Position numbers and translations under genes: made by a program | The notes under the pieces: model-generated | The model's database searches: none | What the model was told of the DNA's origin: nothing | The model's input: the letters and a program-made list of their open reading frames with translations, nothing else | DNA from: Stegostoma tigrinum | Taxonomy: Eukaryota | Direction of reading: 5' to 3' | DNA: 64,000 nt | NCBI RefSeq assembly: GCF_030684315.1 | Contig: NC_081365.1 | Coordinates: 24,616,062 to 24,680,061 of the forward strand | Shown: piece by piece, positions 1 through 64,000 of the stretch | How positions within the stretch are numbered: the stretch's first letter is position 1 | Layout of the letters: each line of letters begins with the position of its first letter

Positions 1-1351
1 TTCTGGAGAAAGCAGCCAAAGCCAGTTGACATTCTGATGATGCAGCACAACATCAGGACCGAAATTCTTGACAACAGTAATTTAGTGAGAAGGTAACTGA
101 CCTGATATATATTTCCAGCAATTTATAAAATGTGATGAAATACCACATTTTATTAATCTTTGCTAAAATTGCTGAAGAGGAACTCCAGCTAGCATCTCCC
201 TAAAAAATTAAGAAACTCATATTCTTTAGACTCATGGAGATAAAGCAATCTATCCTGGGGATAATTTGATAAAACTGGGTAGAACTACGTGGTGAAGAAC
301 TATGATTGCCTACCCTCCTTGTTTTATTTCCCTCGCTGCTCTTTATGTGCGTATTGAGAAGATTGTCAGCTAATGCATCTTCTATTTTATAGGTAATACA
401 TTTTTATCTGGTTTGCACTCATAAAATGGATTAATTAACACTTTGTGCCTTCAATTAATGGTGAATTCTGTACAAGCCCTAATGCAATCAGAATTTGACG
501 ACCTCACAATCATAGACCATCTCTACCGTAGGCTTACAGGAGGATCTAAAGTGTTAAATCTGAAAATGCCGGGAAATGCAGGAAGTCTGTCAGTGTTTGG
601 ATGAGAAAGACAGTAATGCTGAAGCCTCCAATGGACCTGAAATGTGTCCAAAAGTCTTTGACTATCGCAGCATACTCTGTGTTTGCTTGGGGCCATTCAG
701 CAGCAGAGTTTAATGCAGGACTGGTTACTTGCCAGTCTTCATCCTGTTAGCATTTCAGAGTAAGGCAGAACTGGAAGGATAATGTCACAACCTGCAAGAA
801 TTTATGCCAGTCCAGCCTCCAGGTACCATAAATATATGTCTATAGAAAACAAATGAGAGAGGTAAAGCTAGTGATCTCAGAAACACTATTGCTAATGTGA
901 CATTGCGCTGTGGCTTCATTGCCTTTTGCTCACTCACTACAGTAATTAATTTCCTTTGATTCAAGAATAATATGAAACAGATATAAGATTAGCTTTGAGA
1001 AATTTAGGACAGAATAACATTTTGTGAAACATTTGTATGAATTTCACTCAAACCGTTCATAGAAAATGACATATCCCAGCCAAATGAGAGATTACAGCAT
1101 CTATTAAATACCTCCTAAAATTTAATTTGCTTCTCTCTACATCACGACCTTATAAAACTAAGCAAACATTGTTCTGCCGTTTTGTCTAAATGATTTCATT
1201 TTAATGTTTGAGGTGAAAGTAATGCAACATTTGTTTCTTTTCATGTAATTATCTTTGTGCTTTTGTCTCCTGATTTCTACTGCCTTCAATTTTGCTGTTA
1301 ATCAGCCTGCACCATTTTTTGAGTGCAGGAGCCACCGTTTGTTACACACAC

Positions 1352-1760
1352 AGATATGGAATTTAGAAGATTCAGAGGTGACTTTATTGAAATAAATAAG
1401 ATCCTGACATGACTTGACTGGGTGAAAGTTGAAAGGGTGCTTTCTCTTGTGGGCAAATCTAGAACTAGGGATCATAGTTTAAAAATAACATCTAGCCCAT
1501 TTAAGACAGAGAAGAAGAAACATTTTCCTTTTCTCAGAGGGCTGTAAGTCTTTGGAATTTCCTTCCTCACAAGGCAGTGGATGCAGAATATTTAAATATC
1601 TTTAAGGCAGATGTAGATAGATTAATGATTAGCAAGGGTTTGAAAGATCATCAGGGATATGCAGTAATGTAGAGTTGAAGTTACAATCAGATCAGCCATG
1701 ATCCTATTGAGCCTGCTCCACCACTCAAAAGGTTGAGTGGCCTACTTTTGTTCCTTGTTT
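1352..1760 (+). mobile_element. Old CR1-type LINE 3' fragment
   Basis: Decayed equivalents of RRLRGDLIE.YKI and FSQRVV..WN, plus a CR1-like 3' UTR. Confidence 0.65.
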
Positions 1761-4523
1761 GTTTGTTTTAATATTCTGGTTGAGGCTGCCAGCACTTTGT
1801 GCACTTTGCAGAATTGCAAATAAGGAAGAGCACAACAAGCAGTCTGGGCCCCAAGGAACTGGAAGCAATACTCCAAGATGTTTAATGACCTTGCAATAGA
1901 TGGTCAAAGCCAGTAAAAATATCTTCACATAAATTGCCATACATAGGACACCATTAGGTTTATGTGAGACTCAATGCACACTACACACTATCAGATGGGA
2001 CCTTTATCTCAAATTCATATACTCCACCTTTTGTACATCTTCCAAAGAAGTCAGCCTCATACTTATCTTTCTCTGTTGTTCCAAAAATATCTAACTCTTA
2101 GCTACGGTAGGCAAAGCATACAATCACAAACAATAACACTATTCTGACTCTCTTTCAGAAGACTCCCATTCGAGGGGATGGGTGTCCATGAAATTGTCTC
2201 CAAGGAGGGAGAAGGAGATGAAGTGGGTTAGTAATTGGCTGGATAGTAGTATTCTCGATGGTGTGAGCTCCCTTCATGAACAGGGAGTAAAATAGAAATT
2301 GCAAAAGCTACCATTCTAGCTATGCAATCAGGCTACAGAGAAAGGTTTGAGAATAGAATATATGTTCACTGGAGGGTAAAATCAAATGTGATAGCAGAGA
2401 CTCAGATGAGGGCTTCCATGGTGTACCTCGCTACGAGTGAGTTAGAGAATGTGGATGTTTTGGGGTGAGTGATAAGATTTGGGGTAAATTAAGTAGTCTG
2501 AGAGATGGTTGGTAACAAGTCCTTAGAAGATTCATTAATTGACCTTTGTGGTATTTGTGTGTAAAAATTTGTTGCCACCTTCACTTGATTGCGTATATTT
2601 AATTTATAATCAAGCCTATTGAGTCTTAACAAGACGAGACTCATCTCTTAGGCTATTGCATGACAGCAATTAGGTACAAGCTATAATAGCTATCTAGATG
2701 CCTTTTTACTGAGGCTATGCAAAATAGCTGTGGGCTGTTGAGTTGCAGTTGGCACGTACCCATCTCTGGGTAAGATGTCTTGAATTCAAGTCCCACCTTG
2801 CCCCAAAAATGTGTCATGCACATTTGAACAGATTTATTCAAATGTCTACGAGAATAGGTGCAGATATAGATTTTCACTGCATGAAATCCTAAGATGTTCT
2901 GCCTTATCAAAACCTAAGCCTATACAATATCATTAGATTGGGTGGAGCTTAGTGCAGTCTCCAATGTTAACACTTGCAGAATGATTAGCTCATGCAACAT
3001 CTCCCACCAAGCTTTCTTTCACACAGGTAACATTTATGCATTCCCGTATATAATTAAATTTATCAGCTGGTCATCTCCCACCAAGACACTGACTTCACAA
3101 ATTCAGGCAGTTTCACAATTCTCCCAAAACACTTCTTTCAGACCTGAGTGGTTGGTAGGTTTTTGGCTTAAGTCTTTGGTTCTATTCTTAACCTTTTGTG
3201 GGTTGTAAAATCTCTCTCCACTAGAGGACCTTTTTTTTCACTGAGGATGTTGTTCCTGCTGAACCAGATAGTCAGTCCACAATATTATCTGGAAGACCCT
3301 TGATCTCCTCATGAATTTCCTTTGTGGAACATAGCTGCTTGTTGAAACAAGTGATATATTTTTGCATTATTCTAGATTTCTAATCCGGGAAAATTCTTCT
3401 TGACAGTATCCTGGTTATGCGGACATTAGTTGGACCCAGTTCAGCACATCTTCAATCTTTAAGAAAGTATTTATTTTCAATCTGTTTATAAGATTTCCGT
3501 TGAAGTAAGTAAACACTTCACTTCACCTTGTTTTTTTGGTTGAACAACTTCATTTGCGCTCTGTGATTGTTTTACTGGTGAATTCAACACATTCATATGT
3601 AAGGCATGATATAGAGGGATGTAAAAGAGCTGGGAGTTTAATTACTGATGGAGTTTGCACTAAGAGAGGACATCTTGAAGGACTCATCCAGTGAGGCCAT
3701 ATGGGTAGAACTCGGGAATAAGAAAGGTACAGTCACCATGAAGAGGTTATGCTACAGGCCTTCCAATAGCCATGGAAGATTGAGGAACAGATGTTTAAGT
3801 AGATCATGGAAATACGTGAAAACAACAAGGTTGTCATAGTGGGTGATTTTATCTTCCCCAATATTGACTGGGACTCCCATAGTGCCAGTGTTGTCGATAG
3901 GGCAGAGTTTATTGGGGGCATCCAGGAGGATTTACTGAAATAATATGCAGATAGTCCAAATGGGAATGGGCTGTATTTGACCTTGTATTGGCAAATGAGC
4001 CTGACCAGGTGGGTGAAGTTTCAGTGGGGGACCATTTTGGGACTAGTGATCATAATTCCGTAACTTTTAAAATAGTTATGGATAAGGATAAGTCTCGTCC
4101 TCAGGTGAAAATGCTAAACTGTGGGAAGGCCAATTATAACAGTGTTGATCAGAACTGGAGAAATTAGGCAGGGGACGGTTTTTTGAGTGTAAATCCACAT
4201 CTGACATATGGGAATCTTTTAAAGGCCAGTTGATCAGAGTTCAGGACCAGCATGTTCCTGTGAGAATGGAAAATGAAGATAGCAAGATTTCAGAACCTTG
4301 GGTGACAACAGATATTGAAAGTTTAGTTGATAAGAAAAAGAATGAAAGTAAGAAAGAACTTAAATAAGGGGTTATGAGGCCTAACAGGGGCTATGAAATA
4401 TCTTGCTCTCTCCATGAAATAACTCTGGCAAGCAGGATTACGAAGAATCCTAAGACATTTTATGAGTATATTAGGAGCAAGCAGGGAAAAGGGAGGTCCG
4501 CTTGAGCACAAAGGAGAGAATTT

Positions 4524-5069
4524 GTTGCAGCTCTATAAAACTTTGGTTAGACCGCACTTGGAATACTGCGTCCAGTTCTGGGCGCCCTATTATAGGAAAG
4601 ATGTGGATGCTTTGGAGAGGGTTCAGAGGAGGTTTACCAGGATGCTGCCTGGACTGGAGGGCTTATCTTATGAAGAGAGGTTGACTGAGCTCGGTCTCTT
4701 TTCATTGGAGAAAAGGAGGAGGAGAGGGGACCTAATTGAGGTATACAAGATAATGAGAGGCATAGATAGAGTTGATAGCCAGAGACTATTTCCCAGGGCA
4801 GAAATGGCTAGCACGAGGGGTCATAGTTTTAAGCTGGTTGGTGGAAAGTATCGAGGGGATGTCAGAGGCAGGTTCTTTACGCAGAGAGTTGTGAGAGCAT
4901 GGAATGCGTTGCCAGCAGCAGTTGTGGAAGCAAGGTCATTGGGGTCATTTAAGAGACTGCTGGACATGTATATGGTCACAGAAATTTGAGGGTGCATACA
5001 TGAGGATCAATGGTCGGCACAACATTGTGGGCTAAAGGGCCTGTTCTGTGCTGTACTGTTCTATGTTCT
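4524..5069 (+). mobile_element. Young 5'-truncated CR1 (HER1-like) LINE
   Basis: Open frame LQLYKTLVRPHLEYCVQFW...WNALP. Tail ctgttctatgttct. Candidate TSD AATTT at 4519-4523 and 5070-5074. Confidence 0.92.
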
Positions 5070-5741
5070 AATTTATGCATGGTGCTAGCAGAAATGGATA
5101 AGGTTCCTAATGAGTGCTTTGTATCAGCATTCACCAATGAGAAGGACACAGATGATGGTAAGATCAGGGAGGGGTATATTGGTGATCTAGGGCATTTTGT
5201 TTTGCAGAAGGAAGAACCGTTGGGTGTCTTGAAAAAGATTAAGTTAGATAAGTCCTCAGGGCCTGTTGGGATCTGTTGCAGGATACTGAGGACAGCAAAG
5301 GATGTGATTGTTAACAGGGATCTTTGTATCCTTTTCAGCCATAAGTAAGGTCCCAGAAGACTGGAAAACAACCAAGTTGTTCCTTTGTTCAAAAAGGGCA
5401 AAGGGGACAATCCAAGAAAGTATAGGCCGATGGTCCTAATAGCAGTGGTAGGGATATTAGTGGAAAAGATTCTTGGGAACAGGATTTTGTCATATTTTGA
5501 AAAGTATGGGCTTATCAGGAATAATCAGCATGGCTTTGTACAGGGGAGGTCTTGTCTCACAAATTTGATTTAGATTTTTGAAGACGTGATCAAGATGATT
5601 GATGAGGATAGGGCAGAGATGTTGTCTAAATGGTTTTCTACCAAAGCATTTGACAAGGTCCCTCATAGTCGGCTGGTCCATATGATTAGTTAACGTGGGA
5701 TCCACCATGAGTTGGTAAGTTGGATACAAAATTGGCTTGGT

Positions 5742-6943
5742 CATAGAATACATAGAACAAAGAACAGTACAGCACAGAACAGGCCCTTCAGCCCACAATG
5801 TTGTGCCGACCATTGATCCTCATGTCTGCACCCTCAAATTTCTGTGACCATATGCATGTCCAGCAGTCTCTTAAATGACCCCAATGACCTTGCTTCCACA
5901 ACTGCTGCTGGCAACGCATTCCATGCTCTCACAACTCTCTGTGTAAAGAACCCGCCTCTGACATCCCCTCTATACTTTCCACCAACCAGCTTAAAACTAT
6001 GACCCCTCGTGCTAGCCATTTCTGCCCTGGGAAATAGTCTCTGGCTATCAACTCTATCTATGCCTCTCATTATATTGTACACCTCAATTAGGTCCCCTCT
6101 CCTCCTCCTTTTCTCCAATGAAAAGAGACCAAGCTCAGTCAACCTCTCTTCGTAAGATAAGCCCTCCAGTCCAGGCAGCATCCTGGTAAACCTCCTCTGA
6201 ACCCTCTCCAAAGCATCCACATCTTTCCTATAATACGGCGACCAGAACTGGACGCAGTATTCCAAGTGCGGTCTAACCAAAGCTTTATAGAGCTGCAACA
6301 AGATCTCACGACTCTTAAACTCAATCCCCCTGTTAATGAAAGCCAAAACACCATATGCTTTCTTAACAACCCTGTCCACTTGGGTGGCCATTTTAAGGGA
6401 TCTATGTATCTGCACACCAAGATCCCTCTGTTCCTCCACACTGCCAAGAATCCTATCCTTAATCCTGTACTCAGCTTTCAAATTCGACCTTCCAAAATGC
6501 ATCACCTCGCATTTATCCAGGTTGAACTCCATCTGCCACCTCTCAGCCCATCTCTGCATCCTGTCAATGTCCCGCTGCAGCCTACAACAGCCCTCTATAC
6601 TGTCAACGACACCTCCGACCTTTGTGTCATCTGCAAACTTGCTGACCCATCCTTCAATCCCCTCATCCAAGTCATTAATAAAAATTACAAACAGTAGAGG
6701 CCCAAGGACAGAGCCCTGTGGAACCCCACTCACCACTGACTTCCAGGCAGAATATTTTCCTTCTACTACCACTCGCTGTCTTCTGTTGGCCAGCCAATTC
6801 TGTATCCAAGCAGCTAAGTTCCCCTGTATCCCATTCCTCCTGGCCTTCTGAATGAGCCTACCATGGGGAACCTTATCAAATGCCTTACTGAAGTCCATAT
6901 ACACCACATCCACAGCTCGACCCTCATCAACTTTTCTAGTCAC
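5742..6943 (-). mobile_element. Young 5'-truncated CR1 LINE with intact RT C-terminal portion (369 aa open frame)
   Basis: DFSKAFDKV, SGVPQGSVLGP and FADDTK RT motifs. Near-identical to 4524-5069 over the shared 3' part. Confidence 0.95.
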
Positions 6944-7979
6944 AGCTTAGTTAGAAATTTGAGTGGAGAAATTACAAAGGGAATTTATTCTGGACAAGGG
7001 TTTGGTAATGCATTTTGGGAGGTCAAATGCAAGAGGAAAGTACACTGTAAATGGCCAGACCTTTAGAAGCATTGATATACAGAGGGATCAGGGACTCCAA
7101 ATCCATAGCTCCCTTGAAAGTAGCTACACAAGTGGATAAGGTGGTAAAGAAGAAATTTTGCATGATTGCTTTCATTGGTCAGGACATTTTGTATAAAAGT
7201 TGGCAAGTATGTTGCAGCTGTATAAAACTTCAGTTGGGCTACATTTGGAGTACTGTATGCAGTTCCGGTCTCCACACTGTAGGAGTGGGTATTGAATAGG
7301 TTTACCAGGATGTTGTCTGGATTGGAATGCATTAGCAATAAGGGGAGGTTTGACAAACTTGGATTGTTTTTGCGAGAGCAGCAGTGGCTGAGGGGCGATC
7401 TGACAGAAGTATATAAAATTATGAGAGGCATGGATAGTCAGAGTCTGAGTCAGAGTTCCCAGTGGAAATATCAAATACTATGGGGTGTAGATTTAACGTG
7501 AGAAGGGGAAAGCTTAAAGGAGATGTGCAAGGCAGGTTTCTTACACAGAAGGTGGTAGGTGTCTAGGATGTGTTATCAGGGGAAGTAGAAGGATCTGGGC
7601 ACGATAGCAATCTTGAAGTGGCATTTATACAGACACATGAACAGGTAGGCCACAGAGGAATATGGACTATGTGCAGGCAGATGAAATTAATTTCGAATCA
7701 TGTCACAGACATGGTGGGCCAATTCCTGTGATGTACTTTTCTATGTACTATGTTTGCTCACGTTACTTGAGGATTGCCGATGATTTGGCTCTGTCACTAT
7801 TAATGTGCTTGGGAAATGAAAAGTTGAAATGCTTTTTTTTAATGCTGGTGTCATCATATCATCTGATTTCACCTTTGAGTCTATGATAGCCAATTGTTCT
7901 GCAGATGGCTTTGCTGTATGGAAGACTTCACTTAAAGAGTTCTCACACATTCTTGTTTGCAGCTTCTTCTTGCAAACCT

Positions 7980-9430
7980 TGCTAACTTTCGCCTTCTGTG
8001 TTCAGTGCTGATAGGACTGTTTTTAGACCTGACAATCTGGGACAATTGCTGATTTCACAATGACTTACAGGATCTTCAAGCTCTTTAATGATCTTTGGCC
8101 CCCACATTGCTGATAGAGCCTCAGGTGTACACTCAACAGGAAGTAGTTTATTTGCCAATATATTATTTTTCAAACAAGTTTCCACAATGAAGCTGGAATA
8201 ATTAGTCTCCTACACACTAATAAGTTATCAATACTTTGTATGCATTCATTGCTCAAAAATGTGCTCTTGGCAAATTCATCGGACTTATGGCCTGGCCAAC
8301 TTACAACACAATACTAGAGAAAGGTAGCACTATTCTTGATCACACTTTTATTCTTGTCAAACTTAACTTGAGTCTCTTTTGGCTTACTCTCCATTGGTTC
8401 TTCATGACCTTATGAAACTCTTTGTGTTTGCTATCATGAGTAATCTCAATAGATTCTTCTGTTTTGCACTCTATTATGAGTTTAGGAAACTGATTGAAAT
8501 CTTCCATGGTGGTCACTTAGATATTTTAATATAATTTTGTTTCTCTTGACAGGTTTATTTTCCCTTGGAATGAACTGAACTCCTTTAGTCACTTCAAGGA
8601 TGTTGAGATCATAACATGCATGTGGACTTGAGGTGAGAAGAGTTGATTGCAAATCTCATATACATTCTGTACTCTTTTAAACTCTTTATTTGCAGCATTG
8701 TTTGTAGTATGCCTTTAATCTTGAGCGTTACGCCACTTAGAGAGTGTATTTTAATTTCTGTGGACTGTAATTTCTGCTGTGGTATTCAATGTAATATGTC
8801 AGTGACACTTGTACCTGTATCAAACTTGAAATTAATTTTAAGATTGCTTGCGCCCAAGAGGTTTTTTCTTTCATTCCAGTGCATTGATACTGTCTGTTCA
8901 TTTTTGCTGTTTAACTTTTTGCATTACCTTGTCTTGGTAAGTTCTATTGCTCTCCTGTGATAAAGTTATCCTTTCTGCTTTTGGCTGTGATTCTTCCAAA
9001 TTAATGCTTCTGGCACACTCCGAATAGTTTTCTCCAAAGTCAAGTCTTCTTCAGATAGTAACAAAACTGCCAAATATTCATCAAAATCAGTTCCATTCCT
9101 TTTAAATTCTAATTTCAAAGGTCCATAGTCACAGTCTTTCACCAATCTGTTCCTGAATTAGATTATCTAAATTCCCCTGTAGCTGACATCTTCTGTTAAC
9201 TCCTGCTCTTGCAATATTTTATTTGTTGTATTTAAAGTAGTCAAAAGTTTTTAGAACAATTTCAAAAATATCTGTGCCTTGTTTTATGATCCGGGAATTT
9301 GCAGCATCATCAGTTCTAGGTCCTATTAAATTCAATAATCTATTTACCTGTTCAGCTTGTGGTTTAATATTTAAATTTGAAACAATTCTGTACCTCATGA
9401 ACCATACTGGTCCACCTTTGATATATATTC
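7980..9430 (-). mobile_element. Decayed Gypsy/Ty3-like LTR retrotransposon gag-region relic
   Basis: Frame 9219-9455 reads WFMRYRIVSNL...EQVNRLLNLIG...FEIVLKTFDYF, resembling the gag N-terminus of vertebrate Gypsy elements. Left boundary uncertain. Confidence 0.45.
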
Positions 9431-9446
9431 TTGCATTTAGTATTAT

Positions 9447-9778
9447 GGGTGGCACAGTGTCTCAGTGGTTAGCGCTGCTGCCTCACAACGCCAGGGACCT
9501 GGGTTCGATTCCACCTTCGGTCAACTATCTTTATGGAGTTTGCACATTCTCCCTGTGCCTGCATGGGCTTCTTCCAGGTGTTTCGGTTTCCTCCCACAGT
9601 CCAAAGATGTGCAGGCTGGATGGATTGGCCATGCTGAATTGTCCATAGTGCTCAGGGATCTGTAGATTAGATTGTTAGCTGTGGGAAATGTAGGGTTACA
9701 GGGAAAGGGTACAGGGATTTCTGGGTAGGATATTCCTCAGAAGGTCAGTGTGGCCTTGTTGGGCTGAGGGAATCTATG
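9447..9778 (+). mobile_element. HE1-like tRNA-derived SINE
   Basis: A-box-like tctcagtggttagc, B-box gggttcgattcc, central tttgcacattctccc...cagtccaaagatgtgcagg. Confidence 0.85.
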
Positions 9779-10225
9779 AAGCTTTGTCCTGTTATGTCTT
9801 CCCGGTGCAATTATTTACTTCTCGGTGCAATTATTTACTTGCCTTACTTTCAATTTTTGAATTCTGCAGCATCTTCACACTGCTATAATGCCTTTCTCTT
9901 GAAGACTTTTAATTCTGGAAATAGAATTGCATTTTTACTTTCCTTATGCTAAAACTTCTAAACTTTGCAGTATAGCATAGCATAATATTTACCCTCTTTT
10001 AAATTATTTAATTCTGTTAAGCAGCTGTATTGTATATCTGTACAATTTATTGGATGTTTTACCCATGTTCTCACTGTAAAAATGGAGGTTTCCCGCATTC
10101 TAAGGCCAAAACAGAACTTCCCTGCTTTCTTTTGCATAATATGGACAATTTGTCACCTTCCATGGCCAAATAAATAACGTTCACTCTTTTCTGACTTTCC
10201 AAGTCCGTAGTCACACAACACCAGG

Positions 10226-11166
10226 CAACTGCTTTCCGGAGAGACCACTCTCTCCGTGACTCCCTTGTTCGCTCCACACTGCCCTCCAACCCCACCACAC
10301 CCGGCACCTTCCCCTGCAACCGCAGGAAATGCTACACTTGTCCCCACACCTCCTCCCTCACCCCCATCCCAGGCCCCAAGATGACATTCCACATTAAGCA
10401 GAGGTTCACCTGCACATCTGCCAATGTGGTATACTGCATCCACTGTACCCGGTGCGGCTTTCTCTACATTGGGGAAACCAAGCGGAGGCTTGGGGACCGC
10501 TTTGCAGAACACCTCCGCTCAGTTCGCAACAAACAACTGCACCTCCCAGTCGCAAACCATTTCCACTCCCCCTCCCATTCTCTTGATGACATGTCCATCA
10601 TGGGCCTCCTGCACTGCCACAATGATGCCACCCGAAGGTTGCAGGAACAGCAACTCATATTCCGCCTGGGAACCCTGCAGCCATATGGTATCAATGTGGA
10701 CTTCACCAGTTTCAAAATCTCCCCTTCCCCCACTGCATCCCTAAACCAGCCCAGTTCATCCCCTCCCCCCACTGCACCACACAACCAGCCCAGCTCTTCC
10801 CCCCCACCCACTGCATCCCAAAACCAGTCCAACCTGTCTCTGCCTCCCTAACCGGTTCTTCCTCTCACCCATCCCTTCCTCCCACCCCCAGCCGCACCCC
10901 CAGCTACCTACTAACCTCATCCCACCTCCTTGACCTGTCCGTCTTCCCTGGACTGACCTATCCCCTCCCTACCTCCCCACCTACACCCTCTCCACCTATC
11001 TTCTTTGCTCTCCATCTTCGGTCCGCCTCCCCCTCTCTCCCTATTTATTCCAGTTCCCTCCCCCCATCCCCCTCTCTGATGAAGGGTCTAGGCCCGAAAC
11101 GTCAGCTTTTGTGCTCCTGAGATGCTGCTTGGCCTGCTGTGTTCATCCAGCCTCACATTTTATCAT
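10226..11166 (+). mobile_element. Penelope-like element family A, 5'-truncated single-orientation copy (GIY-YIG domain plus 3' end)
   Basis: NVVYCIHCTRCGFLYIGETKRRLGDRFAEH...EQQLIFRLGTLQPYGIN. Hammerhead motif at 11076-11103. Flanked by CCAGG at 10221-10225 and 11167-11171. Confidence 0.92.
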
Positions 11167-11171
11167 CCAGG

Positions 11172-11400
11172 TTATAGTCCAACAGGTTTATTTGGAAATC
11201 ACACAAGCTTTCAAAGCGTAGCCCCTTTGGCAGGTGCAGTGAGGGAGCAGGGCACACAGACCCAGAATTTATAAACGGAGTGATCAAGGGCAGAGAGATC
11301 AAAAGATCATACAACTGGTATGAGTGAGAGTCAGATGATAAGTCTCTGCAGGTGACCAAGAGTGTTAGACAGTGAGTAAAGTGTTTATAAAGTCAATGTC
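11172..11400 (-). mobile_element. Older PLE family B terminal fragment (host of the 10226 insertion; begins at ~10210)
   Basis: tcacacaacaccagg|ttatagtccaacagg becomes continuous when the insert is removed. Decayed hammerhead-like ...GAAAGCTT on the minus strand at ~11205-11235. Confidence 0.55.
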
Positions 11401-11703
11401 AGTGCTGTGCTGTCATGACAATCAGACAGAGCCATAGGAATATACAAAAGGTGACATCTCAGGTCGGACACTGAATTGTAGGTCTGAGGCTTTGTTCAGA
11501 ATCTGTCTCAGAGTTTTAACCTGGAGTCAAGCTGGTTTTATTCCGAAAGCTGGAATTTATAAGATGCCACATTGACTGACTATGACCACTAATTGTGTGT
11601 TTTTTGAACAAAATAGACTGTATCTGCAAATAAACAAATATCTTGGATAAAATGATTCACCTCTTAGATTTGTCTGTGAGTATATATGTGGGATAGAGGC
11701 AGA

Positions 11704-11735
11704 GTGTGTGTGTGCGCACGTGTGTGTGCGCACGC

Positions 11736-11776
<41 letters not shown>
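11704..11776. repeat. Compound (TG)n/(GA)n microsatellite with internal GCGCAC units
   Basis: Directly visible. Confidence 0.95.
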
Positions 11777-11918
11777 TGTCAGTATCAGTGTCACATTCTG
11801 ACTTTCCAAGTAAGGCTTTGTGCCCTGTTAGATAATAAACTCCTCTTTCCAAGCTGTGATTTAAATAATGAATCTCATGCTCTTATCACAGCCTAAAAGT
11901 GTTTAACTATCTTAGACA

Positions 11919-12141
11919 ATAAAATGTGGGGCTGGATGAACACAGCAGGCCAAGCAGCATCTCAGGAGCACAAAAGCTGACGTTTCGGGCCTAGACCCTT
12001 CATCAGAGAGCTCTCTGATGAAGGGTCTAGGCCCGAAACGTCAGCTTTTGTGCTCCTGAGATGCTGCTTGGCCTGCTGTGTTCATCCAGCCCCACATTTT
12101 ATTATCTTGGAATCTCCAGCATCTGCAGTTCCCATTATCTC
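11919..12141. mobile_element. PLE family A mini-palindrome (two inverted 3' termini only)
   Basis: Perfect 186-bp palindrome at 11918-12103, centred at 12010/12011. 15-bp TSD TAACTATCTTAGACA at 11904-11918 and 12142-12156. Confidence 0.93.
12015..12042 (+). ncRNA. Minimal hammerhead ribozyme motif, PLE family A (same motif at 11076-11103 +, 11979-12006 -, 32011-32038 -, 34984-35011 +; variants at 17482, 18607, 42307, 43196)
   Basis: CUGAUGA-A-GGGU(CUAG)GCCC-GAAAC-GUC: core boxes, stem II and an NUH triplet. Stem III is vestigial (palindromic ACGU) and stem I is weak. Activity is not shown. Confidence 0.7.
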
Positions 12142-13504
12142 TAACTATCTTAGACAGTCTGTATCTGCTTTAGTTTTTAACATGTCAATTTGTCACCTTA
12201 ATTCTGCTTTGCAATATTACTGGGTGCTGCAACATTGGTATAGATTACTTTTACGGCTTCTGATTTCCCTATTGTAGCTGTTCATCGTGGTTTCTGCTCA
12301 TTACTGGGGCAACTTTCATCGTGAGCTGTAAGTACTTTTTTTTAACTTCTAACCTTCATAGCTTGTTACTTTGTGTTGTTAATTTAAAGGATTTTTTTTT
12401 GGTGCCTTGCCCAATAGGGATTTTCAAGTTTACTCACAGAGCTCGAATATGTTTGCTGATTGGGTGATTTCTCACTTCTCGATGGAATCTGTAATTCCTT
12501 TACTGACTAGTCTTTAGCTCTTTCTAGCCCACACTGCTCTTCCTATGTTTCTTATCAGTTCTGAGGTAAAGACTTGAACCTGTAGTGTTGTTTCTCCCAA
12601 GTAGGTCTTTCCAGGAATTCCTGCAGACTATTTGTTTTCTCAAACAATTGCAGCTTCTGACTGTCTATGTGAATAAAGTGATAAAGTCTTTAAAGCTGTA
12701 AGCTCACTTAGCCTTTGCAAAATATCTTCTCCTGGTTCCAATGCCATTGTCCCTTGTGGTAATAAGTAACCAGGCCCATTGCTGATCACCGAGTGATATT
12801 GTGGGGGACCGTATAAACACTTTACAAACTGTCTAATGCTCTTGGCCACCTGCAGAGACTTATCATCTGACACTTCACACACACCAGTTGTATGATCTTT
12901 TGATCTCTCTGCCCTTGATCTCTCTGGCTATAAGGATGTTGCCTGCAATCCTCTTTCCTTTTAGCCTAGGTCTGAAGAACCTCTTTGGTTTACAGTGGTA
13001 GGATATCAACCAATACTCCCTTTCCTTCAGTGAACAAGCCTTTGAGGTCTTTGCAGGGCAGTGACTTCTGAAACCAGAAGTCATCGTCTTTGCAAGGACA
13101 TTCAGCGTGTGCGGAACTTTGGAGGGACCTCAGAGTGACTTCTCAGCCACGCCGCTGAGAGGCAACATTTGTATCAACCACTGCTGCAATTTAACAAGAG
13201 GCTCTTGTCTTAACAAGGCATAAATTAAGTTACATTTGCTAGTCAGGTATTGCTATTGAGATGAGGGAGAGTGCTGAAGACATAGGTCTCCACTCCATGA
13301 AATCCTAAAATGTTTAGCCTTATTATCATCCAAGCCTCTATAACATCATCAAATTGGTTGGAGTTTAATGCAATCTCAAACATTAACCCTTTCAGAACTA
13401 CTACATGATGCAACAACTTTGACCATGTTAAGAAGGTCATAATCTTCTTCCAGCAGTCTGGGAATTGATCTCCCTGAGTACCTTCTCTTATTCCTTTTCA
13501 ATAC

Positions 13505-14468
13505 CGCCAGGATCTGTTTTGGGGTCACTGCTATTTGTCATTTTTATAAATGACCTAGATGAGGGTGTAGAAGGATGGGTTAGTAAATTTGCGGATGACA
13601 CTAAAGTCAGTGGAGTTGTGGATAGTGTGGAAGGATGTTGCAGGTTACAGAGGGACATAGATAAACTGCAGAGCTGGGCTGAGGGGTGGCAAATGGAGTT
13701 TAATGTGGAAAAGTGTGAGGTGATTCACTTTGGAAGGAGTAACAGGAATACAGAGTACAGGGCTAATGGTAAGATTCTTGGTAGTGTGGATGAGCAAAGG
13801 GATCTCGGTGTCCATGTACATAGATTCCTGAAAGCTGCCACCCAGGTTGATAGGGTTGTTAAGGCGGCATATGGTGTGTTAGGTTTTATTGGTAGGGGGA
13901 TTGATTTTCAGAGCCATGAGCTCATGTTGCAGCTGTACAAAACTCTGGTGTGGCCACACCGAGTATTGCGTACAGTTCTGGTCGCCGCATAATAGGAAGG
14001 ATGTGGAAGCACTGGAAAGGGTGCAGAGGAGATTTACTAGGATGTTGCCTGGTATGGAGGGAAGGTCTTATGAGGAAAGGCTGAGGGACTTGAGGCTGCT
14101 TTCATTAGAGAGAAGAAGGTTAAGAGGTGAATTAATAGAAGCATACAAGATGATCAGAGGATTAGATAAGGTGGGCAGTGACAGTCTTTTTTCTCGGAGG
14201 GTGATGGCTAGCACGAGGGGACATAGTTTTAAGTTGAGGGGTGATAGATATAGGGCAGATGTCAGAGGTAGATTCTTTACTCAGAGAGCAGTAAGGGTGT
14301 GGAATGCCCCGCCTGCAACAGTAGTAGACTCACCAGCTTTAAGAGCATTGGATAAACATATGGATGATAATGGAATAGTGTAGGTTAGATGGGCTTCAGA
14401 TTGGTTTCACAAGTCGGTGCAACATCAAGGGCCGAGGGGCCTGTACTGTGCTGTAATGTTCTATGTTC
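13505..14468 (+). mobile_element. 5'-truncated CR1 LINE (RT C-terminal part, one frameshift near 13957)
   Basis: GSVLG.LLFVIFINDLD, FADDTK and EYCVQFWSP motifs. Tail gtaatgttctatgttct. Confidence 0.92.
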
Positions 14469-14766
14469 TTTGTAATAGAAGGTCCACCCATTTTCAAGGA
14501 AGCATGCATTCTCCTCCTGTTCACAGACAACTCTCTCTCCTAGTGCTCCTCTCTTCCCCATTCCCTTCAAATGCCTTAGTGACAGGCAGTAACAGTTTCC
14601 ACTGATTCAGAGTAAATTCCCTTCAGTAGGTGACAGTGGAGGTGAATTGGAGCATGTGCTAATCTCACATATTGTCAACCTCCTGCTGTGTGTGCAGCCA
14701 GACAGCAGCACAGGTTGCATTAGCTACAAGCTTAAATTATGCAAACTAAGGAGGCCGCTTGAATTT

Positions 14767-15234
14767 GACTTAGTAAGAACTGCCAATGCTGGAGTCAGGG
14801 ATAACACAGTTTGGAGCTGGAGGAGCACAGCAGATCAGGCAGCATCAGAGGAGCAGGAAAGTTGACGTTTTGGGTTGGGACCCGTCGCCCACCCATTGCC
14901 GACATTGCCCTACCCATCGCCGACCTCACTGATGACGTCACTAACTCTGCCCCCACAGCCAGCTCCAGCCCCAAGCCCTGCTGGATCTTTACCATCCCCC
15001 AGACCTCCCACTCACTGAGGACTAATGATCAGTCCTCAGTAAAGGACTCACCTTCATTCCCCTCCACCCACACATCAATGAATTCTGTTCATGCTTGGAC
15101 GTCGAACAGTTTTTCTACCGCATCCACCTCCACACCTACTTCTTTAACTGAAAGCCTAATCCACTCACTACAGATCCCTCTCCTGCCTCCAACGCACCCT
15201 ATCCTCCTGGACACCTCCATTTCTGAAGAAGGTT
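14767..15234. mobile_element. PLE-derived insertion with 5' inversion
   Basis: Minus-strand PLE 3' terminus at 14767-14883, then a plus-strand segment encoding VLSKGLTFIPLHPHINEF (PLE N-terminal region). TSD GCTTGAATTT at 14757-14766 and 15235-15244. Confidence 0.75.
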
Positions 15235-17029
15235 GCTTGAATTTTGTGTGTTGACTGCCTCAAGGGAAATGGCTGAAGGCAGATTGTGAATTGCAATCCT
15301 AGTGCCCATAAAGCGGTGCCAGTGAATATGTCATTCCTTCTTTCTTATTTTAGATGTTTCTATCTTCAGAATTTGTCTTTTAAACTTACTACGGTTTATA
15401 AAAGAAGCAAGTTCAATTTTAGGTAGAGCTTCATACGTGGATGCCCAGACAAAATCACAGTTATTTATACATATGCTACCAAAGAGCAAAGGATGTAAAT
15501 GAAGACATAGAGCTTTTAGCTTCTTTTTAAGTAGAAAAAATGAAGGCCGGTAAACCATTTCTGCATCAAAGTGGTATGAAACTCAAGCTAAGATCATGCA
15601 TATGGAGGAGACTCCAATACACAAAATCCACAGTGTGATGTGATTTAAACTGTGTTCTATATATATTTTAATATTGTCTGTGTAAGTTTGATTTTTGAAT
15701 TTTGAATTATGACATTTGGCTGTACCTCAAGGTTTCTGTTAGAAATTTATAGACTTCATACTTTTTTAAAGACATTTGCTTTTTCACTTTTAGTTTTAGG
15801 AAGTTCTGCAAAGTCCTTGGATGAAGATAATTGTATGAAGCAGTGCTCCTGCAATGGGAAGGAGAAAATAGTAAACATAGATTACTTTAGAGTAAGGAGC
15901 TAGTTATAGTTCCAACCATAAATATTTGGATAAAACTGTGAAGAGTACACTTGAAACATTTAAATTGAAGTGTATGAAAGCTCCAGGATTGGAGATTGCG
16001 AATTGAAACTGTGGTTATCTTAAGCCTTCCGATATAGTAAAGAACACATTTTCCTTTGATGTATATACTGGGCAAGGAGTGATTTGGGGAACTGTGCGAG
16101 AAATATTTTGGGTTCTGGAAATAAGTGCAATGGGATTAATGAGATTTTGCCTTTATCACACATTTATAAAATATTTGAATTTGTGTTATATGTAAATAGA
16201 TTGGTTTATTCCATTTTATCAATTTTTTCTGTTTTATTGTTAAAACAAACTCTGCAATGTTGTCTGTTTGTGTTTCAGTGATCTACCACTTTATTGAAAT
16301 TATTTTAAAAAATGATTGATCAAGCCAGATTCCAGTCTGGGATCTGATTTGCTCAGTAGTAACATCGGCTGGGATCATAGCGCACATTGAAAGACCAACA
16401 CACTTGAAACAGAGCAGAAGACAAGCCTCAGACTGGGCGACCTATGTGGAGTGATATTGATGGAAACATTACTAAAAAAAATGCAAAATCCATACAGAAA
16501 GACCAGAAGGGATTAGAAAGGATCATACATTTCTTTAGTATGAGGAAAAGCTTTTTCATTGGAAGAAAGAATGTTAAGATTACCCCTGTTAGACGTGTTC
16601 AGTATTATATGGGGTTTAGTAGGTAAACAGGCAAATCCATTTTTACTGGCAAATGAGACAGTAATCGGGAGCCATGCATTTAATTTAATTGAATGAGAAT
16701 GAGAGCCCAGCAGCTTTCAGGGTGTCATTGAATGGTGAGTTCCTAGTGGCTGTCTGGTAAACGATCAGGATCATTCTAATTGTTTGTCCATTTAATTTCT
16801 CTGAGCAGTAGAAACCAAAATTAGCTATGATTGCATGAGGTATATTAAAGAAAGTAGTACAACTAGACAGAAAATCATGTATCAGAATGTATCTGGCATA
16901 AACAATACTTAAATATTGCTGACCCAATTTTCTCGTCCCAGTGCTCCTTCCCCGTCCTTGCACAACTGATTAGAAAATCCACATTACATGTAGCAGGACC
17001 AAATTCAAACAAGCAGAAAAGGTTCAGAA

Positions 17030-18840
17030 AAGATTTACGAGGATGTTGCCAGGGTTGGAGAATTTGAGCTGCAGGGAGAGGTTGAGTAGACTGGGGCTAT
17101 TTTCACTGGAGCGTCAGAAGCTGAGGGGTAACCTTTATAGAGGTTTATAAAATCATGAGGGGCATGGAGAGGGTGAATAGGAAAAGTCTTTTCCTGGTGG
17201 TGGGAGAGTCCAAAACTAGAGCACACAGAATTAAGGTGAGACAGAAAGATATAAAAGGGACCTGAGGAGCAACTTTTTCACGTAGACAGTGGTGCATATA
17301 TGGAACGAGCTGCCAGAGGAAGTGTGGAGGCTGGGATGATCACATTTAAAAGGCACCTGGATGGGTATATGAATATGTATCAGTGATAATGGGAACTGCA
17401 GATGCTGGAGAATCCAAGATAACAAAGTGTGGAGCTGGATGAACACAGCAGGACAAACAGCATCTCAGGAGCACAAAAGCTGATGTTTCGGGCCTAGACC
17501 CTTCATCAGAGAGGGGGATGGGGAGAGGGAACTGGAATAAATAGGGAGAGAGGGGGAGGCAGACCGAAGATGGAGAGAAAACAAGATAGGTAGAGAGGAG
17601 AGTATAGGTGAGGAGGTAGGGAGGGGATAGGTCAGTCCAGGGAAGATGAACAGATCAAGGAGGCGGGATGAGGTGGTAGGTAGGAAATGGAGGTGTGGCT
17701 TGAGGTGGGAGGAAGGGATGGGTGAGAGGAAGAACAGGTTAGAGAGGCAGAGACAGGCTGGGCTGGTTTTGGGATGCGGTAGGGGGAGGGGAAGAGCTGG
17801 GCTGGTTGTGTGGTGCAGTGGGGGGAGGGGACGAACTGGGCTGGTTTTGGGATGCAGTGGGGGAGGGGGAGATTTTGAAGCTTGTGAAGTCCACATTGAT
17901 ACCATTGGGCTGCAGGGTTCCCAAGCGGAATATGAGTCGCTGTTCCTGCAACTTTCGGGTGGCATCATTGTGGCACTGCAGGAGGCCCATGATGGAAATG
18001 TCATCAAGCGGAGGCTTGGGGTCCGCTTTGCAGAACACCTCCGCTCGGTTCACAACAAACAACTGCACCTCCCAGTCGCGAACCATTTCCACTCCCCCTC
18101 CCATTCCTCAGACGACATGTTGATCGTGGGCCTCCTGCACTGCCACAATGATGCCACCCGAAGGTTGCAGGAACAGCAACTCATATTCCGCTTGGGAACC
18201 CTGCAGCCCAATGGTATCAACGTGGACTTCACAAGCTTCAAAATCTCCCCTTCCCCTACTGCATCCCAAAACCAGCCCAGTTCTTCCCCTCCCCCCACTG
18301 CATCACAAAACCAGCCCAGCTCATCCCCTCCCCCCACTGCAACCCAAAACCAGCCCTGTCTGCCTCTGCCTCCCTAACCTGTTCTTCCTCTCACCCATCC
18401 CTTCCTCCCATCTCAAGCCGCACCTCCATTTCCTATCTACCACCTCATCCCGCCTCCTTGATCTGTCCATCTTCCCTGGACTGACCTATCCCCTCCCTAC
18501 CTCCACACCTATACTCTCCTCTCTACCTATCTTGTTTTCTCTCCATTTTCGGTCCGCCTCCCCTTCTCTCCCTATTTATTCCAGTTCCCTCTCCTCATCC
18601 CCCTCTCTGATGAAGGGTCTAGGCCTGAAATGTCAGCTTTAGTGCTCCTGAGATGCTGCTTGGCCTGCTGTGTTCATCCAGCTCCGCACTTTGTTATCTT
18701 GCGTATATGAATATGAAGGGTTTGGTGGGATAGGTGCCAAATGCCGGCAAATGGGACTCGGTTTATACAGGATATCTGGTCAGCATGGATGAATTGGACT
18801 GAAGGATCTGTTTCCATTCTGTATATCTCTATGTCTCTAA
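17030..18840 (+). mobile_element. CR1 3' fragment split by the PLE palindrome at 17378-18702
   Basis: RFTRMLPGLE...LRGNLIEVYKIMRG...WNELP before the insert. The 3' UTR resumes after 18715. Confidence 0.8.
17378..18702. mobile_element. PLE family A tail-out inverted insertion (minus arm to ~18008, plus arm from ~18005)
   Basis: GIY-YIG C-terminal coding sequence on both strands. 13-bp TSD GTATATGAATATG at 17365-17377 and 18703-18715. CAAG microhomology at the central join. Confidence 0.92.
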
Positions 18841-20364
18841 GCCTGATGGGTTTCAATTTGCAGTGAAACTTTAGTATAAAAAGAGTGCCAACAACTTCTC
18901 TGTCTTTCTTTTTTTCTCCATGCTGATAGTTTAAAGTTTTGGATAGTAATTGATATAGTAAAATGATTTGATTTACTCATGGCACTAACCATAGGGTAAA
19001 GGTGATTCATCAAATGCCATCAATTTTGACTTTTACAACAGTTTGGGTTTCACATACTGCAAAGCAAAGCATCTGTGGAATTCGGCTTCTATGTAATCCT
19101 ATTCAGTCCTGCATGTAATGCTTGGAAAAAATCTAATAGAAAGTCATCTAGAATTACATTGTATGAAATGTACCTTTACAGCAACTGTTAAAGGAAGCTT
19201 TGAAAGATTTACTCCTTATTTGAAATTGCATGTGGCTGTTTCTTTGTTCTTCTTGACATTGGATCTAAACACCCTGTCAAAGGTTCACACTGAGTAACTG
19301 TATTTTGGATGCAGGAATGCCATGATGAAAATATGTCTGTCAAACCGCATTGCCCAGATTATAGTCAATGCTTGAAAAAACAAACCCCAAAGTATTTGGG
19401 AGAGGTAAGTTTACAATTCGCAAATCCTGGCAAAATTAAGAATGATCCCTGTGAAGAATGTTGCTGGAGTCTTAGTCAGTTACTACACTGCTCACAGTGA
19501 TAGAATATTATCTATCAGGAAAGGCCCTGTCTTTGATTGCTGGGTTGCACTGTGTTAGTTGATCTCAACCACTTAAACTTTAAGTGTTCCACATTCAGCT
19601 ACTGTGCTATTGAGGTAGTACATAATTTTAAAACGTATGTGAAGTTAAAAGCTAAAAACCAATGGTGACAACATTAACAGGTAACTGCAAAAATGCATTT
19701 TTATAAGATTTTGCTGATATCTTAACACAAACTTTCTTCAGTTTCTTCCAAATGGCTCTGGAAATGTTATACAAACACAGTGAGCATTTTCCCACTAATA
19801 TCAGCAACACTAACATCTTGCTTGATAAAGCCTAATTGGGTGTTCTATGAATATATAGCAAAGTTTCAACATATTAAAGATTAATTTCAAGAATTAATTT
19901 CTAAATTAGTTTTAATTGCTGCCTTACTGCAAATAAGATCATTTGAACTGTACAATTAGGTCATACTCATTAAATACAGTAGAAGGTGGTCATGTGAGAC
20001 TAAAGACATTAAAAATGAGGTTGGGGGAGTGCTGCAAACTGATACGTTAACAGTCTACACCACACAGAAGCAACGCAGAGATCAATGTCTGCCATTCTTT
20101 TTCCGAAGATTCCACTTGGCGATTTGGGAAAATCAGGGAGCACACCAGAGTCAAAGAATTTCTCCACAGGGAAGAAGCAAATCGATCAACACATGCATAA
20201 TTCTTTCAGCTAATTACACAGTGGAGAGCCAGGGAACAGGTTGCATATTCAGCCTGTGAGCAAGACAAATGGTGCGCAGTTGAGTTGGGAGGAGAGAAGT
20301 AAAAATAAGAATTGAAGTGAATTAGAAAAGTAGGGGAAAAAATACCAAGTTTGACCTTGCTGCA

Positions 20365-20695
20365 CTGTTTTCTTCTCCTCATGGGATGAGGGCACTGCTG
20401 ATTGGGCAGCATTTACTGCCCACCCCTAATTAGCCAGAGGGCAGGTCAGTCAACCACATCACTGTGGGTCTGGAGTCACATGTGGGCCAGGCCAGGTAAG
20501 GATGGCAGTTTCCTTCCCTGAAGGACATTAGTGAACCAGATGGGTTTTTCTTGACAATTGATTCATGGTCATTATTAGACTGTTAATTCCAGATATTTTT
20601 CTGCCATGGCTGGATTTGAACCTGGGTCCCCAGAATGGTACCTGGGTCTCTGGATTAACAGTCTAGCAATAATATCACGAGGCCATTGCCTCCCC
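20365..20695 (-). mobile_element. tRNA-headed SINE (possibly Deu-domain / SacSINE1-like)
   Basis: Minus strand reads gggaggcaatggcctcgtg...caggttcaaatcc (B-box). Related copies at ~26435-26670 (+), ~35490-35860 (-) and ~51410-51680 (-). Confidence 0.6.
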
Positions 20696-22069
20696 ATATG
20701 ATAGCAGTCATATTCCACACTGGCTGAGGTCACCATGATGGACTCTTCCTCTGAACCTGTCCCATAGCCTGTGGTGTGGTGATACTTGGATAAAACCACC
20801 ACCAGTTGTCTCTCTCTGCAGGCCTGCGGTCTGGTAAGACTATGGCAACTTTGCATTCAATTAGGGCTGCAATTGGTGCAAGAGCTCTTTGACTGCATTG
20901 CCAATTCTTTGCCTGTAAGTGATCAAATTATATTTCAGAAAAATATTCCTATGTTGCCTGAAGTGGTTGACAGATGACATATAGCAATGATTGCAGAACT
21001 GCTACCCTTCTATAAATATCACACTAAACGACAAATTTGCTGAAGTTTAGTTGTTCTTTATCTTAGCACTCTATCTGAGTCTGACTTAAGCCTGATGTTT
21101 TATTAGTTTGAGTGACACCTTCAATGTACATGCCTTCACTCGGGCAAGCCCTCAGCTTCCAATTGGAAGCAGCACAATAGCTGGCCAATGTTCTCATCAA
21201 GTTTATTCACTTCAGCATAGCCACAGTTCAGTTTGGTCAGGTGGGTCATTCACCAGACAACACATCATTAGTGGGTCTGGAGATGTTTTAACTTGTGAAA
21301 TGCAGTGTCCCTCAAGGTCAAAAAACAAAGATATTATGGATATAACTTAACAGAAGACAAAAATGTGTTTTACTCACATTATAAGGAAAAATTGATGTAT
21401 GATTTATGAAAAAGAATGACAATACTTTGAATAAAAAATTAGAGATCAGTGTTTCAATGAATAGATAATCTTAATTTATGAAAAGGTGCTAATAGGTGAG
21501 TTGTTCTGCACAGTTTATTTTGATAATTTGATTTTGATATAAATTTGCAGTGTAACTTTTCAGTAATTTTATAGATTGATATAGCATGGTGGAGGCCATT
21601 TAACTTTCACTCAGGCAAACAGGCAAGAGATGTGAGACCATTGGAAGTATTTTGACCTATTTAATGAAATGAGGGATGATACATTCCTAAATTGACTTTA
21701 AAATCTTTAACTTTTCTGTAATTAACATAATAAAAGGTCCCAATGGATTGATAGAGGTTGACATGAAAGCTATGACTTCACTTTCCCAGGAAAACATGGG
21801 TTAAGTTAGACTAAAGTTGAGTTGAATTCAGGTGTGTGCCTGTCGTTTGGGTGCTGAAGGGTCAAACTTAAGGAAGCAAGCCCAGCTTTCCTGTTTAAAT
21901 AAAATGCAGACACAAGAAGCTGATTCAGGGTCAGCTACATACATCGCTAAGGATTGCAATGTTCGAAGTTCAAAAGGAAAGGTTGCTTTTAAAGAGCTAT
22001 AACTTGTTTTAAAAGATAGAGATGCTTTGATAGGGACAGAAAATCACCAAGTTGCTTCCTATGTTATCA

Positions 22070-22192
22070 GAAGGGTCTAGGCCCGAAACTTTAGCTTTTG
22101 TGCTCCTAAGATGCTGCTTGGCCTGCTGTGTTCATCCAGTTTCACATTTCATTATCTTGGATTGTCTAGCATCTGCAGTTCCCATTATCTCT
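22070..22192 (+). mobile_element. PLE family A 3'-terminal fragment
   Basis: gaagggtctaggcccgaaac...gcatctgcagttcccattatctct matches the full-length terminus. Confidence 0.85.
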
Positions 22193-22369
22193 AGAACTGA
22201 AAAGAGCTGTGTTTCTTTGCAATTCTATACCTCAGACAGCTGTGGATGCAGTCACTGAGGACATTAAAAATAGAGGTCCAAAGACTTCTAGGTACCGTTC
22301 ATACTGACGAAATGAAGTGATACTTTGTTTATGCAGATAATACAGCTTTTTCAGAATACAGTTAGGAGA

Positions 22370-23570
22370 GTAGATAAAGGAGAACCAATGGATTTTTTGA
22401 ATTTTCAGAAGACTTTTGATAGTGTCCCTCATAAGATGTTAGTAGGCAAAGTTAAAGCACATGGAATGGAATAATGCATTGGCTTGTATGAATTAATTGG
22501 CTAATAGACTGAAAGCAGAAAGTGGGAATAAAAGAGTATTTTTCTGAGTGATAGGCAGTGACTTGTAGGGTATCACCAGGATTAGCGCTTTGGCTATTTA
22601 TGATCCACATAAATGACCTGGAAGAGGGAACCAGATGCAACTTTTCCAAATTTGCTTGCAGCACAAAACTTTGTGATTTGTGAGTTGTGAGGAGGATATA
22701 AAGAGGTTTCAGGCTGATTTAGATGAATTGAGTGAGTGGGCAGATGGATTGCAGATGCAGTATGATGTGGTTAAATATACTTTTTATACTTCAGTATGAA
22801 AAGCAGAAATGCTGAGTATTATTTAAATGGTGATATTTGGGAAGTGTGGATGCATGAACATATCTGGGTGCCTTTGTACACTAGTCAAGAAAAGCAGACA
22901 GGCAGGTGCAATGTGCAATTGGGAAGGCAAGTGGTATATTGGCCTTTACTGCAAGAGGATTGGAGTTCTGAAGTGGGATATATTATTGTAATTATACAGA
23001 GCCTTAGTGAGAGCCTTAGTGAGATTATTGCATGCAGTTTTGGACTCCCTACCTAAGAAAGGGTATACTTGCAATACAGGAAGTGCAGCAGAGGTTCACT
23101 AGGCTCATAATGACAATGGTAGAACTCTCGTATGAGGCAGGATTGATTCAACTGGGCTGTTATTCACTGTTGTTTTGGAGAATGAGAGGGGAAACTGAAT
23201 GAAACATGTAAAATTTTAGCAGAGCTGACAAGCTAGATGTAGGGAGGATGTTTTCCCTGGTTGGGGAGTCTAGAACCAGGGACACAATCTCAGCATACTG
23301 AGTAGACCATTTAGGACTGAAGTGAGAAAAAGTTCTACACTCAATAGAGAGTGAACTTGTGGAATTCTAAAACACAGAAGGCTGTAGAGACCAAGATGCT
23401 GAATATGTTCAGGAAAGAGATATTTTTTAGATGTTAAAGATATCAGGTGTTTGGGGAGAAAGTGGGAATGTGACATTGAACTAGAGGATCATCCATGATC
23501 ATATTGAGTGGGTGGAGCAAGCTCAAAAACCTAGATGATCTACTCCTACTCCTATTTTCTTTGTTTCCAT
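22370..23570 (+). mobile_element. Old CR1 LINE relic, followed by opposite-strand CR1 relics at ~23575-23950 and ~24280-24720
   Basis: Decayed FQK.FD.VPH, INDLEEG and ..SKFA..TK motifs, plus a CR1-like 3' UTR. Confidence 0.7.
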
Positions 23571-26434
23571 GTTTACCCAGTCTACAGTTTTCTGTAGTTT
23601 CCTTTTGTCATCTTCACAACTTACTTTCTCACCTGCCTTTGTATCATCAACAACTTCAGTTTCCACTCCTTCATGTAAATCATTTATATAAATTGTAATC
23701 AGTTGACGTTCAGGCTCAATGATTCCAATGATTCTTGTGATACACCACCCTTTACATTTTGCCAACCTGAAAATGACTATTCTATGCTCAGACCCTGCTT
23801 CTTGTTTCTCAGCCAACTTTCTATCCATGCCCAAGTGTTACCTCCTACACCATGAGCTTTTCCCAATAATCTTTTATGCGGCCTTCTGGAAATCTAAGTA
23901 CGGTACATTTATCAATTCCCCTTTATCCACAGCACGTTACATCCTCAAAGAACTACAACACATGAAATGCCCAGAATCCCCTATGGCTACACCATCTTTA
24001 AAAATCCTGTCTGTACCTGAATGAGCACTGCCATTTTGAAACTGCCCTGCTTGGCCAAGGTCAGAATCTGAAGATATCAGAGTAAGGGAGGATGGCACTG
24101 TGATTTTCTCATGGGATCTGGAAGTCCTGGTGGATGGCATAATCTGGAAGAGAGGAGATGATCAGCAGAGGAGGCCATGACATAGGACCCTCCAACAATT
24201 GGTCAAGCATGATTTTTCTTTCACAAAACTATGTTGATGCTGCCTGATTACCTTGGATGTATCCAACTGGCCTGTTAAAACTTATTTAATAATAGCTTCT
24301 AACATTTTCACTACTACAGATGTTAAGCTAGCTATTCTGTCATCTCCTACTTTATGTCTGGCTCCCTTTTTAAATAAAGGGCAACTTTAACTATCTTTCA
24401 ATATAATGATATAATGATACCACCCCTGAATCAAGAGAGGTGTAGAAAATCTATCATCAATTATCAACTGAGAGTATCAATTATTTCAGTAGCCATTTTT
24501 ATCAAGGGCCTAGGATGGAGATCATCACGACATGGATGTTTGTCAGCCCAAAGCTTAAATCTCCTGAGATCCTTCCCTCCATTCCATTTTTATCACTGCT
24601 CTGGGATATTATTTCTATCTTCTATAATGAAAACTGATGCAGAATTCTTGTTGAATTCAACCATCATTTCCTTATGCTCCATTACTATTTCTCTAATCTC
24701 ACTTCTTCTAGAATGAACACTCTATTAACTTGTTAAATAAAAACAATATATGATGGATCCTGGTAATCTGAAACAAACACAGAGAATGTTGGACAAATTC
24801 AGTAGGTCTGGCAGCATTTGTGAAGATTGGGAGAGAATCAGAGGTGACGTTTTGAGTCTGATATGGCTCTTCTTGAGAATTGATGTGGAGACAAACAGGT
24901 AGTTGCATGATATGCTGCTGTGTTGCAGCTCCTGGGTGATGAGGGCCATTATGTCCCTGATACCTACCTGTTGCTGCTGCTCCTCCCGTGCATTTGTTTG
25001 ATGCTCCTGATTGTTGACATCACAGGGTCATCTCCTTCCACGAGCTGAGCTGGTGCCTGATCTCCATCAATCCTCAGTGTGTCAGCAGCTCAGGGCCATT
25101 TCTTTCTTTGTTCACTGATGGCCATTCCTCTAGAGCCTGGTGATGGCGTTGACACAGGTGGTGACCTCAAATGAGGCTGGCAGACTCTCACTGCATGGCC
25201 TCTTTGTCTGATCATCTGGGAAACAGACAGCTCTCTTCATTCTGACAGATCCCTGTCAGAAAATTACGGTGCTATCCTTCACTTCCTTGATTTCTTCAGA
25301 CTGTCCTTGACTGAGCAGGGCAGCTTCAGAATCCATCCATCAGTGTCCATCCAGGTACACAGCAGCCTTTTAAAGATGGTGTAGCCATAGGCGATGCTAG
25401 CGTTTTGGCACATGCCTGCTGAGTCATGAATTGTTTTGGGAATGGCACGTACTTGGATGGGATAGAAATTTGATGTACGAGACAGCATGGGACATGGTAC
25501 ATAATTAAAGTGGCGATTTAATAAGATAAGGCAAGAAAGCGCGCTAGCCCACATGGCAAAAAAAAAACCCTTCAAGAACTTTGATGCTACTTGGCCTAAG
25601 CCAAAAACATATTGGATTCATCCCATAATGCTGATTATCGTTTGAAGAGTTTTGTAAACATTTTGGAAGTTAAAATTGGCCAAGGAGCGCAAACGAACAC
25701 AATCCTACTTGAGTAAGAGAATATTAGCTGCAGTGTCTCATGGGTTGCAGAATTGATATTGAGTGAAGGTAGCAGAAATGGAAAGTTGGACACAGAGGGA
25801 AGAAAAGGTGAAAGACTCTCATTAAAGTTTAGAACCGCTTTCTGTATTTAGTGTACACATCTCCCTGCTCCCTACTCACTCAGCCAATGTGCAGAATGCA
25901 TGAGTTTTACCAAAGAGGTGTTGACTAAGCTGTGCCAATGTCTGCAACAGCATAGAATAACAGCACAGTGTGACCAGTGGCTGTCACCATGTCCAGGCCC
26001 TTAAGATCCAACCAAGTGGCAGCAGAATACATTAGCAACATCTTACCTTCCATTTCTCTTTCAGGGAGGTGATAGCGGTTCTATGTACGAGAAGGGTATT
26101 CACAATCTTCTCACTGGCTGGAAGAGTGACCACATGGATTTGTGGATCCCCGTGTTAAAAGGGAAATGTTTTGTGATGCAAGAGCCAGCAAGGCATAGGG
26201 ACCAGTTGGTGTGCAGCTATGATCAGAAGTTGTGATTGGAAATTTCTGCTAACCTGACAGTACCCTCTACAAATTTGTCCTGTGTCAGATGGTCATGCCT
26301 GCCAAAGATCTTCATGAAGATTCATAGTTTGGATGCCAGATGAGAAGAACTACTTACTCCATACATGGGTTATGACTTCCCTCTGCCACCCAGCCACACA
26401 ATTTGCCTATAATGAATGATGCAAAGCAGAAGAT

Positions 26435-26670
26435 CGTGGTGTAGTGATAATGTCACTTGACTAGTAATCAAAAGGCCTAGACTAATTTGTGGGAGCATGG
26501 GTTTGAATCTCACCACAGCTATTGGTGGAATTTAAATTCAATTAATAAATCTAGAGTTTAGAGCTTGTCTCAGTGATCATGAAACTTTCACCAATTGTTG
26601 TAAAACCCCCTCTAGATTCCTAATGTGCCTTAGGGATGACACCTGCCATAGTTGACCTCCAGTGACTCCT
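26435..26670 (+). mobile_element. tRNA-headed SINE, same group as 20365-20695
   Basis: gtggtgtagtg A-box-like and gggtttgaatct B-box-like motifs; body similar to the reverse complement of the 20365 copy. Confidence 0.55.
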
Positions 26671-27072
26671 TTAAAGACAGTTTTAAAAAGTTTTTGATTC
26701 TGGACTGAAATAGAAAAATGACTGGGTTAAAAGCCAAGGATTGCTGCATTTCTTAAAAGTAAGTAACCTGACACTGCAAGCGCTGTTCGGTGGTGAGCTT
26801 CTTGAATGTTGCTGAAGCTGCATTCATCCCGATAAGAATATTGCATCACACTCCTGAAATGTGCTTTGAAAATGGTGTACAGGCAATGAACAGACAGGCA
26901 GTGAGTTATTTGTTTCAGAATACCTAACCTTTGACCTGTCCTTGCTATTTGATTCCATGAACCGCTGAGGTCTTTTCCACTGGCAATACTTGAGTTGTTA
27001 ACTGTTCGCTTGAGATTGAGTGATGGATTGGCTGTTCAAGCAGAAACTCATGGGTATCTGAAAACAGACATA

Positions 27073-27775
27073 TATGGAAAATAAAATGTGAAACTTGACA
27101 AGGCGTTACACAAGATCACCTCAATTAAACAGCTATATATTAATAAAAGTATAATACAACCATAGGGGGTTAGAACGGGGAACAAGAGCTAATAAATCAG
27201 TTCAACACAATTGACTGTATTAAATAAACACAGGACAACTGAATTTGATCAATTAGTCAGGCAGACTAACTCTAGTTTAGTCAAGTAGTCTAATTAAAAC
27301 CAGACACTCATATCAGCATGTTTAAGAATAAATGTAGATAAGCAAATACTAGTATGAGGTAATTGAGACCACTTAGGGATTTAAAACCATTGCGGCAAGA
27401 TAGCAGCAGACATCTAATTTTAATAGAATAAATTAGAGATAACTCTGAAGTAGAAAAAACCATTGTGGCAGAAATAGAGATGCATAATCATTATGCTATG
27501 AATTAAGTAGAGGAAGAAAAAACCATAGTGGCGGAGGTGGAAAGATAACAGGACTAACATCATTGGGTTACTGAGAGATAACCCTGGCTAACACAGTTGC
27601 ATGTGCTGATAAGCCAGACAAGAAATGTGAGAACAAAAAGGTATAAGAACGGTAAGCCCGAGTAGCTCAGGGGGCATTCTTGAAGGATACTTCCGGACTG
27701 TCACGGCTTTTATTTGCAAATAAAAGTTTATTTTCTTGGGGAACTCTCTGCGTCTCCAGGTGTTTTTCTACCACA
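27073..27775 (+). mobile_element. Probable solo LTR
   Basis: Ends TATGGAAAA...TTTCTACCACA (imperfect inverted termini, left TG mutated). Flanked by CATA at 27069-27072 and 27776-27779. TATAA at 27642 and AATAAA at 27719. Internal repeats of aaaaccatwgyggc. Confidence 0.55.
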
Positions 27776-30700
27776 CATACAAAAGTTGAAGGTTAGCATG
27801 AGGGTATAGGGGTTTGGGTGGGAAACAACTCAGCACATTGTTTCCAATGTGGGATGGGGATGAAGTGGAATTTGGGAAGGGATGGATGATAGGATAGGTT
27901 TTCAGGGTCGCTGGATGCAATAGCCTCAGTCGCAGCTGCTCAACAATATAGGGAATCATCTTGTCCAAAAAGCTCAGGAAAGCAGGGAATGCCGATTCAC
28001 CACCACTTCTTATGGTTACAGACCAACCCATCATGGAAGACAGAGGAAAGAATGTCAGTGATTATGTTGCAATATGTTTGCTTTATGTATCTGCTATGAC
28101 TGAACAGCTGAGTGAATGTAGAAGCACCATTATGTAGGTGAGGGGCTGGCAGCAACCTATGATGAATTTATGCCTCTGAATATCAGGCAGTGATTGGGGT
28201 ACGACCAGTTGAGATAAGAGATATTGTTTGGCAATGCATCCACTGACTCTGACCACCGCTATGAGGTCATTGAGCTTTTTCATGGACTACAGTCAAGTCT
28301 GCAGGGTCAGTTTGGGAATTGAATCACTTAGCTACATGATCCCAGTCTGTGCCTTGACAGTCTCTTGGATCCCAGTGGAAACTTGAGTTTTTTTGTTTTT
28401 TTTTATTTTTTCATTAACAGGATGAAGGCTTTACTGGCTGGTCTGCATTTATTGCCGATCCCTAATTGCTCAGAGGGCAGTTCAGAGTCAATCAATTTCT
28501 CTTCCTTTCCACCGAAGGCCTAGAGTTCAGTATCCAAACACCTGGGTGCTCTGTCTCTTACCTGTTATTCCATTTTTTTTGTCCTGAGACTATGGCAGTA
28601 CTCAATATTAGGTCTAATTCTTCGCCATTGCTCATTGTTTTGGTTATATGATTCTATATGCTACTGACTTTTTAATTGCTGCACTGCTTTAGTGGCATTT
28701 GTTGAGCTTCTCGCCAACTAAGACTCCTAGATCTCTTTCAGCTTCATATACTTCGTAATCTTTGATGTAGGCTCACACCCACAGCACTACCCTGTCATTT
28801 ATTCTTTAAGGTGTTGATCAAACTGCTGAGTTCTTCAAAAAGTTTTTGTTAAAGTCTTAAAGTGCATGAAACTACAAATTAGAGCTAGTAATAATAGTGA
28901 ATGACTGGTTAATGTATTTGAATAACACTATTGCATGGTGTTAACCATTTAAAACAAACCAATTATTATCTGCACAAAACGGCAGACAGGAATGCTATAT
29001 GAACATATTAATTATTCACCCATTATTAACATCAACAGTAACTTTTAGTTGATATTACTCTTCAGAGGCTGTCAAGAGTTCATTTCCATGTTCTCAAAAT
29101 AGAGGTCATTAAGGAATGAAACCAAAAAAACTGGTTTGTAAGAACATGTTTCAGGGAGACAAATTTCATGGTCAGGTGGACGTGATGGATTGCCTGCAGT
29201 TGGTGGTTGTAATCTGTTATATTTTGTATGGTACAGTGCACAATACATGTTCACAACATTTTATCATTACCTCTCGGTGGGTTCACGGCAGATGGAATAA
29301 AATCTGCACTGGAGGAAGGCCTAATCTAATATCTGTGGAGGGCATACAGGGCAGCTTAACCTCAAATATAATCAGGAAATGGACAAACATAGGTCTCCGT
29401 TTATATATTGCCTCTAAATGTAACAAAACACTTCAATGTAAAGTACTACTAACAACAATTTAAAGCAAAATCTGACTCCAAACTACAGTCAGAGAAATTA
29501 AGGCAACAAAGTTTTAAAGAACACATTAAAAGAGGAAAGGGAACTAGAGAGGTGAAGAAGTTTAAGTCAAGAGTTCTAGTGCTTTGGACATAGGCAGTTG
29601 ATGGAATAACTATCAATGGTGAAATAATTCCAATCAAGGATGTTGACGAGTACAAATATTATGACCACAGATATTTTTGGAGGGGCTGGGACCAGAGCAG
29701 ATTACAGAGAGAGGAATGGGCAAACCCAAGAATAGACCGGAAGGCAATGCTGAAAATGTTACAATTGTCTAACCAGGCGAAAGTGAGCACAGAAGTGTTG
29801 GGTGAATGGCTCTTGGTGGGGTCAAGAACAAGGGCAGTGGAGTTTGAATGGGCGCAAGTTTATGGAAGCTAGAGGTCTTGTCATTTGTCTTCACATAATG
29901 GTGACAAATGACAAGCGTTAGCTGAAAGTATTGATTTGGATAATCACAAACTAATAGAAATAATGGAACACTTTTTTTCTAGTTCAAAGAATTGTGTGGA
30001 GATCTCAAGATGGCTCCTTGGATATCATCAGTAATTTTCAGTGTTTTGGTGAATCCAACCACTTAAAATATATTCACTATTCCACATGCCATTATTCAGT
30101 TCAGTTGTAAAAACGCTGAACAAGTTTGTCCTGCTGAACAATATTTCAGTGATTTGTTTGATCTACTTGTGTACTAAAATGTGGCTGAGATTGCAGATGG
30201 GTCCTATGGAGACAAGAAAACACTGTGCAGTATTGACCTTACCTGTCACTTATTGTGCTTTCACTGTAATTGAGGATAAACGCAGGTCTGTTTGCATAAG
30301 ATGGCACAGCTCTACATAGCTACCTCCCAACTAAACCTTAGCCTCCAAGTATAATGCTCCTCAAACATTTCAGGTAGTTCTTCCTGTGTCTACTAAGATG
30401 AGCTTGAGGTTATGAAAGATGTAAGCATGCACATGTATTCCAATGTGACTTTCCTATCTTTTTCACCTAGAAAATTGAGAAATGGATTACACACAAGCAC
30501 AAGTCTTTTAAAAAGTGCAAACAATTACTTATTAACAACTTGTAAGAATCCAGATTTAAGAAATCTCATCTCATCCACATCAGGTTAGCAGTCAACATTT
30601 TGCTCTTGTTTCATTAGAAATGCTGTGAATGTCTAAATGATTTACAGAGGGTGGTTTGCCTGTAGAATAAACTTCTGTGGAAGTGGTAGCTGTGTGTACA

Positions 30701-31941
30701 ATTACATTTCAAAGACATTTGGATAAGTACATGAATAGGAATGGTTTGAAGAGATATGGGGAGGCATTAAGTTTAGTTTGGGATTATGTTTAGCAATGGA
30801 CTGGTTGGACTGAATGATCTGTTTCTGTGCTGTATGAATCTGTAATCTGTAATATAAATGCTGAAATCTTGCACGTTTGTCTATGTGGGTTATGACTTCA
30901 GGGTAACTGCAGGAATCTTTAATGAACAACAGGTACCACTATATTATTGGCGCACTGCTGGAGCAAGGGCCTGGTGACTTCATCAGTATCCCAATTCACC
31001 ATCCTGCTCACCTACTGTACTTGAGTAAATCTATTTCAATCAACTGGAATTTTTACACTAATGACCTTAAACAACCCATCCAATTTATTTTACCATTATT
31101 AAGTATGAATTCATTAACAAATTGTTAAACTCAGCCAAGAAACCATGGGGCACACAGCAAGTTAATGGACAATGTAATATCCAAGGAAAGTAATGGGGCC
31201 TACATATTATTACTGTTGATCAGGTGACACACTTAAACATGGAAGTTAATGCCTAGGAGTTGAAAAATATTAAAATCGTAGTACTCATCAGTATTCAGTT
31301 TAAGGATACATTTCATGTGAGTAATCACAACTCTGCTCAAAAACAACCAGAATAAAGGGGCTACTTTAACACAAAGTGCAATAAATATACATTTTGTGCC
31401 TTTGTGTCAGAAAGTATGCCAGCTTTCCTTGAATGTAAAAAGCCTGAAGATATTTTGCTGAATTTAACCACAATGCTATGCACAAGACAATTACATGGAC
31501 CTTAGCACAGCAGTGTCATTTTAAGCAGCACGCCCAACAATCTGTGTTTTTGAAACAGTTTATTTTTGTAAGGCAATTTTAATGAAACCATCCTGTTTTC
31601 ATACATAGAGTTTTATCATCAAGCTACACAGGCTGGTAATAGATGATATGGAACAGAAGAATGGCAAGAGTGCAAAAATAAGGGTTTAACTTGCTCAAGG
31701 TTATTCTCGTTTCAAAACCTGAAGGACATAACTTGAAGATAAGTGTGATGTGTTTATTGCCACCCAGATATATAAATTTAAAATATTGAAACTGAGCAAT
31801 AACCGATTCTCCCTTCTACATGAAAGTTAGTGCAAACACCTTAAATGGCTAAATGAGTTCAACACACAAGCACTTAACATTAGAGAATAAACATAGTTTC
31901 ATGTTTATGCAATATGGAGAAGAAGCTTATATATTGAGAAT

Positions 31942-34900
31942 TCCAAGATAATAAAATGTGAGGCTGGATGAACACAGCACGCCAAGCAGCATCTCAGGAG
32001 CACAAAAGCTGACGTTTCGGGCCTAGACCCTTCATCAGAGAGGGGGATGGGGAGAGGGAACTGGAATAAATAGGGAGAGAGGGGGAGGCGGAGCAAAGAT
32101 GGAGAGTAAAGAAGATAGGTGGAGAGAGTAAGGGTGGGGAGGTAGGGAGGGGATAGGTCAGTCCAGGGAAGACGGACAGGTCAAGGAGGTGGGATGAGGT
32201 TAGTAGGTAGATGGGGGTGCGGCTTGGGGTGAGAGGAAGGGATGGGTGAGAGGAAGAACAGGTTAGGGAGGCAGAGACAGGTTGGACTGGTTTTGGGATG
32301 CAGTGGGTGGGGGGGAAGAGCTGGGCTGGTTGTGTGGTGCAGTGGGGGGAGGGGATGAACTGGGCTGGTTTAGGGATGCAGTAGGGGAAGGGGAGATTTT
32401 GAAACTGGTGAAGTCCACATTGATACCATTAGGCTGCAGGGTTCCCAGGCGGAATATGAGTTGCTGTTCCTGCAACCTTCGGGTGGCATCATTGTGGCAC
32501 TGCAGGGGCCCATGATGGACATGTCATCTAAAGAATGAGAGGGGGAGTGGAAATGGTTTGCGACTGGGAGGTGCAGTTGTTTGTTGCGAACTGAGCGGAG
32601 GTGTTCTGCAAAGCGGTCTCCAAGCCTCCGCTTGGTTTCCCCAATGTAGAGGAAGCCACACCGGGTACAGTGGATGCAGTATACCACATTGGCAGATGTG
32701 CAGGTGATCCTCTGCTTAATGTGGAATGTCATCTTGGGGCCTGGGATAGGGGTGAGGGAGGAGGTGTGGGGACAAGTGTAGCATTTCCTGCGGTTGCAGG
32801 GGAAGGTGCCGGGTGTGGTGGGGTTGGAGGGCAGTGAGGAGCGAACAAGGGAGTCACGGAGAGAGTGGTCTCTCCGGAGAGCAGACAGGGGTGGGGATGG
32901 AAAAATGTCTTGGGTGGTGGGGTCGGATTGTAAATGGCGGAAGTGTCAGAGGATGATGCGTTGTATCCGGAGGTTGGTAGGGTGGTGTGTGAGAACGAGG
33001 GGAATCCTCTTTGGGCGGTTGTGGCGGGGGCAGGGTGTGAGGGATGTGTTGCCGGAAATACGGGAGACGCGGTCAAGGGCGTTCTCGATCACTGTGGGGG
33101 GAAAGTTGCGGTCCTTGAACATCTGGGATGTGTGGGAGTGGAATGTCTTATCGTGGGAGCAGATGCGGTGGAGGCGGAGGAATTGGGAATAGGGGATGGA
33201 ATTTTTGCAGGAGGGTGGGTGGGAGGAGGTGTATCCTAGGTAGCTGTGGGAGTGGGTGGGCTTGAAATGGACATCAGTTACAAGCTGGTTGCCTGAGATG
33301 GAGACTGAGAGGTCCAGAAAGGTGAGGGATGTGCTGGAGGGTGGAAGGTGTTGGTGAAGTGGATGAACTGTTCGAGCTCCTCTGGGGAGCAAGAGGCGGC
33401 GCCGATACAGTCATCAATGTACCGGAGGAAGAGGTGGGGTTTGGGGCCTGTGTAGGTGCGGAAGAGGGACTGTTCCATGTAACCTACAAAGAGGCAGGCA
33501 TAGCTGGGGCCCATGCGTGGAACAGTCCCTCTTCCGCACCTACACAGGCCCCAAACCCGACCTCTTCCTCCGGTACATTGATGACTGTATCGGCGCTGCC
33601 TCTTGCTCCCCAGAGGAGCTCGAACAGTTCATCCACTTCACCAACACCTTCCACCCCAACCTTCAGTTCACCTGGGCCATCTCCAGCACATCCCTCACCT
33701 TCCTGGACCTCTCAGTCTCCATCTCAGGCAACCAGCTTGTAACTGATGTCCATTTCAAGCCCACCGACTCCCACAGCTACCTAGAATACCCCTCCTCCCA
33801 CCCACCCTCCTGCAAAAATTCCATCCCCTGTTCCCAATTCCTCCGCCTCCGCCGCATCTGCTCCCACGATAAGACATTCCACTCCCGCACATCCCAGATG
33901 TCCAAGTTCTTCAAGGACCGCAACTTTCCCCCCACAGTGATCGAGAACGCCCTTGACCGCGTCTCCCGTATTTCCGGCAACACATCCCTCACACCCTGCC
34001 CCCGCCACAACCGCCCAAAGAGGATTCCCCTCGTTCTCACACACCACCCTAACAACCTCCGGATACAACGCATCATCCTCCGACACTTCCGCCAGTTACA
34101 ATCTGACCCCACCACCCAAGACATTTTTCCATCCCCACCCCTGTCTGCTTTCCGGAGAGACCACTCTCTCCGTGACTCCCTTGTTCGCTTCACACTGCCC
34201 TCCAACCCCACCACACCCGGCACCTTCCCCTGCAACCGCAGGAAATGCTACACTTGCCCCCACACCTCCTCCCTCACCCCTATCCCAGGCCCCAAGATGA
34301 CATTCCACATTAAGCAGAGTTTCACCTGCACATCTGCCAATGTGGTATACTGCATCCACTGTACCCGGTGTGGCTTCCTCTACATTGGGGAAACCAAGCG
34401 GAGGCTTGGAGACCGCTTTGCAGAACACCTCCGCTCAGTTCGCAACAAACAACTGCACCTCCCAGTCGCAAACCATTTCCACTCCCCCTCCCATTCTTTA
34501 GATGACATGTCCATCATGGGCCTCCTGCAGTGCCACAATGATGCCACCCGAAGTTTGCAGGAACAGCAACTCATATTCCGCTTGGGAACCCTGCAGCCTA
34601 ATGGTATCAATGTGGACTTCACCAGTTTCAAAATCTCCCCTTCCCCAACTGCATCCCTAAACCAGCCCAGTTCGTCCCCTCCCCCCACTGCACCACACAA
34701 CCAGCCCAGCTCTTCCCCCCCACCCACTGCATCCCAAAACCAGTCCAACCTGTCTCTGCCTCCCTAACCTGTTCTTCCTCTCACCCATCCCTTCCTCCCA
34801 CCCCAAGCCGCACCCCCATCTACCTACTAACCTCATCCCACCTCCTTGACCTGTCCGTCTTCCCTGGACTGACCTATCCCCTCCCTACCTATACTCTCTC

Positions 34901-35104
34901 CACCTATCTTCTTTACTCTCCATCTTCGGTCCGCCTCCCCCTCTCTCCCTATTTATTCCAGTTCCCTCTCCCCATCCCCCTCTCTGATGAAGGGTCTAGG
35001 CCCGAAACGTCAGCTTTTGTGCTCCTGAGATGCTGCTTGTTCATCCAGCCTCACATTTTATTATCTTGGAATTCTCCAGCATCTGCAGTTCCCATTATCT
35101 CTGA
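31942..35104. mobile_element. PLE family A 3.2-kb tail-out inverted insertion (minus arm to ~33517, plus arm from ~33516)
   Basis: RT motifs MGPSYACLFVG and FLRYIDD plus GIY-YIG on opposite arms. 14-bp TSD TATATATTGAGAAT at 31928-31941 and 35105-35118. Confidence 0.95.
33517..34767 (+). pseudogene. 5'-truncated but uninterrupted PLE ORF (416 aa: RT YIDD, thumb, Cys/His linker, GIY-YIG, Pro/Ser tail)
   Basis: Open frame with FLRYIDD, KPTDSHSYL..SSHP, CNRRKCYTC and VVYCIHCTRCGFLYIGET. No native start; the frame begins at the inversion join. Confidence 0.88.
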
Positions 35105-37384
35105 TATATATTGAGAATGTTGTGTTTTTCATTCATATGCATATAATCTACAAATACTCTCGAGTTTGAAAGTGTACATTTTCAGCAGGGAGACAATCCT
35201 CAGTACAGACCTAAAATGAGTGGAGTTCACAAAAGAAGTTGCCTGACTGAAACTACGGCTGTTTAATTTCAGATGTTGTATCGCGTCTTACAAGATCTAT
35301 CACTGAACATCAGTCCTCCAGCATATAGAATGTTCAAATAAAATGCATCCTTAATATAAAATAGTGGTTTATGCTCATTGCCTCTGCTGAATCATAAGGT
35401 CTTAATATATTTTATCAATTAGTACTTCCCAAACTGCATTTTGGTTAATACGTTTTGTACAAAACACAATTATCTTCAAATGCTTTTAATTCACTCGCAG
35501 GATGTGGATGTTGTTGATAATGCTAGTATTTATTGTTCACCTCCAATTACCCTTAAGAAAATAGAATTGAGCTGTCTTCTTTAATATAATTGACTGCCAT
35601 TGCAGAAAACAGTTAAGAGTCAACCGCAAAGCTGTGGGTTGGAAGTTATATATAGACCAGAGCAGGTAAGGCTGGCAAAGCAGTAGTAAAGCAAATAAGA
35701 TTTTAACAACAGTCTGATAGTTTTATTCTCCCTGTTATTATTAGTAGATACTCACGCCACATATATTTAATTAAATTCCCAAGTGCCATGGCAGATTCAA
35801 ACTGCCTCCAGATTATTAGGCTGGTCCTTTCCCAGGCTAGTCCAATAACCAATATGTGGTTATACCTACCTGCAAGAGACAGAAACTTTTCAACATGCAA
35901 TTATAATCAATTAGATGTTGTGTAGGCAAATGCATCTATTCTGCACACAGTATGATCTTCCAAACTAGAATAAGTGAATGAATGAACATTTTGTCTGAGC
36001 TGTGGAAGGAATGTTTTCTATGACACTAAACAAAATTCCTTGTTTTTCAAATGAGACCATGAGGTCTGAAACATTCACATGAAAATAGTGAGCCTTGCCT
36101 TGGAATTAAGGATAGCACCTTCAACAGTACAGCAGTCCTTTCATTATGGTGCTCGAAAGCACTGAACCTGCAAACTGCTGATTCAGAGGTGTTAACAGCT
36201 GAGTGAAGCTGACTCTTCATAAGTATTGTCTTCTCTTTCAAAAAGGTCAGGCTGGATTTTAATTCCATGCAGGTGGATGTGCTTTGAATGTGTAAAAATC
36301 TTGACTGTAATTCTGTAGACAATGCACACCTCCCCACCAAATCAGAAAAGCAGAAACAGAAAGCTACAAAGAATCATATGAAAACATGGCCTTAGATGGT
36401 TGAGGGTTTTGAAAAAGGATCCAGCACTGCTAGAACTGACTGAAGTACGGTGGTTCAGAAAAAAGCTCCCAATATGATGAAATGTATTGCACCTCTCACT
36501 TTTGCCAAAAGTAAATGATACAGTAACACTCTCATCACAGAAATGTGATTTTTCCGTATCCACAGATAATAGCATTCAGCACCTTTAGAAAATATATCAG
36601 AATAATTGGAGGACGTCACTTACACAGATACTGACAATGAAGTGTGACTTGGATGGTGTTACAGTTCTCAGGGAATCCCAGTTGCTGTGGCAACGTGCAC
36701 TTTCCTATGTGTTTGTTGTCTGGAGGTATCAGACTTAAACAATCTTTCTATCTCTTTCCAGAGATTTCTCCCAAGCTTGTCATTAGCATTTCTGGGAAGA
36801 GTTTGCAAGTTAATATTGAGCCTGTTTTGCTGTGTTATGAACACATCCTTGACCATCAAGCTCTGGAGTGAGTCTTGAATTTAGAGGTTCTGGCACAGAG
36901 GCAGGAACACTATCCGTGCACCACTTTACATGGAAACAAATATTTAATCCAATGAGATGTAGAATTAGCTTTTGGTCAGTGTGACCTATTAATAAGAGTT
37001 GGAAGCAAGTAGCATTAGGATGAAATGACTTTAAAGAAAGGTGAGTATGAGATCTGTGGAGATTGAGAACTAAAGAGCTAAATAGAACTAAATAGAAAAA
37101 ATGTAGAATAAACAGCTTAAAACAAAATGGGACTTAAGTAGAGTTAAGCAGAAGAAAAAGAGTTAACAAGTTAAGGATAGGAAAAGAAATGAAGGAGGGG
37201 ATGGGGAAAGAGAAATTAGGGCTGAAAATTAGAGAAAATGTTGAAACAAACACACTGTAAGGATTCAATGAAAAAAGAGTGATAGCGAGAGAACCAAGGA
37301 AGAGTCTCAGAGGTGACAGCCAGGAACTGCAAAACATCAGGAGGACAGGGAACACCAAATTGGAGGAGAGAAAGCAAGAGTGAA

Positions 37385-37524
37385 AACAGGCCGACGTGAC
37401 AGTCTGCAGATGCTCTAAGTCTGACATTAAAACAGAAGGCGTTGGAGAGGCTTAGTAGACCCTGCAGCATCTGTGGAGAGAGAAACAGGGTCGACGCTTC
37501 GAGTTCAATGTGACTCTCCTTCAG
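37385..37524 (-). mobile_element. Old PLE-type terminal fragment with decayed hammerhead motif
   Basis: Minus strand CTGAAGGA-GAGTC..GAACTC-GAAGCGTC, followed by ctccacagatgctgcag. Similar fragments at ~24760-24877, ~40170-40259 and ~560-620. Confidence 0.6.
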
Positions 37525-37719
37525 TTAAAGCATAAAAAGGTGATGGAAGGACAAAACGCTGGAGGAAAGGTATAACCTATTCCTGTTCCTCAAACTTGGA
37601 GATGCATCAGCCAAACGGATCCATCAAATCAGCAGGACAACGGAAGAGAAAACAGGAGGAAAACTAGATGAAAAATAAAACGACTTTAAAAGAAGCAGAT
37701 GAGACTCTGAAACTATAAG

Positions 37720-38830
37720 GTAAGAATAAGGCGGTTTAGGGGATGCGGGGGGAGGGTTTACAATCAGCATAAACTTCAGCGGCGAATCATTCCTCCCGGT
37801 TTACAAACCAACACGGCTCCCGCCTTCTGGAAATCTGAGAAGTTTGAAAGATGAAATCAGCGGTGGGCTTTCCTTTCAGCGGCTCAGTGTGTGCGCGCAC
37901 AGCGCTCCAGCGGCTGAAACACTCCACTCCCCAGCACCCGCCCCCCCCCCCCCCCGCCTCCAAACCCAAATCCTACCAGAACATTACAGCGCCGCATCTG
38001 TTCCTGTAGCAATCGGGGAGCGGGGGGGTGGGACGTCTTTTTTTCTCTCTTAAATCCCCCCGGGGAGGTGGTCAGCACCAGTCAATAATTGCTGACATGG
38101 AACGGAGGCCCGAATAGGCTAAAGGGAGGGGAGAGAAGGATATCTGGAGGTGCACGAGAAAATATGCAAAAAGTAATAATGCAAAAAGTTGCAGTCAGGT
38201 TGATTGAATGGAAAGTTCAAACTGCCCCGGCTCACAGGAAATACTCCAGCGCTGACGGACTGAAGATCTGCGCTTGACATGAGCCGAGAAACAACCGCCT
38301 CGGATGTAAACATTGTGGGAAAACAAAACAAAGAAAGAGAGGAATTTGGTGGACGGAATAACATCTTTTTTTTGCCTGTGTGTTCGCTTTGTTCAATGAC
38401 TGGAGTGGAAAGTAACTGGGAAGTTGGTTCCAAGGCTGCACTGTTGATTGCAATGCTGCATTAGTGAGTGGCCGGAGGGAGCCGGAGTGGGTCTGTCAGT
38501 ACCGTCCTCCCGGGAGAGGCACCCTCTGCCCATCAGCAGCCCGGAGCAATGCCAGCCCCTGCCGGGGACAGCTTGGACAATCCCGCCCTGGGAGATCTGC
38601 ACATTTCCACCTCGGACCTTCACCTTCCCCTTCCCGTCGCCCGCGTTTCCCGAGAGGCGATCCGGAATTTCCACCACACCAAGCGGGTTGGAAGTTACCT
38701 GATTGGGAGGAAGTTAGGAGAGGGATCTTTCGCCAAAGTTAGGGAAGGGTTGCACGTCCTGACCGGGGAAAGGGTAAGTTTTCCCCCCGCGGCTCGCTTC
38801 TGCTTTTGAATTTTACGTTCACGTGGATCC
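37720..38830 (+). promoter_or_regulatory. CpG island / promoter and 5' UTR region of HUNK
   Basis: Local rise in GC and CpG against a CpG-poor background. GC-box-like tracts at ~37936-37960 and ~38015-38035. Spans coding exon 1. The TSS cannot be determined from sequence. Confidence 0.7.
38549..38773 (+). CDS. HUNK: HUNK kinase, coding exon 1 (MPAPAGD...KRVGSYLIGRKLGEGSFAKVREGLHVLTGER)
   Basis: ATG at 38549 in context GCAATGC. Contains the kinase Gly-rich loop LGEGSFAKV and closely resembles the vertebrate HUNK N-terminus as I recall it. Donor AGG|GTAAGT at 38773/38774, phase 0. Confidence 0.93.
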
Positions 38831-39287
38831 TTGCGTGTCAATTGGCTGTAGCGTTTGTATGTCCCAAGACAAAAGTGTGTTGTGAATACTTTCACACGTA
38901 CAGGCAAGATCGCTGCAAACTCCGGTGTTTTCAGTTGCAATGACAATTGATGGTGCCTTTCAATAATCCCCACTCCCCGTTCCACATTGCGTTGGAAATA
39001 CATATTCGGCATCTAGGTGGAAGGCGGTAAATTCAATATTTCTGGTGGATACCACTAGTCAGAAGTCTCCTAATCTCTAATAGACACCGTTGGACCAAAG
39101 TTAATGTGAACTTGTGATGGATGCAGGTCAGAGGCTTGTTTCCATTCCAGGAAGAACTGCTCTCAGCAGGCCTTCCCCTTTGAGTTACACATTTGGCCAG
39201 CAGTCCATCAAATCGTGGAGACCCTTGGTCACTGTGTTAACCTGTGATGGTTGCTATAGAGAGCCCCTCTGTCGAAGGTGGGGTGAT

Positions 39288-39603
39288 CATAGAATCCCCA
39301 CAGTGTGGAAATAGGCCCTTTAGCCCAATAAATCCACACCGACCCCTGGAGCATCCCATCCCACCCACTCCCCCCCCATAACCCCCTAATCTACACACCC
39401 CTGAACACTATGGGCAATTTAGCATGGCCAGTCCACCTATCCTGCACATCTTTGAACTGTGGGAAGAAACGGGGAGCACAGAGGAAACCCAACTAGACAC
39501 GGGGAGAATGTGCAAACTCCACACTGACAGTCGCCTGAGAATGGAATATAACCCAGGTTCCTGGTACTCTGAGGCAACAGTGCTAACCGCAGAGCCACCA
39601 TGC
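39288..39603 (-). mobile_element. HE1-like SINE in HUNK intron 1
   Basis: Reverse complement of the 9447-type SINE, with tail gggattctatg. Confidence 0.85.
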
Positions 39604-42204
39604 TACTCTCAAATAATCTATGAAGAGAATCCATATCTGAAGCTGTGATTGAGACGCCATGGTCAGAGAGGTGTGGTTAATTGTGATTTCTATCATTGTT
39701 CAGAATGTGTTAACATCTGACAGAACCCTTGGCCAGGAGTGTGTTAGCTTATTCCTTTAGCATTTGAGTTAATGTGCTTTCAGTGACAACACATTTCCAA
39801 CATTTATTTTTAATTTCAAATCTCCCACTTCCCAAATCCCTGCTGACCTCATAAAGGTCTGATTGATGAATTTTGCTATTCTCACAGCAGTTTGGCAGCA
39901 CAAAGTGCTGAGATAATGTACTTCACTACATCCTTCTGGCCTGATGATACTACATCCTGACTCCCGAGGGTACGACCCACCGTTGCGCTAAAAGCCATCA
40001 TATCTTGTCCAGTGGGTCGTCAATGTAATACTGAGCTTGCATTTCGAGAAAATTTTCAGGTTTGTACCTGCTTTCTGTTGAAAGGAAAATGCTATTTGTG
40101 GGACTGGACTTTAAAATCTCCCCATCTTTAAGGCAAAACCAGTTTAAATAAAACAGATAGAGAAATTAAATCGAAAATGCTGCAAATACTCAGCTCATCA
40201 GGTAGCATCTGTGAAAAGAGAAATTAACTTAACATTTCAAGTCAGTGACTTTTGATCAGGAAAATGTTGAGCTTGAATGACAATTAACAATCAGTACAAA
40301 TATTGATTCCACCCATGACTGCAGCCGTGGTACCCAATTTCCATTATCCTATCTTCATGTAATTAACACTAAGAGATGATTGAAACGCTAATAGATTGGA
40401 TAAAATTAACTAAACTGAAAGGGCAGCTGACACTGTTTGAATAAGCTTTCTGTCAATTTTTTTAGCAGGGCCTGCACTGAATGAAATTCAAAAACAATTT
40501 TTGTGAGTTTCTATTCCAATACGTGCTGATTGCACACTCATCTTCCTTTATGAATTCTGTTTGTTTTAACTTATAACAAAGAATACCAATGATTATTTGG
40601 GCTGCACAGACCCTTTTTTACAAATCCAGTTAATTCAATGCCATTTCATCTTGTCCTTTCATTTGGGGCATATAAAATTCTGTATAATTTTAGTTGAAGT
40701 CTAGACTAGCGAGAGTTGTAATAACAGTGGTGAATTCAAAATATTCATTTTGTGCAAATTCCAAAGATTTGTTCAGTTTAAACTAAAAACCTCTACTCAG
40801 CTAACATCACCCTGATTACCCTGGTGATCTTCAAAAGACTTTTTAGTCAGCTTGGTGCTGGAATGGGAGTGTCAAATCAATGTTGGAAGTAATCCCTGCA
40901 GTCTAAGTGCATGTCTCTAAAGTAGCAGACTACAAGTATTCTGTAGAATGCACAATCACAAGACCATAAAATGGTCTAATCTCATGCTTCTGCTGAAGGA
41001 GGATAGCACAGGATACAATTGATTGTAGCGGAAAGAAAATGGATAGGGATACTTATCCATTAAAATAGAAAACATGCAGTAGCTTTTGTTTCAGTCAATT
41101 TTTAGAATTCATTGAGGGAATGTGGGCATCATTTATTGTCCTTCCCTAGTTGCCCTTAGAAGGTGGTAATGAACTGCCTTTTGCAACTGTTGCAGTCACT
41201 TGGTGTATGTGCACCTACAATGCTGTTAAGGGTGCGCATCAACGACTTTAATGTAGCAACAGTGAAGGAACAATATATTTCCATGTAAGGTTGCTAGTAT
41301 CTCGAATGAGAACTTGCAGGTGGAAGGTGCTGCCAAAGGTATTTTGGTGAAATTCTGCAGTGCATCTGGTAGATGATACACTGTGTTGCTACTAAGCATC
41401 AGTGATGGGGGAAATGAATGTTTGAGGATGTGATGCCAATGAGCAGGCTGCATTTTCCTCGATGATGCCAAACTCTTTGAATGTGGTTGGAGCTGCATTC
41501 ATTTAGGCAAGTGGGAAAATAGTATCACACCCCTGACCTGAGTGTTATTGGTGATGAGCAGGCTTTGGGGAGTTAGGACATGAGTTACTCATGGCAGGTA
41601 TCCTAGACTCTGACTTGGTCTTGTTTCAAAAATATTTATATGACAAGTCAGTTCAGTTTCTGGCTAATGAATGGAGCTTGATGAAGACTCGCCATTGCTG
41701 TTCCTCCTCCCCCTCCCAATCTTCTGCAAAAATCACTTGTGATGAATTAATCACCAGATGAATTCCTGTTTTACCTGTCACACTGACATGTGAGTATCAG
41801 AGTTAGTGTATGGCCCTAATGAGCTGTGAGACAGTACATGGTCAGAGTGAGTGACTTCCTTTGAGGAATAGATGTTATCCTCTAGCATCATCCTTTGTCA
41901 GACACTTGTGAGAGGGCCAAGACATGAATTAGATCTGTCAAGGTAAGAAGAAGCTTGTTTTAATAATATTTCCCTCTTTGCTAGCATCATGTCAACATGA
42001 GTGAGAGCTGGATGCCATGTGGTGGTGTAATATTTAGTTCTGTTTACTTGTCGCCAAGAGTCCTCATGACCCCAGTTCCAGTGACTAAGCACATCACAAT
42101 CTGCTGACATCCAAGACCTTCTTTGTGGTTGTCAGTTGGATGATTGATGTAGGATCATCTGTGAATCTTCCTGACATCCTGATAAAGGAGATCAAGAAAC
42201 TATA

Positions 42205-43284
42205 TCAGAGATAATGGGAACTGCAGATGCTGGGGAATCCAAGATAATAAAGTGTGAATCTGGATGAACACAGCAGGCCAAGCAGCATCTCAGGAGCACA
42301 AAAGCTGACGTTTCGGGCCTAGACACTTCATCAGAGAGGGGGATGGGGTGAGGGTTCTGGAATAAATAGGGAGAGAGGGGGAGGTGGACCGAAGATGGAG
42401 AGAAAAGAAGATAGGTGGAGAGGAGAGTATAGGTGGGGAGGTAGGGAGGGGATAGGTCAGTCCAGGGAAAACGGACAGGTCAAGGAGGTGGGATGAGGTT
42501 AGTAGGTAGAAGATGCAGGTGCGGCTTGGGGTGGGAGGAAGGGATGGGTGAGAGGAAGAACAGGTTAGGGAGGCAGAGACAGGTTGGACTGGTTTTGGGA
42601 TGTAGTGGGTGGAGGGGAAGAGCTGGGCTGGTTGTGTGGGGAGGGGACGAACTGGGCTGGTTTTGGGATGCAGTGGGGGAAGGGGAGATTTTGAAGCTGG
42701 TGAAGTCCACATTGATACCATTGGGCTGCAGGGTTCCCAAGCGGAATATGACTTGCTGTAACAGCAACTCATATTCCGCTTGGGAACCCTGCAGCCCAAT
42801 GGTATCAATGTGGACTTCACAAGCTTCAAAATCTCCCCTTCCCCCACCGCATCCCAAAACCAGCCCAGTTCGTCCCCTCCCCCCACTGCACCACATAACC
42901 AGCCCAGCTCTTCCCCTCCACCCACTGCATCCCAAAACCAGTTTAGCCTGTCTCTGCCTCCCTAACCTGTTCTTCCTCTCACCCATCCCTTCCTCCCACC
43001 CCAAGCCGCACCTCCATCTCCTACCTACTAACCTCATCCCACCTCCTTGACCTGTCCGTCTTCCCTGGACCGACCTATCCCCTCCCTACCTCCCCACCTA
43101 TACTCTCCTGTCCACCTATCTTCTTCTCTCTCCATCTTCGGTCCGCCTCGCCCTCTCTCCCTATTTATTCCAGAACCCTCACCCCATCCCCCTCTCTGAT
43201 GAAGGGACTAGGCCCGAAACGTCAGCTTTTGTGGTCCTGAGATGCTGCTTGGCCTGCTGTGTTCATCCAGATTCACACTTTATT
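42205..43284. mobile_element. PLE family A 1.1-kb tail-out palindrome in HUNK intron 1
   Basis: Arms meet at ttgctgt|aacagcaa (~42759/42760) with essentially no spacer. 14-bp TSD ATCAAGAAACTATA at 42191-42204 and 43285-43298. Confidence 0.93.
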
Positions 43285-43298
43285 ATCAAGAAACTATA

Positions 43299-44450
43299 GG
43301 TCAGTTTGTTTAATCTCTGTCATTGGAAAATGCTGGGATCTGTTATTAAGGAAGTACGAGATGGAAATTTCAAAAATAGTAATATAATCAAGCAGAGTCA
43401 AAATAGTTTTATGAAAGGGAATTCATATTTTACCAACGTCTTTTGAGGATGTAACAAGCAGCATGTGATACCAGTGGATGTATTGTCCAGTAGAGGTAGT
43501 TTGTTCACTTCGGCAGGAAGACGAGTAAATTAGGATATTGTTTGAATGGAGAGAAACTGTAAAATGCTGGATTCAAAGGGATCTGAGTGCTCCATACATG
43601 ATTTTCCTTCTGACAGCCTAAGGTCCACTTGTTCTTTTGAGTGGGAGAATCTTTAACCTCTTTGATTTCCTTTGCAGAGAATGTCTTCTCTGTTGAAGCA
43701 GGCTATCTCTTCTTTAAGGAATCTTGAATTGTTGGATTTTGGTCATCCCTTTCCAGTGGTTGCTCGTAGATTTATGCTGAAGGGCGTAAAGTGTTTGCTT
43801 TGGTATGTTGATTGAAACACAACGCAGGTACAACAAACAATTCAGGATTAAATGGAATGATGGCCTTTCTAGCAAGGGGGATGGAATATAATAGTAAGGA
43901 CATCTTCCTACACTGTATAGGTAGTTGGTGAGTTTGTATCTGGAATATTTCACACTTTTTGTTTAGGGAGGGATGTTCTTGTACTGAAGGCAATTCAGAG
44001 AATGTTCACTGTATTAATTCCAAGGATGAAGCAGTTGTCTGGTTTAATTTATACAGAAGAATGGGAGGTGATCTTATTAACATATAACTTATGAACATTA
44101 ACATCTTATATATTAAGAGCTTGACAGGGTAGATACTGAGAAGATATTTCCTTTCATGTGGGAAACTAGAACAAGGGAGCAAAACAAGGCGTCTTTCATT
44201 TAAGACTGAGATGAGGAAAAATTTCTTCTCTTAGTAAGTCTTTAATCTTTGGAACTGTTTTTCATAAGGAACAGCAGAAATGGGATCATTGAATATATTC
44301 ATGCCTGAGTTAGACAGATTTTTGATCGACAAGGGAGTCAAGGGTTCTAGGGACAGGCAGAAAGTGGAACTCAAGGCATAATCATATAGAGCAAGAGGCC
44401 AGATGGTCTACTGCTTTTCCTATTTCTTTTGTTCTTATTTCCTTATGAAA
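43299..44450 (+). mobile_element. Old CR1 LINE relic (host of the 42205 palindrome), internally deleted
   Basis: Decayed NYR.VCL.S..GKML, SQ..FMKG and QRMFT.LIP.MK motifs, plus a CR1 3' UTR. Confidence 0.65.
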
Positions 44451-44699
44451 ATAATGGGATGCATTGAATGAAAGATGAAAAGCATTGAAGATGGTTGTGA
44501 GGGGGAAACGTAACTGGTTAAAGATCAGGCTGAGATTCAGTGATGGTTGGATAGATAGGATGTGAGGAAGTGCACAGAGTTCAGTGTTGAATCTGGGGGT
44601 CAGGACTTCTGGAGTTGGCAAGAAAAACCGGAGGTGAAGGGTTCGGCGTGATACAGATATCAAGATATAGCTGAATAGGTCACTGTTCTCACTTCTGTG

Positions 44700-47400
44700 C
44701 TCTGATTAATCATTAGACCACTCTTGGCATTGAATCCAATAGTGTGACAACACTCTTCTGCTGTTGACCAACCTTCAACGATCACTTACTTGGTTTCACT
44801 TACAAGTTTCAGTCATTTATCAGTCAAGAACATTTCCCTAAGACCACCAGTTTGTTTGTCCAAAGTAGTGTGTTCAAACATGCAAATTACATTTTAAAAT
44901 TACTCATGGCTCTGTACTTCTAAGGTTGATTGAATTGCTGCACCTTTAAAATTCACTCAGAGTACTACTTTTTCAAAGTTGGCACACTCTCCTTTGAACA
45001 CATGTTTGTATGGGTTTGTTGCACACTCACTCAAGATATAATTTGATGCATGTTGGCAACTAGATACAGGTTATCTGTGTCGCATAGATATTATTAGCGA
45101 GACTTTGAAAACTTAAAGTTATTCTTTTGTGACCCTGAGCTGTTCTGAGAACAATTCTGTATGACACCATTGTAGCGTGGTAGTTGTTACAATCTTCAGT
45201 ATTAATGCCTTCAGACATACACAACTCTCACCAGGTTGTTTTGTCTATTACTGATATTGTACAGTAGTGTAAATAATTACATTTACTACTACTCCATCTG
45301 CCACAAGTTTTGGAATTTACAAATTAAGGAGATTTGGCTCTTCTCCCAGATTCATGCAGGATGGTGCCAACACCTGAGGACTCCGTGCAAGCTCCTACAG
45401 CAGATCTAACTCTAACATTTCCTCTAACTGTTCTACAGTTTTAAACTTTAAACTTATATCCTCAGATCAGAAAACTGGTAGCTTTGCTATGTGAAGGACT
45501 GTTGTTTTTGATTTTCCTCTTGACAGTCTGAAGCCTGTTAGTCCGTTTAAACTGGAGTGGCTTTAATCCCTTTGATTTCCTTTGCAGAGTTTGTCTTCTC
45601 TCTGAAGCAGGCTATCCCTTCTTTGAAGTGTCTTCAATAGTTGGACATTGGTCATCCCCCTTTCATTGGTGGCTTTCATAGAGTTACACGCACCACATCT
45701 GTTTCAGCTGATTTTTATTCTAAAGCTATCCATAGGTTTATGCTGAAGGATGTAAAGTGTTTCATTCAGAATGTTGATTGGTTTGGACTCTCTCATTTAC
45801 CAATATTATTAATGAAACCAACATATTCACTTCCTGAGTTCTGCTATCTGGGGATTGCTTTTGACTTGTAATGGACCATTCTGCCTAAACTTGCCTCTTC
45901 TGAGTCACCTCAGCATCTAAGCTCAGACTTGAACCTGCCACAACTATTCATTCAGCAAGTTGGTTTGAATTCCAAGTTATAGATTTGTTAATTAGCTCAA
46001 ATCAGGAAAGCTTTGATTGGCTGTCTCTTTTGTTGACTTTCCTCGCAAACCTTGCTCGTTCTTGTAGTCTGAATACTCTTTGGTATTTATGGCAGTAGAA
46101 AATACTTGTGCCAACCCAGTTTAGTCATAGGTTCCCATCTTGTTACCAAATGAAATAAACTTCTTATATCCACATAACCTAATCTGTTTTTCATTTAGGG
46201 ACCATCATGAATTTGGGGACCCCTATGAGATCCTCAATCAGCTATCTTCTGGCTGGTTGTTTGATGACCAGTAGCTCCATAACTTGGAATTCTTTTAACT
46301 TTTTCCACCATCTGAAGAAGACTGAGGTCAAGACATGACTTCTAACACAAGAGTGAGAATTCACGATCATGAAGTAGGCATACGCTTACTACTGTTTGGC
46401 ATCCCCTATATTGGAGGATTGCTTGCAGCATATCTTATTCAATATAGTTGCACTGTTTGCCATTGTAGATAGCATTTAACTATCATATAATATAGGGACA
46501 CATGCCCTCCATCCCAATCTAATGTCTGACTTACAATTGACATATATATCAGCTTGCCAAAATTTAAGATCTGGATCACCTGTTTCCTCAAGGAACAATT
46601 TAGTTCTTTGTTCTGTCACAGACTGTTCTCCATCATTAACCTCTCCTGTGTCAGTCATTTTTTTTTCTAGCTTCTCTGAAACAATGTTCCACTTCTGCAT
46701 TGTTTTTAAAGTAACCTATCATCTGACAGATAAAGCATTCACTTTTATTAACTGGGCACTATCTATGCTTTTGAGTTTTCTTTGCTCCACATTTTACTGC
46801 CTGGTGCCTGTCTTACTTGCTGTGCTGATTTCCCATGCATGTTGTGTGTAGTTTTGTACTTTAAGAATTAAATGGACTTAACTAATCTCCAAAATTAATC
46901 TTCTTCTCGCAGGATTGATCTGTGTTGTTTTTGGAATTCAGCTTCACATCATCTGAATGGCTTTCTATGGAGTCAGGTCTTCTTTTGACTGCAATAAATT
47001 TGACAAAGATTCATCAGCAATTCCCACAACAATTTTTTTTCTCTTATGAATTCTGATTGGAAGTCACATTTCTCTGTGAATCTATACAAGTCATAATTAA
47101 ATCTTCTTTGGAGTCCCCGGATACTGAATTTACCTACTAAATCTTCATCTATCAAGATTTTTATTACATAGTACATAGAACAGTACAGCACAACGCAGCA
47201 CAGCCCTTCAACCCACTTTTACCCTAATCCTAAAGTCTATCTAATCTCTACCCCTACCTTATACTATCATCCATATGCCTACCTAATAAAATATTAGTCT
47301 GAGGCTTAATTGTCAAAGGCTTTCAGTACCTCTTCATAAGTATTTATTGCTACCTTTACCCTTTGGAAAACTATAACATCATCAGCCATATTCCAAATTG
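44700..47400 (-). mobile_element. Decayed Gypsy-like internal relic
   Basis: Minus strand near 47300-47400 reads MADDVI...TYEEVLKAFDN, similar to the gag-like frame at 9219-9455. Extent is uncertain. Confidence 0.35.
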
Positions 47401-47419
47401 TGTGTTGAAGCATGTTTGG

Positions 47420-48870
47420 TCATAAAGTTTTACAGCGTGGAGAGAGGCCCTTCAGTCCATCATGTACCTAACTTTTGTGATGGTTCCAGCTTCTTTACCT
47501 TTCAGTCGGTGAGTTCCAGATAGCCCCTCCCTATGGCTGAGAATAAATCTCCTCAAATTTCCTTCATGCCTGTTACCTTAAATCTATGTGCCTTGGTTAT
47601 TAATTCTGCTATTAAGGGGAAACGTTTTGTCTTATATATCCTATCTATGCTCCTCATAATTTTGCACACCTCACACAGGTTACCTGTCAGCTTTGTCTGC
47701 TCTAGTCTCTCTTTGTAGCCAAAACACTGCATCCTGGATGACATTTCACTGAATTTCCTCTGCGCCCTTTCTAGTGCAATGACATTCTTCTTCTAGCAAT
47801 GTGACCAGACCTGCGTATCGTACTTCATCATGATCTAACTAAAGTTTTATGCAACTCCATCCAAACTTTCACGCTCTTGAATTCAATACCTTGAGTAGTA
47901 AAGACAAGTATCCCATGTACCTTTATAGCCGCCTTATTGCTCTGTCCTGCTGCCTTCAAGGATCGAAGGACATGTAAACCAAGGTCTTTCTGGTCACTCT
48001 ACTTACTGGGGTCCTACCACACATCAGGTATCCTTTTACATTGTTTTTCCTCAAAAAATGCATCATCTTACACTTTCCAGATTAAATTCCATTTGTCACT
48101 ATTCTGCCCAATTTACGAACCACCTATTCAATTCTCTCGTCTGAGACTTTGCCCTTCACTACTTAACACACCACCATTTTGAAGATTATCTGCATTGGTA
48201 CTGAATTTACCTCCTCTATTCATGTCTAATCATCACTGTATGCTCAACCCAGCAAGGGATCCAGCACTGAATCCTGCGGTATTGCCAGTGGACACAGGCA
48301 CCCAGTCACAAAAGCAGCATTCAACATCACCATCTTCCACAAAACCAATTTTGGATTAATTTATCAAGTTGATTTGGATCCCATGGGCTCTTCCCTCTGG
48401 ACCAAGTGAGACTTTGTCAAAAGTCTTACTGAGATCTATGTAGACAATGTCAACTGCACTCTTTGAAAACTTCAATCAAATTTGTTTACTGTGATCTCCC
48501 CAACTAATCATTCTGTAAGTGGAGATTAATTCTTTCCCTTAGATTTCTTTACAGTAGTTTCCCCACCACTGATGTTAGACTCTTCGTCCTATAGTTTCCT
48601 GATTTATCCCCACCAGCTTTTTTGAATAATAGTACCTCCATTCCTGCGAAGAGTGAGGATTTGAAAATTAATATAAGAGTCTCTGTCATCTCCTCCCTTG
48701 TATCCCACCATGGCCGGGATACACCTCGTTTGGGTTTGGGGATTTATTCACTTTTAAGCCTGCTAAAACCATTAATAGGGCCTCTGTCTGGATGCTGTCT
48801 TGTTCAAATAAGCGCAGTACCTCACCCTGATTTTGAAACCTACATCATTCTTCTCAATTCTGAATACAGA
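47420..48870 (-). mobile_element. Old CR1 LINE relic
   Basis: Minus-strand remnants of YR..SLTSVVGKLL, VYIDLSKTFDKVS and GNL.EVCKIMRSIDR. Confidence 0.7.
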
Positions 48871-49349
48871 TTGAAAGTAATGCAAAGTGACTATTGGTGA
48901 ATGAACCCATGCTTTAGTAAGACGCTGTTGGCCCTCCCACAAGTGTGTAGACTTGGAATGTTAGAGCCCCATTCTGAAAGTTCCTTCTTTTGTCCTCCCA
49001 TATTGGGAATTCATCAAAATGTGGATGTTGTAATGTCTCTTCAAATTGAAGCTTGAATGGGCTCATGTAGGTGTAATCATGCCTGCACAACATAGCTCAT
49101 TGAAAAATAACTAAGCCATGAAAATTCAACTTAGCTGTTCTGAAGAAAGGTCACTGAACCCGAAATGTTAACTCTGATTTTTGTCCACAGATGCTGCCAG
49201 ATCTGCTAAGTTTTTCCAGCAATTTATGTTAAATGTGGGACTCTCTTGGAGTTAGATTCTAACTTATTTTCAAATTAAGACATGATGAGATAAACCAAAG
49301 CCATTTGATAGCAGCACACATTCATTTACATTCTTAGTGAGCATAGAAT

Positions 49350-51255
49350 TATTCAAATACATGGACTTTCAGAAGACATTTGACAAAGTCTTTCATATGA
49401 GACTGTTGGCTAATGTTAAAATTCATGGAAATGAAAGCAAATATGTGGCTTGGTTGGGAAATTGGCTGAGCGACAGGAGACACAAAATAGGGACAATGGG
49501 CATGTACTGTCATTGATAGGATATGATGAGTGGTATGATTGTGCAGAGTGCAACAATCTGTGTTGAAACCTTTACTGCATTCATTTATGATTTAGGTGAC
49601 AGGTAGAATGCCAAATATGCAAATTTGTCAATGCCTCAATGGTAGATGACATTGTAATCGGTGTAGATAAATGTACAGAGTTTTCAATAAATTGAAAAGA
49701 ATGGCAAAACAATGGCAGGTGGATAATAATGCAGGCATATAAGAGGTCATCCAATTTAGACCCAACAGAATAGTGAACTTTTTAAGTGGTGGAAAGCTAG
49801 AAACAGTGACAGTTCGATGTCAGTTGAAGACCCAGGTACATAAGTAATTAAAATATTATGAACAGGCACAGAAAGTCATTAAAAAACTTACAGAATATAA
49901 GCCTTTATATGGAACTGTAGAATTTGAGACAATAGAATTTATACGTGAGATGTATTAAATCCTAGTCAGTGTACACTTTGAAATACTGTCAACAGCTCTG
50001 CAGAGATATCATGGAGCTGGGAAGACTGACAAACAATCCCAACCGTTTTACTTTGTGCAACTATCAGAGGAAATTCCCCTGGTTCCTGTTGACTCCCATT
50101 GTGTCAGAGCTTCTTAATGCCACACTTGGTCCAATGTGGTCTTGATGTTAAGGGCAGTCACTCCCATTTCACATGTCCAAATCAGCTCTTTTGTCTAAGT
50201 TTGAACCAATGCTGTAATGAGAAGTTGTGGTGTCATATACGCAAATTTCTCATGACACAAAGACAAAGTGGCATTGTCGAAGGTGTAGATGATAGCATAA
50301 AATTATAAAGGCGTATTGACAGACTAGGTGAATGGGAAAAACTGGCAGATGGATTTCAATGTAAGCAAGTACGAGATTATCCATTTGGGTAAGAAAGGAT
50401 AAGTCAGAGTATTTTCTGTATCGTTTGAAGTTAAATGTAGTGGAAGAACAAAGAGACTTGGAGGTTCGGGTGCATAGATTTTTAAAATGTTACAAATGGG
50501 TGCAGAAAATAATCAAGAAAATTAATGGAATGCTGGCCTTTATAGTTAGAGGACTGGAACCGAAGGATTTGGAAGTTATGCTGCACCTATATAAAACCCC
50601 AGATAGATCCTGCTTGGAGTAATGTAAGCACATCTGGACACCACATCTTAGAAAGGATATAGTGGCTTGGAAGGGAGTACAAGATAGGTTTACAAGAATG
50701 ATACCTGGGCTTCAGGGGTAAGTTATAAAGAGAGATTTTACTAATTAGGCCTGTATTCTGTAGAATCTAGATGGCTGAGGAGTGATCTGATTGAAGTCTT
50801 CAAGATAATGACAGGGTAGCTAAAGATAAACCACTGTTTGGTTATTCTGGGACCGGGGGCATAGTCTGAGAATTAAAGCCAGACTCTTCAGAAGACATAT
50901 TAGGGAGCACTTCTACATACAAAGGATGAAAGAAGTTTGGAACTCTTCTTCCATAAATGGTAGCTCAGTTATTAATTTTAAATCTGTGACAAATAATTGT
51001 TAAGCAAAGGTGTTAAGGGATATGGGTTGGGCCATCTTGTGGCACAGTGCTAGTGTCCCTACTCCTGGACTGGGATACCTGGGTTTAAGTCCCACCTGCT
51101 CCAGAGGTCTGTAATAACATCTCCAAACAAGTTGTTTGGGAAAGTTCCATAAGGGATATGGGTCAAAGGCAGATATATCAAGTTAGACCACAGATCAGTC
51201 ATGACCTCGTTGAATGGTGGAACCGACTGAAGGAGATGAATGGTCTACTCCTGAA
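49350..51255 (+). mobile_element. Old CR1 LINE relics (two partly overlapping pieces)
   Basis: YMDFQKTFDKV, EEQRDLEV.VH, NGMLAFI.RGLE and RFTRMIPGL motifs, plus a 3' UTR. Confidence 0.72.
51028..51149 (+). mobile_element. Short (~120 bp) tRNA-derived SINE with 14-bp TSD
   Basis: tggcacagtg A-box-like and gggtttaagtccc B-box-like motifs. TAAGGGATATGGGT at 51014-51027 and 51150-51163. Related copies at ~2735-2835, ~36830-36925 and ~58515-58618. Confidence 0.75.
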
Positions 51256-51923
51256 AGTGCTGCTTAATACAGCTGTTAATGACCCCTTCCAACATTTTAC
51301 TGATGATTAAGCGTAGATTGATGGGGCAATAATTAACCACGTTGGGTTTGTCTGGCATTTTGTGTAGAGCACATACTTGGGCAATTTTTCACATTGGCAG
51401 GTAGGTGCCAATCAGCAGAGAGCTGTTAATAGTCAACCACATTGCTGTGATTCTGAAGCCACGTGTATGCCAGTGAATTTCCTTCGTAGTGGGTATTAGT
51501 GAACTTGATAGATTTTTAAGACAATTATTTGATATTATCATTAGGCTCTTAATTTCAAATTTTGTTAAAATTCAGTTTGCATAATCCACTGCATCCGGGT
51601 TAAAACCTGTATCACCAAGTGTGTTATCTGGGTCTTTGGAGTAGTGGTCCAGTGACAATACCACGGTGCGATGGCCTCCCCCTGGATAGTTAACCAGGGA
51701 AAGTGACAGGAATTACAAACGCCTCTAACTCCTGATTAACCTTCTTTAAAGGTAAGTGTGTGTATTTTTGTGTCTGCCCAGGCTCAGAAATTGGATTTCT
51801 GATTTTGATCAGAAAATCTGAGACATTATCTCTCTGCAATAACTTTATTAATCAGTTATCTACATAGATGGACTGGAGTGTTATCTGTGTTGAACATTAA
51901 TCATAACTTCTATAAATTGTTAG

Positions 51924-52216
51924 GTGGCTGTAAAAGTCATCGATAAGAAGAAAGCCAGGAAAGACTCCTATGTTACGAAGAATCTACGACGAGAAGGGCA
52001 GATTCACCAGATGATTAGGCATCCAAATATTACGCAGCTTTTGGACATATTAGAAACAGAGAACAGTTACTACTTGGTAATGGAGCTATGCACAGGAGGC
52101 AACCTGATGCACAAAATATATGACAGAAAAATATTGGAAGAAGCAGAGGTATGTCGATACATCAGGCAGCTCACTCTAGCAGTGGAACATTTACACCGGG
52201 CAGGAGTGGTCCACAG
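51924..52216 (+). CDS. HUNK: HUNK coding exon 2 (VAVKVIDKKKARKDSYVTKNLRREGQIHQMIRHPNI...HLHRAGVVH)
   Basis: Acceptor ttgttag|GTG. Contains the VAVK lysine and the alphaC glutamate (RREG). Donor CACAG|GTATGT, 293 nt, phase 2. Confidence 0.96.
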
Positions 52217-53599
52217 GTATGTGAGAGTGTATGTGTTTGAACTCTTAACAGTTTCATAAACTTCTGTTTGCTGTCAACAATTGTATATGACCTTGTAAAA
52301 GAATCCAATGAGAAGTTATCATTATAGGGCATAGCAACGAGTACTGTACTTACCCTGAATGTATATTCGCTGAGTGGTTCTGTACTTAACATCAAAGAGA
52401 CATGCCAATACATGAAAATATGTCAGCGGACATACCTTGAAATTACAGGTGGGATAATAGAAGAGTTTTATGTGTAATTTCTGTCAACCAAATTAAAACT
52501 GTTTCAACAAAGTAGTGTACAAATAGAAATGTGATCAAGGAAATGTTGAATGCGTAGCATAATAAACTCATGTAGTAATCAGGTTTGCAATAACACACCA
52601 AATAAAGTAATGGAAGCAAGAACATTCAGGCTATTCACAATTAAAGTTGATGGTGTGATCCTGATGTGTCAGGAAAATCATCCTGAGATTGGGCATTTTC
52701 TTCAGATATATATTCACTCATGATTTAGTAAATAATTCGTTCTTGCAGTATGGCACAAAAATAATTTGTCGGATGCCAAAAGGTGTATTTTTACTGAAAG
52801 AACCTTTAACAGTTTGTATTTTGAATGAATAATTTGCATTTCAGACATGTTGATTTTGTAATATTATAATTCCAACTACGCATTATTTTCTGACAATAAT
52901 ACACATTATTCTAGTGATCATTCAATGCAGTTATCAATTCAATGAGATATGGAGAATTTGTTTAATGTGTTTTGAAATGTGGAAATTGACATTTACTATC
53001 AAGAAATGAAAGTCCATGCAGTAGACCTGTTTCCATATAAATACCCGGCGTACACTGTTTTTGTTGCTGGCAGCAGAGACAAGTAAGTGGTCGGGAAATC
53101 AACAGAAACAGATGGCGAGATGTCTGTTTCTCTGGGAGGCCTATTAATGAACACTTGGCTGTGTTCCAAGACTCCCTAATGGGAACTGTTTACACAGTCT
53201 GAAATGGTGTGTTAGTTTTGGTTGATAGACACCCTTATGAGGTTATAGAACATTTTTCTTTCTTTTGTCTGTTTTACCAATGTATATTAATTTTGAATAT
53301 TAAGAGGAATCAAGTTGGATGAAACTTCTCTTGTTGAAATATGAATGATTGTGTCTGGTTGACAGTTTTATATAGTTAAAAACTGGTGGGGCATTTTTCC
53401 TTAGTACTTCAGGACTTGTTATTTAGCTTATTGTTTATGCAATTAGTGCATCTTGGTGAATAAGCTTGGAGAACACAGGTGTGGAAAGTACACAGACACA
53501 TGAAGATACATAGAGGGCTCATGGGGCATAGGGCATGTGAGGATACACGGGTAAGAAATCTTAAACGTTTCTTACAGTATATTTTCACATCCATAATAT

Positions 53600-54525
53600 G
53601 ATTATTTGCAGATGACACAAAGATAGGTAGAGGGGCATCTAATGTTAACAAAGTGGGGGAGGCTGCAGAAGGACTTGGACAGGCTAGGAGATGGGCAAAG
53701 AAGGTACAGATGCAATACAATGTGGAAAAGTGTAAAGTTGTGCATTTTAGTAGGATGAATAGAGGCACAGTCTATTTTATAAAGGGAGAAGGGCTTCAGA
53801 AATCTGAAGCACAAAGGGACTTGGGAGTCCTAGTTCAAGATTCTCTTAAAGTTAACATGCAAGTTCAGTTGGCAGTTAGAAAGGCAAATGTAATGTTAGC
53901 ATTAATTTCAAGAGGAGTAGAATGCAAGAGCAGAGATGTACTGCTGAGGCTGTCTAATACTCTGGTCAGACCACATTTGGAATATGATGAGCAGTTTTGG
54001 GCCCTGTATCTAGGAAAAGGTATGCTGGTTTTGGAGGGGTCCAGAGGAGATGTACAAGAATAATGCGGGGGCTGAAGGGCTTGTCGTATGAAGAATAGTT
54101 GAGGATTCTGTGTCTGTACTTGAGGCTTTTAGAAGGATGAGGGGGATCTGATTGAAACCTAAAGAATACTGAGAGGCCTGGATAGAGTGACATGGAAAAA
54201 AATGTTTCTATTAGTAGGAGAAACTAGGACCCAAAGGCACATCCTCAGAGTGAAGGGATGGCTCTTTAGAACTGAGATGAGGAGGAATTTCTTCAGCCAG
54301 AGGGTGGTGAATCTGTGGAACTCATTGCCTCAGAAGGTTGTGGAAGCCAAGTCATTGAGTGTATTTAAGTTAGAGATAGATAGTTCTTGATTGGTCAGGA
54401 GATCAAGGATTATGGGGAGAAGGGAGGAAAATGGGATTGAGAAAGGTATCAACCATGATTGAGTGGTGGCGCAGACTCAAGGAGCCCAATATCCTAATTC
54501 TGCCCATGTGTCTTATGGTCTTATG
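53600..54525 (+). mobile_element. CR1 LINE 3' relic in HUNK intron 2
   Basis: FADDTK, QMQYNVEKCKVVHF, LVRPHLEY and FFSQRVVNLWNSLP. Tail tcttatggtcttatg. Confidence 0.88.
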
Positions 54526-55018
54526 AGCAACTCAGGCAGCAGGGGTGGGGGTGGGTGGTGGGGAGCTGTGGTTGTGAACCATGAGTCCTTAAGAAGCTGA
54601 GCAGATCCCATGAAAATCGAGGAGATGGAGGAGGTGGCATGTGGTGGTATGAGTTATCTACCCTCACAATTGAGATATCTAGGTCAGAAATGTGGATTGT
54701 TAGCTCACTACCAGCACCCTTTTTCTGTGCAGTGAATATTGATGTCAGGGATCAGGGTGAGAAACCAGGAATTGGGTCCCCCTGTCATTTTTACAATCCT
54801 CTCAAGTCACCCTGACTCCATGAAAGTAAATGCCACAGTGTTTATTGCCTGTTAACTATTTTAGGAAAAATGTGCCACTAAATCAGGCTTCAAAGCTGTA
54901 AAGATATAAATTATCTTCAATCGATTTCTCTAAAACTTAGTGTGCCATCTATTTCAGAAATCTGTTCATAGCCTGAAGAAAGATATGATTTTGGCTTTAT
55001 TGCTTTCAAATCATGAAG

Positions 55019-55150
55019 CTGAGGAAGGGTCACCGGACCTGAAACATTAGTTATGTTTTCTCCTCCACAGATGCTGCCAGACCTGCTGAGCTTTTCCAGC
55101 AACTTTGTTTTTGTTCCTGATTTACAGCATCCACAGTTCTTTTGGTTTTT
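55019..55150 (+). mobile_element. PLE family C terminal fragment with hammerhead motif
   Basis: CTGAGGA-A-GGGTC-ACCG-GACCT-GAAACATT then ccacagatgctgccagacctgctgag. Sister copies at 49137-49230 and 60543-60975. Confidence 0.75.
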
Positions 55151-55216
55151 ATGTTTTTAAGGGAATTTTACGCAGCAGATAATCTAGAATTAGAGGGTAA
55201 TAGTTTCAGAATGAGG

Positions 55217-55480
55217 ATTCCAGCCTCAGGCGACTATCTGTGTGGAGTTTGTACGTTCTCCCCATGCCAGTGTGGATTTCCTCCGGGTGCTCCAGTTTCC
55301 TCCCACAGTCCAAAGATATGCAGGTTAGGTGAATTGGCAGGCAAGGTGGATGGGCCATGGGAAATGCAGGGTTACACGTATAGGGCAGGGGTCTATGTCT
55401 AGGTGGGAAGCTGTTCGGAGGATTAATTTGGCCATGATATGTCAAATGGCCTGCTTCCACACTGTAGGGATTCTGTGATT
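55217..55480 (+). mobile_element. 5'-truncated HE1-like SINE
   Basis: Body matches the 9447 and 60594 copies. Tail cacactgtagggattctgtg. Confidence 0.8.
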
Positions 55481-56758
55481 CATTTGGAGACAATCTATGG
55501 TGCCCATATTATCTTAGATTTACATGTTCATGATGTATATACTCAGATTAGAAAATCAAGAAATAGGAGGATTGAAACTCATTCTCCACAATGAAAGTGC
55601 AGAAAATTTGCACATAGTTATTGACCTCACCATCATCACAACAACCATTGAGCTGAATGATACATTGAACCGATTAAGTAACTATTATTATTGTGCTTGC
55701 ACAGATCGCACTATGAGATTTTGTACTGATATACATGTAATTCTGAGCAGAAGTTACCTCACAGGGCAAAACCATGTCAATCTATGCTAGAAACGAGCTA
55801 GTTTAGAATCTGAAATGACCGAAGTTTAATCTATTTCTAGATTGTAATTAGAATCTGGAGGTGTCACTGTTAAAACTTGTTAATGGAATTAACATCAGAA
55901 GTATGCATGATGATGATGTAATGGGGTTGCCAGAGTCACATGGTTAATTAAGCTGTAACTTTGTTGTGTGAAGAGAATTTGTATTTGCAGATCAAACTGT
56001 AAATCAAGAGCTCTTGCAGAAAATTTCATGGCCTCCAGTGCTATTACTTTGGATGACTAGATGGATTTCGACCCCCAATGCACCACAAAACAGAGCTATT
56101 TATTGCAGTCACAAATTATACACAGTTATGTTGGTCTGAAGTTGCGATGCTACCAAAGTGAGAATAGAAAATTTCAGTACACTTACAAGAAAAAATTCCT
56201 CTTTGCACCAAACAGTTGTTGCATTTCGATTTATTCCCTGTACATTTCTAAAAATAATCAATAAACTTGCTTTCCCAAAGTTCGAAGCAATTACATTAAC
56301 TTGTATACTAAAACCAGCATTTTACAGGAATTTTAATCCCAGTTCTGTTGAAATTTCCCTGGGCCTACACTTAGTAGTGCATCAATTATGGTTTATTAAG
56401 AGGTGCCATGAAATAATATTTCGAGGGAAGAGAACAAAGATATCTTTCATTTCTTTGTAACTAGCAATGTCTAACTCACCGAAAACAAACTTGACAGTTC
56501 CCCAGAGGAACCCTACACATTTAACAGGCAATAAACACCTCACCCAGTGTTCAACAGCTTTATTCGCATTTTGTAAATGCACTGACCTTGAATAATTACG
56601 TATTTTTAGAAAAAAACTTCAACACTTTGATGACAACTCTCCTTCGCTTCTGGAAATATGATAGTTTTCTTCTAAAAATCTCAATACTAATTATTTCCCT
56701 GTACCACAGTAAAAGGCTTTCTAAATGAATTCTTGAGTTTCTTTTCTGTTTTTTGCAG

Positions 56759-56814
56759 GGATCTGAAGATTGAAAATCTTTTACTGGATGAAAAGAACAA
56801 TATAAAATTAATAG
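56759..56814 (+). CDS. HUNK: HUNK coding exon 3 (R-DLKIENLLLDEKNNIKLI)
   Basis: Polypyrimidine tract then ttttgcag|G. Completes the HRDLKIEN catalytic loop in frame with exon 2. Donor ATAG|GTACAG, 56 nt. Confidence 0.95.
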
Positions 56815-57603
56815 GTACAGTCTGTCAGCAATTGTTCAGAGCTGGGAGGGCCTATATCTTATTTTCCATTTTATGTAATTCTTTTACTTGAAGGAACTAT
56901 TTAATGGGAATACTGTGCCAGGAAATTAGAAAGATTGAAAACAAAAAATAGAACATTGTTTTGCGAAAGATGGAAGCAGAATTTGAAACTAGACCATAAC
57001 GTTTGGGAGATATTTGGAGGAAAAGAGCATAAGTGCCAGACGTGTGCTATATGGACCAAAAGTACTAAAAATAAAAGGATGGCAGGTCAGTCAGTATTTG
57101 ACAAAGGAGAGGTACACTTTGGGTTTGACAATTGACCTGAGATGAGGATCAGATTCAAATTGTTATGCTTTGCTTTCTGTCAACTTCTTGCCAATTTACC
57201 CTGCTTTTCGTAATGTAGTTGTTAAGCAGTTAACTGTGAAATGAATATCCTGTTCAGGAAGATTGATCAGTATTGTGAGATTAATTAAAGATAAATTGGA
57301 TGCACATAATCGGAGGTGAACTGTCGGTTATGGATACAATTTAAATGCAATTCATTCTGGGAAGGCAGTGACTTCAAATATGTACAGATAGATTGTAGGT
57401 GGAAACAGAAATTGTGTTGAATTTGGAATTTGACTACTCTTTAATTTTAATAAGAAGATTCTATCAAGAGACTGTAAATTGATAAGACTAAGAAAATGAT
57501 ACATTTTGCTTTATATCTGCACATATGCAAATGTCTGAATATTGTTTAGGAAATGAAATTTTTTCCGTCATAAATTGTATTGGGAGACTGATTATGATTG
57601 TAA

Positions 57604-57783
<180 letters not shown>

Positions 57784-58114
57784 TAAGTGGTTTCACCATA
57801 TTTTAAATTGGATTTAAATGATACTCATTCAATGAAAGCAAACATCTACAGCCTTATTACCTTATCTTACTGTCTAAAAATATTGTATCTTTATGTTGAT
57901 TTAGATTTGAACTCTTGTTATGCATTCACTGCATTTGTGAGTTTTTTTGCATGTTATATTTGCAGTTAGTTTTCTAATGCATGATAATTCCTAAATCATG
58001 TTTTGTAGTTTACAAACTCTCCCAGCTGTTCCTAATGATCTGAATCTTCCTGTTAGACGCCCTAAACCAAATTCAATGGCCAAATTAGGGTTTTGTTTCT
58101 CTTTTAAACTAATT

Positions 58115-58490
58115 CCAAGGCCAGAAGAGAATGGAGCATGAATAGCCCGCATGACTCATTGAGTCTGCTCTGTCATTCAATTTGGCTGATCTAGAGCTTC
58201 AGCTTCACATTCATGCCCACCACCTTTATCTGTCAGTTCCAAGACTAAAAATCTGTCCATCCTAGCCTTAAATATAGTCAACAACGGAGTGTTCACAATT
58301 TTTGAGAATTCCAAAGATTCACAATCCCTTGAATGAACAAAAATTTTCCTCTTCTCAACCCTAAATGATTTCCTTCTTAGCCTCTGATTGTGTACCCAAG
58401 TTCTAGAGGTTTCAGCCCATGGAAACAACCTTTTTGTGCCTGCCTTGTCAAACTCCTTCAGAATTATTTATGCTTCAATGAAGTCTGTTT
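58115..58490 (-). mobile_element. Old CR1 3' fragment
   Basis: Minus strand FP...SRT..H..RLR..SFR.E.RK.F and IFKARMDRFL. Confidence 0.65.
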
Positions 58491-58694
58491 CATTTTTTTT
58501 TAATGTTTTCTAATCAATCAGTTGAGAGATATTATCACACATCTCTGGAACAGGTAGGATTTGAACCCAGGTCTCCAAGCTCAGACTTAAGGACACCATC
58601 ACTGCACTACAACACCCCTTCTCTCTTTTTTTATGATTTTTTTTACGTTGTGATCAACTGGGCACTGTAGCCCTCAATTACAAATGGAAAGTTT

Positions 58695-59607
58695 AAAGTT
58701 TTTGAAAAGATTTGTAACTTGGGTTGTGGATGAAGTTATAGACTTGCTCGCCAAGCTGGTGTGTTTGGTTGCCAATGTTTTGTCACCCTGCTGGGTAACA
58801 TCATCAGTGCAGCTCCAGTGAAGCATCAGTGTTCTGTCCTGCTTGTTATTTATATGCTTTGGTTTTCTGCGGTGGTTGCCATCACTTCCGGTTCCATTTT
58901 TCAGTGGTTTATCCAAAGGGTGTAATTCAAGTGTTTGTTGATGGAGCTCCCGTTGGAATACCGGATCTCCAGGAATTTGCTGGCATGTCTGTCTTTGGCT
59001 TGTGCAATTAAGGATATTGCAGTCGAATTCGTGTCCCTCAATGTCCATGTGTAATGAGACTAGTGAGAATTAATTGTGTCTCTTGGTGGCTAGTTGGTGT
59101 TCATGTATGAATATCGTCAATTTTCTTCCGGCTTGGCCTATGTAGTGTTTCACACAGTCCTTGCATGGTATTTTGTATATTACCCATGCTTGGCTGGTTT
59201 TGGGTATGGGACAGTAGCTGCCCTAGGATGGTTGTCGGTTTGTGAGCTACTCTGATACCTAGGGGTCTGAGTAGTCTTGTGGTCATCTCTGAAATGTCCA
59301 TGATGTACGGTAGGGTGATTAATGAGCCTGGTTATGCTGTGTCTTCCTGTTGTGGTCTGTCTTGGAGATAATGGTGGATTGTACTTTTTGGGTATCCATT
59401 TCTTTTGAAGACTCCATAAAGGTGCTCCTGTTCTGCTTTGCCTAGTTCCGGGTTGCTGCAATGTGTTGTGGCTCATTTAAATAGTGTCCTGACGCAGCTC
59501 TGTTTGTGGGTACAAAAACAATAGAGAACTCCTGACTAGCGTATGTAGAAAGACCACACACACAGACCAGATACTCAATTACACTCACAACCACCCCAAT
59601 GCCCACA
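58695..59607 (-). mobile_element. PLE family D fragment (thumb plus GIY-YIG plus hammerhead terminus) with 5' inversion, in HUNK intron 4
   Basis: Minus strand ISEMTTRLLRPLGIRVAHKP and VIYKIPCKDCVKHYIGQAGRKL. Hammerhead-like motif at 58774-58807. Plus-strand piece 59512-59607 encodes TSVCRKTTHTDQILNY..NHPNAH. Confidence 0.8.
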
Positions 59608-59723
59608 CTTTGATTTACCAGAGATACGGTAGGGTGGTGGATCTGGTCAGGGAAATAAAAGGAACGACAGTTCTGTCCAATTTATGATAGTATGCGTGTT
59701 AAAACTTGAATTTTGAATTTCAG

Positions 59724-59851
59724 TGGTGTGAATGCTTATGCGATGCTGACTGGCACTTTACCATTCACTGTGGAGCCATTCAGCCTGAGAGCTTTGCATC
59801 AGAAAATGGTGGATAAAGATCTCAATCCCCTACCTGCTCATCTCTCATCAG
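59724..59851 (+). CDS. HUNK: HUNK coding exon 5 (GVNAYAMLTGTLPFTVEPFSLRALHQKMVDKDLNPLPAHLSS); gene continues beyond the window
   Basis: Acceptor tttcag|T, in frame with exon 4. Donor TCAG|GTAATA, 128 nt. I did not find a later exon in the window. Confidence 0.94.
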
Positions 59852-60542
59852 GTAATAACAGTTCAATGATTCTATTATGAAAGAGCCGATCTATTCAGTT
59901 ATTTAATACACGATGCTAAGGGATCAGTTGTCGCGGTACAGTTAAAGCAAATTATCAACAGGAAATCCAGTTGCAAATTTCAGTTTCTTTTACTCCCGTT
60001 ATTTTGGTTTTAATATACATTTCTGACCCAAGTGCGAATGCAATTTATTATTTGAAAGCCCCTTCATTTGCTGATGGATATCCTATCAAGATAAGTTTAT
60101 GCATTTATCAGGTTAATTGTAATTCTTTCAAGCTGTGTTTTAATGTAGACACTTCTGGGAGTGATCCGTTTAGTTAGTGAGTCAATTTAATACCAAGCCC
60201 CTCTCATGGGGCTCTTAAACTGATGTGGTCCCGACCCAAAACGTCAGCTTTCCTGCTCCTCTGATGCTCCCTGGCTTGTTGTGTTCATCCAGGTCCATAT
60301 TCTGGTGAGAAGAAGGCTGACTTCGGACTACATAAAGCAAATCGAACAATAATAATCCAGAATAATGATGACACATTTCTTTATTTAAAAATTACATGAG
60401 AAAATACAACTGCTTTCTTCCCTCTCATCTCCCTTCCTCCCTCTTGACCTCTTGCTGGGATATGGTACGCAAATACCAGTGTCTGCTTTGGTGATCATTA
60501 AACCTTGAATGTGTATGTTGATGCCCAGATTAATTGTAGTCT

Positions 60543-60580
60543 AGTTCTGAGGAAGGGTCACTAGGCCCGAAATGTTAACT
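60543..60580 (+). ncRNA. Minimal hammerhead ribozyme motif, PLE family C
   Basis: AGUU-CUGAGGA-A-GGGUC(ACUA)GGCCC-GAAAU-GUU-AACU: stem I AGUU/AACU and a 5-bp stem II. GAAAU is probably CpG decay of GAAAC. Confidence 0.65.
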
Positions 60581-60593
60581 CTGATTTTGGTCC

Positions 60594-60892
60594 ACATGGT
60601 GGCTCAGTGGTCAGCACTGCTGCCTCACAGCACCAGGGATGTGGGTTCAATTCCACCCTCAGGCGACTGTCTGTGTGGAATTTGCATATTCTCCCTGTGT
60701 CTGCGTGGGTTTCCTCTAGTTTCTTCGCACAGTCCAAAGGTGTGCAGGTTGCTTGGAATGGCTGTGCTATATTGCCCATAGTGTTCAGGGATGTGCAAAT
60801 TAGGGGTATGGCTCTGGGTGTAATGCTCTGAGGTTGGTGTGGACTTGTTGGCTGACCAACCTGTTTCCACACCATAGGGGTTCTATTATCTA
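60594..60892 (+). mobile_element. HE1-like SINE nested in a PLE family C terminal fragment (60543-60975)
   Basis: tggctcagtgg A-box and gggttcaattcc B-box. The host sequence tccaca|...atgctgccagacctg resumes after it. Confidence 0.85.
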
Positions 60893-62099
60893 TTGAATGC
60901 TGCCAGACCTGCTGTGCTTTTCCAGCAATTTCTACTTTTGTTTCTGATTTCGAGCATCCACAGTTCTTTCAGTTTTTAATTGTAGTTGGATTGTAACTAA
61001 GCTCGATATTGTCTTTGCCTGGTATTCACACACACATATCTTCAGAAGGGGCTCACTAGATAATGACCATGAGCACGTTACCTAATTGATTCTCTTCTTG
61101 GGGAAGGTGTCGAGGTTAATTTTAGAATTCCCACCTATAGCGCAACCAAAGGTCACGTAGCTAAGCATACACTAGAAATGAATTAGCCACCTTCCTAGTC
61201 TGAGTGACTCATCTACTCACTAGATATGCTTGTTGAACCATTAAGGGATTTTTAGTGGGAAATAGGCTAACTCACTCATTGAATCATGATTAAGCTGCGC
61301 AGTCTTTTTAATTTGTTCACAGGATGTGGATATTGCTGGCAAGGCCAGCATTTATTGCCCATCGTAATTGCCTCTGTGGAAGTGGTCAATAGCATAACAT
61401 TTGAGGTTAATTATGGGCTAACCATAGTAGCAATTATGATAGCAATTATGCAACAGGCTGATGTGAATCAATTGAACAACTTGTAAAGAATAGATAAGTT
61501 GACCCTCTTTTGTTGATTGCTTTAAGCATGTTTTCCGAAGAACATAAATACATTCGGTCAGAAGTTTAAACTCAGTTGAAATTCAGTGATTCTCAGCACA
61601 GGGAACTCTGATTCCAAGTACTTAAATGATTCAAAATAATTTAATAACATCTTCAGGCGATGTAAGAGCAGCACTTCCGAGATAGATTGAATCCAGACAC
61701 AAGTAAACACAAAAAAGAAATAGAACCTAGACAAATCTTACGGCCACTGTGGCTCAACGTTTTGCAAGGATTCCACTCACTTCCACATTTTGAATGTTTT
61801 GGTTAAGGGTAATCATTAACTTTTCACTGAGGTCCACAATCTGAGCAGTAGCTTTCTCAAGCCGGTTATAAATTAACTCTGTGAACATGTTTTACTCCAG
61901 CTTGTTTTCTAACACATTTAGGGGCCTGGTTTTAGCAATGTGTCACTGCATGGGTTTTGTTCGGGTTAAAATCACATCAGTTTCTATGTCCTGGCCCTTC
62001 CTATTATTGTGGATGTAGTAATATGAATATTTCTGCAGTCCAGGCTCAGTGGACAGTGTCCCTAACTTTCAAGCCTAATGTTCTGGATTCGGATCCCAT

Positions 62100-63385
62100 C
62101 CATGGACTGGATGACAAGGGAAATAGAAATGAAGCCAAAGAAGAACTGAGGTGTCAACTAGTGATTTGAGAAACAAGCTGAATACAGAGGTTCAGAAAAG
62201 GTCAAGAAAAAGTAGATATGAAAAACAAAGAGGGTTTGTGAAAGAAAGATGTTCAGATAACATAAAGGGAGATTCCAAACTCTCCTCAAAGCGCATCCAC
62301 AGTAAAAGGTTGGTAAAAAGTGGATTACAGCCATTAGGAACCGAAAAGAGGATTTAACATAAAGACAAGAGGCATGGCTGAGGTGTTAAATGAATAATTT
62401 GCATCTGTCTTTACCTGTGAGGCAAATGCTGCCCAATCCCTAATGACAAAGGAGGAAACTCAGTCACTAGAAGAGTTTAAAATTGATAGGGAAGAGGTTT
62501 GGAATGAACTGTTAGCATTTAAAAGTTGATAAGTCACCAGGGCCGGGTGAGGTGCATCCAGCAATATAGAAGAAAGAGAAAGTGGAAATTGAAGAGAAAC
62601 TGGCAATGTTCTTTCAATCTTCCTTGGGTTCAGGGTGGTACCAGAGGAGTGGAGAATTGCAGACATTATGCCAAATGCCTTGAAGAGCTATTACAATCCA
62701 GTCAGTCTAACTTTGGTGATGTGAATCATCTTGAAGTGGTTATTCAGGATCCAATTAATAGCCACATGGAAAAATGTGTCGGGATTTTTGAATTTCATAG
62801 GGAAATATCATGCCAACAACCTTCTGGGGCTCTTTGAATAAACAACAGAGAGGATTGATGAGGGCAAGGTAGGTGATGTGGTGCACATTCATTTCCAAAA
62901 GATTGTTTAATACAGTGCCACACAGGAGCCATGCTGGGCAAGTTCCAGCTTATGGGATAGAGTTTGTGGAATAAGAAGTGCAGTAGCATCATGGATTTTA
63001 AAAAAATGGCTGAGGGATTTAAAAAAACAGAGTAATAGTTACGGATATTTTTTGGTTTGGAGTAGATGTGTAGTTGAGTTCCCGTAGGGATTGTACTGTG
63101 ACTCTTGCTTTCCCTGAGGTACATAAATGATTTGGATCTGGGTGTGCAGGGAACAGTTTCAAAGTTCGTGTCTGGCACATAACTTGAGAGAATTGTAAAT
63201 TGTGAAGAGGACAATGTAGAACTTCAGTAGAACACTGAAAAGTTGGTGGAATGGGAAGATAGGTGGCAGATGAAGTTTAATATAGAGAAGTATGAGGTTG
63301 GCACAAGGTGTAAGGCCATAGTGTACAACAGCAGGAAAGTTTTGGTGAACTTATACAGGCCACTAGTTAGATGTCAGCAGGAGAA
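62100..63385 (+). mobile_element. Old CR1 LINE relic in HUNK intron 5
   Basis: MAEVLNE.FASVFT, VDKSPGP, GVVPEEWRIA, YINDLDLG and WEDRWQMKFNIEK remnants. Confidence 0.75.
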
Positions 63386-64000
63386 TTTAATACTTCCTCT
63401 CCTTTTCAATATCTATTTCAAAACAGTTTTTTGTCCATTTGGTTTTCCAACTCATTCTTAATAACTGGTCTGACCTCCATGTGAATATGGTGCCCAGCTC
63501 ATGATAATCAGATGCTGTTATTGAATTGGCTATGAGAAGATGCGTGCTCTTGAGATAAGATCCTCCTTTCTTACTGTTAAAATATGGAAAAGTCAGGTCT
63601 AGAATTGTCACCAGATCTTTCACTGAAGTTGTGAAGCCACCATAGGGAGATAATTTTCCAATCAGAAAAGAGTTCCCAATATTTAGTATTTCCACTAAAA
63701 TTGTCAAACTGTTTGCCTTTTCATAGTTCTCTTGGTTATGGTAAGCAAAGGATGTGGTATCACCCTGTTCATTACTTCACCTAATCTTTGTTATCAGATG
63801 AGATAATTCCCTAAAGTGAGAAGATTGAATCCAACCTGTGTTGGTTTTATTAACCATGGTTTTACCATCCTATAACATTAATCGTTAAAACCTTTGTGCT
63901 CCATACCACAAAGATGCAAGAACAATTCCAAATTTAAATATTGAAAGAGCACCACAGAATTATATCCGAAACTACGAAATTCATTCCAACTAACTGGCCT

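Follow-up and report, generated by a model that had tools for sequence, protein, structure and literature searches.

Four head-to-head insertions of one Penelope-like family

The window, a stretch of 64,000 nucleotides from the Stegostoma tigrinum genome (contig NC_081365.1), contains four loci (L1–L4) at which two copies of one Penelope-like element (PLE) are joined head-to-head within a single target site duplication (TSD) (Table 1). All four palindromes and their 13–15 bp TSDs had been described in a sequence-only reading and were recovered at the same places. The insert lengths span a 14-fold range. The apparent spacers are element sequence of the longer arm (in L3, reverse transcriptase (RT) coding sequence of the left arm). 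Exactly one arm at each locus carries a 3' tail of about 35 nt, a feature that the earlier reading had missed. The window also contains two single-arm copies of the family, and no TSD was found around either of them.

Table 1. Coordinates of the family in the window (positions are those of the window)
Feature	Position	Strand	Remarks
L1 insert	11919-12141		223 nt; 5' offset 0; arm mismatches 0/92
L1 left TSD copy	11904..11918	.	15 bp, exact
L1 left arm	11919..12010	-	tail-less; 5' end 132 nt from element 3' end; minimal hammerhead core (sequence match) inside
L1 right arm	12011..12141	+	tailed; zero-spacer junction 12010/12011
L1 right TSD copy	12142..12156	.	
L2 insert	17378-18702		1325 nt; 5' offset 104-106; arm mismatches 38/591
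L2 left TSD copy	17365..17377	.	13 bp, exact; within CR1-like LINE fragment; 21 paralogous empty sites
L2 left arm	17378..18008	-	tailed; 5'-shorter
L2 right arm	18005..18702	+	tail-less; 5' end ~104 nt longer
L2 right TSD copy	18703..18715	.	
L3 insert	31942-35104		3163 nt; 5' offset 38-40; arm mismatches 28/1518
L3 left TSD copy	31928..31941	.	14 bp
L3 left arm	31942..33517	-	tail-less; 5' end ~38-40 nt longer
L3 right arm	33516..35104	+	tailed; tail ~35070-35104; 2-nt CG overlap at junction
L3 right TSD copy	35105..35118	.	
L4 insert	42205-43284		1080 nt; 5' offset 0-1; arm mismatches 19/512
L4 left TSD copy	42191..42204	.	14 bp
L4 left arm	42205..42760	-	tailed
L4 right arm	42761..43284	+	tail-less; palindrome centre 42760
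L4 right TSD copy	43285..43298	.	
Single-arm copy	10229..11167	+	tail-less
Single-arm copy	22070..22192	+	tailed

Identity of the element

The arms of L1–L4 are 5'-truncated copies of a PLE with RT and GIY-YIG endonuclease (EN). The L3 right arm encodes the C-terminal half of the RT with a YIDD motif, a CX4CxxC linker and a GIY-YIG-like region, and the open frame (33367-34767) holds motif and region in a single ORF, as in EN+ PLEs. Pfam matched GIY-YIG on the copy at 10195 (E 5e-4) and RVT_1 on a long copy (E 1e-5), both below the gathering score, and gave no match at E<=0.001 on the L3 frame. A search returned 155 longer homologues, and among the 120 listed most carry PF00078 and some also PF01541. 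A PDB sequence search gave no match, and the 1.614 Mb genome sample yielded no intact full-length ORF. The linker cysteines C236, C241 and C244 are invariant in 12/12 aligned proteins. A CX2-5CxxC linker between RT and EN characterizes the Neptune and Nematis clades (PMC8557442) and is found in the shark family; this Zn-finger-like linker does not fit the Penelope/Poseidon clade, which lacks it.

Three further features of EN+ PLEs were found. Tandem pseudo-LTR (pLTR) units occur in L033 and L012, and in one old full-length copy (L019:8433 to L020:2899) a single TSD encloses a 3' repeat in inverted orientation, a 5' repeat in direct orientation, and the body with a 3' end. The 3' ends are bimodal and about 35 nt apart, corresponding to the optional 30-40 nt tail, and inverted 5'-truncated copies lie within one TSD. 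A putative ribozyme, with a hammerhead core CTGATGA...GAAAC and an intervening stem, was located at ~34984-35011; its helix I appears degenerate by eye, and Rfam returned no hammerhead match.

Head-to-head pairs in the genome

The genome sample consisted of hand-picked contiguous blocks, divided into a discovery set and a later replication set, and contained 374 arms. Eight loci from a genome search with the 3' end, in which 40 of 429 candidates were scored, were inspected and left out of all counts. The family makes up 8.9% of the sample, at about 155 loci per Mb (251 in 1.614 Mb). Adjacent arms were head-to-head in 102 cases, tail-to-tail in 6 and in tandem in 6. Among young loci, 69/108 were head-to-head and 38/108 were single arms; at >=95% identity the head-to-head share rose to 34/44. 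Pair formation is thus the main route for young copies, where the earlier proposal had spoken of a main integration route for the family.

A TSD enclosed 50/70 discovery pairs, whereas five controls with shuffled flanks gave 0-2 apiece; overall, 68/102 pairs had one. The TSDs are 13–16 bp long and somewhat AT-rich (65% AT vs 58% in the sample). Eleven loci, L2 among them, lie inside other repeats, and their paralogous empty sites carry one TSD copy. The earlier claim that each palindrome is one insertion is borne out by the single TSD and by these sites. Only 9/41 young single arms had a TSD, and a search for hidden short partner arms beside single copies gave weak inverted matches (score 20) at 3/41, one of them tail-like.

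An assembly fold-back artefact, or two independent adjacent insertions, is effectively refuted by these data. Inverted structures of PLEs cause known difficulties in genome assembly (PMC8557442), and none of the contig alignments examined spanned a whole palindrome; but divergence between arms reaches 6%, their 3' ends are unlike, a single TSD surrounds both, the empty sites carry it once, and head-to-head pairs far outnumber tail-to-tail ones.

At L1, the alignments of contigs from two samples of a related species begin exactly at 12142, with 145 and 71 further letters of unassigned position, unlike a same-species contig that extends 21 nt into the L1 tail. The related-species contigs suggest an empty L1 site and were not counted as evidence.

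One tail per insertion

Both ends could be classified in 82 pairs, the other 20/102 having an unclassifiable end and standing outside this count. One tailed and one tail-less arm were present in 77/82 (p 6e-18 against 0.5), that is in 51/56 discovery pairs and 26/26 replication pairs; the 63 classifiable pairs that bear a TSD conform without exception. The five exceptions (4 tail/tail, 1 tail-less/tail-less) include none with a TSD of normal length. Young single arms were tailed in 21 cases and tail-less in 20, so that each end is a start site in its own right and 0.5 is an appropriate null. The outer ends form two sharp clusters, with an ATTATCT-like motif at either one; in tandem copies the element runs on beyond the tail, so that the start sites are internal.

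At the flush outer ends (43 of 58), primer-template microhomology averaged 1.86 nt, compared with 0.65 under a two-sided null whose maximum in 2000 draws was 1.16; a one-sided null (0.40) was set aside.

Arm lengths and central junctions

The 5' ends of the two arms lay within 20 nt of each other in 38/77 pairs, and offsets reached 2.4 kb. The near-equal arm stops noted earlier, present at all four window loci, are thus only in part true of the other pairs. Mirroring of the whole insert did not hold in general: among pairs with an arm >200 nt (n=30), the short/long ratio was <0.5 in 13, and arm lengths were not significantly correlated (Spearman rho 0.17, p 0.36). Near-equal arms were nevertheless in excess, with 11/30 long pairs offset by no more than 110 nt where 3.6 would be expected (p 0.0002). 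Pairs within 20 nt numbered 6/14, 17/31 and 15/32 from young to old; because there is no age trend, later equalisation by loop deletion is not favoured. Among young arms, 8 have their 5' end at the predicted hammerhead cut (d=100) and 7 each in bins 123 and 132. Ribozyme cleavage may create a 5'-end hotspot there, but these bins are nearly equal and a self-complementary AGCT lies at the same d=100 place.

Where one arm was longer by >=20 nt at its 5' end, it was the tail-less arm in 22/77 pairs and the tailed arm in 17/77; the tail-less arm was the longer one in 14/40 young TSD-bearing pairs, including L2 and L3. This bears on simple cDNA snap-back, one of two mechanisms put forward in the sequence-only reading, in which one nick would prime a cDNA at the tail end that folds back, copies itself and stops about 35 nt short of its start. 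Snap-back suits the 55/77 pairs whose tailed arm is about equal or longer at the 5' end, and it predicts arms identical at birth, such as those of L1. A copied arm, however, cannot contain sequence missing from its template, and in the 22/77 pairs it is the shorter arm that bears the tail; tail-less single arms also occur. The one-tail rule together with both polarities of the longer arm therefore contradicts snap-back as a general route. It is very improbable as an explanation of the family and would be left as a minority route for the equal-end class.

The two arms of a pair are usually near relatives, the partner being among the closest 5% of other arms in 13/18 long young pairs and not in 5/18. 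This similarity, like the excess of near-equal arms and the single tail per insertion, would also follow if a hairpin or palindromic intermediate formed first. Self-priming, possibly on an antisense transcript, has been proposed for PLE inverted copies (PMC3846280), and asymmetric resolution by the endonuclease that leaves the tail on one end has been suggested (PMC8557442); this would take place before the intermediate is joined to a staggered target cut, or during that step. Such an intermediate would require the tail to fall randomly on the loop-bearing or the copied arm (22 vs 17), and loops of up to 2.4 kb as well as zero-loop palindromes. Moreover, single arms use the same two ends, and both ends match RT start sites observed in vitro (PMC11167929). 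We regard this route as unlikely.

In several equal-end pairs the arms meet at a self-complementary 2-4-mer (AGCT, GC) or without any spacer, a geometry that cannot accommodate a fold-back loop. Among flush central junctions, 7/18 share >=2 nt (null 12%), and 20/38 young junctions contain 1-28 extra letters, part of which may be alignment noise. Three short loci share a junction position (100/100), as would be expected if palindromic master loci were transcribed and retrotransposed whole and the pairs descended from a small number of older palindromes. However, most of the 38 central junctions listed are specific to their locus, and those of the four window loci all differ; furthermore, a palindromic RNA truncated at its 5' end should yield one dispersed outer end, but the two outer ends observed are both tightly clustered. 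Propagation from master loci is thus highly improbable.

Proposed twin priming at two internal start sites

The arrangement of a tailed and a tail-less arm head-to-head in one 13–16 bp TSD, the occurrence of both polarities of the longer arm and the outer-end microhomology are observed directly. They are best explained by single PLE insertions that are nick-primed at two start sites, to which we assign a probability of about 0.65. The PLE protein, probably as a dimer, would make staggered nicks in both target strands. Both nicks would serve as primers for reverse transcription, each taking its own RNA start site, the two sites being internal and separated by about 35 nt. A template jump, or annealing of 1-4 nt, would subsequently link the 3' ends of the two cDNAs, followed by fill-in. 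Of the two mechanisms in the sequence-only reading, coupled priming from both nicks was accordingly the better one.

Both cDNAs may derive from one RNA molecule, with the trailing RT displacing the leading cDNA; we hold this more tentatively, at slightly under even odds. A single shared RNA would account for the use of one of each start site. It would also account for the many pairs whose arms stop at an identical base, the common stop being the 5' terminus of a broken RNA or the point at which the trailing RT catches a stalled leader.

For the Anolis carolinensis Poseidon PLE PAc, the protein nicks and extends both strands in vitro, two internal start sites bound the tail, and dimerisation is predicted (PMC11167929). 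Start-site use was the same on both strands there, which lends no support to coupling of the start sites; that element belongs to another clade than the shark family. Against twin priming as the sole outcome, the young single arms mostly lack a TSD and point to other outcomes or later loss. The similarity of partner arms could also arise from one active master copy or gene conversion. The five one-tail exceptions, the extra letters at young central junctions and the contrast with PAc in target homology likewise count against the model.

Comparison with known systems and significance

The layout, whose novelty the earlier reading had entertained, is the typical structure already described for EN+ PLEs: an inverted 5'-truncated copy within one TSD, with a 30-40 nt tail often at one end (PMC2377424, PMC3846280, PMC8557442). 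The shark family differs in that truncation of most units is severe enough for the insert to consist of the two arms only, in that its TSDs are longer than the 8-10 bp of the Adineta examples, in its density of about 155 loci per Mb, and in that the tail at one end is counted (77/82) and not just 'often' present. Drosophila virilis Penelope, Adineta vaga Pen2a and Naiad share the head-to-head layout, with inverted repeats of variable size and junction palindromes. PAc resembles the shark family in having a hammerhead motif, putative in the shark family, upstream of two internal 3' ends bounding the tail and somewhat AT-rich insertion sites (PMC11167929). The shark family differs from it in the Neptune/Nematis-type linker and in the 1-4 nt primer-template microhomology, homology between target and start site being absent in PAc; inverted genomic copies or the pairing of two start sites are not addressed in the part of the PAc report consulted (PMC11167929). 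We found neither a quantified one-tail rule nor a model of twin priming with paired start sites in the literature searched, whose scope did not include older key Penelope work.

Twin priming is familiar from the L1 retrotransposon, in which two nicks prime two cDNAs and produce an inversion inside one TSD, often with junction microhomology. There the internal position at which the second primer anneals varies, the two segments have hardly any overlap, and a minority of insertions are inverted. In the shark family, by contrast, priming would occur at two fixed positions separated by 35 nt, so that the 3' end is present twice, and the pair is the majority outcome in young copies. The pairs do not match L1-type twin priming itself, for which essentially non-overlapping segments and one 3' end would be expected; here both arms extend to the element's 3' terminus, and the shorter arm is overlapped along its full length.

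A broader proposal, which we offer with some reserve as a little less probable than its opposite, is that programmed twin priming is how PLEs ordinarily integrate: a dimer would nick both strands about 14 bp apart and allot to each nick one of the two fixed start sites on a single RNA. The RNA 3' end would then be copied twice, and the second cDNA would solve the problem of second-strand synthesis. The one-tail rule, with both polarities of the longer arm, provides a testable prediction for the in vitro assay: when products from the top and bottom strands are paired, their start sites should differ.

A rough extrapolation from the hand-picked blocks gives ~2x10^5 hairpin-capable palindromes in the 3.2 Gb genome, which matter for assembly, false microRNA calls, dsRNA load and palindrome decay. 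Rfam microRNA matches at the L3 and L4 centres, below the gathering score, were rejected as reflecting hairpins only. If the broader proposal is true, a single event would underlie both the 'tail at one end' and the 'inverted pLTR' seen across the class, and roughly 10^5 natural records of that event would be present in this genome.

Palindromic PLE insertions in the window

The window was compared with itself, and flanks were searched for TSDs. The four head-to-head pairs of 5'-truncated arms of a Penelope-like element (PLE) that the sequence-only reading had located (L1-L4) were all recovered in their places, each in a TSD of 13-15 bp. At all four loci one arm carries an end-piece (tail) of about 35 nt and the other halts just short of it. 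At L2 and L3 it is the arm lacking the tail that reaches further in 5' direction, and the spacers are normal element sequence belonging to that arm. Because the arms differ at aligned positions (0/92 at L1) and have unlike 3' ends, the loci are not fold-back artefacts.

The palindromic insertions are real and their architecture is already known. The typical Penelope structure comprises an adjacent inverted pLTR, a single TSD and, at one of the inverted pLTRs, a tail of 31 bp, and head-to-head palindromes were noted there, with self-priming on an antisense template proposed (PMC3846280); the commonest D. virilis form is inverted repeats of variable size (PMC2377424). In our literature search shark palindromes of such kind were apparently undescribed, and a prior statement may exist.

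Features of the window and sampled blocks (L012, L019, L020, L033, L084)
Feature	Position	TSD	5' offset	Arm mismatches	Remark
L1, head-to-head pair	11919-12141	15 bp, exact	0	0/92
L2, head-to-head pair	17378-18702	13 bp, exact	~104 nt	38/591
L3, head-to-head pair	31942-35104	14 bp, exact	~38 nt	28/1518
L4, head-to-head pair	42205-43284	14 bp, exact	0-1 nt	19/512
Single-arm copies	10229-11167; 22070-22192	none detected
Older pieces of ribozyme-bearing 3' end	14812-14882; 60227-60301				short; ~80% identity to young family
39-nt unit	34636-34747				~3 repeats at ORF end; in every long arm
Contig-depth intervals	11922-12182; 17403-18707
CR1-like LINE 3' ends	4516-5070 (+); 5753-6307 (-)				97% identical
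CR1-like LINE, RVT_1 frame	5834-6946
Second dispersed short repeat family	9449-9670; 39285-39606; 55216-55338; 60595-60890				75-82% identity
Old, apparently full-length copy	L019:8433 to L020:2899	one
Tandem units	L033:7693-8508; L012:7185-8247	present			~300-315 nt each, with inverted arm
Young insertion	L084:3773-8302	16 bp			arms ~1.05 kb and 3.5 kb; spacer zero

The CR1-like LINE ends face tail-to-tail about 680 nt apart, a polarity opposite to that of the PLE pairs. The second dispersed repeat family is possibly a SINE.

Identity of the element

An open frame in the right arm of L3 encodes a YIDD motif, a CX4CxxC linker and a GIY-YIG-like region. Pfam matches to the element were weak, with the domain order as expected, and the L3 frame itself had no Pfam match at E<=0.001. 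A search for longer homologues returned 155 matches; among the 120 listed, most were about 720-1100 aa long with an RT domain. All three linker cysteines were invariant in 12/12 aligned proteins, and this linker is the mark of the Neptune/Nematis clades as described in PMC8557442. At some 100-125 nt from the element 3' end there is a candidate minimal hammerhead core, where Rfam made no hammerhead call; fish PLEs carry minimal hammerheads (PMC4209133). Since the element runs on past the tail in tandem and full-length copies elsewhere in the genome, both 3' ends are internal positions. An ATTATCT-like motif is found at each.

The old, apparently full-length copy consists of an inverted tailed arm, a direct 5' repeat, the body and a tail-less 3' end, which is the textbook Penelope layout. 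In each tandem unit a pLTR is followed by roughly 100 nt of the element from beyond the tail, and the units resemble non-autonomous, retrozyme-like derivatives with internal deletions; tandem retrozymes have been tied to PLE pLTRs (preprint 10.64898/2026.07.22.740005). Over the element, organism C had much lower contig depth than organisms A (a related species) and D, a weak hint, depth not being copy number, of a family expansion later than that split.

Head-to-head pairs and the one-tail rule

The sample comprised the window and 1.55 Mb of contiguous blocks from 16 contigs, a non-random draw with positions hand-picked mid-contig, content unseen. Arms were mapped against a single natural 3.5-kb copy as reference, and those <=60 nt apart were taken as adjacent. 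Adjacencies among 374 arms were head-to-head in 102 cases, tail-to-tail in 6 and tandem in 6. Head-to-head loci made up 101/251 at all ages, 69/108 where identity was >=88% and the 3' end was intact, and 34/44 at >=95% identity; arm loss or detection loss may underlie the fall with age. A TSD, mostly of 13-16 bp, was scored in 68/102 pairs (in the first ten blocks, the discovery set, 50/70, vs 0-2 with shuffled flanks). Eleven discovery-set loci sit within other repeats and have paralogous empty sites whose overlap equals the TSD length; L2 has 21 such sites. A TSD was found in only 9/41 young single arms, so some single-arm copies may be palindromes that lost one arm.

Both 3' ends were classifiable in 82 of the 102 pairs, and 77 of these combined a tailed with a tail-less arm (p 6e-18 vs 0.5), the exceptions being four tail/tail and one tail-less/tail-less. 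The proportion was 51/56 in the discovery set, 26/26 in the six later blocks (replication set) and 72/77 without the window's block. Once a 30-nt repeat from tandem duplication had been removed, all TSD-bearing pairs with classifiable ends were one-tailed (63/63). Young single arms were tailed in 21 cases and tail-less in 20. Three complex loci overlooked by the pair script have their outer ends within one TSD, two of them tailed plus tail-less and the third with an atypical end within the tail. The rule is apparently nowhere quantified in the literature searched, and a prior statement may exist.

Arm lengths

The arms end <=20 nt apart in 38/77 pairs; the tail-less arm is longer in 22/77 and the tailed arm in 17/77, with offsets from -2399 to +1522 nt. 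The overall correlation (rho 0.66) is driven by many pairs of about 100-135 nt; in the 30 pairs where an arm exceeds 200 nt it was 0.17 (p 0.36), with a short/long ratio of >=0.8 in 13 and <0.5 in 13. Within these 30, 11 pairs end within 110 nt where permutation gives 3.6 (p 0.0002); the figures are 8 and 3.0 once the window's block is left out, and just 3 and 1.1 in the replication set alone (p 0.055). The near-equal ends claimed from L1-L4, all of which belong to that class, are a true feature that holds only in part. The sampled pairs showed no trend of arm equality with age. The young insertion in L084, with frameshifts and short tandem repeats ahead of RT in its ORF region, is the clearest counterexample to equal arms.

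Mechanism of insertion

The sequence-only reading had proposed cDNA snap-back or coupled priming from both nicks. A simple snap-back copy cannot hold sequence that its template lacks, so the tailed arm should be at least as long in 5' direction as its partner. This is contradicted by the 22/77 pairs of opposite polarity, L2 and L3 among them. Palindromes with zero spacer, for example L1, moreover have no space for a loop.

Outer ends were flush in 43/58 cases, and there target and element continuation shared a mean of 1.86 nt vs 0.65 in a two-sided null; if this overlap is counted as element, TSDs shrink to 8-14 bp. Young central junctions were flush in 18/38, with >=2 nt overlap in 7/18 of these (null 12%), and 20/38 had 1-28 extra letters. 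That either polarity occurs, that the outer ends are fixed and that they show microhomology is all explained by two independent primings. Both target nicks would prime reverse transcription, with one RNA start site assigned to each nick, and the cDNA 3' ends would be joined through a template jump or short annealing; we give this a probability of roughly two in three. The main rival, a pre-formed hairpin intermediate that the endonuclease resolves asymmetrically, appears unlikely.

PLE reverse transcriptases are of a class with strand displacement and no RNase H. Both cDNAs might, more tentatively and at somewhat less than even odds, be read from a single RNA, a route that depends on strand displacement and on the lack of RNase H and would also explain the equal-end class. 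When all other arms were ranked by closeness, the partner came within the top 5% in 13/18 long young pairs and first in 7, which is compatible with a single RNA, a single master locus or gene conversion.

A Poseidon PLE nicks and extends both strands and starts reverse transcription at two internal sites bounding the tail; a dimer is predicted, and later steps are unvalidated there (PMC11167929). In the literature searched, a twin-priming model for PLEs is apparently nowhere stated, and a prior statement may exist. What the present analysis adds is a count behind the one-tail rule and a test of polarity; together they reduce the question of mechanism to a direct experiment.

Follow-up and report, generated by a model that had tools for sequence, protein, structure and literature searches.

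The four palindromes in the window, the stretch of 64,000 nt analysed here (Stegostoma tigrinum, NC_081365.1, 24,616,062-24,680,061, forward strand), are almost certainly insertions of a 5'-truncated Neptune-type Penelope-like retrotransposon in head-to-head pairs, their unequal ends reflecting the Penelope tail. The asymmetry itself and internal initiation at two sites are both already published, and how the tail and the head-to-head inversion arise is treated as an open question in those parts of the literature on Penelope-like elements (PLEs) that were covered. The junctions set two rules for any model of integration: primer and template match imperfectly over 8 nt at the short end, and it is the shorter arm that carries the tail. 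No earlier report of the in-register matching of the first 8 TSD bases or of the polarity of the tail, and no statement of a pairing or polarity rule, was found in the literature searched, of which supplementary figures S1-S2 of PMC11167929 were covered only in fragments. The copies suggest an origin of the tail in which cut host DNA pairs loosely with the element RNA to start copying; the samples are small, with 9 junctions for the matching and 8 informative TSD-flanked pairs for the polarity.

Identity and class of the element

The recognizable parts of the element are a reverse transcriptase (RT), a linker zinc finger, a GIY-YIG nuclease and a candidate hammerhead-type core. RT and C-terminal GIY-YIG are encoded by one ORF, of which the C-terminal half alone lies in the window (Table 1). 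The nuclease domain alone scored 22.8 bits against the Pfam GIY-YIG cut-off of 22.6, and the whole ORF remnant scored 19.7 bits against the same cut-off, while the best homologues (45-54% identity, full-length) carry RVT_1 and other common domains. Between RT and nuclease, the linker CNRRKCYTC fits CX2-5CxxC, and its residues C239, C244 and C247 are invariant in 16/16 aligned sequences; in the CCHH motif of the nuclease, C282 and H304 are invariant, and C285 and H320 occur in at least 90% of the 16-sequence alignment. A CX2-5CxxC linker between RT and EN has been defined for the Neptune/Nematis clades (PMC8557442), which the element resembles in this linker and in the CCHH residues, an assignment from motifs that covers both clades.

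As has been described for EN+ PLEs, the element combines RT with C-terminal GIY-YIG, 5' truncation, an adjoining inverted truncated copy, a TSD, a one-end tail and, as a candidate, a hammerhead-type core in the terminal repeat (PMC8557442; PMC3846280). A 5'-truncated copy and an adjoining inverted copy lie within one TSD in all four window palindromes (4/4), and their tails of 30-44 nt fit the 30-40 nt tail, often at one end only, that is described as a hallmark of PLEs and placed at 'either end' or on 'one of the inverted pLTRs' (PMC8557442; PMC3846280). The exact TSDs measure 15, 13, 14 and 14 nt in E1-E4 (13-16 nt overall), in contrast to the 8-10 nt reported for rotifer PLEs in the passages covered; as a control, at least 13 nt were common to 2 of 2000 random 39-mer pairs. 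Direct pLTRs (the partial tandem arrangement) were not found within the window, and the continuation of reads past the tail is consistent with a partial tandem arrangement forming direct pLTRs.

The terminal repeat contains a candidate hammerhead-type core, CTGATGA...GAAACGTC, with a GGG/CCC stem, which is kept in distant relatives. A search of window positions 10000-44000 gave no Rfam hammerhead match at E up to 1, and the candidate stem was not scored as paired in a fixed-register stem check; the Rfam matches obtained were sub-threshold microRNA/snoRNA ones only, mostly at palindrome centres. Folding of the terminal region was no better than in shuffles (z -1.1 to +0.8), and a stem-loop at the start sites is therefore not proposed. 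The PDB sequence search returned no match for the element, a 30-nt element pattern had no match in viral, metagenome or genome contigs, and viral contigs held no relative by protein alignment. In one public run, 169,712 contig records aligned to 361 element bases, contig depth not being copy number; for this reason, and on account of bisulfite bias, the depth of the tail relative to the body was left out of consideration. The element family is very abundant in the host, and both rules are thus testable on thousands of insertions.

Two other classes were considered for the palindromes. In LINE-1 twin priming, both target nicks prime on one RNA, resulting in an inversion within the TSD, and the inversions consist of non-overlapping RNA parts and start at poly(A). 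The use of both target nicks as primers on one RNA and an inversion inside the TSD would be common to both systems; however, the arms found here overlap, both copying the same 3' region without poly(A), and a LINE-1 inversion was rejected. It is extremely improbable that the short ends are later deletions of symmetrical inverted repeats or that the units are foldback/MITE-like DNA transposons. Long palindromes are indeed prone to deletion, but the intact 13-16 nt TSDs that adjoin the short ends already refute this reading; moreover, thousands of contigs end within 5 nt, and the arms, with their asymmetric ends, are RT/GIY-YIG coding remnants.

Table 1. Insertions of the element and their parts in the window
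Feature	Position	Strand	Remark
S0 solo tailless copy	10226..11167	+	
E1 left TSD, 15 nt	11904..11918	.	last 5 nt overlap short end, 4/5 match
E1 tailless arm	11914..12010	-	pLTR-sized, begins at hammerhead border
E1 tailed arm	12011..12142	+	hammerhead-type core 12015-12042
E1 right TSD	12142..12156	.	
E2 left TSD	17362..17377	.	exact over 13 nt from 17365; 16 nt if one mismatch is allowed
E2 tailed arm	17378..18005	-	shorter of the two
E2 tailless arm	18005..18701	+	~105 nt longer, at 5' side
E2 right TSD	18700..18715	.	exact 18703-18715
S5 solo tailed fragment	22070..22192	+	TSD looked for, none found
E3 left TSD, 14 nt	31928..31941	.	31936-31941 overlaps short end, 6/6
E3 tailless arm	31936..33517	-	longer; holds 40-nt spacer
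ORF remnant, open	33517..34767	+	RT YIDD motif and thumb, CxxxxCxxC linker, GIY-YIG nuclease
E3 tailed arm	33518..35106	+	
E3 right TSD	35105..35118	.	
E4 left TSD, 14 nt	42191..42204	.	
E4 tailed arm	42203..42759	-	reference for read alignment
Tail of E4	42203..42241	-	bounded by piles of full ends (42203, 42207) and of short ends (42241-42245)
E4 tailless arm	42760..43287	+	1 nt longer; palindrome centre near-perfect
E4 right TSD	43285..43298	.	ATC overlaps short end

Positions of the ends and matching to the target

Every palindrome (4/4) has exactly one tailed and one tailless end, as the first-pass annotation had described, and the overlaps with the TSD that it had listed (GAGAAT at 31936-31941, ATC at 43285-43287, AGACA versus AGATA at 11914-11918) were recovered, as was the end of the lone copy S0 in the same short window. 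The overlap at 18702, which it had called poor, turned out to be better: the left TSD copy has TGG in common with the template, and the C at the junction, which agrees with neither of them, is probably a later substitution. In the four window pairs, the TSD starts 36-43 nt ahead of the partner arm's end, and the arm ends differ by 30-44 nt if overlap bases count as element. S0 itself is flanked by a 5-nt duplication only (10221-10225, 11167-11171), which is at chance level.

Among 79 related loci examined, an inverted repeat of at least 40 nt was present in 33, and in eight of these the protein match was flanked by 3' ends of the element placed head to head (L009, L010, L025, L028, L038, L056, L065 and L078), the others being, by inspection, internal inversions, contig edges or unrelated repeats. 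One tail per pair was found in 4/4 window pairs and 7/8 relatives, the exception, L038, having two short ends and no TSD found. The tails of the relatives lie 56-75 nt from the TSD start, and the spacing is thus not a fixed protein footprint.

The distribution of end coordinates, earlier suggested as a check, also supports the asymmetry, since ends in public runs concentrate at few positions, among the positions listed. Loose ends of contigs in run X1 mark the short end at 42241 (474), 42242 (1321), 42243 (512) and 42245 (239), together 2546 of 13,847 partly aligned contigs among the positions listed. Raw reads of run X20 (51,061 partly aligned), which are bisulfite data with artefactual piles elsewhere, mark the full end at 42207 (5929) and 42203 (2431). 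These piles, 35-39 nt apart, are the top positions among those listed (1091 further rows) and not a complete histogram.

The short end had been interpreted as a microhomology-guided priming window. Its internal site, its spread of ~10 nt and a similarity above chance agree with this. The exact overlaps sum to 13 over the 4 window junctions against a null mean of ~3 (p 0.0001-0.0009), with p 0.014 when 18702 is set to zero and p 0.04 when the 6-nt case is left out and the solo copy added; in 5 related insertions, those with a clean TSD, exact overlap is at chance (3 vs 3.9). When the first 8 TSD bases are compared with the template in register, 21/32 match in the window (null 10.2, p 6e-5) and 24/40 in the relatives (null 14.2, p 5e-4), and the combined 45/72 over 9 insertions stands against 14-26 at twelve shifted registers. 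Position by position, the matches out of 9 are 6, 5, 7, 6, 6, 5, 4 and 6, then 2, 1, 3, 1 and 2; TSDs swapped between insertions give 2.1-2.7 matches per junction, and the signal persists for window lengths 4-12. Judging from these sequences, the similarity appears better described as imperfect 8-nt pairing than as exact microhomology. The 8-base statistic was picked after the data had been seen and rests on the 9 junctions; with the registers of L009 and L065 misassigned, the relatives gave 19/40 (p 0.02-0.03), and the TSD starts of E2 and L065 were extended by hand over one mismatch.

The consensus of the short-end pile keeps AATC in the template register. This was not taken to indicate pairing, since a sister subfamily (42240 C>T, ~8% of depth) could produce the same pattern.

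Polarity of the tail and models of integration

The tail is absent from the longer arm in E2, E3 and E4 (longer by 1 nt in E4), E1 being a tie, and in 5/5 TSD-flanked relatives. The tail is therefore on the shorter arm in 8/8 informative TSD-flanked pairs (p 0.008), or 10/10 when two pairs without a clean TSD are added. For the relatives alone, p is 0.06-0.13 against the base rate of 14/21 short-ended main arms, and since less than 340 nt lie upstream in 4/7 full-ended long arms, a counter-example partner could be hidden. In E3, a 40-nt spacer (33478-33517) that codes for RMGPSYACLFVGY belongs to the tailless arm. Sister arms have diagnostic non-CpG sites in common (9 in E2, 3 in E4 and 6 in E3, those of E3 also in S0), which suggests one source per insertion; three non-CpG sites split sister arms, one arm siding with another insertion, and this leaves room for two sister RNAs.

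It is about an even call that a single RNA is copied by two reverse transcriptases with start points ~35-40 nt apart, that the two overhangs of a staggered cut serve as their primers, one for each enzyme, and that the leader makes the longer, tailless arm. The GIY-YIG nuclease would cleave the two strands of AT-rich DNA with an offset of ~14 nt, which would produce two 3' overhangs; here the TSD is observed and the cut presumed. Each overhang would then prime RT at one of two internal RNA sites ~35-40 nt apart and downstream of the hammerhead, sites that were demonstrated in vitro for the lizard Poseidon element and are supposed for this one. At the upstream (short) site, the start might be set by imperfect pairing of ~8 nt between primer and RNA within a ~10-nt window, a presumed pairing behind the statistical signal. 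Both enzymes would move in the same direction on one RNA, the upstream starter leading and yielding the longer, tailless arm, and the tail-end starter trailing, displacing the leader's cDNA and stopping at or before the leader's stop, as arm polarity suggests. A head-to-head join of the two cDNA 3' ends and fill-in of the second strands would follow; one primer firing alone would give a solo copy with either kind of end.

Alternatively, one arm could be a fold-back (hairpin) copy of the other, self-primed for example on an antisense template, with the full end primed and the short end, once trimmed or resolved by a nuclease, joined terminally to the second nick through microhomology. Antisense-template self-priming and formation of the tail by nuclease resolution have been proposed (PMC3846280 and PMC8557442, respectively), and the sister arms, the zero- and one-base palindrome centres of E1 and E4 and the homology expected at terminal joins of this kind speak for it. 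However, if a sense-templated cDNA simply folds back, the spacer falls on the tailed arm, contrary to what is found in 8/8 pairs, and the antisense version alone matches the polarity; short-ended solo copies exist (S0 and 6 relatives without a detected partner), and both tail ends are RT starts in vitro (PMC11167929). A hairpin is considered unlikely. The palindrome centres of E1 (perfect, at 12010/12011) and E4 fit a hairpin and the two-primer model equally well.

Two-primer copying of separate RNAs by a dimer, with independent ends of the two cDNAs, would explain one short and one full end if the subunits bind differently, and is in line with the three split non-CpG sites and the predicted dimer of PAc, the Poseidon element of Anolis carolinensis (PMC11167929). 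It would predict, however, a tail independent of arm length, which is linked to it in 8/8 pairs, and no equal stops within the coding region, where the E4 arms stop 1 nt apart; this reading is quite improbable.

In the model of the first-pass annotation, first-strand synthesis is primed by microhomology at the short end, and the full end marks the true 3' terminus of the RNA and is joined to the second nick. Short-end homology above chance and the strong pile at 42207 favour this, but the full end is not supported as a defined template terminus. Loose ends at 42203 carry the same 10 further letters in runs X5 and X20 (consensus agreement only 0.47-0.55; 13 records in X5), so the template appears to run on; since the read consensus continues past the full end, this end is unlikely to be where the template terminates. 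Moreover, full ends vary by at least 4 nt, L037 is a single non-inverted, full-ended relative with a 13-nt TSD, both ends of the tail are RT start sites in PAc, the only in vitro system published, and full ends also match the continued template at 18/32 of first-8 positions, with ~11 expected from composition (a hand count, not simulated). There is little chance that this model holds.

Comparison with related enzymes

PAc cleaves and extends both target strands in vitro, its RT begins at two internal sites bounding the tail, and it is a predicted dimer (PMC11167929). The present element would resemble it in the two internal RT starts bounding the tail, in AT-rich targets, in the cutting and extension of both strands, and in a hammerhead upstream of the start sites (PMC11167929). 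In contrast, PAc belongs to the Penelope/Poseidon clade, described in the passages covered as lacking the linker zinc finger that is present here, and its start site was reported as non-homologous to the cut DNA (PMC11167929), whereas the genomic junctions show imperfect 8-nt matching; this rule qualifies the published in vitro claim of homology-independent initiation. Unlike the present junctions, the available published descriptions of EN+ PLEs link the tail neither to arm length nor to target pairing (PMC8557442; PMC3846280).

As a wider reading, which is tentative and rather doubtful, PLEs might integrate by tandem double priming on one RNA: the RT sites of a dimer would lie a fixed distance apart, each taking one 3' overhang of the 14-nt staggered cut, at least the leader would be aligned in telomerase fashion by imperfect 8-bp pairing to an internal RNA site, and the trailer would displace the leader's cDNA. 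If true, this alone would yield the tail, the head-to-head inversion, the shorter-arm polarity and equal-length palindromes, and would hold across distant hosts and for non-coding passengers, the tRNA-derived pair in L021 conforming to it.

Telomerase extends a DNA 3' overhang once this has base-paired, over a few positions, with a site inside the RNA. Overhang pairing at an internal RNA site is a likeness in the sense of 'works like' only, as there is no repeat addition here and the pairing would be imperfect and opportunistic. PLE and telomerase RTs are sister groups (PMC8557442), and 8-nt matching would bring PLE enzymes nearer to their telomerase relatives in behaviour.

Identity and anatomy of the element

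The window DNA is eukaryotic and rich in repeats, which may resemble repeats of cartilaginous fishes, and ten stretches in it have one 3' end in common, eight of them arranged as the four palindromic insertions E1 to E4 and two standing as the single copies S0 and S5. An open frame (33517-34767) survives in the longest arm; it encodes a YIDD motif, the linker CNRRKCYTC and a nuclease domain that scores 22.8 bits against Pfam GIY-YIG, for a cut-off of 22.6. Among 2380 candidates, 123 longer proteins match the ORF remnant at E <=1e-20, the majority with RVT_1. All 16 aligned sequences retain the linker cysteines. A hammerhead-type core, which an Rfam search did not recognise, lies about 90 nt upstream of the short end and is conserved in distant relatives. 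Penelope-like elements of the Neptune/Nematis type are built in this way (PMC8557442, PMC4209133); the element is a new member of a known family, and end asymmetry is a known hallmark of that family.

Copies of the element and related remnants, in window coordinates
Feature	Description	Position
E1	head-to-head pair	11914-12142
E2	head-to-head pair	17378-18701
E3	head-to-head pair	31936-35106
E4	head-to-head pair	42203-43287
S0	single copy	10226-11167
S5	single copy	22070-22192
Remnants	diverged older pLTR or hammerhead-like, related Penelope-type families	14799-14895, 49137-49230, 55016-55110
Remnants	diverged older pLTR or hammerhead-like, related Penelope-type families	60227-60301, 60544-60596

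Several copies carry features of their own. Two or three tandem units of about 48 nt follow the nuclease domain (34640-34770 and equivalents), lengthening the frame by a proline/serine-rich stretch past the ends of its homologues. Private deletions are found in both E3 arms, of about 40 nt near 33339 on the left (33336-33340 region), and of 10 nt near 35036 and 8 nt near 34890 on the right. S0 appears to be inserted within another short repeat (10200-11390); its duplication is only 5 nt long, and a few bases at the 5' junction are unaccounted for.

Uneven ends in the window, in relatives and in public reads

The uneven ends are real: as the first-pass annotation had claimed, one full end and one early-stopping end were found in each of the four pairs, which are flanked by exact TSDs of 15, 13, 14 and 14 nt (10-12 A+T each). 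Both end asymmetry and internal initiation are already published; in a rotifer, one inverted pLTR of the pair bears a tail of 31 bp (PMC3846280), Drosophila Penelope is described with terminal repeats of 34 bp (PMC2377424), and tails are not mentioned in the accessible part of a 2026 retrozyme preprint. Among 79 relatives' loci, retrieved from metagenome contigs with protein alignment, 33 contain an inverted repeat of some kind and eight contain head-to-head pairs of element ends. Seven of these eight have one tail, the extra terminal stretch between short and full end, the other (L038) having two short ends and no TSD, and five have clean 13-16 nt TSDs. The main-arm ends of the relatives are bimodal (7 full, 14 short, 3 unscorable), and their tails are longer than those of the window (56-75 nt from the TSD start).

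Four public runs were compared with 42140-42500, which includes part of the tailed arm of E4. Counting top-ranked positions only, 2546 contigs of run X1, whose counter was saturated, stop over four listed positions at 42241-42245 (13,847 partly aligned), and raw reads of X20, which are bisulfite data, stop at the listed positions 42207 (5929) and 42203 (2431) of 51,061 partly aligned. Both end types occur in X5 (12 at 42242; 11 and 13 at full ends). End positions are therefore not uniform, uniformity having been named beforehand as refuting, because 35-39 nt separate the short-end from the full-end modes. In X5 and X20 alike, the unaligned letters at 42203 finish with ten identical bases (GTTAAAATTG), and thus the element appears to extend past its "full" end, so that the reading of this end as a template terminus was not supported. 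In addition, position 42335, which marks the 5' border of the hammerhead core, is a hot spot where 638 contigs of X1 stop; both E1 arms start at the equivalent border (12010-12011), and E1 forms a perfect palindrome about this point. Many pLTR-sized mini-copies must exist.

In the top 15 of 328 joints, at least 38 X1 contigs fuse a full end (42205, 42206, 42207, 42210) directly to an opposite-strand short end (42242-42243), the two sharing no letters. No target DNA separates the tails at these tail-to-tail junctions, which could be insertions into the tail of an older copy, or circular intermediates. Both ends of the tail, short and full, carry the 7-mer ATTATCT (42203-42250), as does the short end in some distant relatives; the two start sites may be recognised through it.

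Proposed pairing between target and template at the short end

The short-end overlaps with the TSD cited earlier were correct, except that the overlap called poor at 18702 has TGG in common with the template in the intact left TSD copy. Exact overlaps in the four pairs are 1, 3, 6 and 3, adding up to 13 where about 3 are expected (three nulls give p 0.0001-0.0009; p is 0.014 with E2 scored 0, and 0.04 without E3 and with S0 added). In the relatives, exact overlap does not exceed chance (3 vs 3.9). When the first eight TSD bases were scored against the template continuation, in the register set by the element, matches numbered 21 of 32 for the window (p 6e-5 against a null of 10.2) and 24 of 40 for the relatives (p 5e-4 against a null of 14.2), the latter count falling to 19/40 with two registers misassigned. 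Pooling the nine junctions, a small sample, gives 45/72 matches vs 14-26 at twelve shifted registers, for a statistic that was picked after inspection and whose effect persists at lengths 4-12. Matches per position are 4-7 of 9 up to position 8, then 1-3 of 9; swapping TSDs between insertions leaves 2.1-2.7 matches per junction, and the best or joint-best register among 25 is used by 7/9 insertions. Many matches sit beyond a mismatch that bears the target base and therefore were never copied from RNA; they would be the trace expected of a loosely paired primer. The idea of short-end priming by target homology has support in a modified form, as loose eight-base matching.

At the full ends of the window, a hand count against the read-derived continuation gives 18/32 matches where about 11 would be expected, which hints less strongly that full ends are primed too. 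One relative (L037) is a full-ended single copy with a 13-nt TSD, and therefore the full site can start the first strand.

Arm polarity and a proposed order of priming

In E2, E3 and E4 the inter-arm sequence is part of the tailless arm; it measures about 105 nt in E2, 40 nt in E3 (where its translation is RMGPSYACLFVGY) and 1 nt in E4. The E1 arms tie in length. The same holds for 5/5 TSD-flanked relatives, or 8/8 with the window (p 0.008), the relatives alone giving p 0.06-0.13 vs a 14/21 base rate; L056 and L078 show the same polarity. Reverse polarity was not found among the window pairs and the relatives' pairs scored, and four full-ended long arms in relatives have upstream DNA too short to reveal a partner. 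Arms within one insertion share non-CpG diagnostic sites (9 in E2, 3 in E4; 487 columns), with three conflicting sites. No statement of the pairing or polarity rules was found in the literature searched, the older primary papers lying outside it.

Two enzymes might start at two internal sites of one RNA and travel along it in tandem, with the two overhangs of a 14-nt staggered cut serving as their respective primers; because the upstream starter would lead, its arm would be tailless and never shorter. It is the simplest model that accounts for sister arms with a single tail in each pair, for equal stops (E1, E4) and for the polarity; we infer every mechanistic step past the junction sequences, and we hold the model tentatively, as rather more doubtful than probable. 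Its main rival, the antisense self-priming proposed in PMC3846280, is compatible with both the polarity and the perfect palindrome centres. Fold-back of a sense-templated cDNA is expected to give the polarity opposite to that seen, and two independent RNAs would give none.

Other repeats

Two LINE 3' ends, 97% identical, lie tail to tail at 4516-5070 (+) and 5753-6900 (-, with RVT_1 on this longer one), 682 nt apart within an older LINE fragment. Among the relatives' loci, L021 (1735-2166) carries a tRNA-Thr-derived head-to-head pair with a 13-nt TSD, whose shorter arm bears a tail of 46-47 nt and in which 4/8 first TSD bases match the template; it is a SINE-like passenger with Penelope architecture. 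At L007 (6031-8962) and L024 (6012-8633), a related element has been split by an inverted-repeat element of 2.5-2.9 kb, which contains tandem repeats and comes with a near-perfect duplication of 10 nt, and the two interruptions look like one and the same insertion.
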